Part shown: positions 1-64,000 of the stretch, one piece after another
How the letters are laid out: the number at the start of each line of letters is the position of its first letter
Position numbering within the stretch: position 1 is the stretch's first letter
Origin: an uncultured Gemmatimonadales bacterium
Lineage (GTDB): Bacteria; Gemmatimonadota; Gemmatimonadetes; Longimicrobiales; RSA9
NCBI GenBank assembly: GCA_963798085.1
Contig: CAWCRS010000007.1
Coordinates: forward strand, 608,001 to 672,000
Direction of reading: 5' to 3'
Length of the DNA stretch: 64,000 nucleotides
The notes under the pieces: generated by a model
Told to the model about the DNA's origin: nothing
What the model saw: the letters and a program-made list of their open reading frames with translations, nothing else
The model's database searches: none
Translations under genes and position numbers: made by a program

Positions 1-553
1 GGCATACTTCTCGAGTCAGCAGCGTGATCGGGTGGGGCTGGTGACGTTCGATCGCGATGTCGTCGACTACGTGCCGCCCTCGGCCAAGCACCTGGATGTG
101 GTGCTGCACACCATCGATCGCATCCGGCCGCAGCGGCCGGGCCTGCTGAAGCCGGCCATCGAACACGCGCTGGGTGCGCTCAACCGCCGCGGCGTGCTGC
201 TGCTCATCTCCGACTTCTACGAACCGCCCGAGCAGGTGCTCGAGGCCGTGCGCCCGCTGCGCTACCGCGGCAACGATGTCATCGTGTTCCACGTGCTCGA
301 TCCCGCCGAGATCGATTTTCCGTACGAAGAGGCCGGCAATTTCGAGGACCTCGAGACCGGCGAGCGTATCCCCATCGTGCCCGCCACACTGCGCGAGAAG
401 TATCACGACCTGGTGATGGCGCACGTGGCGCACCTCAGCCGCAAGTTCGCCGATGATCGCATCGACTACGCGCTGTTCGACACCAGCACGCCGCTCGATT
501 ACGCAATGTTCCACTACCTGAGCAATCGCGTGCGGTTGCTGAAGACACGCTGA
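1..553 (+). CDS. DUF58 / VWA-like protein, 5' end outside window
   Basis: DRVGLVTFD, LLISDFY and HVLDPAE motifs typical of DUF58; followed by BatA/VWA gene as in MoxR-type clusters. Confidence 0.85.
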   Translation, partial: AYFSSQQRDRVGLVTFDRDVVDYVPPSAKHLDVVLHTIDRIRPQRPGLLKPAIEHALGALNRRGVLLLISDFYEPPEQVLEAVRPLRYRGNDVIVFHVLDPAEIDFPYEEAGNFEDLETGERIPIVPATLREKYHDLVMAHVAHLSRKFADDRIDYALFDTSTPLDYAMFHYLSNRVRLLKTR

Positions 554-2640
554 TGCCGCTCTCCTTCCTCGCCCCTGCCTTCTTCGTGGCGCTGGCTGCG
601 CTGGCCGTGCCGCTGATCGTCCATCTGATCCAGCGCGAGCGCAAGGAAGCGGTGCCGTTCCCCTCGCTGATGTTCCTCAGCCAGGTGCCCTACAAGTCGA
701 CGCGCCGGCGCCAGATCCGTAACTGGGTGTTATTCCTCATGCGCGCCGCGGCGCTGGCCATCATCGTGGCCGCCTTCGCGCGCCCGCTGGTGCAGAAGGA
801 CCTGAGCGCCACCAGCCCGCTGGCCGTGGCCCGGGAAGTCGTGATCCTGCTGGACCGCTCCTACAGCATGGGCTATGGCGACCGCTGGGACCGCGCGGTG
901 CGCGCCGCGGGCGGGGCGGTGGACGGCATTGGCGGCGAGGACCGCGCCACGCTCGTGCTCTTCGATGGCGGCGCGGTCGCGCTGAACCAGGCGACGGCGG
1001 ACCGCGCCCAGCTGCACGCCGTGCTGGCGGGCGCGAAGCTGGGCTCGGGTGTGACCCGCTTCGGCCCGGCCATGAAGCTGGCGCAGAGCATCCTCGAGCC
1101 ATCGGACAAACCGCGTCGCGAAGTCATCCTGATCAGCGACTTCCAGCGCGCCGGCTGGGATGGCGGCGAGGGCGTGCGCCTGCCCGTGGGCACGAAGATC
1201 ACACCCATCGCCATCAGTGATGACAAGACGACGGATCTGGCCGTCGCCGGCATTCAGCTGCGGCGCGAGGAAGTGAACGGGCGCGAACGCGTGACCGTCA
1301 TTGCGCGCATCACCAACGCCGGCACGACAGCGGCGGCGGCGGTGCCGGTTTCCATTGACCTGAACGGGCGCGAGCTGCAGACGCGCAAGGTCGATGTGCC
1401 CGCCGGCAATTCGGCATCGCTCACCTTCGACCCGTTCACGGTGAGCGAGCCCAACCTGCGCGGCACGGTGCGTCTCTCGAAGGATGCGCTGCCCGCCGAT
1501 GATGCGTTCAACTTCGTGCTCTCGCCCGGGCAGGCGGTGGGCGTCCTGGTGGCGGACGCCGGGGTCGAGCGCGCCAGCCTCTACCTGCAGCGTGCGCTCA
1601 TGCTCGGCGATCAGCCGGCGTTCCGGGTGGACGTGAAGCGCGCCGCCGCGCTCAGCGCAGCGGACCTGGCCGGCAGGAGCGTCGTTGTCTGGAATGATGC
1701 GGACTTCCCGGGCGGCGACATGGGCCAGAAGCTGCGCACCTTCGTGCGCGAGGGCGGCGGCCTCATTGTGACGCTGGGCCCGCGCGGCAGCTGGGATGCG
1801 GCGAAGGATGTGCTCGGAGGTACGGTCGGGCGTGTGCTGGACCGCGACGATCCGGGCGGCGCGCTGGGGTACATCGACTACACGCACCCGGTCTTCGAGG
1901 TGTTCCGCGCGCCTCGCAGCGGCGACCTCGCGGCGGCCCGCTTCTTCCGCTACCGGCCCTTCACGGCGGAGGGGGCGGCCACCGTCCTGGCGCGTTTCGA
2001 TGATGGATCGCCCGCGCTGATCGAGCGGCATCTCGGAAGAGGCAGGGTCATGAGCTGGTGCGACGACGCTCGATAATTTCTGGAGTGATCTCCCGCTGCA
2101 GCCCGTCTTCCTGCCGTTCGCCCACACGCTGGCGCAGTACGCCGCCGGCTACGTGGAGCCGAACCCGTGGTTCACTGTCGGGACAGGTGGTCGATGTGGT
2201 GGGTCGCTCGACCGTTGCCACAACAGATTCGGCGGCGAGGGATACAACTACGCGGCGCATCGTGCCGCGCGGACTCGTGGCCATCGCGCCGCAGGGCGGG
2301 CACATTCCGGTCGATAACGGCCTGCTGCGTCTGGAGCAGGCCGGGTTCTACGAGGTGCGCGGCGCGGGCAGTGCAGCAGACCGGGTCGTGGCGGCCAACG
2401 TCGACCTGACGGAGGCGGACCTCACGCCCATGGACCCGCAGGAAGTCGTGGCCGCAGTGCAGCCGCGCGGCACACTGGCGCCGGGCGCGGCCGCGGCCAG
2501 GGTACGACCCGAGGATCGCGAGCGCAGGCAGGCGCTCTGGTGGTATCTTCTGATCGTGGCGTTCACGCTGCTCGCGGTGGAGACGGCGCTGTCCAATCGG
2601 CTCGTCCCGCCGCCGGGCAGCCGCAGGCTGAGCGAGGTGA
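553..2640 (+). CDS. BatA N-terminal double-TM + VWA domain membrane protein (frameshifted near 2060 and 2175; 3' end approximate)
   Basis: N-term LAVPLIVHLI...FPSLMFL...AAFARP; MIDAS DRSYS and ILISDFQ; continues in other frames as WSDLPLQPVFLPF and LWWYLLIVAFTLLAVET. Confidence 0.8.
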
Positions 2641-2642
2641 GC

Positions 2643-5600
2643 ATGATCAACCGGGCGAGCATGTCGGCTTCCGCGCACGCACAGCTCTCAACGATCATCG
2701 CGGATATCCGTTCGCGCTGGCGCCTGAAGGTCGCCTTGCGTGGCGCCGCGCGGTCGTCTGCGGCGTCGGCGTCGTCGCGCTGCTGGTTTCCGCGTTCGGC
2801 CTCGAGAAGCTCGGCTTCACGCCGGGCGCCGTGGTCATCGCCTTCCGCGTCGCTGACATGGCTGACGCATCGCCGTGCTCGATCGTGCGCTACCTGATCC
2901 GTCCGCTCATGCGGCGCGTCATCGATGAGACGATCGCGCTCTACCTCGAGGAGCACGAGCCGACGCTTGCAGGCCGCAGTGCTCAGCGCGCTCTCCGTGG
3001 GCGAGCCCGCGAAGGCGGAGGATCGCCGCTCGTGTCCGCAGCGCTCGCCCGCCGCACCATCGAGGATGCCGTGTCCGCGCTGCCACGCGATCGACGACGG
3101 CAGGCGCATCGACGGCCCCGCGATCACCCGCTTCGGCACCGCGCTGGGCGGCGCCGCGGTGCTCGGCATGGCACACTGTTCCTGAGCCCGGCTTCATCCG
3201 CACGGCGCGCGGACCTGCTCAATCCGTTCGCGAGCGCAGCGACGGCGAGCCCGTACGCGATCGAGGTCACACCGGGCAACGTGACCATCCCGCGTGGCGC
3301 TGACCAGTCCGTCACGGCGCAAGCTGCGCGGCTTCACCTCGGAAGCGGCCGAATCGTGGTCAGGACCGGCGGCGACTCCTGCCTTCCAGCGCCTGCCGAT
3401 GAACGCGGCGCGGATTCCGGCAACTTCGAGCTGCTGCTGTTCGCGCTCGACCACAACACGGACTACTACATAGAGTCCAACGGCATGCGCTCGCCCGTGT
3501 TCCACATCACGGTCGCGGACATCCCGTACGTCGAGAACCTGCGCCTCGAATACCATTTCCCTGCGTACACCGGGCTGTCGCCCCAGGTGATCGAAGACGG
3601 CGGCGACATCGCCGGTGCTGCGCGGCACGACCGTTCGCGTGTTCGCAAAGACCACACTGCCCGTGCCCGGTGGCCACATCATCCGCGATGCCGGGCGAGC
3701 CGATAGCGCATGTCACCGGACACCAGCGGGCTGCTGGTCGGTGAGATGCGCGTCGATCAGGACGGCTACTACCACATCGAGCTGACCGGGCGCGAGGGCA
3801 AGCCGGCATCGGGCTCGCCGCAGTACTCGATACAGGTGCTCGAGGACATGCCGCCGATAGTGTCGTTCAACAAGCCCGGCCGCGACACGCGCGTATCACC
3901 CATCCAGGAAGTCTTCGTCGAAGCGAAGGCAGAGGACGATTACGGCATCGCGAAGCTCGAGCTGATCTACTCCGTCAACGGCGGCGCCGAAAAGACGATT
4001 TCGCTGGTCGACACGGACAAGCCGCAGCGGAGACGTGGCCGGCTACACGTTCTACCTCGAAGAACTGGGCCTCAAGCCCGGCGACCTCGTGTCCTACTAC
4101 GCACGCGCGTCCGATAACAACGCGGTTGGACAGAAGAAGACCGCCACCAGCGACATCTACTTCCTCACCGTGCGGCCCTACGACCTGACCTACCGTCAGG
4201 CCGATCAGGCCGTGGCGGCGGCGGCGGCGGGGGACAGCAGCAGCAGCAGAACGGCCGGCTCTCCGATCAGGAGCGCGACATCATTGCCGCCACGTTCAAC
4301 GTCACGCGCGACAGCTCGCACATGACGCGCAAGGAATTCTCGGAGAATCTCGTCACCATCGCGCTGGCGCAGGAAACGCTGCGCGGCCAGGTCGAGACCC
4401 TCGCCGACACGCATGAAGAACCGCGGCATCACCGATGACTCCGTGTTCGCCGCCATCGCGAACATGCTGCCGCAGGCGTCGAAGGAAATGGACGACGCGC
4501 TGAAGAACCTGCGCGCTGAGAAGGCACAGGAAGCGCTGCCCGCGGAGCAGCGCGCGCTGCAGATCCTTTTGCGCGCGGAAGCGCTGTATCGCGATGTGCA
4601 GGTCGCTTTCCAGCAGCAGCAGCAGGCCGGTGGCGGCGGCGGTGGCGGCGGCACGCCCAATGCCGAAGACCTCGCCGATCTGTTCGAGCTGGAGCTGGAC
4701 AAGCTGCGCAATCAGTACGAAACCGTGCAGCGCGGCGAGCGCGATTCCGCGCAGAACCAGGTCGATGAGACGCATCAACCGGCTGAAGGAACTGGCTCGC
4801 CGCCAGCAGCAGGAAAACGAGCGCATGCGCCAGCTCGGCCGCGCCGGCGGCGGCGGCGGCGGTCAGTCCAGCAGCAGCCAGCGCCAGCTCGCCGACTCCA
4901 CCGAGGCCGCTGCGCGTCAGCTCGAGAAGCTGGCCCGCGAACAGTCCAATCCGCAGCTCAACGACATCGCGCGGCGCCTGCGCGAAGCCGCCGACGCCAT
5001 GCGCCGCAGCGCCGCCAACACGCGCAACGGCAACACCGCCGACGGCCAGTCCGCGCTCGACCGGCTCGAGGAGGCGCGCCGTCGCCTGCAGCGCGCGCAG
5101 ACCGGCGCGCTCGCGGATCAGGCGAAGAGCGCGCTGCAGCGCGCCGAAGAGCTGTCGCGCGATCAGAAGGATGTCGCGCGCCAGATGGAAGGCCTCAACA
5201 ACCAGACGGGCCAGGACCGCACCCAGCAGGCCGGCCAGATCATTGAGCGCAAGGACCAGCAGACGGCCGAGCTGGAGAACCTGCAGCACGACCTGAATCG
5301 CATGGCCAGCGAGGCCGGCCGCGACCAGAAGGATGCCGCACGCGCACTGCAGGAAGCCGCCAACGGCATCACCGACAGCCGCGTGCGCGAGAAGATCCGC
5401 TACTCGCGCACCTACACGGCGCCGGGCACGAACCCGGAATACTCACGCGGCCTGGAGCAGGAGATCGGTCAGAACATCGACGGCATCCGTGACAAGCTGC
5501 GTGAAGCCGTGCAGTCCTTCGATCAGGGCGACAAGGCCGACAAGGCGCAGCAGGCCGTGGACCGGGCCCGCGATCTGGCGCGCGGCCTCCAGTCGCTCGA

Positions 5601-6438
5601 AGACCGCACCCGCCAGGCCCAGGACCAGAACGGCCGCCGCCTCGGCGACCGCGCCGGCCGCGACTCGACCGGTCAGAATGGCCAGCAGGGTCAGAATGGC
5701 CAGCAGGGCCAGAACGGCCAGCAGGGGCAGAACGGCCAGCAGGGCCAGAACGGACAGCAGGGCCAGAACGGCCAGCAGGGCCAGAACGGCCAGCAGGGTC
5801 AGAACGGCCAGCAGGGTCAGAACGGCCAGCAGGGCCAGAACGGCCAGCAGGGCCAGAACGGCCAGCAGGGCCAGAATGGCCAGCAGGGTCAGAACGGCCA
5901 GCAGGGTCAGAACGGCCAGCAGGGTCAGAACGGCCAGCAGGGCCAGAACGGCCAGCAGGGCCAGAACGGGCAGCAGGGTGGCAACGGCAATCGCGATGGC
6001 CAGCGGGGCAACGATCAGCGCGGCCTGACACAGGGTTTGCCCGGCGGCCCGGGTGGTGGGCAGGACGCGCGTCCGCGCGGCCTCGCCTCCGACCAGATCC
6101 GCCAGCTGCGTGGTGAAGCCCGTGACCGCCTGGCGGACGCGCAGCGCCTGCGCGACGAGCTGAAGAAGCAGGGCGTGGACACGCGCGAGCTGGACCAGGT
6201 GATCAAGGACCTGCAGTCGCTGGACAGCGATCGTGTGTACGGTGTGCCGGCGGACCTGGCCCAGTTGCAGGCGCAGGTGGTCGACAACATGAAGCAGTTC
6301 GAGTTCCGCCTGCGCCGCCAGCTGCTGGGCGATGACGAAGACAAGCTGCTCCTCTCCGGCTCGGACGAGGTTCCCGAGAAGTTCCGCAAGCTGGTCGAGG
6401 AGTACTACAAGTCGCTGGCGCGCAAACAGCGGAACTAG
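2643..6438 (+). CDS. Large DUF4175-like membrane-anchored coiled-coil protein (several frameshifts)
   Basis: Pieces in ORFs 2058, 2540, 3710, 4035, 4413 and 4594 join into one protein: TM N-term, Ig-like region (YHFPAYTG, AEDDYGI), coiled coil, C-term VPEKFRKLVEEYYKSL. Confidence 0.7.
5671..5976 (+). repeat. 17 tandem 18-bp units encoding GQNGQQ
   Basis: ggNcagaaYggNcagcag repeated; 306 nt = 17 units, variation only at synonymous positions. Confidence 0.95.
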
Positions 6439-6515
6439 CACCAGTCATCTGGTACCGTGTCCCGGTCGCGACGGCCGGGACACGGCCGGACCGGCTCGCC
6501 TAACACACCATTTCC

Positions 6516-7405
6516 ATGGCACACATTTTCGGCACGCATCCAGTCGACACGGGCGGTCTGGACATGGCCGTCTACCGCTCGTGGAACGCGGGACTCAGGG
6601 CCGTGCAGATCTTCACGGCCATACCCAAGTTCTACGGCGACAAGTCCACCATCCGCCCGGATCGGGTCGAGCGCTTCCGCGAGGCGCTGGCGAAGACGGG
6701 CATGAAGCCGGAGCACGTGATGGTGCACGCGGCCTACGTGCTCAGTGTGGCGACCGCCGATCCCGCCATGTGGGAGCGGGCAAGCGCGGGCCTGGCGAAG
6801 GAAATGGAGCGCTCCACCGAGCTCGGTGTTGGCCAGGTCTGCTTCCACCCGGGCTCGGCCAGTGATGGCGATCCGAGGGCGGCGGCGAAGCGCGTGGCCC
6901 ATGCCATGGTGGTGGCGCTCGAGCGCGTGCCGCCCGGCGTGCGCCTGCTCGTCGAAAACACGGCCGGCGCCGGCCGCACCTCGGCCGCAGTGCCAGCGAA
7001 GTGGGTGACATCCTTTCGCACATTCCCGCCGCCCTGCGCGCGCGCTGCGGCTACGGTCTCGATACCTGTCACCTGTTCGCCTCCGGCTACGACATCACGG
7101 CGTCGGAGGCGAAGCTGCGCTCGATCCTCGATGAATTCGAGAATGCCGCCGGCGAGAAGCCGTCGTTCTTCCACCTGAACGACAGCGAAGGCGCACTCGG
7201 CTCGAACCGCGACCGCCACACCCTGCTCGGTCGCGGTCTGATCGGCACCGAGCCGTTCCGCTGGCTGTTCGCGGATCCGCGCGCGCTCGGCGTTCCGCTC
7301 ATCCTCGAGACGCCGCAGATCAACGTGGATGTGGCGCGTGATGACCCTTCACCCGATCCGTACGACATCGAGATGCAGGCGCTGCTGGTCTCGCTCACGC
7401 GCTGA
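6516..7405 (+). CDS. nfo: Endonuclease IV (frameshift near 6985)
   Basis: Zn-ligand motifs VHAAY, FHPG, ENTAG, LDTCH, FHLNDS, DRH, LETP across ORFs 6516 and 7001. Confidence 0.9.
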
Positions 7406-7496
7406 GACCGCAGCTTCCCGCCACACGCCGCTCCTGTAACGCGCCCTGCGCGGCGCTCGTCTCATCCTGCAACCCGGGCGCGGGAGCGGACCCCAA

Positions 7497-8138
7497 TTGA
7501 ACCAGACGCACGGGCACATTCCGGAGGAGCCGCCGGTCGCGAGCCGGCCGCCGCCCGGCCCGGACAGCCGCAGTGATGTGCTGGAGACACTCGCGGCCGC
7601 GGCCCGGCAGAGCGGGCAGGCCGATGCCCTGCTGCACGCCATGCGCCCGCTGGTCTACCGCTGGGCGCTGGTGCGCACGGGTAATGCCGACGAGGCGGAA
7701 GACGTCGCGCAGACAGTGCTGCTGCGCGTGCACCGCGGACTGGGCGCGTTCCATGGCCGCTCACGCTTCACCACCTGGCTGTACCGCGTGACCGCTAACA
7801 CGCTGATAGAGCAGCGTCGCAGGCGGGGACTGCTGCAGCGCCTGCGTGAGCGCTGGGGTGGGCTGGCCGCCACGGTGACGCCGGCGGACGACGCCCTGGC
7901 CGTGATCGAGCACGCGGACACGCGTGAGCTGGTGCGCGTGCTGCTGCACCAGCTGCCGGCGGGGCAGCGCGCCGCGTTCGACCTGGTCGACCTGCAGGGC
8001 CACTCGCCTGCGCTGGCGGCCACCATGCTGGGACTGAAGCCGTCCACATTGCGCGTCAATCTGCTGCGCGCGCGACGGGCCCTGCGCCAGCGCATGCTGG
8101 CCGGGTCGGAACAGAAGGGAGAGACGAAGGATGTCTGA
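7497..8138 (+). CDS. ECF RNA polymerase sigma factor (start uncertain)
   Basis: Region 2 DEAEDVAQ...FHGRSRFTTWLYRVTAN; region 4 LPAGQRAAFDLVDLQG...STLRVNLLRAR. Confidence 0.9.
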   Translation: MNQTHGHIPEEPPVASRPPPGPDSRSDVLETLAAAARQSGQADALLHAMRPLVYRWALVRTGNADEAEDVAQTVLLRVHRGLGAFHGRSRFTTWLYRVTANTLIEQRRRRGLLQRLRERWGGLAATVTPADDALAVIEHADTRELVRVLLHQLPAGQRAAFDLVDLQGHSPALAATMLGLKPSTLRVNLLRARRALRQRMLAGSEQKGETKDV

Positions 8139-8604
8139 CGCATGGCGGGAACTGCTCACGGCAGAACCCCACGAGCTGGCGGGAATCGGCGAATCGCCTG
8201 TCGCACGGGCGGTGCGCAATGACGCGGCTGTTCGCGCGGCCGCGGCCCGGATCCTGGACTCCGTGCATGCCATGGATGGCGCACTCCGGTCGCTGGCGGA
8301 TGCCGCACGGAGTGCAGGCGACGACGTCACTTCCACGATCCCGTCCCGCCGCAGCCTCGCCTCGAGGTCTGCGTACTGGCGGCGGGTCACGTGGGCTGCG
8401 GGCACACTCGCGGCGGCATCGCTCACCGCCCTGCTGCTGGTGCCGCGTGTCCTGTCGGGCCCCCGGTCGCCTGCGCACATGACGCCGGCCGAGCGCCCAC
8501 TGACTGCGACCCTGCAGGTCAGGGCGGACCGGTCCTTTGCCGTCTTCGCCACGGACAACCCCGACATCGCCATTGTCTGGCTCTTCAATGCGAGGGAGAG
8601 ATGA
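8131..8604 (+). CDS. Putative single-TM anti-sigma factor
   Basis: Overlaps sigma stop; one central hydrophobic helix; short C-terminal domain. Confidence 0.6.
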   Translation: MSDAWRELLTAEPHELAGIGESPVARAVRNDAAVRAAAARILDSVHAMDGALRSLADAARSAGDDVTSTIPSRRSLASRSAYWRRVTWAAGTLAAASLTALLLVPRVLSGPRSPAHMTPAERPLTATLQVRADRSFAVFATDNPDIAIVWLFNARER

Positions 8605-9089
8605 AACTGACATCCATGCTCCTGGCTGTTGCACTGCTGGCCATGCCAGCGGCCCGGCTCCAGGCGCAGAACACGGCCCCCAGGCCGACCAACGTCCGGC
8701 TCACGTTCCGTCTGATCGAGGCCGACGGCTTCAAGGATGACGATCCGGAGATCCGGCCCGTGGTGGCGGAACTGCGCAAGCTCTTCCGCTTCCAGGGCTA
8801 CAAGCTGATGACGACTTCCATACTCACCGGCACGAGCTGGCCGCCCTCGACGGTGCGCCAGACCGTGGCCGACGACCGTGCGCAGGAATACGTGATCACG
8901 GCGGACCTGCGTGGAGGCACTGCGGAGGAAATCGGCATTTCCGTCAGCCTGACGGGGCTCGGCCACCAGGTACTCATCCAGGCGTCAGTCAACCTGCAGG
9001 ATGGGAAGACCGTCGTGCTCGGCACCGCCCGCGGGACCAGCGGCACCGGCGCGCTCATCCTCACGGTGACGCCCACCATCAATCCCTGA
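8601..9089 (+). CDS. Secreted hypothetical protein
   Basis: ATGA overlap with upstream gene, SD GGGAG, signal peptide MKLTSMLLAVALLAMPAARLQA. Confidence 0.75.
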   Translation: MKLTSMLLAVALLAMPAARLQAQNTAPRPTNVRLTFRLIEADGFKDDDPEIRPVVAELRKLFRFQGYKLMTTSILTGTSWPPSTVRQTVADDRAQEYVITADLRGGTAEEIGISVSLTGLGHQVLIQASVNLQDGKTVVLGTARGTSGTGALILTVTPTINP

Positions 9090-9590
9090 GTCGACGAGGG
9101 GGCGGCCGCGCCCAGCACAGCCGGCCGCCCCGTCGTCGCCTGCGACAGACTCCCACCGTACGCGTCTCCGGCTTCCCCCTGCGCCCCGACCGCAGGCGCG
9201 GCCCGCAACATTTCGTTAGCGGCGAGCGGGCAGCTCATGACAGCTCTTTACACGCATGCATGATCTCGCGTCGCCATGCTCGGCCTGCTGAGCGCCCTGG
9301 CCCGCAGCGGGAAATCCCTCGCCTGTGCCGGTGGGCGGTCCGCACCACGACCTGGAGCGGCCGGCCGCCGAATGGACCGGCAATGACTCGGGCGTGAAAG
9401 GGAGGAATCCCCCGCCATCCATGCTGGCGTGTGGTGCGTTCTCCAGAGAAGTTGCCTGAGCGCGTGGAGGATTTCCTTACCAAGCCTGCGGGCTGACCCG
9501 ACAGCGACCCGGCCGTCAGGCCGTAGGTTTTCATTGCAGGGAACATCTGCGCCCCGGGCCCGAAGGCCTCAACCGGGGCAGGAGGTGACC

Positions 9591-9920
9591 ATGGACACTC
9601 GGAACTCGGCCTGGCCCGCGACACTGCGCTCCTTCACGCAGCGCAATGCCGGCCGGCGAACCGTCATGGAGGAAGACGCGCCGGAGATTGGCGCACAAGA
9701 GGAAGAGACGGACTACCCGTTCTGGGGCGCGACCTTCGACCCGCATGATGGCCGGGTACAGATCATGCTGGGCGAACAAGGCAGTGTAGAACAGCACCTC
9801 ACGCGATCGATCGAGGGTGCCAGCGACATTGGAGTGCTGCGCGATGATGACGGCCGCGACAGAGCGTTGCGGATCGTGCACGATACAGGTCAGACGCTGC
9901 TGCGATTCGTCGATCCCTGA
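9591..9920 (+). CDS. DUF5335-like small protein
   Basis: SD GGAGGT; W...L..FT.RNAGR, HLTRSI, ALRI...GQTLLRF pattern. Confidence 0.7.
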   Translation: MDTRNSAWPATLRSFTQRNAGRRTVMEEDAPEIGAQEEETDYPFWGATFDPHDGRVQIMLGEQGSVEQHLTRSIEGASDIGVLRDDDGRDRALRIVHDTGQTLLRFVDP

Positions 9921-9952
9921 GGGTTCAAGCAATACAGTTGAGCCAGCCGCCA

Positions 9953-11095
9953 ATGGCGCCATCCGACGGCGTGCCCCCCGGGGCCGCCGCTGCCGGCCAG
10001 TCCAGCAACCACTCTGGCGGCGCACACCGCGCGCCGCCGCCTGATCGGCCGGCCGAGCGCGGCGCGCTTGCGCCCGCCCTGCGCATCCCGCTGTTCTACA
10101 AGCTGCTCCTCGCCAACGGCATCATTGTAATCACGGTGGCCGGCGTGAGCGCGGCCCTGTCCAGGCATGTCTCCACCCTGGACCGTCCCGAATCCGCAAC
10201 GACGCCCTTCCTGCTGCTCGCACTGGGCGGCCTCCTGCTGACACTGGTGTTCAATGCCCTGATCGTCTGGCTGGCGCTTTCACCCGTGCGCGCGCTGGAA
10301 CAGGCCGCCGCGCGCGTGCGCTCCGGCGACTACTCGGCCCGCGCCACGGTCACGTCCGTGGCCAATGTGGAACTGGAGCGGCTGGTGGGCACCTTCAATC
10401 AGGTGCTCGACGCCGTGCAGGAACAGAACCGGCGCCTGCGCGAGCTGGCCGGCCGCGTCCAGACCGCCATGGAAGAGGAGCGCCAGCGCGTGGCGAGGGA
10501 ACTGCACGACGGGATCGCGCAATCTCTGGCGGCTCTGACGATCAGGGTCAAACTTGCACGCAACGCCACGGACAACGAAGTTCGGGCGTCCGTGCTCAAT
10601 GAGGTCAGCGGCGGCATCGCGGATGCCATTCTGGAGCTCCGGCGCATGGCGAAGGGCCTGCGGCCGCCGGCGCTCGAGACGCTGGGACTCGCGGCCGCCG
10701 TCGAATCACACGCCCGTGCAGTCGGCGAGAATTGCAATATTGTCGCAGAAATTACAACCGATAACGTTGCCGGGCTGCTCGCACCTGAAAACGAACTGAC
10801 GCTCTACCGGATTCTGCAGGAGAGTCTCTCGAATGTCGTCCAGCATTCGGGCGCGTCCCGGGTCGGGGTCGAGCTTCGGCGCAAGAACGGCAGTGTGCTC
10901 CTTGCAATCGAGGATGATGGCTGCGGCTTCGACACGGCCGTCGTACTCCAGGCCGACCGCAGCCTGGGTTTGTTCGGCATGAAGGAGAGGGCCTACTTCA
11001 TGGGCGGCAGTCTGGAAGTGAGCAGCGAAGTGGGTCGCGGTACTCGAGTGCAGGTCACAGTTCCTGTCCTGGAGGGAACAGCGCATGTCCGATGA
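9953..11095 (+). CDS. Membrane sensor histidine kinase (2 TM, HAMP, HisKA_3, HATPase)
   Basis: EEERQRVARELHDGIAQ, LRPPALETLGL, QESLSNVVQHS, EDDGCGFD, GLFGMKER. Confidence 0.93.
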   Translation: MAPSDGVPPGAAAAGQSSNHSGGAHRAPPPDRPAERGALAPALRIPLFYKLLLANGIIVITVAGVSAALSRHVSTLDRPESATTPFLLLALGGLLLTLVFNALIVWLALSPVRALEQAAARVRSGDYSARATVTSVANVELERLVGTFNQVLDAVQEQNRRLRELAGRVQTAMEEERQRVARELHDGIAQSLAALTIRVKLARNATDNEVRASVLNEVSGGIADAILELRRMAKGLRPPALETLGLAAAVESHARAVGENCNIVAEITTDNVAGLLAPENELTLYRILQESLSNVVQHSGASRVGVELRRKNGSVLLAIEDDGCGFDTAVVLQADRSLGLFGMKERAYFMGGSLEVSSEVGRGTRVQVTVPVLEGTAHVR

Positions 11096-11744
11096 TCTGA
11101 TCCGTATTCTCCTTGCGGATGACCACCAGGTCCTCCGTGCCGGGCTGAAGGCACTGCTCGAAGCGGAGCCCGACATGCGCGTGGTGGCAGAAGCATCAAC
11201 GGGCGAAGAGGCACTCGAGAAGACACGCTTCCTCAAGCCCGATGTCGTGGTCATGGACCTGTCCATGCCGGGCATTGGCGGACTCGAGGCGACGCGCGCC
11301 ATCACCAGCGAAGGCATCGCCAAGGTGCTGGTGCTCACCATGCACGCCGAAGAGGAATACCTGCTGCCCGTGCTGGAAGCCGGTGGCAGCGGCTACGTGA
11401 AGAAGACCAGCGCCGACGTGGACCTGACCGCGGCCATACGCACCGTAGCCAAGGATGAGGTGTTCCTCTATCCCAACGCGGCGAGGCTGCTGCTGCAGGG
11501 CTTCCGCGTGCGCGGTGAAAAGCGCGAGGATGATCCGCTCGACCGACTCACCGAACGCGAGCGCAATGTGCTGACCATGACCGCCGAAGGCTTCAGCTCC
11601 TCCGAAATCGGCGAGAAGCTCTTCATCTCTCCCAAAACGGTCGACACCTACCGCTCTCGCATCATGCAGAAGCTGGAGCTGACGCACCGTTCGGAACTCG
11701 TGCGCTTCGCCCTCAACGCGGGACTGTTGAAGCCGCAGCCGTGA
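11085..11744 (+). CDS. NarL/LuxR-family response regulator
   Basis: LADDH, VVMDLSMP, LTMH; HTH LTERE...EIGEKLFISPKTVDTYRSRIMQKL. Confidence 0.95.
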   Translation: MSDDLIRILLADDHQVLRAGLKALLEAEPDMRVVAEASTGEEALEKTRFLKPDVVVMDLSMPGIGGLEATRAITSEGIAKVLVLTMHAEEEYLLPVLEAGGSGYVKKTSADVDLTAAIRTVAKDEVFLYPNAARLLLQGFRVRGEKREDDPLDRLTERERNVLTMTAEGFSSSEIGEKLFISPKTVDTYRSRIMQKLELTHRSELVRFALNAGLLKPQP

Positions 11745-12025
11745 TCGCACAGGCTGCGCGCCCGTCTCCCGCACCCTGAGCCGTCGCACCCGACCAACAC
11801 CGGAGCCGGTGACGCGGAATCGTCGCCCGCCCCAACACGTCGTTAGACGGTCACCCGCTCCCGCACGGACCAGACCACGAGGAGAAACGCCTTCCCCGAA
11901 GCCGGGCATGCCGGGCAGCCGGTCCCGGGCATGCGCGGGCGTCCCATCCGCGCCCTGTTCCCCAGCCCCGGCGCGGGCCCCAGCAACGCCGCTCCGCCCA
12001 GGCAAACGACGGGCAGCCGGCAAGC

Positions 12026-13427
12026 CTATTTGCCCGCCAGCGGATCCCCCACGTGACAGGCCTTGCAGATGATCGGGTTCTTCTGCTGCGCGCGTCTGGC
12101 GTCGAAATCCTTGCCGTGCGGACTCACCTGGAACGCGCCCAGTGTGGAGTGGCACTGCAGGCAGTCGCGCTGCTGGTGGCAGGACACGCACCCATCCAGG
12201 CCTCGCCGCGCGGCCGCCGCCGTGGCGCAGCAGCCAGAGCGGCTCCGCATCGTGGAAGACGGGGCTCAGCAGACGGCCCTGCGCCGTCTGGCCCGCCTGC
12301 TGGTGACAGCTGCGGCAGAACACCTTCGGATCGTGGCAGTTCGAGCACTCCATGCGGCCGTTGTAGGCGGACGCGGAATGCGAAACCATGAAATCCGGTG
12401 GATGGAAGCTGGCGCGCGCGGGCGCACTGTGGCACTGCTCGCAGAAGCTGGTGGTGTGACAGGTCGCGCACTCGTTGCGATCCGTAGCCGCCAGTCCTCC
12501 GTGATTGCTCGGGAACGAGGGCGAGGCATGCGACAGCGGCTTGCTGCGCTGCACGGATACGCCCTGCGCCGCCGTACTGGAACGCGACGGCAGCCCTGCC
12601 GCCACAGGCGGCAGTCGCTCGCTATGGCAGGTGGCGCAGCTCTCGCGCGTATGGCACGTCGCGCAGGCCGCGACGGATGCATCCCGGCCGTGTGTCACCG
12701 GAAAGTCTGACCGGTCGTGCGACGCGGGCTTCACATAGTGCGCCGCGATCGTTGCGTAAGGCAGTGTTTGGGGCGCTTCCGGGATGCGCGTGATCGCGTC
12801 CACGCGGGTCGCGTTCACGTGGCACGACGCGCACTGCTGGCGTACGTGACAGAACTGGCAGCTGGCTCCGCTCTGCTGTGCGGCGCGTCCGTGATCACTG
12901 AGGAACGTCGGGCTCGCGTGGCTGGTCGGTCTGGGAAGCGCTGCCAGTCTGTCCGCTGGCAGGTTGCTGCTGGCCAGGGCCGCGTGGCACGTCGAGCACG
13001 GCGCATCCACGTAGTGATCGGTTGCCGGATGCCCGTGGCAGCTCAGACAGGTGGTTGGCCGCGCTGGCGACACATGACCGGCCTGGTCGTGGCAGGAGGC
13101 ACACTGCAGCTGCGGGCTCTCGCTCGATGTCGCCTGCGCGTGGGTGGCGTGGCTGAAGCGCAGGAGCGTGACGCGCGGCGATCGCGGCGACCAGGTGACC
13201 CGGCGCACCTGCGTGCCATCGTGACAGCGTGCGCACAGCTCCGTGGCGGGAAAATGGTCCGCCACGTTGCCGCTCTCCATGACGTGGCAGCCGGTGCAGA
13301 ACGGGAACAGCCGGGCGTGCAGATCGTGCGGGAACGCGCTTTGTTGCCTCGCCGCGCGCGCCAGTACGCCGCCCGCGGCCAGCACGGCCAGCGCCACGCC
13401 GAGCAGCAGAACGCGCAGGGTCTTCAT
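12026..13427 (-). CDS. Periplasmic 16-heme c-type cytochrome (frameshift near 12220)
   Basis: Signal peptide; 13 CXXCH in ORF starting 13427 plus 3 CXXCH in ORF 12026..12250; many extra His as distal ligands. Confidence 0.9.
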
Positions 13428-14893
13428 CGGCCACCCAGGCGCGCACCCGGATCGCTGCCGAAGCCAATGCGCAGTGACGCAAAACCGCGCAGCTGGTTCC
13501 AGTCGGGCGTGCCCACGCGTCCCGTGAATGTCTGGTGGTAGATGTTGCCGCCCACATCGATGCCGGTGCGTGTGTTCAGGTCGTAACCCAGCGACGCGCC
13601 GCCACCCAGCACCGCACCCTCACCCACGCGGAATTCCTCGATCTGCTGGAACGCCGTGCCGTTCAGCGTGACCGTCAGGTGCTCGTTGGCCTGCCAGCGC
13701 GCGAAAGCGCGGCCCGAGCTGAGGAAGGCGCCGAAGCCCTTCTCGATGTCGTACTGTCCATCCAAGGTCCATGCCGCCCGCGGCGACCAGCGTGCACCCA
13801 CGCCGCCGCGCTGTGCATGGTCGGGCAGCTCGCTGATCACGATGGGTGCGTTGGTCGGCTGGTACTTGCGATAGCCGCCATTGGCGCGCAACGACAGCGT
13901 GCGCGACGGGCTCCAGCTTGCACGCAGCTCGCCCTCGTGGTAGGCGGCGGGATCGAAGAAGCCCCAGATCGTCCACAGCTCGAAGTACGGCACATAGCGG
14001 CGACCGGTGGCTTCGAGCCAGAACGAGCCGTTGCGGCCCAGCGGCGCACGCACCGTGACGTCCGATGTGCCCACGCGGTTGAAGGCGACGTCGTAGTCGC
14101 TCGACGCCGTGAGGCTCATGCGGCGGGGCAGCGGTGCGCGCAGGTCCAGCGAGGCGCGCTCCGAGAGCAGGCCGGACCGGTCCGACCAGATCTCGCGCTG
14201 ATAACGCGCTGTCAGGTTGATGCCGGGCAGCGGTTCGATCCAGGCGGCACCGCCCAGCAGCCATGCGCTGCGGTCCAGCACGAAGTCCTCGACATTCTGC
14301 AGCGCTGCGTTGCGCGGCTCGTCCAGGCCGCGCGCCAGGCTGCGGCCGCCATACGCCTCGATCTGCACGTGCCTGAGCGGCTCGCCCATCACGCTGGCGC
14401 CATCGAATCCCGCGAACCCCAGTCCGCTGGTGGAGCGCTGCCGGCCCACGCGCACCCGCCATGTGCTGCGGTCCAGCTCGAGGTAGGCGAGCATGGCGTC
14501 GAACGCATGGTCCGCGCGCGGCCACGTGAAATCGCTGCCCGCATCCGTTCGCGCGCGCACCAGCACCGTCGCGCTCAGCCCGGTGAGGCCCAGGCCCCAC
14601 GCCGTGAAGCTCACGTCTTCCGCCGCCAGTACCGCGTGCTCGACCCGGCCGGCCTCGTAGCGGATGCAGATGGGCTGGCCGGCGACGCACACGATGGGCA
14701 CACCCTGGTACGTGTATTCGCCGTTAGGGCCGGGCGTGGCGGCGCTGAGTGGAATCGTGTCGCGCACCAGCGGCCGGATCTGCACGTACTGCCCTGTGCT
14801 CGTGGCGGTGCCGCGCAGGCTCTGCGCTGCCGCCGGCGAGGTCATGGCGATGAGCCCCGTGAGACTGAGCCACAGCATGTGGCGCGCACTCAC
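13424..14893 (-). CDS. Putative outer-membrane beta-barrel (porin) between cytochrome genes
   Basis: Signal peptide, amphipathic Trp/Tyr-rich strands (AYLELDR, WRVRVGRQ, FASLRIGF); 4-nt overlaps with both neighbours. Confidence 0.75.
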   Translation of the reverse strand: MSARHMLWLSLTGLIAMTSPAAAQSLRGTATSTGQYVQIRPLVRDTIPLSAATPGPNGEYTYQGVPIVCVAGQPICIRYEAGRVEHAVLAAEDVSFTAWGLGLTGLSATVLVRARTDAGSDFTWPRADHAFDAMLAYLELDRSTWRVRVGRQRSTSGLGFAGFDGASVMGEPLRHVQIEAYGGRSLARGLDEPRNAALQNVEDFVLDRSAWLLGGAAWIEPLPGINLTARYQREIWSDRSGLLSERASLDLRAPLPRRMSLTASSDYDVAFNRVGTSDVTVRAPLGRNGSFWLEATGRRYVPYFELWTIWGFFDPAAYHEGELRASWSPSRTLSLRANGGYRKYQPTNAPIVISELPDHAQRGGVGARWSPRAAWTLDGQYDIEKGFGAFLSSGRAFARWQANEHLTVTLNGTAFQQIEEFRVGEGAVLGGGASLGYDLNTRTGIDVGGNIYHQTFTGRVGTPDWNQLRGFASLRIGFGSDPGARLGGR

Positions 14894-15567
14894 TGGTCAC
14901 CTCGCGCGTCATGGAAGGGGGGCAGAATGTGACAGTTCACACAGCGCTCGCCCGGACAATGCGTGGTGCGGTCGCGATGACACGAGACACAGACTTGTCG
15001 CGTGCGCGGGTCGCCCGCAATGAAATCGGGCTTGTGGCAGCTGCTCCCCGCGCAGCTCAGGTGCACCGCGAGCGGGTGCACGTTCGCCGGCGGCTGCGCG
15101 TGGCAGGCCGTACAGTCGCGCACGCTCTGGTGGTGATCCGCATGACAGGACGCACACAGGTTCGCCGCCACACTGCGCGTCTGCGCATCCGCGTGGCAGC
15201 GCGTGCACTCGACTGTCGCGTGCCGCTCGTGCACGAACGGCAGATTGCGCGGCAGCGGTGCGCGGTTCGCGATCGTCGCGGTCTGTGCGTACAGGTAGGT
15301 GTGTCCGGCATTGGCCGCCGGGGCATGGCAGTTGGCGCAGGTCTTCGACGTCGCCGTCTCGTGATGACAGCGCTGGCAGTCGGCAGGCCGCGAAATCGTG
15401 AGTTTGCCGTGCGCCTGCGTCGAGCTGTGGCACGTGCTGCACTCGAGCTTGCGATGCGGCTGATGCGAGAACGGCTGCTGGCGCGCCATTTCCTGCGCCC
15501 CGGCGCGCGCCGGCGTGATGCCACCCGCGAGCAGCAGACCGGAAGTCGCAAGGCAATAATTGAGCAT
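14890..15567 (-). CDS. Cytochrome c3-like multiheme protein, 8 CXXCH + 1 CX4CH (alternative GTG start 15621)
   Basis: FSHQPH..LECSTCH, CQRCHH, FVHERH..VECTRCH, CAGSSCH; signal peptide ending AGA. Confidence 0.9.
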   Translation of the reverse strand: MLNYCLATSGLLLAGGITPARAGAQEMARQQPFSHQPHRKLECSTCHSSTQAHGKLTISRPADCQRCHHETATSKTCANCHAPAANAGHTYLYAQTATIANRAPLPRNLPFVHERHATVECTRCHADAQTRSVAANLCASCHADHHQSVRDCTACHAQPPANVHPLAVHLSCAGSSCHKPDFIAGDPRTRQVCVSCHRDRTTHCPGERCVNCHILPPFHDARGDQ

Positions 15568-15720
15568 CCGCCGCACGCGCGAGCGCGGCCCTGCTGTCAG
15601 ACGCCGGAGCTGGGAAAGCACTCGTCGTGTTCCCGGTTCAGTGCGGTGGTAAATGGATCGACCCCGGAAGGCGGCTGTTCCGCCGGCCCTCCGAGGTCGA
15701 TCTGCGACTGCGTTCCTCCC

Positions 15721-17160
15721 TTACTTGATGCGCGTCTTCTGCAGAATGTTATCCAGCACGATGCCCGGAGGCGCCGTGATTCCGTAGTCCTTCGTGATCT
15801 GCTTGATGCTGCCCGTGACCAGTGCCTCGGTCAGGAACGGATTATGGATGACCGAGCCATCGAAGTCGCGCGCCAGGCTCAGGTCGAACGACGCACCCTC
15901 GCCGGTCGTCAGTTTGCCATCGCTCGTATTGAACTCCGTCGACGGAATCTTCTTGATCATCGCATCCAGCGTGTTGGTCAGCACGTCGATGCGACTTTGC
16001 GCGGCAATGAAGGCGGAGCGAGCCGATACCTCGGTGTGACAGCCGGTGGCGGCGCAGCTCTTGAACGTACGTGCGCTGATATCGCAATTACCAGCCGTCG
16101 GCAGACCCTTCGAGTCGAGGCAGGGAATGGGCTCGAACAAGTGCCCTGTCGCCTGGAACACGAAGCTGCCCGTATTCGGATCCGTCACCTGGAAACGATT
16201 CACATGGCACGTCGCGCACAGACGGGGATTCGAATCACTCCCGTGCGTCGCGACCAGCTCACCCGGGTTCACCCCGAAATCGGGCGGGAACCAGCCGGCG
16301 TTGCCCAGCAGCAGCGCACCCTGGGGCGCGTGCGGTCCGCGCGTAGAGGTCAGCTCCGGCGTGACGCGCCGGTCATGGCACTTCATGCACAGGTTCTGCT
16401 CTTCGCTCGGCACATCGATGGGGAAGCGCAACTGCGCGCTGTTGGCCTTCTCGTGCGGGTCGTGGCAGACGGCGCACACGATCGCCAGGTGCGCGCTCGC
16501 ATTGTTCGCCAGGCTGTCCTTCTCCAGGTAGTTCGAGTTGATGCCCCACGCCCGCAGAATGCCTTCGCCTACGTGGCAGCCCTGGCATGCGGTGTTGCCT
16601 GCCGGCGAGGGTTCGATGTTGGCGTGCAGCGACTGCCGCCACTCGGTCACGAACGGCTCGTGCGTGCCGCTGTGGCACTCGCCGCAGCCCGTCGTCAGAC
16701 CGGTGTCCACCTTCATCGGCGCCAGCGGCACGTTCGTCGCCTGCGGGTTCTGCACGTGCGTCAGACCCGGGCCATGGCAGTTCTCGCATTGCACGTCGTG
16801 GTAACGTGCATCCTTGGTCACTGTGTAGCCGCCGTCCGCGACCGTCTTGTTGCCCAGCGCGCTCACGGAGTGGCAGTTCTCGCACGCGGCAGACGCGTGG
16901 CCGCTCGCCTGCAGATCCGCCCAGGCGCCGGCGTGCTTGGTCTGCGCCCAGGACGTCTGGTTGTTGACGTGACAGTTGCCACAAACAGTGAGTTTGGTGG
17001 CTTCGTCCGTGTATCCCAGAAAGTTGGCGGCGCCCGGCGGTGGCTCGGTGAACAACTCGCGATCGCGGAATACGACCTTCTCGTCCACGCAACTGGCGCT
17101 CGCAAGACCGAGCAGAAGAATCAGGCTCAGTCGCTTGCCGTGTCCGGTTACGAGCGGCAT
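15721..17160 (-). CDS. Multiheme c-type cytochrome lipoprotein, 8 CXXCH + 1 CX4CH
   Basis: SD AAGGGGG; lipobox-like LASASC; CGNCH, CENCH x2, CGECH, CQGCH, CAVCH, CMKCH, CATCH, CAATGCH; helical C-term with DGSVIHNP. Confidence 0.9.
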   Translation of the reverse strand: MPLVTGHGKRLSLILLLGLASASCVDEKVVFRDRELFTEPPPGAANFLGYTDEATKLTVCGNCHVNNQTSWAQTKHAGAWADLQASGHASAACENCHSVSALGNKTVADGGYTVTKDARYHDVQCENCHGPGLTHVQNPQATNVPLAPMKVDTGLTTGCGECHSGTHEPFVTEWRQSLHANIEPSPAGNTACQGCHVGEGILRAWGINSNYLEKDSLANNASAHLAIVCAVCHDPHEKANSAQLRFPIDVPSEEQNLCMKCHDRRVTPELTSTRGPHAPQGALLLGNAGWFPPDFGVNPGELVATHGSDSNPRLCATCHVNRFQVTDPNTGSFVFQATGHLFEPIPCLDSKGLPTAGNCDISARTFKSCAATGCHTEVSARSAFIAAQSRIDVLTNTLDAMIKKIPSTEFNTSDGKLTTGEGASFDLSLARDFDGSVIHNPFLTEALVTGSIKQITKDYGITAPPGIVLDNILQKTRIK

Positions 17161-17603
17161 CCGTTCCCCCCTTATTACTGCCCAGCGTGTTGGGGCAGCC
17201 GATTCGCCGGCTGCCAGTCTCTGCTGCACGATCGTCATCGGTTTCTGCCGATGGACCTCGCGGTGGACCGGGCTCAAAGGGAGCGCGCACAGCCGCCCGC
17301 ACAGCCCGATGCTTCCCCGCGAACTCGCTTGTTATTCTAGGTAGTCTCCCGGAACCATTTCGCCAGCAAATGCCGGAATGGTTGTGGTGATTTTCCTGAC
17401 GCCGGTGTAGGGCGTATCAGCAAGTCTGCTTGCGTGTTAGCCTCGACGGCAGGGCGCCGCGGAAGGCCCTGATCGCCCGCCCGCGTACCCGTAACGATCG
17501 CCCGGCAATGCCCCAAACCCTTGCGGTATGTGCCGATAGCCCGCAAGCTACAAGGGTGGTTCGTGGGAGCGGCTCCCCTGCTCCCGCTTGGGACGACGAG
17601 TGA

Positions 17604-19652
17604 ATGAGTGATTCTAGCGGGCCCGCAGCCCCTGCGAGTGCTGCGATGCGGCACGGTCTGGTGGGATCGGAACCTCGCGCAGACTACCTGGCCATCGCGT
17701 TCGAACACACGACGCGGCTGATTACCGTTCTGTCTCCGGAAGGCATCTTCCTGGAAGCCAATCGCGCGGTCTGCGAGTTCGTTCAGCTGCCCGCGGAGGA
17801 GCTGATCGGCCGGAGCGTCTGGGACATGGCCTCCAGCTCCGGCATCGAGCAATTCCGGGTCGCATGGAACCGGGCGTTGCTCGGCGAGACCGTCCAGTAC
17901 CGTTCGTCTGACAGGCGTACCGGCCGCACCGTCTGGTTCGACATCACCCTTACTCCCGTCCTCGACGCCCGCGGCGATATCGGCCTGGTTGTAAGCGAAG
18001 CGCGCGATGTCACGGAGATCGAGCTGGCCGAGCGCGAGGTGCGTCTGTCGCGCGAAAAATACGCCGGCATCGTGGACATCTCCGCTGATGCCATCATTTC
18101 ACTGGACGAAGCCCTCCGCATTACGGATTTCAACAAAGGCGCTGAGCGCATTTTCGGCTATGCGGCGGGCGAGATCGTCGGCGAGCCGCTCGACCTGCTG
18201 ATCCCGGAGCGCTTCCGCACGGCTCATCGCTCGCACATCCGCGCGTTCGGAACCTCGTCTGTGGACGCCCGGCGCATGGGCGAGCGCCAGGGAATCTGGG
18301 GCATCCGCAAGGGCGGTGACGAGTTCCCGGCGGATGCGAGTATCTCCAAGCAGGTGATTGACGGGCAGCGCGTCTACACGGTGGTGCTGCGCGACAACTC
18401 ACTGCCCAAACAGCTCGAATCCGTGCAACGCTTCCTGGCTCGCGCGGGAAGCCTGCTGGCATCGTCGCTCAATGTGGCGACGACGTTCGACAGCGTCGCC
18501 AGCCTGGCCGCCGACTTCATTGCCGACTGCTGCGTGATCTACGATGCGCGCGAGCCGGGTGCGCCGCGGCGCGTGGCCGTCGCGACACGAGTACCGGCGA
18601 AGGAGGCGGTGCTGAACGCGTATCGCGGCCGCCCGTTGCGGCTGGACAGTCAGCACCCGGTGATGCGCGTGCTGGAGACGGGCGAGCCGTTGCTGCTGCA
18701 GGAGGCGGAAGTCGCAGCGTCGTCAACCGGGGATGGCGACGCTGGCCTGCTGCGCGAACTGCCCGTACGCTCGGCCATGTTCGTGCCACTGGGCGCGCGC
18801 GGTCGCACCTGGGGCGCCATCGCGTTCTTCAACGTGGCGAGCGAGTCGCGCTTTGATACGGAAGATGTGGGACTGGCCCAGCAGCTGGCCTCGCGCGCAT
18901 CCCTCGCCATCGACAATGCGCAGCTCTACCAGTCCGCGAAGGACGCGATTTCCGCCCGTGACGACGTGCTGGCCGTCGTTTCCCACGACCTGGGCAATCC
19001 GCTCAGCGCCATTCGCATTGGCGTGTCGCTGCTGCTGCGCAACACTACGCACGGTCGTCAGGGCGAGGGCTGGGAGCACCTCTCGGGCATCAAGCAGTCC
19101 GTCGAGCAGATGGAGCGGCTCATCCGCGATCTGCTCGACATCAAGCGCATCGAGGCAGGACATCTCTCGCTCGACTGGAAACCGCTGCGGCCCGCCCTGC
19201 TGGTGAACAGTGTGATCGAAATGTTTGCGGCCATCGCCGCCCAGAAATCGATTGCGCTGAAGGCGCGCGTGGCCACCCGGCTGCCGGCCGTGCGCGCCGA
19301 CCGCGAACGCATCATCCAGGTCCTCTCCAACCTGATCGGCAATGCCCTGAAGTTCACGCCCAAGGGCGGCGTGATCGAGGTACACGCATCGTCAGTCGAC
19401 CGGCACGTCCTCTTTTCCGTGCGCGACAATGGCGCCGGCATCACGCCCGAAGACCTGGAGCACATCTTTGACCGCTTCTGGCGCGCCCGTCGGATGCAAC
19501 GCGAATCAGGGGCCGGACTGGGCCTGGGTCTCGCCATTGTGAAAGGCATTGTGCAGGCGCATGGCGGACGTGTCTGGGCGGAGAGTCAGCCGCAGCAGGG
19601 CACAGCGGTATACTTCACCATCCCCACGGTGCGCGAGGCCGCCCCCGCCTGA
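17604..19652 (+). CDS. Cytoplasmic PAS-PAS-GAF sensor histidine kinase
   Basis: Two PAS domains (second FixL-like LIPERFRTAHRSHIRAF), GAF, VSHDLGNPL, NLIGNALKFT, DNGAGI, GLGLGLAI. Confidence 0.92.
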   Translation: MSDSSGPAAPASAAMRHGLVGSEPRADYLAIAFEHTTRLITVLSPEGIFLEANRAVCEFVQLPAEELIGRSVWDMASSSGIEQFRVAWNRALLGETVQYRSSDRRTGRTVWFDITLTPVLDARGDIGLVVSEARDVTEIELAEREVRLSREKYAGIVDISADAIISLDEALRITDFNKGAERIFGYAAGEIVGEPLDLLIPERFRTAHRSHIRAFGTSSVDARRMGERQGIWGIRKGGDEFPADASISKQVIDGQRVYTVVLRDNSLPKQLESVQRFLARAGSLLASSLNVATTFDSVASLAADFIADCCVIYDAREPGAPRRVAVATRVPAKEAVLNAYRGRPLRLDSQHPVMRVLETGEPLLLQEAEVAASSTGDGDAGLLRELPVRSAMFVPLGARGRTWGAIAFFNVASESRFDTEDVGLAQQLASRASLAIDNAQLYQSAKDAISARDDVLAVVSHDLGNPLSAIRIGVSLLLRNTTHGRQGEGWEHLSGIKQSVEQMERLIRDLLDIKRIEAGHLSLDWKPLRPALLVNSVIEMFAAIAAQKSIALKARVATRLPAVRADRERIIQVLSNLIGNALKFTPKGGVIEVHASSVDRHVLFSVRDNGAGITPEDLEHIFDRFWRARRMQRESGAGLGLGLAIVKGIVQAHGGRVWAESQPQQGTAVYFTIPTVREAAPA

Positions 19653-19822
19653 GCTTCGCGCACGCCGCGCGTCGCAGCACGTTGCCCCGCAAATCCAGCA
19701 CGCGTCGTCAGGTCGTCGCTTCCCGCCAGTCGTCCATCGCCCGACAGAGGCTCACCGCTCCGACCACCAGATTCCATGTATAGTGCGCGTGGAAGCGCAC
19801 GACGCGGTGAAGGGAGAGGACG

Positions 19823-20794
19823 CTGTTCCGATCGATTCTCGTGCCGCTCGACGGGTCCGCGTACGCGGAACAGGCGCTGGGCAGGGCCATGTGGGTGGCG
19901 AAGCGGGGCGCAGCCGCAGTGCGCCTGCTGCACGTGCGCCCGCCGCTCGTGGTACCCTACCACGTTGGCGCTGACATCGACGCGCTGCTGGCGGCGGAGA
20001 CATCCGTACGGCTGCACATGGGGGAGTACCTGGCGCTGCAGGCGAGGCGGCTCGGTCAGAGCGGTGACATCGCGGTTTCCAGCGAACTCGTCGAAGGTGC
20101 CGTCGTGCGCCGGATTCTGGAAACCGCGCGCGCGACAGGCAGTGATCTGATTGCCATGACCACGCACGGCAGCGGTGGTCTTTCGGATGCATGGCTGGGC
20201 AACGTGGCGGACGGCGTAATGCGCAATGCGCGCGTGCCGGTGCTGCTGGTGCGCGCGCGCCCTCGGCCGCCGGAACGCGCCGAGCCGTTCATCGGGCGCG
20301 TGCTCGTGCCACTGGATGGCTCGGCGCAATCCGAGACCGTGCTGGCTCCCACAACAGCCCTGGCCCGCATGGCTGCGCTCGCCGTCACCGTTCTCGCCGT
20401 GGTGACGTTGCCTGTCAGCGTGGGGGAGCCACCGATCATGCTGGGCGGCGCGCCGGATCCGGCGGAAGAGTACCGCCGCGCCAACGACTACGTACAGCGT
20501 GCCGAGGCGCAGCTGCGCGCCAGTGGCGTGGACGCCGTGGGCATCGTGCGCGTAGGACTGCACCCCGCCTCCGTGATCCTGGAGACGGCGAGCGAGCTGG
20601 ACGCGCACATCGTGGTCATGGCGACGCACGGGCGGAGTCGCCTGCACCGGCTGTCGATGGGAAGTGTATCGGACAAGGTGCTGCGCAGCACGCACGTGCC
20701 GGTGCTGCTGGTGCGACCGCCCGCGGACAGGCGAACCGTGCGTCCGTCCGACAGGGGCTACAGCAATGCGGGGCGGCAGGCCCGGCACGAATGA
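19823..20794 (+). CDS. Tandem-domain universal stress protein (apparent CTG start)
   Basis: FRSILVPLDGS, MTTHGSGG...LGNVADGV, second VLVPLDGS...ATHGRS..MGSVSDKVLR. Confidence 0.92.
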   Translation: MFRSILVPLDGSAYAEQALGRAMWVAKRGAAAVRLLHVRPPLVVPYHVGADIDALLAAETSVRLHMGEYLALQARRLGQSGDIAVSSELVEGAVVRRILETARATGSDLIAMTTHGSGGLSDAWLGNVADGVMRNARVPVLLVRARPRPPERAEPFIGRVLVPLDGSAQSETVLAPTTALARMAALAVTVLAVVTLPVSVGEPPIMLGGAPDPAEEYRRANDYVQRAEAQLRASGVDAVGIVRVGLHPASVILETASELDAHIVVMATHGRSRLHRLSMGSVSDKVLRSTHVPVLLVRPPADRRTVRPSDRGYSNAGRQARHE

Positions 20795-20814
20795 GACACG
20801 TCGTGGAGGGAGAC

Positions 20815-21369
20815 ATGACAACGTTGCGGGAAATCATGACGCGCGATCCTGTGACCGTGGGGCCGGAAGCGACCCTGCGCGAGCTGGTCGAGCTGCTCAC
20901 CAATCGATCGATCAGCGGCGTCCCTGTCGTGACCGGTTCCGGCGAAGTGGTGGGCGTCATCTCGGCGACCAATGTGCTCTCCTTCACCGCAAGTACGCCC
21001 GCGATACCCTCAGACCGCTCCGAATCGCTGGCCGAATGGGGCGAGGAACCGGACACGTCCGACGAAGACGACGAATCGACGCCCGAGTTCTACGCCGAGC
21101 TGTGGGCCGACTCGGAGGCAGACGTGCTCACGCGCGTCGATGGCGCCACCTCGCCGGAATGGGATCTGCTCGAGGAGCACACCGTGAGTGAAGTGATGAG
21201 CCGTCGCCTGCAGTCGGTTCCCATCGACGCGGACCTGCCGACCGTGGCCCGGCGCATGATCCGCGCTGGCGTGCACCGGTTGCTCGTACTGGAAGACAAA
21301 CACCTGGTTGGGCTGGTGACCACCACCGATTTCGTGCGCGCCGTGGCGGAGCGGCGCATCCCCGCCTGA
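20815..21369 (+). CDS. CBS-domain pair protein with acidic insertion
   Basis: EIMTRDPVTV, ISGVPVV, VVGVIS, VSEVMS, VHRLLV, LVGLVTTTD; SD GGAGG. Confidence 0.9.
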   Translation: MTTLREIMTRDPVTVGPEATLRELVELLTNRSISGVPVVTGSGEVVGVISATNVLSFTASTPAIPSDRSESLAEWGEEPDTSDEDDESTPEFYAELWADSEADVLTRVDGATSPEWDLLEEHTVSEVMSRRLQSVPIDADLPTVARRMIRAGVHRLLVLEDKHLVGLVTTTDFVRAVAERRIPA

Positions 21370-21387
21370 GAATGCGCCGCCCGCGTC

Positions 21388-22476
21388 TCAGGTGGTGAAG
21401 CGCAGACGCGCGCCAATCCCCTCCGCCGCGTTATCGAGCTTCGTCGCCGCCCCCGCCAGCAGCTCTTCCACATCGGCATCCTGCTCGAACGCCGCTCCCA
21501 CACAGAAATCCGAGTATTCCGGGTCCTTCTGGCGCAGGTGCTTCGACAGCAGCAGCACTTCGACGCGGCGCTCGGCGAGAGCGCGATCCGTGCCCGTGCG
21601 TCCCAGGCAGCCTCGCCCGCCCGCCCCGGCCAGCTCGATCACCTGCTCGAGCGTGCGCTGCTGGCGCCGCTCCGTCATCGCCGACGCAGCCGTTTCCGCC
21701 GCACGCTTCAGCTCGGCCGTTGATTGATAGAAGCTGAGCGACGGGTCCTCCGTCACACGCCCATTCAACGTGCGCGGCAGTCGCTGCACCGTCGCAGCGG
21801 TCATTTCCGTGGTGCCGCCCACCAGGACGGTGCCTTCCGCACCGGCGTGCTCGCGAATCGCTTCGGTAAGCGCCTTGAGCAGGCGTTCCGAGCCGACTTC
21901 CTCGAAGCGACGCGCTGCGTCAGTGTCCGTTTCGCCGCGCACGCCGCTGTGCGTCGTCGCCCGCTTCGACATGTTCACATCGCGCAGGTCGCCGAAGAAC
22001 ATGTCCGCTCGCAGCTCGGGCAGTTCCTCGAACGCGCCCTGCCGGTAGCGGTACAGCCTCGCCTGCCGGCTGTCCACCAGCACGGTGATCACCGGGACCG
22101 CCTGTTTCAGCGCACGCACGTACGGCGCGACACGCAGGCCGTCTTCCCAACGTGCCAGGTCCGGCATCGGGACCGGCAGCGTCTCTGCGTAGAGCACGGC
22201 GTCCGGTGTCGCGAAGCCGGCCCAGCCGCGCTCCGGCAGGAACGCGTCGTAGCGGCGCAGCTCCTTCTTCAGATGACCGAGTGCGCTGTCCCACGCCTGG
22301 CGCTCGGCGACACTCTCACCGACGCCGCGCTGCGCGTCGGCCACCACGTGATCCAGTGCGCGGCGCCATGCGCGGCGCTTGGCCGGATCGTGCTCGTCCG
22401 CGTTCAGGTAGATGCTCAGCACACGCTCGCTGCGGTGCTTGCGATAGAGTCCGACGAGTTCTTCTCGTGTAAGCAT
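21388..22476 (-). CDS. Bacterial archaeo-eukaryotic release factor (baeRF)-like protein
   Basis: VLSIYL N-domain, VLVDSRQARLY middle domain, ALAERRVEVLLL and terminal GIGARLRF; no GGQ. Confidence 0.8.
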   Translation of the reverse strand: MLTREELVGLYRKHRSERVLSIYLNADEHDPAKRRAWRRALDHVVADAQRGVGESVAERQAWDSALGHLKKELRRYDAFLPERGWAGFATPDAVLYAETLPVPMPDLARWEDGLRVAPYVRALKQAVPVITVLVDSRQARLYRYRQGAFEELPELRADMFFGDLRDVNMSKRATTHSGVRGETDTDAARRFEEVGSERLLKALTEAIREHAGAEGTVLVGGTTEMTAATVQRLPRTLNGRVTEDPSLSFYQSTAELKRAAETAASAMTERRQQRTLEQVIELAGAGGRGCLGRTGTDRALAERRVEVLLLSKHLRQKDPEYSDFCVGAAFEQDADVEELLAGAATKLDNAAEGIGARLRFTT

Positions 22477-22600
22477 GATCAACCCCACTCCCTCACGATG
22501 ACAGAACGCATCATAGATCAGGAGAGGCGGGTTGGAAAAGGGCAGGGCCGAAGTCGGGTGCCCCCACACGCGCGAGATGCGCGCGCGAGAGGCCACGTCA

Positions 22601-24943
22601 TCAGAATCGCATCAGATAGCTGAGCTTGATGAAGAAGCCGTCGCTGGTGCGTCGCAGATCGTGCAGGCTCACCGTGGCATCGGCGCCCATGCTGCTGCCG
22701 TACCCGAGGAACACCACGGTGCCGGGCGTGGGCTGATAGGAGAGCAGCCAGTCCGCGCGGAAGCGGGCCCGGCGATAGCCGGCGGCGGGTACGCAGTCGG
22801 TCGCGCCCGCGTCGCACAACAGGATCGGGCGTTCCGTACGCGAGTCATCGCGCAGGTCAGCCTGGCGATTCGCGTCATACTCGCCCACCAGGCGGAGGAA
22901 CAGCGGCCGCGCCACCTGGTACTCGAGCTTGAGCCGGGGAATCTGGCGCAGGCCCACCGAGCTGCCGTCACTGAAACGCTGGTAGCGCTGCAGCACGTAA
23001 TTGCCCGTTATCCTCGCCTTGTCCGTGGGCCGCCACTGCGCGCTCAGCGTGGCCAGCAGTACCCACGACTTCGACCACTCGAAGAAGTTCTCGTCGCGGC
23101 CACCGATCAGAAACGCATTGGCGGAAAATGTCTTGTACTGCGGCGTGGCCAGCGTGAACTGGGCATCGTAGTTGGCAATGCGGTCGACACCCACGTACGG
23201 CACCGTGTCCGTACCCGTGTCGATGAAGTAGTTCGTGTACAGTTCGACCGGGTACTTGAACGATTCGAGCAGCAGCGCGTAGCCCGTGTGCCAGCCGCCG
23301 CGCAGCGTGAAGTCGCCGCCCACGTGGAATTTCTGGTCGTCGGGCACGTCGCCGGCCGTGAAGTGATCCCAGGTCCAGGTGCCATCCAGGTTGACGTACT
23401 GCGTGTAGTTCTCGATGAACGCAGCACGCCGGCCGTAGAACGTCCAGGCGGGCCGCACGTTGGCGTGCGCGATGCCTGCGCGGTTCACAAAACCGGCCGC
23501 GGCCACGAACTCGTTGTGTATGCCCTGGAATGCGGTGGCGAGACCGAAGTGCCGGTCGCGCACGGCACCGGTCGCTGTGAAAATCGGGCGCCACGCATTG
23601 GCGCCCGCATCGGTGCGCGTGAAGCTCGCGCCGGCCTGCAGGCTGAGCGCGTACTTGTCGCCGAACACCAGTCGCGCATCGGTTGCCGCGACGCGGTTGT
23701 AGTCACTGCCTTCCACGCGATCCGTGTAGGCCAGGCCCACCGTCGAGCTGTGACCTATGTCGCGACGGATGCGCAGCAGATTGAACACGGGGTGCGCGCC
23801 GGAGGCCGAAAGCGCGTCGTCGTCCACAGCCGACAGCACGCCCAGGTCGGTGCCCGACACCTTGCCGGTGAATTTCGCCGCCCCGACCGGCGACACGATG
23901 CGCCGGGTGTAGATCAGGCGGTTCGGCGTGCTGAAGTTCTCGCTGGCCTCCAGGAAGAAAGGACGCTTTTCCGGGAAGAACAGCGCCTGCCGGGGATCGA
24001 ACGTGAGCTGGCTGGCATCCGACTCGACCTGCGAAAAATCCGGATTAAGGGTGGCGTTCATCGTGAGGTTCGCGCTCACGCCCCAGCGCAGGTTGAGGCC
24101 GGGCTCCGGCCGCTGGCCATCATACTGCCAGCGCCCCAGTGAGTCGGGCGCGCCATCCGTCCTCGCCGTGATCACCGGATTCGCATCCAGCACCAGCCCC
24201 CGCCGCAGGTCGGTGAGCCCGGTGAGCGTGCCACTCTGCGCCAGGAACGAAGCGCGATCGCGCCGCGCCGGCGTCCACGTCTGCAGATACCCCGAGTGTT
24301 GCACGCCACGCAGGATGTTAATGCCCCACGTCTGCACCTTGTCCGGCTGGTAGCGCAGGCTCTTGAAGGGAATACGGATCTCCACTTCGTAGCCGAAGTC
24401 GGTGAGGCGGCCCTTCGATTCGAACACGAAGTCAGGGCTCAGGTCCAGACCCGGATTCAGATCGCTGCCCGACACATCGGCCATCACGCCATCCGCCTGT
24501 ACACCAAACGGGTTCACGCTGAAGACGAGGGCGCGACGATGGTCGTTGAACGTGTCGAGCAGAAACTCGATGTAGTCGTCGGCGCCAATGTGGTCGCGGT
24601 CCGGCAGCGAGGCGTGCACCACGCCGTGCGGCTCGAAGGCGCGTACACCGAGCCGGATCTCGTGCTCATCGTAGAAGATCAGGACCTCGGTGGAATCCTC
24701 GGCGGCCACGCCATCATTCGGCTGGAACTGCGAGAAGCCCGTCAGCAGCGCAGCCTGCTGCCAGACCGGCTCGTCGAGCACCCCATCGATGCGCACGCGT
24801 CCACTCAGCCGCGGCACACGCACTTCCGTCCGATTGAGACGTCCGTTGTAGACTTCCGGCGGATCGGCGGTGGCGAGTGTGGCGGCGAGCAGGACACCGA
24901 GCATGCGTTGCGTACTCCTCGTTTGCCCGGGCAAATGCATCAC
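22601..24943 (-). CDS. CBM9-like + DUF5916 outer-membrane protein
   Basis: IDGVLDEPVW, VEIRIPFKSLRY, NPDFSQVESD, FFPEKRPFFLE, C-term FFIKLSYLMRF. Confidence 0.88.
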   Translation of the reverse strand: MMHLPGQTRSTQRMLGVLLAATLATADPPEVYNGRLNRTEVRVPRLSGRVRIDGVLDEPVWQQAALLTGFSQFQPNDGVAAEDSTEVLIFYDEHEIRLGVRAFEPHGVVHASLPDRDHIGADDYIEFLLDTFNDHRRALVFSVNPFGVQADGVMADVSGSDLNPGLDLSPDFVFESKGRLTDFGYEVEIRIPFKSLRYQPDKVQTWGINILRGVQHSGYLQTWTPARRDRASFLAQSGTLTGLTDLRRGLVLDANPVITARTDGAPDSLGRWQYDGQRPEPGLNLRWGVSANLTMNATLNPDFSQVESDASQLTFDPRQALFFPEKRPFFLEASENFSTPNRLIYTRRIVSPVGAAKFTGKVSGTDLGVLSAVDDDALSASGAHPVFNLLRIRRDIGHSSTVGLAYTDRVEGSDYNRVAATDARLVFGDKYALSLQAGASFTRTDAGANAWRPIFTATGAVRDRHFGLATAFQGIHNEFVAAAGFVNRAGIAHANVRPAWTFYGRRAAFIENYTQYVNLDGTWTWDHFTAGDVPDDQKFHVGGDFTLRGGWHTGYALLLESFKYPVELYTNYFIDTGTDTVPYVGVDRIANYDAQFTLATPQYKTFSANAFLIGGRDENFFEWSKSWVLLATLSAQWRPTDKARITGNYVLQRYQRFSDGSSVGLRQIPRLKLEYQVARPLFLRLVGEYDANRQADLRDDSRTERPILLCDAGATDCVPAAGYRRARFRADWLLSYQPTPGTVVFLGYGSSMGADATVSLHDLRRTSDGFFIKLSYLMRF

Positions 24944-25159
24944 GGCGAGGAACGGCGGGCCTCACGCGAGGTATTCCCGACAGTGACCTGACGTCGCTGG
25001 CAGGCAACCGGCGCCGGGCCGCGCGGGCTGTCCTCAACATCCCTCGTGCACGAATTCCGCGCGGAGGGTACGCGGCCGGGGCGCCGTACGCAATCAGGGC
25101 GGGATGGATGCCTGCGCTGGAAGGATCAGAAGATGCCGCGCGGGTCGAATGGGGGCGTC

Positions 25160-26149
25160 ATGCAGGCAATGGTGCTTAAGGCGCAGCGACAGCCGCTCCG
25201 CGCGACCGAGCTGCCCGTGCCTGAGCCGGCCGCGGGGCAGCTGCTGTTGCGTGTGCGCTGCTGCGCGGTCTGCCGCACCGACCTGCACGTGATTGATGGC
25301 GATCTGACACGACCGAAGCTGCCCCTGGTTCCCGGTCACGAGATCATCGCCGACGTGGTCGCGGCCGGTGCGGGTGTGAGCGGCTTCGCGGCGGGCCAGC
25401 GCGTGGGCGTGCCCTGGCTGGGCTGGACCTGCGGCGTCTGCGACTTCTGCCGCACCGGCCGCGAGAATCTCTGCGATAATGCGCGCTTCACCGGCTACGA
25501 CATCAATGGCGGCTACGCCGAGTACACGGTTGCCGACCACCGCTACTGTCTGCCCGTGCCCGCGGACTGCCCCGACCTGCAGGCGGCGCCGCTCATGTGC
25601 GCCGGTCTCATCGGCTACCGCTCGCTGCGCATGACCGGTACTGCTCTAACACTCGGTTTCTACGGCTTCGGCGCGGCCGCGCACATCCTGACGCAGGTGG
25701 CGCGGCACGAGGGCCGCCGCGTGTTCGCCTTCACCCGCCCGGGCGATGTCAGCGGGCAGGCCTTCGCCCGGTCGGTGGGCGCCGAATGGGCCGGCGGCAG
25801 CGACGAGGCGCCACCCGAGCCGCTCAATGCCGCCATACTCTTCGCACCCGTGGGCGCACTGGTGCCCGCTGCGCTGCGCGCTGTCAGGAAGGGCGGCACC
25901 GTGGTGTGCGGTGGCATACACATGAGCGACATTCCGCGCTTCCCGTACGAGCTGCTCTGGGGCGAGCGCGTGCTGCGCTCCGTGGCCAACCTCACGCGCC
26001 AGGATGGCCTCGATTTCCTGGAGCTGGCGCCCCGTGTGCCCGTGCACAGCACGGTCCACACCTATCCCCTGGAAGCGGCTAACACCGCGTTGGACGACTT
26101 GCGGGCCGGGCGCCTGGAAGGCGCGGCCGTGCTGCAGGTGCAGCCGTGA
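25160..26149 (+). CDS. Zinc-dependent alcohol dehydrogenase
   Basis: VCRTDLH, GHE, CGVCDFC...ENLC, GFYGFGAAA. Confidence 0.93.
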   Translation: MQAMVLKAQRQPLRATELPVPEPAAGQLLLRVRCCAVCRTDLHVIDGDLTRPKLPLVPGHEIIADVVAAGAGVSGFAAGQRVGVPWLGWTCGVCDFCRTGRENLCDNARFTGYDINGGYAEYTVADHRYCLPVPADCPDLQAAPLMCAGLIGYRSLRMTGTALTLGFYGFGAAAHILTQVARHEGRRVFAFTRPGDVSGQAFARSVGAEWAGGSDEAPPEPLNAAILFAPVGALVPAALRAVRKGGTVVCGGIHMSDIPRFPYELLWGERVLRSVANLTRQDGLDFLELAPRVPVHSTVHTYPLEAANTALDDLRAGRLEGAAVLQVQP

Positions 26150-26730
26150 GTCTGCTGCGCCGCTTCCGCCGCCTGCCGGATCAGCTGACGCTGCTGCGCC
26201 TGCTGCTGGCCGGCCCGCTCTGGCTGCTGGCGCTGCTGCATTGGCGTCATGCGCTCGGAGTGGGCATGGCTGTGGCCGGCACCACCGACATGCTGGATGG
26301 CTGGCTGGCCCGCCGCGCCGGCCGCACCTCGCGTTTCGGCAGTCAGCTGGATTCTGTGGCGGACGTCGTGCTCTTCTGCTCCATCGCCATCTGGGTGGCC
26401 ATGCTGCGGCCCGAATTCTACCGCCAGTACACGGGACTGCTGCTGCTCTGGGCGGGCCTGGGCATGCTCACACTGGCTGTGGGCTGGGTGCGCTTCCGCC
26501 GCCTGGCCAATCTGCACCTCTATTCCGCCAAGGCGGCGGGCGTCATCGGCTACCTGTTCGCGCTCTACATGATCATGTTCGATGCGCCGGCGGCGCCCTT
26601 CTTCTACGTCGCGCTAACCCTGGCGTTCGCCGGCTCGCTGGAGACACTGGCCATGCTGCTCACGCGCTCGCGCGTCGATGAGCACGGCGGCAGCATCCTG
26701 CGCCCGCGACCGGGCAGCCGTTCCCTCTGA
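26146..26730 (+). CDS. CDP-alcohol phosphatidyltransferase family protein
   Basis: LPDQLTLLR; DMLDGWLARR....SRFGSQLDSVAD signature; multi-TM. Confidence 0.88.
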   Translation: MSLLRRFRRLPDQLTLLRLLLAGPLWLLALLHWRHALGVGMAVAGTTDMLDGWLARRAGRTSRFGSQLDSVADVVLFCSIAIWVAMLRPEFYRQYTGLLLLWAGLGMLTLAVGWVRFRRLANLHLYSAKAAGVIGYLFALYMIMFDAPAAPFFYVALTLAFAGSLETLAMLLTRSRVDEHGGSILRPRPGSRSL

Positions 26731-26752
26731 CAGCGCGTCAGGGGCGCACCGC

Positions 26753-27241
26753 TCACACATCGAAGATCACGCTTGCCTGCCAGCCGTCCCCGGTTTCCTT
26801 CAGTTCCAGTGCGTGGTAGGTCACACCTTTGATCTCCTGCAGCGCCGCCGCCGCGCAGGGAGCCAGCGCCACCTGCGCGCGCAGCCGCGTCGGCTCCAGC
26901 AGCGGGAACGCGGCGCCGGCGTAGCACTGCCCGCGCACCTGGGCGAGGAACAGCAGCTCGCGCAGCCACGCCGCGAGCAGCAGCGCAGGGTCGTCCGCCT
27001 CCAGCTCCAGCATGACAGACGATGCAGCGGCGGCAGCGGGCGAGGCAGGCCCGGTCGCGGCGCCAGCGGGCGCTGCGGGATCCGGGCGCAGGAACGCCAG
27101 CATGCCGAGCGCCGCGCGCTGGAACAGCGTGTGCGCATCGGGTGCGGTCACGCGCATCCCAATGTCTGCGGTGTGATCGAGCGGGTAAACGCCGGCGGGG
27201 AAGCCGGGCTCGCGCCGCTGCTGCGCATCGCGGCGCATCAT
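26753..27241 (-). CDS. Archease
   Basis: DHTADIG, EIKGVTYH and C-terminal VIFDV motifs. Confidence 0.9.
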   Translation of the reverse strand: MMRRDAQQRREPGFPAGVYPLDHTADIGMRVTAPDAHTLFQRAALGMLAFLRPDPAAPAGAATGPASPAAAAASSVMLELEADDPALLLAAWLRELLFLAQVRGQCYAGAAFPLLEPTRLRAQVALAPCAAAALQEIKGVTYHALELKETGDGWQASVIFDV

Positions 27242-27278
27242 GATCCCGTCTTCCCGCCGACGCTGCGGGCCGGCCTGC

Positions 27279-27767
27279 TCAGGGCGACGTGGACGCGAGG
27301 CGGCCGTGCAGCTCCTGCACGGCAATGCCAAACACGATGTTGCGGAACGGCACAGGGTCTCCCTCAGCCAGCGTTTCCGGCAGCAGGCGGCGCAACGCCC
27401 CGAGCGCGCGCTGATAGCGGGCGACATCCTGCTCCGTGCCGCCGGGCGCGAGCGGGTAGAAACCGCCGTTCACGACCACGCTGCGCCAGTCGAAGGCGCC
27501 GTCCACTTCATCCACGGCCAGGGCCACCCACCAGTTGTGCGAGAGCGCGTCCAGCTTCTCGCCATCCGAGGTGCGGCCCCAGATCCACTCACCGTCGTAC
27601 ACGTAGTGGATGGGACGGATGTCGACGCGCCGGTCCGTCCGCGCAAATGCCAGCCTCGCCACACTGTTGCGTCGCAGCACCGCCTCGCACTGCGCGCGGC
27701 TCAGCGAGTCGAAGCGCGGCTCAGATCGTGGCGCCTGCGGCCTCGCTGCCAACCGGGATTCGCTCAT
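27279..27767 (-). CDS. Pyridoxamine 5'-phosphate oxidase-like flavin-binding protein
   Basis: LSRAQCEAVLRRNSVARLAF, PIHY, GEKL, VDEVDGAFDWRSVVVNG. Confidence 0.85.
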   Translation of the reverse strand: MSESRLAARPQAPRSEPRFDSLSRAQCEAVLRRNSVARLAFARTDRRVDIRPIHYVYDGEWIWGRTSDGEKLDALSHNWWVALAVDEVDGAFDWRSVVVNGGFYPLAPGGTEQDVARYQRALGALRRLLPETLAEGDPVPFRNIVFGIAVQELHGRLASTSP

Positions 27768-28686
27768 GGCTCACCATCGACGGACGGTACACCATCACCG
27801 GACACACGGCGCCGCGCAACACCTTGTCCGCGACGCTGCCCAGCGCCAGCCGCGACCAGCCGCCTCGCCCGTGCGTGGCCAGCGCGACCAGACTCACCGC
27901 ACGCGTCGCCGCGAACTCGAGAATGGCGGCGGCGGGCACGGCATCACTCACGACCGCGATTTCCACGTCCAGGCCACGGGCACGCAGCGGCTGCGCGACG
28001 CGTTCCAGCTCCTCCCGCGCATGCGAGCGCTGCTCGCTGGCCAGGTTCTCCGAGAAATCTTCCGCTGTCAATGCCACAGGCGGACGCAGCATGGGCACAG
28101 GCAGCACGACACGCATGAGCGTGTAGCGCGCGCCGAAATAGGATCCCAGCTGTATTGCCGGCCCGAGTACGCCTTGCGACAGTTCGGACCCATCGAGCGG
28201 CACCAGGATGTGCTGTGGCCGGATTTCTTCGGCCAGATCGACCGCCTCGTGCTCGGGCCGCAGCACCAGCACCGGTACACCGCCCCGTCGCATCACACCA
28301 TCGGTGACGCTGCCCAGCCACACGCGCGAAATACCGCCGCGGCCGTGCGTGGTCATCACGATGAGATCGATCTCCATCTCGCGGGCGTACGTCGCCAGCG
28401 CCGTGGCCGGCGTTCCATCCACCAGCTCCGTGCGCACGGAAACGCCGTGCTCGCTCAGCCGTGCGGCGACCGAATACAGGTACTCGCGCTCCTGCGTGCG
28501 CAGTCCCTGGTCCCAGCGACCATCGTAGGTGACCAGTGCGTCGGGCGCAGCCGTGACCACTGGCACCTCGTGAGCCTGTACGAGATGAATCCGCGCACCC
28601 GATCGCCGCGCGATGCCCAGCGCCACAGGCAACGCATGCTCCGCGAACGTCGAACCGTCCAGCGGGACCATGATCGTCCTGTTCAT
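27721..28686 (-). CDS. Tandem-domain universal stress protein
   Basis: TIMVPLDGS, MTTHGRGG..WLGSV, HILVPLDGS, ATHGRGG..LGSVADKVLR; SD GGAGG. Confidence 0.93.
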   Translation of the reverse strand: MNRTIMVPLDGSTFAEHALPVALGIARRSGARIHLVQAHEVPVVTAAPDALVTYDGRWDQGLRTQEREYLYSVAARLSEHGVSVRTELVDGTPATALATYAREMEIDLIVMTTHGRGGISRVWLGSVTDGVMRRGGVPVLVLRPEHEAVDLAEEIRPQHILVPLDGSELSQGVLGPAIQLGSYFGARYTLMRVVLPVPMLRPPVALTAEDFSENLASEQRSHAREELERVAQPLRARGLDVEIAVVSDAVPAAAILEFAATRAVSLVALATHGRGGWSRLALGSVADKVLRGAVCPVMVYRPSMVSHERIPVGSEAAGATI

Positions 28687-28900
28687 GACCAAACCTCCTG
28701 AAGGCGGACTGCATCTCAAGTTGTGCCCGCCACGGCCGTGCGGCTGTCGGGAGGATGCTTAGCCTGCGTGAGGAAGTTGACCCGGGTTTCAGGCGACGAT
28801 GCCCGGTCAGCCACCGTCGCCTTCAAACGGCCGCGCTTCCGTCCTACATTGCGCCGCGCGCCCCATGTGTGCGGCGCAGCCCAGCATGCAGGAGGGGATC

Positions 28901-29840
28901 GTGCACACGGTGATCGCGGTGGTGCAGGCGGAAGCGCCCGCCGATCTGGTGCAGGGACTGGAGCAGACGGCGCAGCTCGCGGCGGATGCCGCGGCGCGCG
29001 GCGCCCGCCTCGTCGCATTCCCGGAAACCTGGCTGCCCGGCTACCCGGCGTGGCTCGACGTCTGTCGCGACGTCGCCCTCTGGGACAGCGCCGCCGTGAA
29101 GCAGGTGTTCCGCGAGATGGCCGAACAGAGTGTCGATGGTGCCCGGGCCTGCAACCCGGCGGCTGGGCGAGATCGCGAGCGCGCACGAGATCACGCTCGT
29201 CAGCGGCGTCACGGAACGCATTGCGGCAGGACCCGGGCGAGGCACGCTGTACAACGCGCTGCTCACGTTCGGACCCGACGGTCGCATTCTCAATCATCAT
29301 CGCAAGCTCATGCCCACGTACACGGAGCGCATGGTGTGGGGCGCGGGCGATGCGCACGGTGTGGGGGCGGTGGACACACCCGCAGGTCGCGTGGGTGGAC
29401 TCATCTGCTGGGAACACTGGATGCCGCTCGCGCGCCAGGCACTGCACGAATCCGCAGAGGATGTGCACGTCGCCGCCTGGCCCGCGGTCAAGGAGATGAA
29501 CCTCGTTGCCAGCCGTCACTACGCTTTCGAGGGGCGCTGCTTCGTGATCGCCAGCGGTGCGCTCATGCGTGCGTCCGCGTTGCCGCCGCAGCTGCAGGCG
29601 CACCCCGATGTCGCCGCTGCGGCCGATGCGTGGATCCTGCGCGGCGGCAGCGCCATCATTGCGCCCGACGGCGGGCTGCTCGAAGGTCCGGTGTACGGCC
29701 TCGCCTGCACGCTCGTAGCGGAGCTGGATCTGGGACGCATTCGCGAAGAAAGCCTGACGCTGGACGTCACGGGCCATTACAGCCGGCCGGATTGCTTCCG
29801 CCTCGAACGCATCGCGGCCGGCGCCCGTCGCGACCACTGA
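28901..29840 (+). CDS. Nitrilase / carbon-nitrogen hydrolase (frameshift near 29145)
   Basis: Catalytic triad motifs FPETWLPGYP, HRKLMPT, ICWEHWMP; LDVTGHYSRPD. Confidence 0.9.
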
Positions 29841-29951
29841 CAGAGCGCTGCCGGCGACCCCACCCCCTTGCAGCGGCGCGCGGCCGCGGCGCACAATCAC
29901 ACACCGGGCAGCGCGTGCCCGCCGCTGCCGCCACCTCTTCAGGAAGTTCGC

Positions 29952-31906
29952 ATGACTGGACCTCGCCGTTCGTTCCTCGCCCTCACCCTGCTCGCCGCGG
30001 CCGGCGCCTGTTATCCGGCCATGAAGCTGGCGAAGAACGACGCCGACGTCGTGCTCGCGCACCAGACACTGGATGCACCGGATCCTTCACAGGCCGGTCC
30101 GCTGCGCGTGCTGCACCTGTACTACGGCAGCGGCAAGGACAAGAACCGCGTCGTGTATCGTGATTCCGTCACGATCAGGACCGATTCGATCGATGCCGGC
30201 AAACTGGTCGATCTGGGACAGTCCGCCAAATCACGCAACAAGTACTGGGGCTTCACACCCAAGGGCATGCCCCTCAATGCGCGCGTCTGGTATCCCGATG
30301 GACCCGGGCCCTATCCGCTCGTGCTCATTGCGCACGGCAACCACGACATGACCGATTTCTCCGACCCCGGTTACGGCTACCTCGGCGAGCTGCTCGCCAG
30401 TCGCGGCTTCATCGTGGCATCGCTGGACATGAATTTCATCAATGGCGGCATCCGCAACGAGAACGATGCGCGCGGCTGGTTCTTCCTGAAGCACCTGGAG
30501 CTGTGGCGCAAATGGAACGGCACGGATGGCAATGCCTTCCACGGCAGAGTGGACATGGACCGCATCGCGCTGATCGGTCACTCGCGCGGCGGCGAAGCTG
30601 TCGGTCATGCGGCAGCCTTCAACCGGCTCAGCCACTACCCCGATGATGGGAATGTGAAGTTCGATTTCAATTTCGGTATCCGCTCGCTCATTGCCATCGC
30701 GCCGGTCGACGGACAGTACCGGCCGGCGGATCGTCTGGTGCCGGTCGAGAACGTCAACTACCTCGTCTTCCACGGCTCACACGATGGCGACGTCTCCAGC
30801 TTCATGGGCATCCGCCAGTATCAGCGCGTGCGCTTCACCGATGGCGCGCCGCACTTCAAGGCAGCCGTTTTCGTGTACCGCGCCAACCACGGCCAGTGGA
30901 ACACCGTCTGGAACAACCACGACAACGGCCCGCGCAGCGGCCGGGTGCTCGACCTGCGCACGCTCATGCCTCCCGAGGATCAGCGCCAGTTCGCCAGGGT
31001 CTACATCTCCTCGTTCCTCCAGGCCACCCTGAAGGATGACAAGCGCTACCTGCCTCTCTTTCGCGACCATCGCGTGGCCGGCGCATGGCTGCCGAAGACA
31101 ATGTACATCACGCGCTTCGAAGAAAGCTCATTCCGCCCGCTCGCGACGTTCGAAGAAGACGTCGAGCTGACGTACCGGCAGCGTCAACGGTGTGCGCATC
31201 GAAGGCGACAGCCTGGCCACGTGGAAGGAAAGCCTGCTGCAGCTGCGCACCGCCAATTCACCGGCGGAAGGCAGTTCGCAGTACAACAACGTGGTCACGG
31301 TGGGCTGGAACAACCGCATCGCCGGACCCGACACGACGCGCATGGGGCCGCCCGCGGTGTACGCCGTCGACCTGCCCTTCTCGCTCGCGCGCACCTGGGG
31401 TCTTTCGGAAGCGTCCTCACTGCAGTTCCTGCTCATGCCGACGGACGTCATGCCCGGGCCACGCCGCTCACCCGACAAGCCCGCGGCGGACTCGACGAAG
31501 CGCGGTGCCCGCGGCGGCCGCGGCGCCACGCCACCTCGCCCGCCGAAGGCCGACAAGAACGCGGAGAAGCCGCCCGTCGATCTCAGCATGGAGCTCACCG
31601 ACGCATCCGGCGCCAGCGCCCGGCTGCCCCTGAGCCACTACGGGGTCATCCGCCGCCCGCTCGAAGCCTGGATCCTGCGCCGCCGCAGCCAGGAATCCCG
31701 CTTCGGTGCGCACTACGAGCTGGTGATGCAGACCTTCACGCCTGCCGCTCGCCGATTTCAAGCGCGCCAATCCCGCACTCGACATCGGCCAGCTCACTGC
31801 CGTGCGCTTCGTGTTCGACCGCGCCACCGCCGGCACCGTCATCATCGACGAGATCGGCTTCGCCAACATGGATCCGGCATTCAAGGCGGCCGTAGCGGCT
31901 AACTAG
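29952..31906 (+). CDS. Secreted/lipoprotein alpha/beta hydrolase with C-terminal beta-sandwich (frameshifts near 31175 and 31740)
   Basis: Lipobox-like AGAC, LIAHGNH, nucleophile GHSRGG, HGSHDGDV, ANHGQWN; last frame ends DEIGFANMDPAFKAAVAAN-stop. Confidence 0.8.
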
Positions 31907-32096
31907 CTGTTCTGAAAGGCGTTGCTGGGGCTGGTTGCCGGGGCTGGTTGCTCGGGAACAGATCAACGGATGCATGCGCGCTGGCCCGCGCCCAATCCGT
32001 CCTCCCCAGCCCCCGCGGCCCCTGTGTGAGAGAATCCGTCCTCCGACCTCTCCTCCACTCCATGCCGCATGAAAAACCAGCGCGCTGCAAACGCCT

Positions 32097-33020
32097 CTAA
32101 CGCCACCTTACGGTGAACCGGTGGACGGGCGAGGACTGCCGGACATCCTCGAAGGCATAGTCCAGGATGATGCGGTCACCGATGAACCCGGCGCCCAGCG
32201 TAATGGGGCGCAGGTCGGAGTCCTCGACCCAGCGGTAGCCCAGACGGGCGATGAACGTGCGGCCCGGCACCGGCCAGTACGCCACTTCGGCGCCGCCGCC
32301 GGCGGCATACTGGTCGCCGCGCATCCAGGAACCGGCTGCGGCCAGCGAGACATCGAGCGGCCCCAGCTGGTCCGTGCGCGTGGATGCGCCCAGTGTCACC
32401 GTGGTGGGCAGGCGGGCCGTGATGTCGGGGAACTCGGGCTGGCGCCCCAGATTGCGCGCCGAGATGCCGGCCGTGATGACGCCCAGGTTGTGCGCCACAC
32501 CCACGTCCGCCGCCACGGTCGCATCGTGCTCCCCGGCAATACGCTGATCGATGAGCTTGCCGCCTGCACCCAGGCGGAAGCCATGGAAAGGCCGGGCGAA
32601 TGCTGCCGTCACCACCTGCTCCGACGCATCGGCCGGGCCCGACGCATCCAGCCCCGCCTCGCCGCGCGCAAACGCACCCGACGCCAGGTCCGGCGCGCTG
32701 TAGTTCAGCGACTGCACGCCCAGCGCGATGCCGCCGTGCCAGAAGTCGACTGCCGCCGCCGCGCTCAGCAACGTGCTGCCGCCAAAATGCGAAAGTGAGG
32801 CACTGGCGCCGCGCGCATTGTCGACCAGCCCGGGATTGTAGAAGATCGCGTCCGCATCGGTGGAGCCGATGGTGTACGCATTGCCCAGCCCCAGCGCGCG
32901 CGTGCTGCCCGGCAGCTGCAGCAGCAGCGGCACTGCCCGGTCCGTCTGCGCCCGCACCCGCCCGCTCCATCCCAGCCCGCCCAGCACCAGCACCAGCAGC
33001 ACCACACGCCTGATGCCCAT
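32097..33020 (-). CDS. PorV/FadL-like outer-membrane beta-barrel
   Basis: Signal peptide; LQLPGSTRALGLGNAY...DAIFYNPG; C-term LDYAF..HRFTVRWR. Confidence 0.7.
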   Translation of the reverse strand: MGIRRVVLLVLVLGGLGWSGRVRAQTDRAVPLLLQLPGSTRALGLGNAYTIGSTDADAIFYNPGLVDNARGASASLSHFGGSTLLSAAAAVDFWHGGIALGVQSLNYSAPDLASGAFARGEAGLDASGPADASEQVVTAAFARPFHGFRLGAGGKLIDQRIAGEHDATVAADVGVAHNLGVITAGISARNLGRQPEFPDITARLPTTVTLGASTRTDQLGPLDVSLAAAGSWMRGDQYAAGGGAEVAYWPVPGRTFIARLGYRWVEDSDLRPITLGAGFIGDRIILDYAFEDVRQSSPVHRFTVRWR

Positions 33021-33207
33021 CACCCCTCCTGGATTGCCGTAACTAACGATATGGTAAGATTGCCGACCCGGCCCCGTCGCTTCCCGGCACAACCAACTCA
33101 GCAACGCCATCCATTCCCTTTTCCCGCCCCGGCCCGGGCCCGAGCAACGCCTTCAGACTCGTCGCGGTTCCCGGCCCCAGGCCGAGCCCCAGCCCGGGCA
33201 ACGTGAT

Positions 33208-36021
33208 TCACTTCGTACTGACCGGCATGAGCGACACCCTGACATAGCGGTCCTTCACCAGCCAGTCCCGCGCGGCGCCCGCGATGCGTTGCGGCGTCAC
33301 CGCGTCGATGAGCGCGGGCGTGTTCAGGAACGTGCCCGGGTCGGTGCCCTGCAGTGCCGAGCCCACCAGCTGGTTGAGCCAGAAGCCGTTCTCCTTCATG
33401 CTGGTCTCGAACGTGCGCCGCTGGTTCTCCTGCACCTTCTGCAGCGTGGCGGAGTCGGGACCGGCGGTCTGCAGCTTTGCGATCTCCGTAAACACGACGT
33501 TAACAAGCGAGTCGAGGCGCTCGGGCGCGGCGCCGAAATCTACGGTGAACGAGTAGTGCGCCCAGGGATCCCGGGCGCCGGAGGCCTGCACGCTCACGTC
33601 GTACGTGCCGCCCAGCTCCTCGCGCAGCACCTCGCGCAGCCGGATCTCCAGCGCATCGCCCAGGGAGCGCAGCAGCAGCAGATTTTCGCGACTGTAATCG
33701 AGCGGACCCGTGAACACGATCGCGGTGCGACTCTTCGGCTCGGCGCCGCTGTGCACCACACGCGTGACGACGCCCGTGGGCGGGCGCTCGCCATCGTCCT
33801 TCCAGCTCTCCGTGCGGCGGCTGGATGGCAGGCCGCCCAGCCAGCGCAGCACGAGTGGTCGCACCGAGTCCGGCTGGAAGCTGCCCACCAGCACGAACGT
33901 GAAATCACTCGCATCAGCGAAGCGGTCGCGATACACGCGGAAGGCGCGCGTGCGGTCGATCTCGTCCAGCAGCGCGGGCGTCACCGGCCGGGAGCGCTGG
34001 TGATGCTGCGCCAGCGTCACGGTGAGCGTGTCGCTGAACGCCACCTCGGGACTGGCCTGCTGCTGCTCGACCACGCCGCGCAGCCGCGTCATCAGCGAGC
34101 GGAACGCGACACTGTCCTCACGCGGTGCGGTCATGGTGAGCCAGACCAGCTGGAGCAGCGTCTCCAGGTCCTTCGGTGACGCGCTGCCCAGCACCCCTTC
34201 CGTCAGGTCATCGATCGCCGGTTGCACGTTCACGGCCTTGCCGGCCAGCACCTTCTGCAGCTGTGTCGCATCGAAGCTGCCCAGCCCGCTGAAGCGCACC
34301 AGCGTGGTGCTGAAGCCGCCGGACACGTAATCGGAATCGGAGACCAGCGAGAGACCGCCCGGACTGAAGCCGCGCACCAGCACTTCGTCGGCCTTGAAGT
34401 CGGTGGGTTTGAGCAGCACGCGCACGCCGTTGGACAGCCGCCACTCCGTAACACCCACGTTATCGTAGCGGCGCTCACTGGTGATGGTGCCGGGCGAGGG
34501 CGGTGCCGGCACCAGCGCCTCGACGGCCACCACGTCGTGGTAGGGCGCGATATCCTTCTGCTGCACTTTCGTGAAGGCGGCCAGCAGGTCGGCCCCCGAG
34601 GGCAGCGTCTGCCCCGCCTTCTTCGGCGCCTGCACCACTACCACGCGGTTAGCGGCCGTCATCCACACACCGGCCAGCGCATTGACGTCGGCCAGCGTGA
34701 TGGCCGGCAGGTACTCGCGCACCAGGTCGTATTCCAGAGTGATGCCGGGCACGCCTTCGCCCTCGAGGAAATGGCGGGCATACTCGTCGGCGTAGTCGCT
34801 CGATTCCGTCTTGTCGCGCTCCGCGAACGCCGACTCGTAGTAGCGCAGCATGTCGCTCTTCTCGCGCTGCAGCTCGGTGGCCGTGAAACCGTGCCGGGCG
34901 ACGCGCGCAGCTTCCGTCAGAATGGCATCGAGACCGCGCAGGATCTCACCCTCGCGCACGGCCGCGCCCACCGAATAGGCGCCGCGCGTGCGCACCAGCG
35001 CGCCTTCCGTGGAACTGGCGCCGACGAAGGGCGGATCCGCCTGCTGCGCCAGCTCGCCCAGCCGCGCGTTCAGCATGCCGTTGTAGAGCTGCGCGACCAG
35101 CGACCGGCGGTAGGCGGCAAACGTGCCCGTCGGCGCCACCGGCTGGCCGTAATAGACGTTGACGCTCGTGCCCGTGGCTTCCGGATCCGTGGCCACCACC
35201 ACCTGCGGCGAAGGGTGGTCGCTCACCGGGAAATTCGCCCTCGCCCGCTCCTTCGTCGGATTGCGCAGCGGCGTGAATTTCTGGCGTATCATCGATTCCA
35301 CGCGCGCCGCATCGAAGTCGCCCACCGCCACCACGGCCATGAGGTCGGGGCGGTACCAGTCGTTGTAGAAACGCAGCAGCACGGGCCGCTTGAAGGTCTC
35401 GATGGATTCCTTCGTGCCGATGGGCAGGCGCACCGCGTAGCGCGAGCCGCCGAACAGCACGGGGAACACCTGGTCGCGCAGGCGAGCGCCCGCACCCTGC
35501 CCCAGACGCCACTCTTCGACGACGACACCGCGCTCCTTCTCCACCTCCGTGGAATCGAAGCTCACTTCATGCGCCCAGTCCTCGAGGATCTGCACCCCCC
35601 GCTCCAGAGCCGAGCCCGTGTCCGTGGGGACCGTCAGCACGTAGACCGTCTCGTCGAAGCCCGTATAGGCGTTCAGGTCGGCGCCAAACTGCATACCAAT
35701 GGACTCGAGATAGTTGACCAGCTCCTGTTTCCTGAAGTGCGCCGTGCCGTTGAACGACATATGCTCGACCACGTGCGCCAGACCGAGCTGATCATCGTCC
35801 TCGAGTACGGAGCCCGCATTGACCACCAGCATCAGCTGGGCGCGCTTCTCCGGCTTCGTATTCGCGCGCACGAAGTATTGCAGCCCGTTGTCGAGACGAC
35901 CCGCGCGCACAAGCGGATCGAGCGGGATGGGCGCCTTCGGGTCGCGCTGCTGTCCCGCGGCGAAACTGGCGGAGGCCAGCAGGCAGAGCGGGACCAGCAC
36001 CAGGGGTCGAATTCGTCGCAT
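33208..36021 (-). CDS. M16 (PqqL/insulinase-like) zinc metallopeptidase
   Basis: GLAHVVEHMSFNGT (HXXEH), NAYTGFDETVY, KERGVVVEEWR, second LSNGVRV lobe. Confidence 0.93.
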   Translation of the reverse strand: MRRIRPLVLVPLCLLASASFAAGQQRDPKAPIPLDPLVRAGRLDNGLQYFVRANTKPEKRAQLMLVVNAGSVLEDDDQLGLAHVVEHMSFNGTAHFRKQELVNYLESIGMQFGADLNAYTGFDETVYVLTVPTDTGSALERGVQILEDWAHEVSFDSTEVEKERGVVVEEWRLGQGAGARLRDQVFPVLFGGSRYAVRLPIGTKESIETFKRPVLLRFYNDWYRPDLMAVVAVGDFDAARVESMIRQKFTPLRNPTKERARANFPVSDHPSPQVVVATDPEATGTSVNVYYGQPVAPTGTFAAYRRSLVAQLYNGMLNARLGELAQQADPPFVGASSTEGALVRTRGAYSVGAAVREGEILRGLDAILTEAARVARHGFTATELQREKSDMLRYYESAFAERDKTESSDYADEYARHFLEGEGVPGITLEYDLVREYLPAITLADVNALAGVWMTAANRVVVVQAPKKAGQTLPSGADLLAAFTKVQQKDIAPYHDVVAVEALVPAPPSPGTITSERRYDNVGVTEWRLSNGVRVLLKPTDFKADEVLVRGFSPGGLSLVSDSDYVSGGFSTTLVRFSGLGSFDATQLQKVLAGKAVNVQPAIDDLTEGVLGSASPKDLETLLQLVWLTMTAPREDSVAFRSLMTRLRGVVEQQQASPEVAFSDTLTVTLAQHHQRSRPVTPALLDEIDRTRAFRVYRDRFADASDFTFVLVGSFQPDSVRPLVLRWLGGLPSSRRTESWKDDGERPPTGVVTRVVHSGAEPKSRTAIVFTGPLDYSRENLLLLRSLGDALEIRLREVLREELGGTYDVSVQASGARDPWAHYSFTVDFGAAPERLDSLVNVVFTEIAKLQTAGPDSATLQKVQENQRRTFETSMKENGFWLNQLVGSALQGTDPGTFLNTPALIDAVTPQRIAGAARDWLVKDRYVRVSLMPVSTK

Positions 36022-36314
36022 TGCTGCTCCCGTTAACGCTGGCGTGAACGCTGGAACGGGTGCCTGCGACGCGTCCGTGATGCGCCGCGTGCCGCTGCTG
36101 CCACCCGCCCGGTGCCGCTTGACAGGCCGCACCGCGCGGGGAAGTTACCGCAGCGGTTGTTGCCGGGGGAAGTCGGCCGGGGTGAAGCCTGCGCCCGGCG
36201 GGGCGTGTGTCCTTCCCATCGAGCACAGTGCCGCCGCGCAGAATCGGCGCATCCCGCCATGTCGCGAACGCTGGATGCGCAGCATCGTTCACTGCGAAGG
36301 GATTCGAGACGACA

Positions 36315-36860
36315 ATGAACGACACGGTTCCCGTCGTGGCCCTGGCGGGGCGGCGGGTGGATGCGCCCGATGCGCCTCCCCGCTTTCCGGCGACACAGGT
36401 AGCAGTCGTGCGCGATCGCCTGCGCGCCCTGTTCCAGGATATCGGAGCCGGTACGCTCGTGTGCTCGGGCGCCTGCGGTGCGGACCTCACCGCGCTCGAG
36501 GTCGCCGGCGAACTGGGTATGCACCGGCGTGTCGTGCTGCCGTTTCCACGCGACCGGTTCCGCGCCACGTCCGTCGTGGACCGCGGCGAGGCATGGGGCA
36601 ATGTGTACGATCGCGTGCTGGGCCAGCTGCCGCGCGTCGACGTCGTCGAGCTGGGCCTGGCCGAAGGCGATGCCGCATACGCGCGCGCCAACCAGGCCAT
36701 TCTCAATGAGGCTGTGCAGCTCGCCGGCAATGACTCGCCGGTGGCGGTGATTGTGTGGGAAGGCGAGCCACGCGGCCACGGCGACATGACGCAGAATTTC
36801 GCCAGCGCCGCACGCGAACGCGGCATGTCCGTGCGCGAGGTGCGTACTCGCGACGCCTGA
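36315..36860 (+). CDS. Stand-alone SLOG-like nucleotide-binding domain protein
   Basis: ALAGRRVD..PRFP, CSGACGADL, VVLPF...F...SV, YARANQAI, VIVWEG...G.T..F. Confidence 0.6.
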   Translation: MNDTVPVVALAGRRVDAPDAPPRFPATQVAVVRDRLRALFQDIGAGTLVCSGACGADLTALEVAGELGMHRRVVLPFPRDRFRATSVVDRGEAWGNVYDRVLGQLPRVDVVELGLAEGDAAYARANQAILNEAVQLAGNDSPVAVIVWEGEPRGHGDMTQNFASAARERGMSVREVRTRDA

Positions 36861-37023
36861 GTTCGCGCGGGCGTCCAACGGGCGAGCATCGGGCGAGCCA
36901 TCCCAACACGGCCGTCGGATCGCGCCAACGCGCTCATGTCGGGCAGCGTCGCGCCGAGACTGTCAGGAGATTCCTGACCTGGGCGACGGGCAGGCCGCGA
37001 AGTGGCGGTCCCGGGGGTGGAGC

Positions 37024-38382
37024 ATGAAACGATCACTGCGTGCGCTGCTGGCCGCACTCGGCTGCCTCATGGCGGAGGCCGCCGCGGTCCGCGCACAGGT
37101 CGTGGCCTCACACCCGCCCGAGTTCTCACACACCCTGGCAGTCGCCACCTTCGACAGCGCCTGGGATCGCATCTACCACACGCATTACGACAGCACTTTC
37201 CATGGCGTGGACTGGCATGCCGTGCGCACCGAGTTGCGCCCGCGCGCCGAACAGGCGGGATCGCTTGCCGAGCTGCGTCAGGTTCTGCGCGACATGCTGG
37301 CGAGGCTCGGCGAATCGCACTACACGCTGATTCCCGGCGAGCTCGCGGATGCCATGGAGGCGGACCGTCCGGCCAGCGAAAGCGACAACGGGTATCCCGG
37401 CGATCTCGGTCTGGAGCTGCGCCTGGTGGATGGGCGGCTCGCCGTCTTCCGCGTCGATTCGACCGGGCCCGCGGCCGTCGCGGGAGTGCACGCGGGCTGG
37501 GTCGTAGAAGCAATCGGCGAGTGGCGGCCCGCGGAAGCGCTGCAGCGCCTCGCTGGCTTGGCCGGCACGGAGCAGAGGAACGCACGCACGCAGTTCCTGT
37601 ACAGCGCGAATGCTCAGGCGGAGGGCACGTCGGGCACCCTTGCGGTGCTGCAGCTGCGCGATGGCGAGGACCGCAGCCGGTCGCTCAGGATCCCCCGCCG
37701 CCGCCGTCCGGGCGAGCCCATCCATTTTGGCAATCTGCCCACTTTCATTGCGAAACTCGACCATGTCCGACTGGCGGACGGCTCGGGTTGCGTCGGGATC
37801 ATCCGTTTCAATGTCTGGATGGTCCCCCTGATGCACGACTTCGATCAGGCGGTCGATGACGTCCGGGACTGCCGCGGCATCGTGCTCGATATCCGCGGCA
37901 ATCCAGGCGGTGTGGCTGGCATGGTGATGGGCGTGTCCGGACACTTCCTGAACCAGCCGACCTCGCTGGGCACCATGCGGCAGCGCGGCAATTCCCTCGA
38001 TTTCGTGGCCAATCCTCGCCGTGTGGACACCCACGCGCGTGCCGTGGAGCCGTTTGCGGGTCGGCTGGCCGTGCTCATCGACGGCATGAGCGTCAGCACC
38101 TCCGAGATCTTCGCCGGCGGTATGCAGGCGATCGGCCGCGCCCGCGTCTTCGGCGAAACCTCCGCCGGGCAGGCGTTGCCCGCCGGACTGGTGCGCCTGC
38201 CCGATGGCGACGTGCTCATGCACGTGCTCGCGGACTTCACGGCGGCTGGTGGCACGCGCATTGAAGGAAAGGGCGTTACTCCGGACCAGGCTGTGGTACT
38301 GCACCGCGCTGATCTCCTTGCCGGTCGTGACCCGACGCTGGAGGCGGCACTGACCTGGATCCACGCAGATTCGACGCGCTGA
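37024..38382 (+). CDS. S41-family peptidase
   Basis: Signal peptide, PDZ-like segment, LDIRGNPGG, SVSTSEIFAG, GETSAG, IEGKGVTPD. Confidence 0.9.
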   Translation: MKRSLRALLAALGCLMAEAAAVRAQVVASHPPEFSHTLAVATFDSAWDRIYHTHYDSTFHGVDWHAVRTELRPRAEQAGSLAELRQVLRDMLARLGESHYTLIPGELADAMEADRPASESDNGYPGDLGLELRLVDGRLAVFRVDSTGPAAVAGVHAGWVVEAIGEWRPAEALQRLAGLAGTEQRNARTQFLYSANAQAEGTSGTLAVLQLRDGEDRSRSLRIPRRRRPGEPIHFGNLPTFIAKLDHVRLADGSGCVGIIRFNVWMVPLMHDFDQAVDDVRDCRGIVLDIRGNPGGVAGMVMGVSGHFLNQPTSLGTMRQRGNSLDFVANPRRVDTHARAVEPFAGRLAVLIDGMSVSTSEIFAGGMQAIGRARVFGETSAGQALPAGLVRLPDGDVLMHVLADFTAAGGTRIEGKGVTPDQAVVLHRADLLAGRDPTLEAALTWIHADSTR

Positions 38383-38496
38383 GCTGCCATGCGTAGAGGC
38401 TCAATGCAGAGTATGGCGCTGCAGACCCGTCGGCCGTTACTGTGCGCTCGTGCCGGGAACCATTCCCGCTGGGGCGCCCAAACGAGGAGACGTCAC

Positions 38497-39270
38497 ATGC
38501 AACCAATGGTCGAGCGGGCGACGAAGCCCGTCCGCACTTTCGTCGTCATGGCCGCCTTCACTGCCGTGCTGCCGCTCCGGTTGCTGGCGCAGGCGCCGCT
38601 GCCTGCGGCCCGCTATCTCCTGGACCGGCACCTCGCAATGACCAACAGCCGGCTGCTCATGCAGCGCGGCGTCGTGCACACGACGGGCACCTTCAGCATG
38701 ACCTCCATGGGCACCACGGGCGACCTGGAGGTGATCCACGCGCAGCCGAACCGCACCCTGATGCGCGTGACACTGCCAGGCCTGGGCGAGATCCGCACTG
38801 GTTTCGATGGCCAGGTCGGCTGGTCCATGAACGCCATGGAAGGGCCCCGGCTCATGAGCGGCGCCGAGCTGACGCAGATCCGCGATGAAGCCGACTTCGG
38901 CAGCAACGTGCGTGATTCCTCGCTGTTCGCCACCATGGAAACGGTGGAGAAGACCGAGATGGGTGGTGTGCCGTGCTACAAGGTGCGTCTGGCCTGGAAA
39001 TCGGGACGCGAGACCTTCGACTGCTACGCCGTGGACAGCGGTCTCCTCGTGGGCAGCGTCGTGAAGACGCAGACCGCCATGGGCGCGGTGGACGCGGTGA
39101 TCCTGTTCAGCGATTATCGCGACTTCGATGGCGTGAAGATGCCCGTCACCAGCACGCAGCAGGCCTTCGGGCAGACCATGGTGATGAAAGTGAACCGCGT
39201 GACATACGAGCCTGTCGAGGCTTCCGTCTTCGACCTGCCCGCCGAGATCCGGGCGCTCGTGCACAAGTAA
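38497..39270 (+). CDS. Exported LolA-like/DUF620-like protein
   Basis: Signal peptide, GFDGQVGW, CYKVRL, FSDYRDFDGVKMP, VFDLP. Confidence 0.65.
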   Translation: MQPMVERATKPVRTFVVMAAFTAVLPLRLLAQAPLPAARYLLDRHLAMTNSRLLMQRGVVHTTGTFSMTSMGTTGDLEVIHAQPNRTLMRVTLPGLGEIRTGFDGQVGWSMNAMEGPRLMSGAELTQIRDEADFGSNVRDSSLFATMETVEKTEMGGVPCYKVRLAWKSGRETFDCYAVDSGLLVGSVVKTQTAMGAVDAVILFSDYRDFDGVKMPVTSTQQAFGQTMVMKVNRVTYEPVEASVFDLPAEIRALVHK

Positions 39271-40457
39271 TGCGGCGGCCGTCGCGGGCAGGAAGCCCGC
39301 CGCCGGGCCAGAACGACGCAGCCGTCCACATTGATGCCGACATCGCGCGCGCGGGCACACTGCCCGCGCGCGTTTATCATGATAACACGCTGTTCGAGCT
39401 GCAGAAGGAGCGCATCTTCGCCCGCACCTGGCAGCTGGCGGGCGAGGCGGAGCGTGTGCGCGCGCCCGGTCACGTGCTGCCCTTCACGCTGCTCGAGGGC
39501 TGCCTCGACGAACCCCTCGTGCTCTCCCGCGATGAGAGCGGCGCGCTGCACTGTCTGTCCAACGTGTGCACGCACCGGGGCGCCCTGGTGGTGGAGGGCG
39601 AAGGGCATCTGCACGGGCTGCGCTGCCGCTACCACGGCCGGCGCTACGGGCTAGATGGCCGTTTCCATTCGATGCCCGAATTCGACAATGTGCCGGACTT
39701 CCCCACGGCCGCGGACGATCTGCCGCGGCTGCCCGTGAGGTACTGGGGACCGTTCGCCTTCACCGCGCTGGCTGCGGCCTTTCCGTTCGATGCGTGGATC
39801 GCGCCCGTGCGCGAGCGTGTCGATTTCCTCGATCCGGCCGGCTTCGTGTTCGACGCCGCCACCTCGCGTGATTACACGATTGATGCTAACTGGGCGTTAT
39901 ACGTCGACAACTATCTCGAAGAGTTTCACATCCCGTACGTGCACGGCGCCAGCCTGGGCGACAAGCTGGATTACGGCGCCTACCGCACAGAGCTGTTCCG
40001 CTGGGGCAGCCTGCAGCTGGGCGTGGCGCGACCCGGCGAAGATGCGTTCACGCTGCCCGCCGATCACCCGCACGGCCAGGAGCGCATCGCCGCATTCTAC
40101 TTCTGGCTGTTTCCCAACCTCATGCTGAACTTCTATCCGTGGGGGCTTTCCGTGAACGTCGTGCGGCCCCTGGCCGCCGATCGTACGCGCGTCTCGTTCC
40201 TGTCATGGGTGCACGATGCCAGCCGGCGCGGCACCGGCGCCGGCGCCGATCTGCACCGCGTCGAGATGGAAGACGAAGAAGTGGTCGAGTCCGTGCAGCG
40301 CGGCGTCCGTTCCCGCCTCTACGAACGCGGCCGCTACTCCCCTCGCCGCGAAGTCGGAACCCATCACTTCCATCGCCTGCTCGCGGAATTCCTCGGCGCC
40401 GAGCCTGCCGACGGTCAGACCACGGCCAGGGACGGAGAGGCCACGCCCGGCGCCTGA
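39270..40457 (+). CDS. Rieske ring-hydroxylating oxygenase alpha subunit (choline monooxygenase-like)
   Basis: CTHRG...CRYHG Rieske site; DNYLEEFHIPYVH and EDEEV iron ligands; start overlaps upstream stop. Confidence 0.9.
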   Translation: MRRPSRAGSPPPGQNDAAVHIDADIARAGTLPARVYHDNTLFELQKERIFARTWQLAGEAERVRAPGHVLPFTLLEGCLDEPLVLSRDESGALHCLSNVCTHRGALVVEGEGHLHGLRCRYHGRRYGLDGRFHSMPEFDNVPDFPTAADDLPRLPVRYWGPFAFTALAAAFPFDAWIAPVRERVDFLDPAGFVFDAATSRDYTIDANWALYVDNYLEEFHIPYVHGASLGDKLDYGAYRTELFRWGSLQLGVARPGEDAFTLPADHPHGQERIAAFYFWLFPNLMLNFYPWGLSVNVVRPLAADRTRVSFLSWVHDASRRGTGAGADLHRVEMEDEEVVESVQRGVRSRLYERGRYSPRREVGTHHFHRLLAEFLGAEPADGQTTARDGEATPGA

Positions 40458-40660
40458 CCGTTACCCTCCTGACAGTTCGCGATGCACGCACGTGTCGCTT
40501 CGCGCACCCCATTCCCGCCTTTACAGTCAACACCGCGGATCACGCTCTGTGCGACCGGGTGCGCGCCCGGTAGATTGCGCGCCCATCACCTGTCCGGGCG
40601 AAGTCCGACCACATTCACGCTGCTGGACGGCCCCACGGCCGCGACCGGGACTCTGCGAAC

Positions 40661-43244
40661 ATGAACCGCGACACCTGTCTGCGTCTGGCCCGGCTGCTTG
40701 CATTCACCGCCCCGTTGCTGGGCGCGCCGGCACTCGTGCACGCACAAGCGACGCCGCTCCCGGCGTGGGCCGACAGTTTCGTGGTCATTGCACCGGGCGC
40801 GCAGTACGCCAGGGGCGGCCTGCTGCGCCTGCTGCTGGGTGGGCACAACCGGGACCTGTGGGCCACGAAGATCCGCGTGCCGGTCATCAATCTGCAGCGC
40901 TACGCCGGCGGTCTCACGGAGCTGCTCGCACACTCCGGCAGCCAGACGAAATCGGTTCGCTTCCAGGGCGCCGATGGCCGTACCTACCAGTTCCGCAGTG
41001 TGGACAAGGATCCCACCGCACTGCTCGCACCCGAACTGCAGCGTACGGCGGTGGCGAAAACACTGCAGGACGGCGTCAGCTCATCGCAGCCGGTAGGCTC
41101 TCTCATCGCCAGCGCATTGCTGCAGGCGGCCGGTGTGCTGCATGTGGACCAGACGCTGGCGGTACTGCCCGATGATCCCGCGCTGGGCGATGCACGCAAG
41201 GATTTCGCGGGCGTCTTCGGCATGATGGAAGTGCGGCCGGACGAGAACGACGACGAGAGCGCGGCGTTCGCGGGCGCACGCAGAGTCATCTCGCCCACCC
41301 GCCTCTTCGAGCGCATTCGACCGCAGTCCCGACGATCGCGTGGATGCGCGCGCATTCCTTGTCGCGAGGCTCATGGACATCTTCATGGGTGACCGCGACC
41401 GTCACCGCGACCAGTTCCGCTGGGCCAGCTTCTCCGACTCGACGCCCACGTTCTGGCAGCCCATTTCCCGCGACCACGACGAAGCGTTCGTGAAGATCGA
41501 CGGGCCCGTTCTCGACATTGCCGCCATCGACTATCCACCGCTGGTCAACTTCACCGAGGACTATCCGCCGCATTTGCGCCTGAACTGGCACTCGCGCGAG
41601 ATCGACCGCCGCTTCCTGGTCGGGCTGGATCGCCACGCCTGGGATTCCGTGGCCACCGCATTGCAGGCGACGCTCACCGATGCCGTAATCGACGACGCGG
41701 TCCGCAAGCTGCCGCCCGAGATGTATGCCGTGGCCGGCGCGCGCCTCGCGCGCATCCTGCGGGTGCGCCGCGACAAGCTGGTGGACGAGGCGCTCAGCTA
41801 CTACCGCTTCCTGGCGGGCGAGGTCGAGATCCACGCCACGGACGCGGCCGAGGTCGCCACCATCACACGCGTGGATGAACACGCGCTCGACCTGAGCATC
41901 CGCGAGCGGCGCGCGTCCGCGCCCTGGTTCCAGCGCCGCTTCGACGACCGCGAGACCCGCGAGATCCGGCTGCGCCTGTGGGGCCGCGATGACAGTGTGT
42001 TAGTGAGCGGCCCGGGCAGCGCCAACATTCGCGTGCGTGTGGTGGGTGGCAAGGGCGACGACGTGCTGGTCGACTCCGCGCGCACCGGCTACCTGCGCTA
42101 CTACGACGATGCCGGTGACAACCGTGTCGTCTCCGGCAACGGGCTGCGCATTAACAGCAAGCCGTACCAGGAGTGGGTGGGCAACGACACCGTGCGCTAC
42201 CCGCCGCGCGAATGGGGAACCTGGTGGCGCCCGCTGCCCTGGATCACGGCTTCCTCCGATCTCGGCCTCTTCATTGGGGGCGGCTTCGTACGCACCGAGT
42301 ACGGATTCCGCAGGGCGCCCTGGGCTTCGAACATTGATGCGCGCGTGGGCTATGCCACGAGCGCGGCTGCGCCGCGGGCGGAGCTGAATGCCGACGTGCG
42401 TCGCGAGAATGCCTCGCTCTTCTGGCGCCTCAACCTCTACGCCTCCGGCATCGAGGTGCTGCGCTACTACGGTCCGGGCAACGCCTCGGACTCCACCGGC
42501 GGCGTCGAATTCCACAAGGTGGACCAGCAGCAGTACGCCGTGCGGCCATCGCTCGCGCTGCCGCTGGGCAAATCGGCCGAGCTGTCCGTGGGACCTATGC
42601 TGCGCTGGTCTCACACCGGCGCCAACGAAGGACGCTTCATTGCCGGCATCCGCGACACGCTCTATGGCGCCGGCGACTTCGGCGAGGTCGGTGCGCGCGC
42701 GGGCTTCTCGCTGGACACGCGCGACAAGGCAGCGAACCCGCGCAGCGGCGTGCACCTGCGCACAGAGGCGCGCGTGGTGCCCGCTGTCTGGGACGCGACC
42801 TCGTCCTATGGTTCGCTCGAGGGCGAAGCCGCCACGTATCTGAGCGCCAGCCTGCCGACCACGCCTGTGCTCGCGCTCCGCGCCGGCGCCAGCAAGCTCT
42901 GGGGCACCTTCCCCTTCGAGGACGCCGCCTTCCTCGGCGGCCGGGCCACGCTGCGCGGCTTCCCGCAGCAGCGCTTTGCCGGCGATGCCGCTACCTGGGG
43001 CAGCGCCGAGCTGCGCCTGTCGCTCACACGCACCTACATCTTCCTGCCTGCACTCTGGGGCCTATTCGGCGGCGGCGATGCCGGCCGTGTCTGGGTGAAC
43101 GGCGATTCTCCAGGGGGCTGGCACACCGATGCCGGCGGCGGCATCTGGATCGCCTTCCTCGATCGCGCCAACACGCTCACGTTCGGCTTCTCCCTCAGCC
43201 CGGAGCGCACCGCCATCTACGCAGGCATGGGCTTCGCCTTCTGA
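40661..43244 (+). CDS. Omp85/BamA-TamA-like barrel with N-terminal kinase-like domain (frameshift near 41320)
   Basis: GSQTKSVRF..YQFRSVDKD, GDRDRHRDQFRW..PISRDHD; barrel motif TLRGFPQQRFAG; terminal GMGFAF. Confidence 0.8.
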
Positions 43245-43464
43245 GGGGTCACCACAATAGTCCGAGGTGCGACGTGCCGATAATTGGAGCCGGAGCAGCG
43301 CGCAGCGTCGTCGCCTGAATTCCATCACGGCACGCGGCGTGACGCCGGAAAAAACGTTCGTTTCAAGCGCAGTAAATAGTCTCCATCCGCGCCGATCCAG
43401 GCCCCGTGCCGGTCCCTATCCAGGCTTCGCAATAATCCTGTAATTCATTTATATGCATTGATTT

Positions 43465-43500
43465 GCCCGTATCCGGACAGCCCCGGATGCGGGCGTTTTT
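43465..43500 (+). terminator. Intrinsic terminator-like hairpin
   Basis: GCCCGTATCCGG / CCGGATGCGGGC 12-bp stem (one G-U), 6-nt loop, then GTTTTT. Confidence 0.6.
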
Positions 43501-43782
43501 GCAGAGGTATGCGTTGTGCCCCCTCGGCTCGCCGGCAAGTCCACCGGAACTCATTCCGAACGACATATGGAAACGCGAAGGAGCGCGCAGATGAGGCGAA
43601 ACGGAGCGGTACGGCAGACCGAAGCCGAGATCGTCGCCGCAGTGGCCACTCGACCCGAGGGTTCTCGTTCCGCCCCCAGCCGAAATGTCGCCGCCAGCAC
43701 GAGCCGGCGCGCGGCGCCAGCGGACAGGGCCGACGCAAGGATCGCGTTTCCCCGTCCAGCCACTCCATCCAAGGTCGGCGCT

Positions 43783-44547
43783 ATGGAAGCGGAAACGCTG
43801 TGGGACGACTACCAGCGCGGCGGCAATGAAGCTGCGCGCCAGCGGCTGCTCGCACGGCACCTCCCATTGGTCCACCACGTCGCGAGGCAGGTCATGCGGA
43901 CGCTGACGGTGGACGTGGAGCTGGATGACCTGGTGAGTGCCGGCAGCATGGGCCTGATCAACGCCATCGACAGCTTCGATCGGTCGCGAGGCCTGGCTTT
44001 CAGCACATACGCGGCGCCACGTATTCGGGGCGCGATCCTGGATGACCTGCGGCGCTCGGACACGGTGCCGAGGTCGATCCGTCGCAAGCAGCGGCAGCTG
44101 GCCGCGGCGACGGAAGCGCTCTCCGGCGAACTGGATCGCACCCCCATGGATCGGGAGATGGCGGACAAGCTGGGCATCGACATCGACACACTGTGGCGCT
44201 GGCGGTCGGACACCAACGAAGCGATCCAGGTATCGCTGGATCAGCCGATCAACACCGGCCCGGGTCGCACGGCCATGCCCGCGGACCTGATCGAGGGTGC
44301 GAGCGGCCGGCTCACCGAAGAGATCGTCAACCACCGCGAAGAAGCCTCCGTATTGCGCGACGAGATCCTGCGCCTCAAGGAGCGCGAGCGGATCGTGCTC
44401 AGCCTGTACTACTTCGAAGAGCTGAAGCTGCACGAGATCGCGCGGGTTCTGGGCCTCACCGAGTCGCGCGTTTCACAGATCCGCTCGAAGGCACTGTCCA
44501 CACTGCGTGGACGCATGGCCCGACTGCGCGAACCCGGGGAGTGCTGA
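43783..44547 (+). CDS. fliA: Sigma-28 (FliA/WhiG) sigma factor; start may be further upstream
   Basis: DDLVSAGSMGLINAIDSFD, FSTYAAPRIRGAILDDLR, LYYFEELKLHEIARVLGLTESRVSQI. Confidence 0.92.
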   Translation: MEAETLWDDYQRGGNEAARQRLLARHLPLVHHVARQVMRTLTVDVELDDLVSAGSMGLINAIDSFDRSRGLAFSTYAAPRIRGAILDDLRRSDTVPRSIRRKQRQLAAATEALSGELDRTPMDREMADKLGIDIDTLWRWRSDTNEAIQVSLDQPINTGPGRTAMPADLIEGASGRLTEEIVNHREEASVLRDEILRLKERERIVLSLYYFEELKLHEIARVLGLTESRVSQIRSKALSTLRGRMARLREPGEC

Positions 44548-45414
44548 ATGCTGGCAGTGCCGCGAGGCGGGCGCATTCTGCTCGCCGCCGCGGCCTTGGG
44601 CGTACTCCCGCAGCGGAGTAGCGCTGAGGTCCCGGCGGGACGCGATTACGCGACAGTCGGCAACATCGTTTCCCGGCGGGTCGAGGGTCGGACCATAGTC
44701 GTGGTGCCCATCGCGGGCACGCTCAACGCAAGACTGAGCGAGCCGTTCCGGGTGGGTGACCACTGGCGACTCTACCTGACGGTAGAGGATGCGAAGCTGG
44801 CGTTCCGCGGTGTCAAACCACACCGGCCCGAGGGTGTGATGTCGCTGGCTGCCAGCGAAGACGGTGTGGACGTTCGCATTGCCATTGACGTCGCGAAGCT
44901 GGGTGACTACGGCGCTCGACGGTCGGAAGAAGGCATGCTGATCTGGATCGACGACCAGCGGTCGGTACGTGCTCCGGATACTGCCGTGGCAGTCGTCACA
45001 CCCGAGGTAGCGCCCGCGCCGCCTGCGGTCAGTCGAGCCGCGGCGCCCCGCGCTGCCGAGCCGCCGCGGGGCGGGGGCTGGATGCGCATCGTGCTGTTCG
45101 TCGTGCTGGCGGCCGGAGCGGGCCTCGCGGTCCGCCATGTGGGTCGCAACGGAACACCGGAATGGTTGAGCGGTGGCCTCGCAGGCCTGGGTCCTCGACT
45201 CCGAGCTCTGGTGTCCGGCTCGCGCGGAAGCGCGGAGCCGTCGGTGAAGAAAACAGGGGCGCCGGCCGCGAAGGCCGCGGTTCGGACGCCGCTCATGATG
45301 ACGGACCCGCGCGGCAGCTCGGCCGACATCGGAGACGCGTTCCGCGTCGAACCGGACATGCCGCCTTCAGGCATCGCCGCGCTCGCCGGAAGCAACCATG
45401 CAGATGACGCGTGA
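44548..45414 (+). CDS. Hypothetical exported/membrane protein (AMIN-like N-domain, Pro/Ala linker, TM)
   Basis: Abuts fliA stop; signal-like N-term; VDVRIAIDV strand; TM WMRIVLFVVLAAGAGLAV. Confidence 0.55.
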   Translation: MLAVPRGGRILLAAAALGVLPQRSSAEVPAGRDYATVGNIVSRRVEGRTIVVVPIAGTLNARLSEPFRVGDHWRLYLTVEDAKLAFRGVKPHRPEGVMSLAASEDGVDVRIAIDVAKLGDYGARRSEEGMLIWIDDQRSVRAPDTAVAVVTPEVAPAPPAVSRAAAPRAAEPPRGGGWMRIVLFVVLAAGAGLAVRHVGRNGTPEWLSGGLAGLGPRLRALVSGSRGSAEPSVKKTGAPAAKAAVRTPLMMTDPRGSSADIGDAFRVEPDMPPSGIAALAGSNHADDA

Positions 45415-45432
45415 GAGGAGCGAGAGGGATAT

Positions 45433-45684
45433 ATGCTGATCCTCAGCCGCCGTCCTGGCGATGCCATACTGATCGACGGGGGCATTCGGATCGTGGTGCT
45501 CGCCTCGGGCCAGCGCTGCGTACGCCTCGGCATCGAGGCGCCTGCCCAGGTGGGCATCGTGCGGGAAGAGATCCTCGCACGGAATGGTGGTGAGCCGGCC
45601 GAAAAGGCCCCGACCAACGGCACGCGGGCACGCCCTGCGCCCGAGGAAAAGGTGCCCCCGCCGGCGACCGAAAACGGGCATTGA
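45433..45684 (+). CDS. csrA: Carbon storage regulator CsrA
   Basis: MLILSRRPGDAILIDGGIRIVVL...VRLGIEAPAQVGIVREEI. Confidence 0.93.
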   Translation: MLILSRRPGDAILIDGGIRIVVLASGQRCVRLGIEAPAQVGIVREEILARNGGEPAEKAPTNGTRARPAPEEKVPPPATENGH

Positions 45685-45822
45685 AGGCAGGTACAACCGC
45701 TCACCTCTCCGACTCCCTCACTCCCACACCACCGCTGCGAGCGTTGCTTCGACGACGCCTGCGCGTGACAGCCGGCTGAACGGCCGCGCGACGGACGGGC
45801 AAGCGCCATCCATCCAGCCTCT

Positions 45823-45850
45823 TCAACTTCCTTTCGAGGCTCGCCGATAC
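45823..45850 (+). promoter_or_regulatory. Sigma-28-like promoter
   Basis: TCAA-N16-GCCGATAC upstream of the FlgM-like ORF. Confidence 0.55.
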
Positions 45851-45981
45851 TCAGATCGTGCCGGCCCTCCCCACACGATGGCAGGGAGGCGGCCCGAAAC
45901 CGGGGATCGAGAATGCGTCGAAAGAAGCCGGGTACGGGCGCCGCCCGCAGGAGGGCGCCACATCGGAAAGAGCCGGAGCCG

Positions 45982-46173
45982 ATGAACGCGTTGCCTGCCA
46001 CGACCCCTGACATGTCTCCTGAGCGTCTCGCCGCAGCACGGCGCTGGATCCAGCTGGGACGCCACAATTCCAGCGATGTCGCCGAGGCTGTCGCCCGCCG
46101 CATCCTGGAGCGCGGCGACCTGCGTGCCGAACGGCGCGACGACCGCGGCCAGGACGACCACATCGTACACTGA
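45982..46173 (+). CDS. FlgM-like anti-sigma-28 factor (alternative start 45913)
   Basis: ERLAAARRWIQLGRHNSSDVAEAVARRIL resembles the FlgM C-terminal helices; context fliA/csrA. Confidence 0.5.
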   Translation: MNALPATTPDMSPERLAAARRWIQLGRHNSSDVAEAVARRILERGDLRAERRDDRGQDDHIVH

Positions 46174-46199
46174 CAGCCTGTTAGAACGGCAACAACTCC

Positions 46200-46360
46200 G
46201 TTGCTGGCGCTGGTTGCCGGGGAACCGATGCGCGTTTCCTTGACGCCTGGCGCTCCCAATCCCGGCCGCGCCCGTCGGATGTTTCCGTTGCGTTCCTGAG
46301 AACGGCGCCGGCACGCATCGTCCGTTTGTCAGTCGTTCCCCAGCCACCAGCGCCAGCAAC
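46200..46360. repeat. 26-bp inverted repeat pair (24/26 match), member of a dispersed intergenic repeat family
   Basis: 46200-46225 gttgctggcgctggttgccggggaac vs 46335-46360 gttccccagccaccagcgccagcaac. Confidence 0.75.
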
Positions 46361-46451
46361 CGGCCCCCGCAACCGGCCCCAGCATCGCCTTTCCGTCGTT
46401 CCGCACTTCCACCCTTGCCCTATCCGTCCGCATCGCACCATCCTGACTCCC

Positions 46452-47342
46452 ATGACTCGCGCGCCCCTCTGGACGCTGCTGCTGGTGCTGAGCGCTGCGC
46501 GGTGCACGAACGGGGACGGAAAGAACTCGGCGGGCGCGGGCTGGACGCGGGCACTGGACCAGGTCGTGGTTGCCGAGCGCGCGTTTGCCCGCATGGCCGC
46601 CGATTCCACGGTGCAGACGGCGTTTCGCACTTTTCTCGCGGATGACGCGCTGATCTTCCGGCCCGGGCCAGTCCCGGGCAGGTCGTGGATCGACGAGCAT
46701 CCGTTTCCCCGCGATCTCGTCCTGGAATGGGAGCCGGCGTGGGCGGATGTTTCGCTCGCCGGCGACTTGGGTTTTACGACCGGACCCTGGCACACAGCCT
46801 CCCGCTCGCACTCCGATTCGATCACGGCCTGGGGCCAGTATGTCACACTCTGGCGCAATACTGGCGGTAGCTGGCGGGCGGTGCTCGATTTCGGCAGCGA
46901 GGCGCCACCGCCGCCCGCATCCGTCAGGATGCAGCTGGCGTCGCAGCCCATAACAGCGGGAAGCGTGGCCACGGATAGCGCGTCGCTGCGCGAAGCGCTG
47001 CGCATTGCGGACGAAGACCTGAACGAGGCTGTCGCGACTTCGGGTACCGAGGCGTGGGCGGCGTACACCGTCGCGGCAGTGCGCTGGCTGCGGCCGGGCC
47101 GGCCGCCTGCCATCGGCGTGGACGCGGCCGCGGACGCGGCACCTGCGCGCAATGCGGCTACACTGGGCAGTGTGGTATCGCTTTCCGGTGATCTCGGCTA
47201 CAGCTGGGGCGCGCAACGCGGCGAGAACGGAACGGGTGAGGCCGGTGCGATGCCTATCGCCTACTATGTACGGATCTGGAGGCGGCAGCCCAATGGCAGC
47301 TGGAAGGTCGTGCTCGACGCCACCAGCGGCGCGAGCGGCTGA
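46452..47342 (+). CDS. Tandem NTF2/DUF4440-like domain exported protein
   Basis: AERAFARMA, LEWEPAWADVSLAGDLGFTTGP, YVTLWR..VLD; second SGDLGYSWG..YVRIWRRQPNGSWKVVLD. Confidence 0.8.
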   Translation: MTRAPLWTLLLVLSAARCTNGDGKNSAGAGWTRALDQVVVAERAFARMAADSTVQTAFRTFLADDALIFRPGPVPGRSWIDEHPFPRDLVLEWEPAWADVSLAGDLGFTTGPWHTASRSHSDSITAWGQYVTLWRNTGGSWRAVLDFGSEAPPPPASVRMQLASQPITAGSVATDSASLREALRIADEDLNEAVATSGTEAWAAYTVAAVRWLRPGRPPAIGVDAAADAAPARNAATLGSVVSLSGDLGYSWGAQRGENGTGEAGAMPIAYYVRIWRRQPNGSWKVVLDATSGASG

Positions 47343-47379
47343 CCGCATCGGAGGCGGCGCGCCGGACAGCGGGAGGATC

Positions 47380-48426
47380 ATGCGACGAGCTGAACTGCAG
47401 AACGCCCGCATCCTCATCGTCGACAATGAACAGGCTTACGTCGACCTGCTTCAGCGTTTCCTGCAGTCCATCGGCTACCGCAACGTGCGCACGACCACCA
47501 ATCCCTTCGAGGTGGCGCAGCTGGTGGTCGATTTCGATCCAGACCTGATTCTGCTGGATCTGCGCATGCGCGGCATGGACGGCATTGCGGTCATGCAGCA
47601 GCTCGAGCCGTACACGAGCCGTTTCTACCTGCCCATCCTCGTGCTCACCGGCGATATCACCGAGGAGGCCAAGCGCGCGTCGCTGTCCAGCGGCGCCCGT
47701 GACTTCCTGAACAAACCCTTCGATCTCACGGAAGTCAGGCTCCGCCTCGAGAACCTGCTCGAAACCCGCTTCCTGCATCTGCAGCTGCAGGAGCAGAACG
47801 CGCTGCTCGAGAAGCGAGTGCGCGAACGCACGCGGGAACTCGAGGAAACGCGGCTGGAAGTGCTCGAGCGGCTTTCCATCGTCGCGGATTACCGTGACGA
47901 CGAGACGGGCAGACACACCCGCCGCGTGAGCGCGCTGGCCTGCACGCTGGCGCGCGAGCTGGGCCTGGATGCGGGCGAGACCGAGGTCATCCGCCTCGCC
48001 TCCCCGCTGCACGACATCGGCAAGATCGGCATTCCCAATGACATCCTGCGCAAGCCAGGGCCGCTGAGCGACGATGAGATGGCGGTCATGCGCACGCACA
48101 CGACCATCGGCGCAACTCTGCTCGCCGGCAGCCACTCGCGACTGCTTCAGGTGGCCGAATCGATCGCACTGTATCATCACGAACGCTGGAACGGGCAGGG
48201 CTACCCGCGCGGACTGCGCGGCGAAGAGATTCCCATTGCGGCACGCATTGTGGGTCTCGCCGACGTGGTCGATGCCCTCGCTTCCGACCGGCCGTACCGG
48301 CGTGCATGGCCCATGGACGACGTACGCGCCGAAGTCGAGCGACAGACCGGCCAGCACTTCGATCCTGAAGTGGTGCGGGCGTTCCAGCGGCTGCACCGCG
48401 CCGAGACGCAGCCGGCCGCGCTCTGA
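47380..48426 (+). CDS. REC + HD-GYP response regulator (cyclic-di-GMP phosphodiesterase)
   Basis: ILLDLRM receiver; ETGRHTRRV, LHDIGKIG, HHERWNGQGYP, ADVVDAL..RPY. Confidence 0.93.
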   Translation: MRRAELQNARILIVDNEQAYVDLLQRFLQSIGYRNVRTTTNPFEVAQLVVDFDPDLILLDLRMRGMDGIAVMQQLEPYTSRFYLPILVLTGDITEEAKRASLSSGARDFLNKPFDLTEVRLRLENLLETRFLHLQLQEQNALLEKRVRERTRELEETRLEVLERLSIVADYRDDETGRHTRRVSALACTLARELGLDAGETEVIRLASPLHDIGKIGIPNDILRKPGPLSDDEMAVMRTHTTIGATLLAGSHSRLLQVAESIALYHHERWNGQGYPRGLRGEEIPIAARIVGLADVVDALASDRPYRRAWPMDDVRAEVERQTGQHFDPEVVRAFQRLHRAETQPAAL

Positions 48427-48602
48427 GCGAGCGTTCATCGCCGGCGGCGTACCCTTCAGCAAAGACCGCTCGCCTTCCGTCCCGCGCCTGCACACACAGT
48501 TGCGTACGACGTGCGCGCCGACGTAAATCTCCCGCGTCCGCGTTCTCGCCGGGACGCGACAGGGCCCGGCCGGAACCCTGTCCCGTCCATCTGCAGAAAC
48601 CC

Positions 48603-51600
48603 ATGCGCAAACACACTTCAATGCTGCGTGCCGCGTCTGCGTTCGCGGCTGTGCTGCCCCTCGCCTTCGCCCTCAGCGCCGGCGCACTCCAGGCGCAACG
48701 TGGTTCGCTCATTGCCACGGCGTCCGACTCCGCGGTCCTCGCCGAACTCGCGCCCCGGCCCATCGGACCGGCCGTGATGAGTGGGCGCATTGCGGACGTT
48801 GCGGTCGCCAGCATCCCGGGCGAGCGGCCCGGCCGCGTGATCTACGCGGCATCGGCCGGAGGCGGCGTCTGGAAGACCGTCGATGGCGGCGTCTCCTGGA
48901 AGTCGCTGTGGGATGATCAGCCGGTCGGCTCCACGGGTGACGTCACCGTTGCGCCCTCCAATCCCGACATCGTCTGGGTCGGGTCCGGCGAGTCCAACAA
49001 CCTGCGCAGCTCGTCATGGGGCAACGGCGTCTACAAGTCGAGCAATGGCGGCAAGACATGGACGAACATGGGACTGCGCACGTCGCAGCACATTCCGCGC
49101 ATCATCATTCACCCCACGAATCCCGACATCGTGTACGTCGCCGCCATGGGGCCGCTGTGGGCATCGGGCGGCGAGCGCGGTCTGTACAAGACGACGGATG
49201 GCGGGCGCACGTGGAATCGCGTGCTGGCCACCAGTGAAACGACCGGCGTCACCGACGTGATCTTCGATCCCACCAATCCGGAAGTTCTGTACGCGGCCAC
49301 CATGCAGCGCGAGCGCAAGGCATACAGCTTCGTGGGTGGCGGGCCGGACAGCGGCATTTTCAAGAGCATGGATGGCGGCGCCACGTGGACGCGGCTGACA
49401 AAGGGTTTGCCGGAAGGCGATCGCGGCCGCATCGGTCTCGATGTCAGCCAGTCGTCGCCGCGCATCGTGTACGCCTTCGTCAATGCGCAGGACGGCGGTG
49501 TGTTCCGCTCGGAGGATGGGGGCGAGAACTGGACGCGTCAGTCGAACATCAGCTCACTGCCCTGGTACACGGGACAGGTGCGCGTCGACCCGAAGGATCC
49601 CAATCGCGTCTATCACATCGGGCAGTCGATGTCGGTCTCCAATGACGCGGGCCGCACGTGGGGGCGCTTCGCCGCCAACACGCACGCGGACTACCACGCG
49701 ATGTGGATCGATCCCGGCGATCCCGACCACATCGTCATCGGCAACGATGGCGGCCTCTTCATGACGTGGGACCGCGGCGGCTCCTGGGACTTCGCCGTGA
49801 ACCTGCCGGTCTCCACATACTACGCCATCGCCGTCGACATGAACGATCCGTACTGGATCTTCGGCGGCATCCAGGACAATGGTTCCTGGGCCGGTCCGTC
49901 CGCCACGCGGCTGCGCGCCGGCATCAGCAACGACCAGTGGTTCCGCACGGGCGGCGGCGACGGTTTCTACTCGGGTGTGGACCCCACAGACCCCAACGTG
50001 ATCTATGCCGAGTCGCAGGAGGGTGCGCTCACGCGCATGGACCGCCTCACCGGCGAGAGCAAGTCGATCCGGCCGCAGACCGCGCCCGGCGAGCCTGCCT
50101 ACCGCTTCAACTGGAGCGCGCCGCTGCTGGTCTCGCCGCACGACCATAACACGCTGTATTTCGGTGCTAACTACCTGTTCCGGAGCACGGACCGTGGCGA
50201 CAGCTGGACCAAACTGGGCGGTGACCTGACGCGCCAGCTGGATCAGGACACGCTGCCCATCATGGGGCTGCACGGGCCGGGCGGCTACGAGCGCAACAAT
50301 GGCGTGGCGCGCTTCGGCAACATTGCCACGCTGGACGAATCCACGGTGCGCAAGGGTCTGCTCTACGTGGGCACGGATGACGGCGTCATTCAGGTGTCGC
50401 GCAATGGCGGTGTGACCTGGAAGAAGACGGAGCGCTTCCCGGGCGTGCCCGACCTCACCTACGTGAGCCGCGTCAGCGCTTCCCACAGCGCGGAAGGCAC
50501 CGTGTACGCGGCATTCGACGGGCACCGCAACAACGACTTCAAGCCGTACGTCTACAAGAGCACGGACTACGGCCAGACGTGGACCTCGATCACCTCGAAC
50601 CTGCCGGACTTCGGTTCGGTGCAGGTCATCCGCGAGCACCCGCGCAATCCTAACCTGCTGTTCGTGGGCACCGAGTTCGGACTGTTCGTATCGGTGAACG
50701 GCGGCGGCGCCTGGGCCCGCGTGCGCAGCGGCTTCCCCACCGTGGCCGTGCACGACCTGCTGATCCACCCGCGCGCCAACGACCTGATCGTGGCCACGCA
50801 CGGTCGCGGACTCTGGGTCATCAATGACATCGCGCCGCTGGAGCGGCTGGCCAATGCGGCCCGCGCCTCGGTGGCCCAGCTGTTCCCGGTGCGCGCCGCC
50901 ACCGAAATGAATCTGGCGGGCGGCGGAGGCACGCCCGGCGATCGCCAGTTCGACATGCCCAATCCGCCCAATGGCGCCATCATCACGTACCTCGCCAACA
51001 AGCCGCTCACCGGCGCGAAGCTGGTGATCACGGATCGCGCGGGCGGCGTGGTGCGCGAGTTGAGCGCAAAGGGCGAGCCCGGTGTGCACCGCATCATCTG
51101 GGATCTGCACTGGGCGTCGCCGGTCGAAGAGCCCGAGACGCCGCCCAACGCGGATGGCGGCTTCTTCGGCGGCCAGCAGCGCGGCCCGTTCGTGAACGCG
51201 GGCACCTACACGGTGCAGGTGCGCACGGGTGCCACGGGCGACGTCGCCGCCCAGACCACGGTGGAAGTGAAGCGTGACCCCGCGGTGCGGCTGACGGATG
51301 CGCAGTGGGCCGAGCTGCAGGACTTCCGCGCGCGCGCCTACCACGTGCAGCGCGATGCCAACGCGCTGGCCTCGCGTCTGGATCAGGCGAGGCAGACCGC
51401 GGTGCAGAACAATGCCGGCACGGCCGAGATCGACAGCGTGCTGATGAAAGTGCGCGGCTCGGTCACGACCGGGCGGGGCGGCCGCGGCGGTCGTGGTGGT
51501 GGCGGCGGTGGTGGTTTTGGTCGGGGCGGTAGTGCTGGCCCCACCGTGCTGAGCCGCGCCAATGGCGTGGCCGGTGCGATCGGCAGCAATCACTTCCCGG

Positions 51601-51713
51601 TGACGGCCGAACAGAAACAGGAGGTTATCGCGGCGGAGCAGGAACTGGCGAGGCAGAAGACCGCGGCGGATGCGGCCACGCGATCCGGCGCACGCCGCGG
51701 TCGCAGCGGCTGA
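48603..51713 (+). CDS. Secreted BNR/VPS10 beta-propeller glycosyl hydrolase-like protein
   Basis: PIGPAVMSGRI, repeated S.DGG.TW Asp-boxes, GIQDNGSW, GGGDGF, ATHGRG. Confidence 0.88.
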   Translation: MRKHTSMLRAASAFAAVLPLAFALSAGALQAQRGSLIATASDSAVLAELAPRPIGPAVMSGRIADVAVASIPGERPGRVIYAASAGGGVWKTVDGGVSWKSLWDDQPVGSTGDVTVAPSNPDIVWVGSGESNNLRSSSWGNGVYKSSNGGKTWTNMGLRTSQHIPRIIIHPTNPDIVYVAAMGPLWASGGERGLYKTTDGGRTWNRVLATSETTGVTDVIFDPTNPEVLYAATMQRERKAYSFVGGGPDSGIFKSMDGGATWTRLTKGLPEGDRGRIGLDVSQSSPRIVYAFVNAQDGGVFRSEDGGENWTRQSNISSLPWYTGQVRVDPKDPNRVYHIGQSMSVSNDAGRTWGRFAANTHADYHAMWIDPGDPDHIVIGNDGGLFMTWDRGGSWDFAVNLPVSTYYAIAVDMNDPYWIFGGIQDNGSWAGPSATRLRAGISNDQWFRTGGGDGFYSGVDPTDPNVIYAESQEGALTRMDRLTGESKSIRPQTAPGEPAYRFNWSAPLLVSPHDHNTLYFGANYLFRSTDRGDSWTKLGGDLTRQLDQDTLPIMGLHGPGGYERNNGVARFGNIATLDESTVRKGLLYVGTDDGVIQVSRNGGVTWKKTERFPGVPDLTYVSRVSASHSAEGTVYAAFDGHRNNDFKPYVYKSTDYGQTWTSITSNLPDFGSVQVIREHPRNPNLLFVGTEFGLFVSVNGGGAWARVRSGFPTVAVHDLLIHPRANDLIVATHGRGLWVINDIAPLERLANAARASVAQLFPVRAATEMNLAGGGGTPGDRQFDMPNPPNGAIITYLANKPLTGAKLVITDRAGGVVRELSAKGEPGVHRIIWDLHWASPVEEPETPPNADGGFFGGQQRGPFVNAGTYTVQVRTGATGDVAAQTTVEVKRDPAVRLTDAQWAELQDFRARAYHVQRDANALASRLDQARQTAVQNNAGTAEIDSVLMKVRGSVTTGRGGRGGRGGGGGGGFGRGGSAGPTVLSRANGVAGAIGSNHFPVTAEQKQEVIAAEQELARQKTAADAATRSGARRGRSG

Positions 51714-51775
51714 GCGATACCAAACCCGTGCACCGGCCGGAGCCGTCGCGCTCCGGCCGGTGATCCGCGCCTCCC

Positions 51776-52267
51776 GTGTCACTCTATCAACTCAACATCA
51801 CGCTGCACGTGCTGGCCGCCTTCCTCTGGCTGGGCGGTATGCTGTTCCTCGCCGTCGTGGGCGCGCCCGTGCTGCGCCGCGTGCAGCCACCCGAATTGCG
51901 CGCCGAGCTTTTTCAGCGACTCGGTGCGGCGTTCCGCCTCGCTGGCTGGATCGCCATCCTCGTACTGCTGGCCACGGGCGTATTCAACCTCTACTTCCAC
52001 GGCTGGCTCCGGCCCGCGCTGCGCGGTGACCCGGTATTCTGGAGCAGTCGCATCGGACACACCTTCGCCGTCAAGCTGGGCTGCGTCATCACCATGCTCT
52101 CGCTCAGCGCCGTGCACGATTTCGTGATCGGCCCGCGTGCCTCTCGCGCGGCTGGCGGACCCGAAGCGCTGCGCCTGCGCCGGCGCGCCGCCTGGCTGGC
52201 CAGGGTTACCGCGCTGCTGGGCGTCGTGCTCGTGTACGCGTCCGTGCGGCTGGCGCGAGGCGGCTGA
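51776..52267 (+). CDS. CopD/DUF4149-like 4-TM membrane protein
   Basis: LHVLAAFLWLGGMLF, LATGVFN, VKL..V..LSAVHDF. Confidence 0.75.
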   Translation: MSLYQLNITLHVLAAFLWLGGMLFLAVVGAPVLRRVQPPELRAELFQRLGAAFRLAGWIAILVLLATGVFNLYFHGWLRPALRGDPVFWSSRIGHTFAVKLGCVITMLSLSAVHDFVIGPRASRAAGGPEALRLRRRAAWLARVTALLGVVLVYASVRLARGG

Positions 52268-52421
52268 TCCGGAATCAGCGGCGGGCGTCGCATTGCGCGC
52301 CGCCCTCACGGTGCTACCTTGGCGTTTCAGGATCCAGGCGACGACTCTCCTCCATCACCCTTCGCATCCGACGCGCGGACGCGGCCGCCCGTGGCTGGGC
52401 GGCACTCTGCAGGAGGCGGGC

Positions 52422-53669
52422 ATGCGGCTCCACGATTGCTTCCATGGATGCGCTCACACGCGCGTCGGCAGCGCGCTCCTCGCACTGCTCGCCTGCGCGG
52501 CGGGCGCTGGCGCCCAACAGCCTGTTACCATCCGCGCCGGCCGGCTGCTGGACGGAAAGGGCGGCGCGCAGCGCAACGTCGTCGTCACGGTGGTCGATGG
52601 CCGCATCCAGTCGATCGCGGCCTCGAACGCGCCCGTCACCTGGGACCTGAGCAGCCTGACCCTCATGCCGGGCGGCATCGACACGCACGTGCACCTGAAC
52701 TGGCACTTCGATCCGGACGGCAAGACGCACCACCTGTCATCCCGCGAGGAATCGCAGGAGCAGGCCACGCTGTACGAGGCGCAGAACGCGTGGGTCACGC
52801 TCATGGGCGGCATCACCACCGTGCAGAGCGTGGGCTCGCCGCTGGACGGCAATGTGCGCGACTTCATTGCACGCGGCGCGATTCCCGGACCCCGCCTGCT
52901 CACCTCGCTCGGCTCGATACAGGGCGGCAGTCCGGACTCGATCCGGGCGCGCGTGCGCCGCTTCAAGGCGGACGGCGCGGATGTCATCAAGATCTTCGCC
53001 TCCGCCAGCATCCGCAATGGCGGCGCGGCCACGCTGACACAGGAGCAGCTCAATGCTGCCTGCGGCGAAGCGAAAGCGCAGGGACTGCGCGCCGTGGTGC
53101 ACGCGCACGGCCCGGAAAGCGCGCAGCGCGCCACGCTGGCCGGCTGCACATCCATCGAGCACGGCGTGCTGCTGGATGATGCCACCCTCGACATGATGGC
53201 GCAGCACCACATGATCTACGATCCCAACATCGGGCTGGTGCTGCAGAACTATCTCGAGAACCGCGCGCACTACGAGGGCATTGGCAATTACAACGAGGAA
53301 GGTTTCCGCTATATGCAGCAGGCCATTCCCACCGCACTGGACGTCTTCAGGAAAGCGCTCAAGCGCAAGGACCTGCGCATCGTGTTCGGCACTGATGCAG
53401 TGGCCGGCGCGCACGGCCGCAACTTCGAGGAGATCATCTACCGCGTGCAGAAGGGCGGGCAGCCGGCCATGGATGCCATTGTGTCCGCCACATCGGTTTC
53501 GGCCGAGTCACTGGGTCTCGAGAAGGAAATCGGCAGCCTCGCACCCGGCATGCAGGCGGACATCATCGGCCTCGAGGGTGATCCCTCCGCCGACATCACC
53601 GCGCTGCGCCGCGTGCGCTTCGTGATGAAGGGTGGCACTGTCTACCGGAGCGGGCCGCTGCCCCGCTAG
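52422..53669 (+). CDS. Exported metal-dependent amidohydrolase
   Basis: LMPGGIDTHVH, GADVIK, VHAHG, SIEHG, FGTDA, GSLAPGMQADII. Confidence 0.9.
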   Translation: MRLHDCFHGCAHTRVGSALLALLACAAGAGAQQPVTIRAGRLLDGKGGAQRNVVVTVVDGRIQSIAASNAPVTWDLSSLTLMPGGIDTHVHLNWHFDPDGKTHHLSSREESQEQATLYEAQNAWVTLMGGITTVQSVGSPLDGNVRDFIARGAIPGPRLLTSLGSIQGGSPDSIRARVRRFKADGADVIKIFASASIRNGGAATLTQEQLNAACGEAKAQGLRAVVHAHGPESAQRATLAGCTSIEHGVLLDDATLDMMAQHHMIYDPNIGLVLQNYLENRAHYEGIGNYNEEGFRYMQQAIPTALDVFRKALKRKDLRIVFGTDAVAGAHGRNFEEIIYRVQKGGQPAMDAIVSATSVSAESLGLEKEIGSLAPGMQADIIGLEGDPSADITALRRVRFVMKGGTVYRSGPLPR

Positions 53670-53711
53670 CCGACCGCACCTGACACGGTATTACAGCGCG
53701 GAGGCGCTCCT

Positions 53712-54299
53712 CTGACGATCAACCGCCGCCGTTTCGTGCAGGGCGCGCTGTCGCTTCCCATCGTGGCGCTGCCCGCCTGTGCCCCGGAACCCGCCGCCAG
53801 TGCGGCGGGCGAGTACGGGTTGCCGACCGCGCTGCTGCGCGCCCTCGCCGAAGCCGTATTGCCATCCGGGCTGGGCGACGCGGGCCGCGAGCGCGCCGTG
53901 GCTGCCTTCGAGGCGTGGCTTGCCGGGTACCGGCCTGTCACGGAACGCGACCACGGGTACGGCACGGGCGAGATCACGTACACGGGTGCGCACCCGGCGC
54001 CGGGCTGGAAGTCGCAGCTGGAGGCGCTCGATCTCGAGTCGAGGCAGCGCTATGGTCGCGACTTCGGCTCGCTCGACCTGGAGTTGCGCCGTCGCCTCGT
54101 GGGCGCACAGCTGCGCCGCGAGCGCGGGCCTCTGCCCGATCCCGCTGATGCGACCCCCGTCGCGCTCGGCCTCATTGCCCACTGGTGCGCGTCCAGCGAA
54201 GCAACAGACCTGTGCTACGGCGTGGCCATTGGCCGGGAGACCTGCCGCCCGCTGGAACGCGCGCCTGACCTGCCCGCGCCGCCGGGCCGGGGGACCTGA
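53712..54299 (+). CDS. Tat-exported small subunit of GMC dehydrogenase (gluconate 2-DH subunit 3-like; apparent CTG start)
   Basis: INRRRFVQG twin-arginine motif upstream of ORF-track start; LRALAEAVLP; directly precedes GMC gene. Confidence 0.7.
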   Translation: MTINRRRFVQGALSLPIVALPACAPEPAASAAGEYGLPTALLRALAEAVLPSGLGDAGRERAVAAFEAWLAGYRPVTERDHGYGTGEITYTGAHPAPGWKSQLEALDLESRQRYGRDFGSLDLELRRRLVGAQLRRERGPLPDPADATPVALGLIAHWCASSEATDLCYGVAIGRETCRPLERAPDLPAPPGRGT

Positions 54300-54301
54300 G
54301 C

Positions 54302-55900
54302 GTGCGCCGCGTCATCGAGAGTGACGTCTGCATCATCGGCTCCGGCATCACCGGCGCCATGGTGGCGGCGAAGCTGGCCGGCGAGCGCAACGCGTCCATC
54401 GTCGTGGTCGAGGCAGGAAACCATGCGGCCGCGCCCGAACGGCGCGCGGAAGAGCGCCGTCGCTTTCTGCAGTATGGCGAGAATCCCTGGCCCGACGATC
54501 ACGTGGAGAGTCAGTCGGCGGACGGCATCCAGTCCCGCTCCATGCAGGTGGGCGGCATGGCCATGCACTGGGGCGCGGTAACACCACGTTACAGCCCGGA
54601 AGACTTCCGCCTGAAGACGCTGTACGGTGTGGGCAATGACTGGCCGCTCGATTACGATCAGCTGGAGCCGTTCTACGTGGAGGCCGAGCAGCGCCTGGGT
54701 GTAGCCGGCGAAGCCGGGCCGCCCGCGCTGGATCCGCGCTCCGCACCCTATCCCATGCCGCCGCTGCCGCTCAGCTACAACCTGCGGCTGCTGCGCGAGT
54801 GGGCGCAGAAGTCGGGCATACCGTTCTGGAGCCAGCCCTCCGCCAAGAACAGCGTGGCGTACGCCGGCCGGCCTGTCTGCTGCCGCAACGACACCTGCTC
54901 GCCCATCTGCCCCATTGGCGCCAAGTATTCGCCCGACTACACGTGGCGCGAGCTGATCGCGGCCGGGCGCGTGCAACTGGTGCCGCGCACCCTCGTGCGG
55001 CGGCTCGTGCCCGCGGCGACCGGAGACCGCATTGCCGCAGCCACAGCGTCGTCGCCCGATCATCCCGATGACCGCATCGAGTTCCGCGCCCGCGTCTTCG
55101 TACTGGCGGCCGGCTACGTGTGGAGCCCGCACCTGCTGCTGCTCTCCGCAACACCGCGTTATCCGCAGGGGCTGGCCAACGGCGAGGGTCTCGTCGGGCG
55201 CTTCATGACGGGACACCGATCGGTCACCGCCTTTGTGCGCGTGCCCATGAAGCTCTACCCCGGCATCAATACGCAGCACAGCCTGGTGACGAAGAAATTC
55301 ATGCGACCGGGCCGCCTCGAGCACTACGTGCGCCACGACCTGCGCGTCTGGGAGTCGAGCGCCGGCGCCGAGGCTCGCCTGCGCGATGACTCCGGTAATC
55401 TGCTGTTGGGAGATGCCCTGCTGAACGACTGGCGGCAGCGCGCGCAGAACGGTCGCGCCCGCCTGCGCGCCTACTACGATGTGCTGCCCGATCGCAGCAG
55501 CGGCATCGAGCTGGATGCGCGCAGCCGCAACGTCTGGGGTGATGCGCTGCCGCGCATCACCCTGCGCGACTCGGATGTCTCGCGCTCGCTGCGCGGCTGG
55601 ACCGAAGACCACATCAGACAGGTGTTCCAGGGCATCGTGAAGGCCGGCGGCGGCGATGTGCTGCAGCTGTCGGCCAGCAGTTTTCAGGATCACCCGGTGG
55701 GCGGCTGCCGCATGGGCGCGAGCGCAGACAGAGGGGTCTGCGATGCGTGGGGCCGCAGCTTCCTGCACGAGAACCTTTTCGTCGTGGGCGCACCTACCGG
55801 TGTGGGCGCGAGTTGTGCCAACGGCACGCTCACGTTCTGCGCGCTCAGCCTGCACAGCGCAGCACACATCGGCGAAATGTTCCCTGCGCGCAACGCCTGA
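54302..55900 (+). CDS. GMC-family FAD oxidoreductase large subunit
   Basis: IIGSGITG, VGGMAMHW, Cys cluster CCRNDTCSPICP, DHPVGGCRMG, ANGTLT. Confidence 0.92.
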   Translation: MRRVIESDVCIIGSGITGAMVAAKLAGERNASIVVVEAGNHAAAPERRAEERRRFLQYGENPWPDDHVESQSADGIQSRSMQVGGMAMHWGAVTPRYSPEDFRLKTLYGVGNDWPLDYDQLEPFYVEAEQRLGVAGEAGPPALDPRSAPYPMPPLPLSYNLRLLREWAQKSGIPFWSQPSAKNSVAYAGRPVCCRNDTCSPICPIGAKYSPDYTWRELIAAGRVQLVPRTLVRRLVPAATGDRIAAATASSPDHPDDRIEFRARVFVLAAGYVWSPHLLLLSATPRYPQGLANGEGLVGRFMTGHRSVTAFVRVPMKLYPGINTQHSLVTKKFMRPGRLEHYVRHDLRVWESSAGAEARLRDDSGNLLLGDALLNDWRQRAQNGRARLRAYYDVLPDRSSGIELDARSRNVWGDALPRITLRDSDVSRSLRGWTEDHIRQVFQGIVKAGGGDVLQLSASSFQDHPVGGCRMGASADRGVCDAWGRSFLHENLFVVGAPTGVGASCANGTLTFCALSLHSAAHIGEMFPARNA

Positions 55901-56054
55901 TCCGCAGCGGACTCCGGCCAACGCTCGGGGCCGAGGCCGCGTCCAAGTACCAGAGAGAAGCCGGCACAAGACGCCGGCGGTGGAGCGAACCCGGACTGCC
56001 AGTCCGGCGTACAATGGCGCGTCGTCCTCGCCTGGAGCGATAACCGGAGCCTGC

Positions 56055-57933
56055 ATGAATTCAATCTGGCAACGTCTGCGCAGCAGGAAGATGGTCGAAT
56101 GGACCATCGCCTACGTGGCCGGTGCATGGGGCGTTCTTCAGCTCGCCCAATTCCTGCAGGACGCGTTCAACTGGCCGTTGGTCACGCTGCGCGTTCTGAC
56201 CGTGGTCGTCGCATTCGGATTCCTCGCGGCCGTCATCGTGGCGTGGTACCACGGCGAGAAAGGGCACCAGAGCATGCCCGCCCGCGAGTGGGCGCTGCTG
56301 CTCACCATCGGCATGGCCACGGTGGGCATCTCATGGTACGTCGCCATGATCACTCCGGCCGCGGCCGAACCGGTGGCCGGAGGCGCGCCACCCGCTCAGT
56401 CGGACAGCACGGATCTGCGCCTGGCACTGCTCGACCCGGCCATGGCCGCCGCATCCGTGGCCGTGCTGCCCTTCACCAACATGACGCCGGACTCGCAGAA
56501 CGACTACATCACGGAGGGCATCACCGAGGATATCATCGCGCAGCTCGGTCAGATTCGCGGACTGCGCGTGATCAGCCGCACCTCGGTGATGCGCTACAAG
56601 AACACGGACAAGGACATCCCGCAGATCGCGCGTGAACTGGGTGTGGGCGCGGTGCTGGAAGGCAGCGTGCGCGTGCAGGGCGATCACGTGCGCATCGTCG
56701 CCACCCTCATTGATCCCGCTACGGACGCGCACATCTGGTCGGATACGTACGACAAGGACATCAAGGACATGCTCGCCGTGCAGGCGGAAGTGTCCAGAGC
56801 CATCGCCCGGGCGCTCAACTCGCGGCTGGCGCCCACTGCGGTGGCATCTTCCGAAGAGCTGAAACCCAGCGATGCCGAGGCGTACCGGCTCTACCTCAAG
56901 GGCAAGCAACTGGCCAATTCCACGGTCGAGACGGACCACGCGAAGGCGATCGTGTACCTCGACTCGGCGCTGCGTCGCGATCCCAACCTGACGCCGGCCG
57001 TCACCGCGCTGCTCAACCTGCAGACGCCCGTGAGCCCGCTGGACGCCGCTACACCGCTGGCGCCGCCGCCGGAGGCGACACGCGCGATCGATGCGGCGAC
57101 GCAAGACGGCGGAAACGAATCCGGGTTTCGCGGAAGCCCGCAATTCCATCGCCTTCCTGCGCGCCTGGCGAGGGCGCGACATGGCGGGCGCGGAACAGGC
57201 GGCACGCAGTCAGGTGGAGGCCAATCCGAACTCGGCAGGCGCCCGCGTGCGCTACGCACAGATCCTTTACTCGAACGGCCACGTCGACCGCGCGCTGCGC
57301 GAAGTACAGGCCGCGGGCGTGATCGACCCGCTGTCGCCCATCGTGCAGCAGCAGTGGGGGGAGCTGGCCCTCGCGGCCGGTCAATTCGACGATGCATCGA
57401 AGCATCTGCAGCAGGCCATCATGCTCGATTCCGCGAACGCCGGCCTGCACGTCACCCTGGCCATGACCTACAAGGAGCAGGGCCGGACGGCAGATGCTAA
57501 CACCGAGTTAAAGAAGGCCACGGGCTTCGCTGACGCAGATCCGCGGGCCCTGGGCATGGTCGGTTTCGCCTGGGGCCAGACCGGCCAGCAGTCGGAGGCG
57601 CTGAAGATCGTCGACCAGCTCAGGCAGGGCGCGGAGACGAACAAGGCCATTGCCAACACCATTGCGCAGATCTACATGAGCGTGGGCAACGCCGAGGAGG
57701 CCTCGGCCTGGCTGAAGAAGAACCCCGACGGCACGGAGCGGCGAGGCGTCATTGCGTTCCAGTCACCGCGCTGGCATCAGGCCATCGAGCACATGCGCGC
57801 GGATCCGCGCATCAAGCCCCTGCTGGACAGCCTGAGCATGATGCGCGTCGAAGTCCACATGCCGGGGGACTCACTGCGGCGGCGCGATCCTAACATGCGA
57901 GGTGGGCGTTCTCGTAGCGGCGCTGGCCAGTAA
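56055..57933 (+). CDS. 3-TM + TolB-like + TPR protein (frameshift near 57100)
   Basis: SVAVLPFTNM, GITEDII, VISRTSVMRYK, LEGSVR, EAYRLYLKG, IDPLSP, then TPR helices. Confidence 0.85.
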
Positions 57934-59305
57934 CCTCGCGCACCACGAAGCCCGCGAGCCATGCGGGCAGCGCCACAAACTCATCCACGGCCCGCAGCTC
58001 GACCTCCGCCAGCACCAGGTCGCGATCCAGAAACCGGTCCACCTCCCACACGTGCTCGCCATCGCGGAACGAATAGCGCCGCTTGGCGACTCGCCTTCCG
58101 CGTGTGAGCCGCCACAACGAGCGGAACAGCGCCTCGTCGATCTCCTCCTCGATTTCGAGCCGCGCCAGGCCGTGACCCGCCTTGAGTGTGCGGAACCAGC
58201 GCGATCCGGCGGGCCCGCGGATCCGGCGCACGCGCTCCACCAGCCGTTCGCCCGGCAGCCAGCCCTGATCGATGCGCACGGCGCTGCGACCCTTGCGCCG
58301 TCTCGGCAGCCCGCGCAACAGGAACTTGCGCTCGATCTCGTACTGCCGTGGCGGCGCCACTGCGGCGAGCCGATCGGCGAAGGATTCCACGTCGCCGAAA
58401 ACGCCGCCACCCGTGCCGTCGAGCCACTGCCCGCGTGCCGCGGCGAACTGCTCCTCGCGCTCCAGCCGGAGCTGCGCGTCCAGCGCCTCCAGCTCGAGCA
58501 TTGCCGGGGCGTCAGTCGCGAACGAGGGCGCCAGCTCCATGAGCCTGCCCAGCAGCACATCGGTGTCGTGGAGATCGCCGAATGCATCCTGCAGCGCTTT
58601 CAGTCGCTGGATGGCGCTGCGCCCATCGGTCAGATCATCACGGAACGGCTCGAGCAGATAGCGCAGTCGCTTGCCCGCAATGCGCGCCGCGTGAATCCGC
58701 TCGCGGTCCGCACTCGCGAGCACGGCGTCGAGGCTGGCGCGCAGCTCGGAGAGCAGCGCGAGAGCGTGGGCCGCGGCCACCGCGGCGCAGGCCACGAAGG
58801 CGAGCGGGCTGCGAACATCAATGTCAGCAGTGTAGTGCAGCAGGTGCGCACGCAGGCGGTGCTCGGCTTCGGGAAAGCGGTGCACGGCGCGCAGCGCCGC
58901 ATGGTCGGCCGCGCGGCGCTGGTTCTGCAGCGCCGCGGCCAGCCGAAGCGCGCCCGGCAGCACAGCGGGCGGCAGCGCAGCGCGCCGCAGTCTGGCCAGC
59001 TGCACCTCGAGATCACGCGCCGCGCTGGTGCCGCGCGCCAGATCACGCAGCCGGCGCCGGTCGCCCGGCGTGAGCGTGTCGCCCAGCCACGACGCCCAGG
59101 CGCGGGCGTCGCTGCGCAGGCGTCGCAGCGCGACGCGGAAATCGTGCAGCGCTTCCATGTCCTGGCCGGCGAGGATGCGCTCGCGCGCGGCCGCCGCATC
59201 GTCGAGATGGCGCAGCGCCAGCAGGCGAGCGCCAATGCGCACGGGCAGCCCGGCAATGGACGAAAACTCGGCGTCACTCACGGAACCGGACCGGATCTCC
59301 GACAC
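57890..59305 (-). CDS. CHAD + CYTH domain protein
   Basis: EALHDFRVALRRLRS, HAARIAGKRLRYLLE, LQDAFGDLHD; CYTH YEIERKFL, WEVDRF, LAEVEL. Confidence 0.9.
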   Translation of the reverse strand: MSEIRSGSVSDAEFSSIAGLPVRIGARLLALRHLDDAAAARERILAGQDMEALHDFRVALRRLRSDARAWASWLGDTLTPGDRRRLRDLARGTSAARDLEVQLARLRRAALPPAVLPGALRLAAALQNQRRAADHAALRAVHRFPEAEHRLRAHLLHYTADIDVRSPLAFVACAAVAAAHALALLSELRASLDAVLASADRERIHAARIAGKRLRYLLEPFRDDLTDGRSAIQRLKALQDAFGDLHDTDVLLGRLMELAPSFATDAPAMLELEALDAQLRLEREEQFAAARGQWLDGTGGGVFGDVESFADRLAAVAPPRQYEIERKFLLRGLPRRRKGRSAVRIDQGWLPGERLVERVRRIRGPAGSRWFRTLKAGHGLARLEIEEEIDEALFRSLWRLTRGRRVAKRRYSFRDGEHVWEVDRFLDRDLVLAEVELRAVDEFVALPAWLAGFVVREVTGQRRYENAHLAC

Positions 59306-59523
59306 CCGCCAGCAGGCTTTCTCCGATCCCGGCCGCGCGTGGCGGGAGGCAGCGCCCGGCCGATCGCATACCCCGTTGCAGGGGTATCACCGCGAACTTG
59401 TCAGCCGCGCGTTAGCCACGGCAAGACGAAGACGCTGGAATCGCAGACAATGTGCCGATACATTGATGGACAGGCGAGCGTCAGTGCAGGAAGCACGCGG
59501 CGCTCGCGACTCGCGGGATGGTG

Positions 59524-61637
59524 ATGCAGTTCTCCTCCAGGATCCATCAATCCAGATCGCAGCGCCTCCGTCGCGGCACGGGCGCGCGCGGGATCATTAT
59601 CGCCCTCTGCGCATTCCTCGGAATCTCTCTGTACCGGCTGCAGATCGCGGGCGGTGAGTCATTCGCGCTGCAGGCGCGCCAGAATCGAATGCGACCGGTG
59701 GTGGTCCGCGCTCCACGCGGCACCATCTACGATCGCCACGGCCGCATTGTCGCGGAAAACATTGTCGGCTATCAGGTGCTGCTCATGCCTGCGTCCATGG
59801 ATACACTGCGCGCGCAGGTGGGCAGGCTCAGTGGCGTGCTGGGCCTCGACAGTGCCGACGTCGAGGCTGCGTTCAAGCGCTACCGGCGTGCACCGCATCT
59901 GCCCATGGAGGTCATGCGCGACGCGCCGCCCGAGGCTGTGGCCCGCCTCGAAGAGCGGCGCTTCGAGTTCCCTGAGGCGCTCGTCCAGGAGTACCCCAAA
60001 CGCCGCTACCCGGCCGGTCCGGCCATCGCCCATTTCATTGGCTACGTCTCGGAAATCGGGGAAGCCGATCTCACCCGACCGCAATACGAGGGCTACGAAC
60101 CAGGCCGCTGGATCGGCAAGGCCGGCCTGGAAGCGCAGTATGAAAAACGCCTCGGCGGCGAACCCGGCGTACGCCAGCTCGAGATCGATGCACGCGGCCG
60201 CATCAAGCAGTGGCTGCCCCCCGAGCTGGGCCGCCCCGCCGTGCCCGGCCAGGACCTGCAGCTGTACCTCGACCTCGATCTGCAGGAGTTCGTCGCCCAC
60301 GTCTTTCCCAAGGATTTCACCGGCGCGTTCATTGCCCTCGATCCCAAGACGGGCGGCATCCTGGCGTACTACAGCAATCCGACCTTCGACCCCAATGACT
60401 TCATTGGCGGCGTCGACGCGGATCTTGTGGAAGCAGCTGAACGACGATCCCAGGAAGCCGCTGCTCGATCGCGCCGGCGGCTCGGGACAGCCGGCGGCTT
60501 CAACGTGGAAGCTGGCGGTCGCCGCAATGGCGCTGGACCAGGGCGCAATCAAGCCCGACGAGTACATGCCGATCGCCTGCACGGGGGGCATGAGCTACGG
60601 TGGCCGCTACTGGCACTGCCATTCTCGCTTCGGGTCACGGCAAGCAGAACCTGATCGAAGGCATCAAGAACTCCTGCAACGTCTACTTCTATCAGGTGGG
60701 TCTGCGCATCGGACTGGACCGGTTCCTGAAGACCGGCACACGACTGGGCTTCGGCAAGCGCACGGGCGTCGACATCCCGAGCGAGATCGACCCGAATTTC
60801 CCCGAGGACCGCAGCTACTGGACGAAGAAGAAGGGCTACGCGGCACAGGAAGGCGAAGTGCTGTCCATGGCCATTGGCCAGGGTCCGATCACGATGACCG
60901 CGCTCAAGCTGGCGCAGATCTACACGGCACTGGTTCGACCCGACGGTCGCGTTCCGGCACCGCGTTTTGCCATGGATGCCGGACCGCCCGCGGACACGTT
61001 CCACCTGAACCTCGAACCGCGCAATGTGTGGTTCCTCGAGGCCGGCATGCGCCGCGCCCTGGGACCGGGCGGCACTGCCGCGCTGAGCCGGCTCCAGAAC
61101 TGGGCGCTGATCGGCAAGACCGGAACCGCACAGAATCCACCGCACAAGGCGCACGGCTGGTTCGTGGGCATGGGTGGACCCAAGGACGGCGAACCGGAAA
61201 TCGCCGCGGTCATGTTCATGGAATTCGCCGAGCACGGCGCGCTCGCCTCCGGCTATGTAGCCGAGGCCATCAACTTCTACCTCAATCGCAAGTACGGACG
61301 TCCGTTCGATGGCTGGGCCACGCCACGCTTCCGCATGGCGAAGGGTCTGCCCGTCAACTGGAATTTCTCTTCGCCCATCATCGACCCGCCCATGCCCGCC
61401 GAGACCATCGTCAATGCGCAGGCGCCGCCGCCGGACAGCCTGAGGAGCGCCGTGGCGGCGGTGGACAGCACAAAGCCGCTGGTGGGCCAGGAAGAGGGAC
61501 CAACGCCACCGCCCGATTCCATCATACGACCGGCCGGCGCAGCGCGGGGACCGGTGCACGCGCCAGCCTCGCCGGACTCGGCGTCCCGCGCAGGCAGCGC
61601 GCGCACGCGTCCGGGCAACCGTCCGCGCGGCAACTGA
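59524..61637 (+). CDS. mrdA: Class B penicillin-binding protein 2 (frameshifts near 60425 and 60640)
   Basis: APRGTIYDRHG, RRYP, GKAGLEAQYE; catalytic STWK, SCN, KTGT. Confidence 0.88.
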
Positions 61638-61656
61638 CCCATCGTACGGCGCACGC

Positions 61657-62754
61657 GTGACGCATCCCGCGGAAGCCGATTCGCAGGAGACACCGCCCCG
61701 CGCCAGCGACACGCCGCCACTGCGCAGTGCGCTGGTCGTACGCTTCGGCCGCATGGGCGACGTGCTCGTGCTGACACCGGTGTTACGCGCACTGCGGCAG
61801 GCTCTGCCCGGTGCCCGCATCAATGTGCTGACCACTCCCGCCGGCCGATCCGTCCTGCGCGGCAGCACGCGGGTCGACCAGGTGCACGTACTCACGTGGC
61901 GACGCGTGCCGGCGTTCATCAATCCGGAGCGTGCACGACTGCTGCGCGAGCTGCGCACGGCGCAGTACGACGCCGTGTTCCTGCTGGAGACCGGCCAGCA
62001 CTATCACACGCTGGTGCAGGCACTTGGCGTGGAGCGCGTCTACAGCTTCGCGCGTGACGGAGAGCGACCGGGACCGCTGCGCGCCCGGCGCGCCGACCGG
62101 CACGAGTTGCAGAACCAGCTGGCTGTCGTGGCGCTCGCCGGTGTTGCGCCGGCCGGTCCGCACTACGAATTCGCCGTCTCCAGGGGCGCACACGACCGCG
62201 CGCTGGCCCTGCTTTCCAAACACGGTGTCAGGGAAGGGCGGCCGCTGGCGGGGATCCACGCCGGCCATTTCCAGCGGCGGCGGTTGCGTCAGGCGCCGCA
62301 CGCGAAGAGCTGGCCCGCGGACCGCTGGACGGCTCTCGCGCGAAGCCTGCACGACACGCTGGGGTTCACTGTCCTGCTCACCGGATCGCAGGGCGAAGCC
62401 GCGCTCAATCGGCGCATCATGGCGGAACTGCCCGACGGCATCGCCATTGATCTGGCCGGCGCAACCGATCTGGAAACGCTGGGCGCCATCCTCCAGCGCT
62501 GCGACGTCTTCATTGCCCCCGATACCGGCCCCGCACACCTCGCCGCCGCCGTGGACACACCTCTCGTGGCTCTGTTCGGGCCCAAACCTCCGCACATCAT
62601 GGGGCCACTGGGCGACGAAGCGCGCATCGCCCGGCTCCATCCGCCGGCTTCCGCGGTCCCGGTCGCGCAACGTCATGGCCATCACGCCCGCATGTGGGCC
62701 ATTGGTGTGGACGATGTCATGGCGGCGGTGCGCCAGGTGCTGTCCGCTCCCTGA
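61657..62754 (+). CDS. Glycosyltransferase family 9 (heptosyltransferase-like)
   Basis: RMGDVLVLTP, KSWP, DTGPAHLAAA, ALFGP. Confidence 0.9.
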   Translation: MTHPAEADSQETPPRASDTPPLRSALVVRFGRMGDVLVLTPVLRALRQALPGARINVLTTPAGRSVLRGSTRVDQVHVLTWRRVPAFINPERARLLRELRTAQYDAVFLLETGQHYHTLVQALGVERVYSFARDGERPGPLRARRADRHELQNQLAVVALAGVAPAGPHYEFAVSRGAHDRALALLSKHGVREGRPLAGIHAGHFQRRRLRQAPHAKSWPADRWTALARSLHDTLGFTVLLTGSQGEAALNRRIMAELPDGIAIDLAGATDLETLGAILQRCDVFIAPDTGPAHLAAAVDTPLVALFGPKPPHIMGPLGDEARIARLHPPASAVPVAQRHGHHARMWAIGVDDVMAAVRQVLSAP

Positions 62755-62884
62755 TCCGCGGCGTTTCCCGGGCGACGCCCGTTCCCTCTGTTGTCTATAC
62801 TAAAATCCATTATAATGGAAGCTGGCAGTGAGGCGCGGCCCACCGCGGGTCCCGCCGCCCATGGCCACACCCGAGGTGAAGCCC

Positions 62885-63244
62885 ATGGCCCGAGCCCCCG
62901 ACATCGAAAGCATGCTGCCGCTCAAGCCGGCCGAGTTCGCCGTGCTCGTGGCGCTGGCGGAACAGGACCGCTACGGCTACGACATCGTGCAGCGCATCGC
63001 GGAGCGTACGGGCGGCAGCGTGAAGCTGGCGCCCGGCAATCTCTATCCCGTGCTGGACCGGCTCATCGGGCTGGGTCTGATCGCGGAGCGGGCGCGAATC
63101 GATCGCAGCGATGCGCGCCGTCGCTATTACGGTGTTACACCGCAGGGGCGGCAGGTGCTGGCGGCGGAGACGATGCGCACGCGCGAGCTGTTGCGCACGG
63201 CGGAACGGCTGACGCCATCGCCGGCGCGCGGGTCGGGCCGGTGA
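62885..63244 (+). CDS. PadR-family transcriptional regulator (start uncertain)
   Basis: VLVAL..YGYDI, PGNLYPVLDRL, RRRYYGVTPQGR. Confidence 0.9.
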   Translation: MARAPDIESMLPLKPAEFAVLVALAEQDRYGYDIVQRIAERTGGSVKLAPGNLYPVLDRLIGLGLIAERARIDRSDARRRYYGVTPQGRQVLAAETMRTRELLRTAERLTPSPARGSGR

Positions 63245-63277
63245 GCGCAGGCAGCGTACGTCGGCGCGGAGCGTGTG

Positions 63278-63517
63278 ATGCCGCTGCGTGAGGTTGCGTA
63301 CCGCCTGGTGCTGCGGCTGCATCCGCCGCGTTTCCGCGAAACCTACGCCGACGACATGATGCAGTGCTTCCGTGACGCGTGGGTCGCAGAGGCGGAGGGT
63401 CGGCCGCTCCGCACACGGGCGCGCGTATGCGCCCGCCTTCTGGGCGCATCCGGCGAGGCGGGCTACGCGCGTGAATCCGGTGGAGATGTTCCGGGCGCAG
63501 TAGCGAAGGACGCTTGA
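63278..63517 (+). pseudogene. Truncated N-terminus of PadR-associated permease (ADOP-type) or small protein
   Basis: YRLVLRLHPPRFRETYADDMMQCF leader typical of PadR-linked permeases; stops after about 80 aa with no TM domains. Confidence 0.5.
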
Positions 63518-63593
63518 GCGCCGGCGCCGCCGCGACGTGGAGGCGGGCGCGCAGGCGTGGTAGATTCGGGCGCCACTGCATTGACGGAGACAC

Positions 63594-64000
63594 ATGAAGC
63601 GCCCGCTCAGCGTCTGCATTGTCGCAATGAACGAGGAAGACCGGATCGGCGCCTGCATCCGGTCTGCTGACTTCGCCGACGAGTGGCTCGTCGTCGACAG
63701 CCATTCGACGGATCGCACGCGCGAGATTGCCGCAACGCTTGGCGCCCGCGTGATCGAGCGGGACTGGCCGGGTTGGCTCGAGCAGAAGAACTTCGCGATC
63801 GCGCAAGCTGCGCATGACTGGGTGCTCTGTCTCGACGCCGACGAGTGGCTCTCACCCCAACTGCGTGCCTCGATCCTCCAGGCACTGGAGCGCGCTGATC
63901 CACCGGACGGCTTCGAGTTCGCGCGGCGCACGCGCTACCTGGGCCGGTGGATCCGGCATGGTGGCTGGTACCCGGATCGCAAACTCCGCCTGTTCCGCCG
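63594..64000 (+). CDS. Glycosyltransferase family 2 (LPS-type), 3' end outside window
   Basis: Read directly: LSVCIVAMNEE, VVDSHSTDRT, QKNFAI, WVLCLDADE, IRHGGWYPD. Confidence 0.9.
   Translation, partial: MKRPLSVCIVAMNEEDRIGACIRSADFADEWLVVDSHSTDRTREIAATLGARVIERDWPGWLEQKNFAIAQAAHDWVLCLDADEWLSPQLRASILQALERADPPDGFEFARRTRYLGRWIRHGGWYPDRKLRLFR

Follow-up and report, generated by a model that had tools for sequence, protein, structure and literature searches.

A shared palindrome upstream of a porin-cytochrome operon and stress genes points to a probable low-oxygen regulon in Gemmatimonadota

The window, a 64,000-nucleotide stretch from an uncultured Gemmatimonadales bacterium (genome G000; other G numbers denote relatives), holds an island of stress genes with a sensing module made up of a HAMP-HisKA_3 kinase, a NarL-type regulator and a FixL-like haem-PAS kinase (Table 1). 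A four-gene porin-multihaem cytochrome operon with 34 haem motifs and one frameshift lies reversed within this module, between the regulator and the PAS kinase; the original prediction had indeed placed a cytochrome cluster inside a stress island. The gene families that it named all scored above their Pfam cut-offs, and DosR-type cargo is present (USP, CBS, baeRF, archease, PNPOx-like and Hsp20). Both of the USPs described there as tandem exist; they are about 7 kb apart, each a double-domain protein, and are not neighbours. A DUF5916 protein and a CDP-alcohol phosphatidyltransferase also belong to the island, beyond the families first listed.

Table 1. Genes and palindromic sites of the island, in window coordinates
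Position	Strand	Feature	Basis or remark
9463..9481		Strong palindromic site, DUF5335-kinase-regulator operon promoter	15.3 bits (matrix trained only on cytochrome promoters)
9591..9920	+	DUF5335 protein	Pfam PF17269; Atlas 0.97
9953..11095	+	Membrane HAMP-HisKA_3-HATPase kinase/phosphatase	Pfam; start uncertain
11085..11744	+	NarL/LuxR-type response regulator, receiver and GerE, Asp58	Pfam; predicted reader of palindrome
12026..13427	-	16-haem cytochrome, last gene of operon, signal peptide	Frameshift at ~12192-12208
13424..14893	-	Outer-membrane beta-barrel, plug-less, ~22 strands	AlphaFold pLDDT 81; no Pfam family
14890..15621	-	Second cytochrome	8 CXXCH + 1 CX4CH
15721..17160	-	Lipoprotein cytochrome, first gene of operon	8 CXXCH + 1 CX4CH
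17361..17424		Three tandem sites, divergent cytochrome/PAS-kinase promoter	22-23 bp spacing; primary 17383-17401
17604..19652	+	Cytoplasmic PAS-PAS-GAF-HisKA-HATPase kinase	Pfam; predicted O2 sensor
19728..19746		Weak site, USP1-CBS promoter	8.4 bits, 93rd percentile, cytochrome-trained matrix
19823..20794	+	USP with tandem domains	Pfam; start probably CTG at 19823
20815..21369	+	CBS-pair protein	Pfam
21388..22476	-	baeRF_family10 protein	Pfam; Balon-like, catalytic loop without Gln
22601..24904	-	DUF5916 protein, secreted	Pfam; syntenic passenger
24964..24982		Half-site, ADH promoter	Half-site 99.7th percentile, full site 93rd
25160..26149	+	Zn-binding alcohol dehydrogenase	ADH_N (Pfam); NCBIfam TIGR02822 above cut-off
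26146..26730	+	CDP-alcohol phosphatidyltransferase	Pfam
26753..27241	-	Archease	Pfam
27279..27767	-	PNPOx-like protein	Pfam Pyridox_ox_2
27721..28686	-	Second USP, tandem-domain, heads USP-PNPOx-archease run	Pfam

By tblastn of the 6.2-Mb genome, the DUF5335, CBS, baeRF, archease, PNPOx and CDP-alcohol phosphatidyltransferase genes of the window are the only copies. An RtcB ligase lies about 150 kb from the archease (G000 C7:481439-482905) and adjoins the phosphatidyltransferase in G023. The second USP matched TB31.7 (2jax, E 7e-8). The baeRF protein fell below the cut-off of NF052288 (E 4.5e-19), matched 8v9j weakly (E 0.003) and, like all nine aligned sequences, has a loop motif without Gln, making the ribosome hibernation that had been proposed a plausible, Balon-type role; its inclusion in a common programme fared less well, with the palindrome described below at just 2/9 baeRF promoters. 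Fermentation, also proposed, found no such footing, as the ADH belongs to a subfamily of unassigned substrate and 0/3 ADH promoters passed the full-site threshold.

In the cytochrome operon, the lipoprotein cytochrome has 66 homologous ORFs, 60 of which carry a lipobox-like Cys, and its PDB matches were 6i5b and 6qvm; the best was not MtrC but 6i5b, which we take to be OcwA. The second cytochrome has its counterpart in relatives as the C-terminal half of a NapC-anchored protein with 17 haems; there, 17-18-haem forms make up 29 of 55 second cytochromes, three of the four scanned by Pfam being NapC-like. In this genome the NapC-like half is unlinked (G000 C1:68100-69227); it shares 39% identity with the N-terminal half of the fused protein and has a 16.6-bit palindromic site upstream. 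The barrel aligned with that of PirA (VIA Z 19.7, rmsd 4.1, 363 aligned) and gave no Pfam match to the MtrB family PF11854, whereas a true MtrB of G014 matches it. The frameshift moves the last three CXXCH of the 16-haem cytochrome out of frame; 69 of 79 homologous ORFs keep 16 CXXCH in one frame. As modelled and annotated, the operon thus combines a plug-less barrel with periplasmic and lipoprotein multihaem cytochromes, the parts that define a porin-cytochrome conduit.

The two kinases of the sensing module are of different types. The HAMP-HisKA_3 protein has two TM helices joined by a loop of about 17 residues, and Pfam found HAMP and neither GAF nor PAS in it. Its His185 is kept here and in 16/19 aligned homologues and absent in 3/19; its Gln190 is invariant among them. 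In the cytoplasmic kinase, the second PAS is FixL/DosP-like (His208, Arg228), and the 13 PDB matches following the top one were FixL or DosP PAS domains. The top match itself was 10jx, a kinase PAS. The PAS haem His aligns with that of FixL and is invariant in 17/17, and an invariant Arg follows 20 residues later, one column off the FixL Arg in the HMMER alignment; we take the O2-binding Arg of FixL to lie likewise 20 residues past its haem His. At the level of sequence, this is a FixL-type haem-PAS on a HisKA kinase, the predicted O2 sensor. This kinase was found in 11 of 20 regulator loci, and adjoins or is near the regulator in G011, G043, G055, G070, G111 and G127. For the regulator, the best NCBIfam model was UvrY/GacA (172 bits, below cut-off); in a PDB search DevR was the second match (E 2e-35), with VraR at 138 bits versus 126 for DevR, and only K182 is kept of DevR K179, K182 and N183.

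The shared upstream motif is a 19-bp palindrome, TGTnGGGAAWTTCCCnACA. The site before the DUF5335-kinase-regulator operon lies at the 99.4th percentile of 3024 genome promoters, and this operon is predicted to be autoregulated through it. At the divergent cytochrome/PAS-kinase promoter the primary site scored 16.0 and 17.2 bits with two matrices and the flanking sites about 10 bits; offsets of 22-23 bp were the top three among site offsets in relatives. In this genome no site was found at the baeRF promoter (48th percentile) or at that of the second USP, which gave only a poor score (65th percentile). The palindrome also precedes genes for a ba3 oxidase, an uptake hydrogenase and the NapC-like quinol module.

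To examine the palindrome across relatives, a first matrix was learned from stress-gene promoters only, with the cytochrome loci held out and a threshold of at least 12 bits. Sites were found at 31/50 cytochrome operon promoters versus 29/197 control promoters of the same loci, against a genome background of 3.3% of 2305 promoters; 19/50 cytochrome promoters scored below 12 bits, and relatives are a non-independent sample, so p-values overstate. Among 100 column-permuted matrices one reached 21, compared with the observed 24. The upstream gene is co-directional at 18 of the 31 site-bearing promoters, and there the site therefore cannot serve a divergent gene. De novo motif discovery from cytochrome promoters alone returned the same palindrome (matrix r = 0.97), and in the reciprocal test 23/53 stress promoters exceeded the genome's 95th percentile. 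A site precedes the HisKA_3 gene in 9/20 loci and, in four more, the DUF5335 gene that heads the same operon, and many USP and DUF5335 genes of relatives are likewise preceded by it. Sites were present for ba3 oxidase in 4/4, hydrogenase in 7/13 and V-ATPase in 4/6 loci, for PNPOx in 1/4, and for the operon-internal petB in 0/19.

The general physical linkage of stress genes to cytochromes that had been expected did not hold up: within 10 kb of the cytochromes, at least two stress genes were found in 1/38 relative loci with full flanks, at least one in 8/38 and a regulator gene in 3/38. The gene order of the island recurs in G001, G010 and G023, although in G023 the cytochrome promoter has no site (6.3 bits); G127 has the island and no cytochromes, and in G011 and G070 the same parts come together in a second island of another order. 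Judged from promoter sequences, the regulatory linkage through the shared palindrome is conserved, and the physical linkage mostly not.

With about even confidence, we read the island as the core of a low-oxygen regulon, in which the haem-PAS kinase would act through the NarL regulator and the palindrome on stress genes and an electron conduit. The shared palindrome, the invariant His of the haem PAS and the predicted ba3 oxidase and uptake hydrogenase targets support the proposal of a shared programme of low-oxygen type with the cytochrome operon among its members. As with FixL, the kinase would stay inactive while its PAS haem carries O2, and loss of O2 would yield phosphorylated regulator. 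The HAMP-HisKA_3 protein, with hardly any sensor domain and a Gln that is better conserved than its His, may act mainly as a resetting phosphatase or second input. Phosphorylated regulator would bind the tandem sites cooperatively and induce its own operon, the cytochrome operon, USP/CBS/BON/Hsp20-type proteins, ba3 oxidase, uptake hydrogenase and V/A-ATPase. From quinol, electrons would enter the NapC-like cytochrome of the membrane, whose gene lies in another part of the genome behind a site of its own. The periplasmic cytochromes would take them on, and through the barrel they would reach the lipoprotein cytochrome and finally an acceptor outside the cell.

The outward direction is our inference, as flow direction is not readable from sequence. 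Under the same regulon the conduit might instead draw electrons into the cell, with Fe(II), reduced humics or partner cells as donors, and supply the co-induced ba3 oxidase under microoxia. The oxidase has its site in every locus scored and shares an island with the conduit in G070, and NapC-like and Rieske/cytochrome b modules can work in either direction. Iron reduction and oxidation are, according to the available text of one source, hard to distinguish in Gemmatimonadota (PMC11316326). However, quinol-side modules accompany the operon (the 17-18-haem form as above; Rieske or cytochrome b in 11-12/69 loci), as does, in 13/69, an uptake hydrogenase, which is an electron donor; outward flow therefore fits more simply, and we consider inward flow unlikely.

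It is also improbable, in our estimate, that the regulator reads the palindrome in response to a signal other than O2, with the haem sensing NO, CO or redox, or with the HisKA_3 kinase as the true activator sensing membrane or quinone state. NarL regulators usually pair with HisKA_3 kinases, and His185 is largely intact. In G012 the regulator lies beside NrfAH, NirK and Rrf2, in G008 beside NirK and a Crp-type gene. Against this, the HisKA_3 protein offers only its short loop and its His is missing in some homologues, ba3 oxidase and USP targets are classic low-O2 genes, and the invariant Arg is spaced as we believe the O2-binding Arg of FixL to be.

Sites before its own operon, together with co-occurrence, suggest that regulator 11085-11744 reads the palindrome: 42/43 porin-positive relatives have it. 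Family f3 counts against the main reading, with the regulator in 37/39 and a porin match in 0/39. A different, unlinked regulator, with the two-component genes as mere targets, seems doubtful. Crp-family genes exist in the genome, and G039 has a conduit without a close regulator match (best 39%), yet reaches 11.7 bits at a position that overlaps the start as estimated. On the other side, Fnr, Crp, Rex and GacA patterns occurred in 0/50 cytochrome promoters, and the half-site resembles, as far as the available texts describe them, FixJ sites (TAAGTAATTTCCCTTA, GTAGTTTCCC; PMC4999443) and the GacA half-site TGTAAG (PMC4353343), all read by LuxR-type regulators. A chance landing of the cytochrome operon in the stress island, under separate regulation, is very improbable: rare linkage and the cytochrome-free island of G127 would fit, but the palindrome follows the operon wherever it is located, the same parts are joined in the differently ordered island of G011 and G070, and the held-out test has already largely refuted it.

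Among known systems, DosS/DosT-DosR (DevR) of mycobacteria and OsdKR of Streptomyces likewise use a NarL-type regulator. The DosR system resembles the island in having one regulator with two kinases, one of them here predicted to be haem-based, and in its USP, CBS, baeRF, archease and PNPOx-type cargo. The genes listed as induced by hypoxia include Rv0080, Rv2623, Rv2624c, Rv2626c, Rv2629, Rv2630 and Rv3129; apart from the TB31.7 match, we presume their family labels. Tandem primary and secondary sites are a further likeness, in the available text of PMC3177182. Membership of the DosR family, the original prediction's frame, was not borne out. DosRS haem sits on GAF-A (His149) of a HisKA_3 kinase (PMC4082495), whereas the HisKA_3 kinase here has no GAF; a sensor of that type was rejected, as the GAF belongs to the HisKA kinase and the invariant His of that kinase lies in PAS. 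The 18-bp Dev box has GGG-x-C half-sites, whereas the island palindrome is odd, its GGG and CCC are separated by 5 bp, and it has no essential C7. The exact Dev core occurred in 0/50 cytochrome and 0/53 stress promoters, and with one mismatch in 20/50 and 19/53 versus 737/2305 in the background. Further differences are the diderm host and predicted targets such as ba3 oxidase, hydrogenase and a porin-multihaem operon.

FixL-FixJ(-FixK) of Alphaproteobacteria shares a haem-PAS HisKA kinase, a LuxR-type regulator, microoxic targets and, in TAAGTAATTTCCCTTA, a similar operator core. It differs in its regulator, of which the island protein is no orthologue (82 bits with the FixJ model, cut-off 255), and in the island's additional GAF domain and HAMP-HisKA_3 partner. 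Fnr/FixK patterns were found in 0/50 cytochrome and 0/53 stress promoters, so control looks direct and not via FixK; the FixLJ-FixK cascade was rejected on these two counts. By analogy the island system may work like DosR or FixLJ, yet it has neither a GAF-haem sensor nor a Dev box. MtrCAB with CymA, Geobacter Pcc and PCC3 share a barrel, signal-peptide multihaem cytochromes, a lipoprotein cytochrome and a NapC-like quinol module, and differ in their barrels and in haem numbers, the island cytochromes having 16 and 8-9. The lxa locus of Burkholderia cenocepacia, also of a diderm, clusters USP, BON-type, ADH, small heat-shock and ATPase cargo under a promoter motif shared with distant loci; that motif is Fnr/Anr-like (TGA-N6-TCA), and no porin-multihaem operon is described in the available text (PMC3721108).

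Our literature search, for which most subscription journals and RegPrecise were outside the scope, found no paper on this regulon. Gemmatimonadota are widespread, with few cultured species, described in the available text as chemoorganoheterotrophs (PMC11316326). More tentatively, many Gemmatimonadota could have as their master low-oxygen regulator an oxygen switch not described before, built from a FixL-like haem kinase, a HisKA_3 partner biased towards phosphatase activity and one NarL regulator with a 19-bp operator of its own. It would directly co-induce dormancy proteins, hydrogen uptake, a high-affinity oxidase and a 34-haem trans-envelope wire of no known class, and this phylum, a major one in soils and sediments, could be a cryptic extracellular respirer in anoxic spells. 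The operator motif, candidate regulator and candidate oxygen sensor make low-oxygen physiology in this phylum testable, and the palindrome locates unlinked pathway parts: on another contig it picks out the quinol-side cytochrome that had been missing. If the reading is true, dormancy-type cargo and extracellular electron transfer would be two outputs of one switch.

Sixty-two promoters of stress genes were collected, and EM on the 53 that remained after nine were dropped (one distant ADH, three CBS promoters of a single family of the order, f3, one at a contig start and four divergent-promoter duplicates) yielded a palindrome, nGTcGGGaAaTtCCCgACn. At width 16 the log-likelihood was 60 for the palindromic and 100 for the free model, compared with 26-36 and 58-64 for shuffles; at width 19 the values were 88 and 132, the matched null having been made for width 16 rather than 19. 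With this matrix, sites of at least 12 bits were found in 8/20 cytochrome promoters of a first held-out set versus 3.3% of 2305 promoters of the genome. A second held-out set offered 50 testable loci out of 69 (in the other 19 the first gene was not intact or the DNA ahead of it was missing); here 31/50 cytochrome promoters reached 12 bits versus 29/197 other promoters of the same loci. Markov shuffles gave a maximum of 3/50 and column-permuted matrices averaged 6.6 and peaked at 21, the observed value being 24, although the significance of the motif tests is overstated because the relatives are not independent. The gene upstream of the 31 sites was co-directional in 18 cases, divergent in 11 (three of them hydrogenase) and absent in two.

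EM on the cytochrome promoters alone produced tGTnGGGaaattCCCnACa, which correlates with the first matrix at r = 0.97 and placed 23/53 stress promoters above the genome's 95th percentile, including those of DUF5335 (4/4), USP (10/18), CBS (2/3), baeRF (2/9), PNPOx (1/4) and ADH (0/3). Secondary sites peaked at offsets of +23, -22 and -23 bp, and a 5-bp-spaced pattern occurred in 22/50 cytochrome promoters versus 35/2305 genome promoters; in the same 50 promoters a 4-bp spacing was not enriched, a 6-bp spacing was seen in six, and Fnr, Crp, Rex, GacA and exact Dev patterns were found in none. The motif predicts a strong regulatory linkage between the stress genes and the cytochrome operon, and a shared regulon is quite probable.

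Conserved physical linkage, which the original prediction had anticipated, was weak. Removal of 11 loci already seen left 69 barrel loci. In 38 of them the 10-kb flanks were near-full, and of these 38, eight contained at least one stress gene, one contained at least two and three contained a regulator gene; these labels came from blastp against our own query set, so stress families outside it would be missed. The exact gene order of the island was retained in three relatives, and the same parts were joined in a differently built island in G011 and G070. Every gene family originally named scored above its Pfam cut-off in the island, and both USPs were present, as double-domain proteins about 7 kb apart instead of in tandem. 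The USP1 gene seems to start with CTG, or there is an assembly error at that point. The window, C7:608001-672000, has a G+C content of ~67%, and 75 of the 80 best relatives of the barrel gene are labelled Gemmatimonadota (several Longimicrobiales) and one Ca. Eisenbacteria; the host was taken as a diderm member of Gemmatimonadota.

Features of the island and of related loci (window positions unless a contig, C, of the window's own genome or a fetched locus, L, is named)
Feature	Position	Strand	Description
Island	9591..28686
Strong palindromes	9463 and 17383		Flanking sites 17361, 17406
HAMP-HisKA_3 kinase	9953..11095	+
NarL-type regulator	11085..11744	+
Cytochrome operon	17160..12026	-	Four genes, 34 haem motifs in total
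Lipoprotein cytochrome		-	8 CXXCH + 1 CX4CH
Small cytochrome		-	8 CXXCH + 1 CX4CH
Barrel (porin)	13424..14893	-	Plug-less, ~22 strands predicted
16-haem cytochrome		-	Frameshift near 12192-12208
PAS-PAS-GAF-HisKA kinase	17604..19652	+
USP1	19823..20794	+	Apparent CTG at 19823-19825
baeRF	21388..22476	-
ADH	25160..26149	+
Archease	26753..27241	-
USP2	27721..28686	-
AP-endonuclease-like gene	6516-7405		Split across two frames
Nitrilase gene	28799-29840		Split across two frames
Palindrome outside island	36961-36979		17 bits, upstream of S41 peptidase gene (37069-38382)
NapC-like multihaem gene	C1:68100-69227 (L173)		Free-standing
Second multihaem gene	C8 near 32831-34688 (L182)		Free-standing, N-terminus similar to preceding
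Paralogous porin-cytochrome operon	C10:103452-111506 (L090)		Followed by 9-haem cytochrome, Rieske protein, cytochrome b
Second stress cluster	C7:468434-482905 (L088)		~130 kb before window
Multihaem cluster	C7:483516-491197 (L181)		Directly after RtcB; 19- and 27-haem cytochromes, flavo-FeS protein
Operon of G001	L038:815-8320		Two lipoprotein cytochromes, 11-haem protein, cytochrome b, 21-haem protein
MerR/B12-binding regulator and fasciclin gene	L022:16103-17737 (G010), L038:16724-18325 (G001)		After island; absent from window
MtrA-MtrB pair of G014	L060:6380-9139		Directly downstream of regulator
HisKA_3 homologues	L036:9466-10539, L063:8336-9367		Phospho-His replaced by Arg or Tyr; Gln retained

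The 16 motifs of the 16-haem cytochrome lie within one frame in 69/79 homologous ORFs, and none of the contigs of one DNA sequencing run with a share of 0.07 bridges the frameshift, which may be a genuine break or an artefact. Other frame breaks in the same assembly affect a paralogous porin and the nitrilase and AP-endonuclease-like genes, and the splitting of these last two suggests indel errors. In a Foldseek search with the barrel, MtrB ranked 18th, among generic barrels. The similarity of the small cytochrome to a 17-haem NapC-anchored protein found in relatives is confined to the C-terminal half of the latter, the N-terminal, NapC-like half being the separate gene on C1 (39%, E 3e-75), which has its own 16.6-bit site. 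In the paralogous operon the barrel gene is split, and the distance to an upstream 12-bit site is greater than in the majority of copies.

The HisKA_3 protein combines a HAMP domain with two TM helices and a ~17-residue loop; its His is kept here and in 16/19 homologues, and the Gln five residues on is invariant. The phosphatase motif of HisKA_3 proteins is DxxxQ. The PAS-PAS-GAF kinase is devoid of TM helices. Its second PAS domain, at about residues 146-267, matched first 10jx, a kinase PAS, and then haem-PAS domains of FixL and DosP with the haem His, His208, aligned, and 17/17 sequences have both this His and, 20 residues further on, an Arg; neither DosS nor DosT was among the best 60 of 61 PDB matches to the PAS-kinase profile. 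This kinase is present in 11/20 fetched regulator loci and adjoins or lies near the regulator in G011, G043, G055, G070, G111 and G127. The island of G127 is devoid of cytochromes, and its regulator and kinase genes are direct neighbours. The cytochrome operon lies reversed between these two genes in the window's own genome, G001, G010 and G023. The second stress cluster encodes a phosphoribosyltransferase, two USPs, a paralogue of the haem-PAS kinase together with a sigma54-type regulator, Hsp20 (preceded by a site of 11 bits) and RtcB, with which the window's archease would usually be partnered.

Sites were found ahead of the HisKA_3 gene in 9/20 loci and ahead of a DUF5335 gene heading the same operon in four more, three of these four being training sites. 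Across the families of 150 genomes of the order, regulator matches numbered 42/48, 10/63 and 37/39 and barrel matches 34/48, 9/63 and 0/39, and the regulator was present in 42/43 barrel-positive genomes. In its half-site the palindrome is similar to the sites of FixJ and GacA. From these data we infer that the regulator reads the palindrome.

In the window, the sites of USP1 and ADH are weak or half sites, and baeRF and USP2 have none. Predicted direct control by the motif thus has good support in the left half of the island, and in part of the right half it is questionable. One of the top-scoring promoters of the genome (18.7 bits) serves a membrane hydrogenase operon that diverges from a molybdopterin oxidoreductase gene, and others belong to a second hydrogenase, a ba3-type oxidase, a V/A-ATPase, an NDH-2-like flavoprotein, thioredoxin and malic enzyme; many further ones are without a clear link and may reflect chance. 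Across fetched loci, sites of at least 12 bits preceded ba3 in 4/4, V-ATPase in 4/6, operon-internal petB in 0/19 and hydrogenase in 7/13 cases, several of the hydrogenase operons sharing a divergent promoter with the cytochrome operon. A COX1 gene of G013 considered as NO reductase was reassigned to the ba3 type. Sites of at least 10 bits were not found ahead of the HPF, Crp and ccm genes of the genome, nor ahead of RtcB. The MtrA-MtrB pair of G014 has its own 16.7-bit site and is predicted to represent another type of conduit linked to this regulator. A further site, of 16.6 bits, is located in G012 between an NrfA-type operon and Rrf2-NirK.

The original prediction had proposed a DosR-like island coupling fermentation, ribosome hibernation and extracellular electron disposal. 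Fermentation found no support. A Gln is reported for baeRF family 10 in PMC6514570; the window's baeRF10 protein is without it and shows a weak likeness to Balon, which makes a hibernation role plausible, but only 2/9 baeRF promoters carry the site. The island works like DosR in cargo, two kinases and tandem sites (PMC4082495, PMC3177182, PMC5069765), like FixLJ in its sensor (PMC4999443) and like the lxa locus in cargo (PMC3721108). It failed the DosR tests for sensor and operator, and also those for FixJ/FixK; the FixJ and FxkR logos in PMC4999443 may bear on the novelty of the motif. The island is real and is probably a low-oxygen-type regulon, a variant lying outside DosR as judged from sequence.

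From the genes, domains and motif distribution observed here we infer a ligand, wiring, binding and direction of electron flow as follows. When O2 falls, the haem-PAS kinase would be freed and the regulator phosphorylated, and the phosphorylated regulator would bind the tandem palindromes. Besides inducing itself, it would switch on stress proteins, a high-affinity oxidase, H2 uptake and a haem wire running from quinol to the cell surface, and the HisKA_3 partner would reset it. We give the whole chain, from falling O2 to haem wire, an even chance. The regulon stands out for the direct control that it is predicted to exert over a porin-cytochrome operon of unclassified type.
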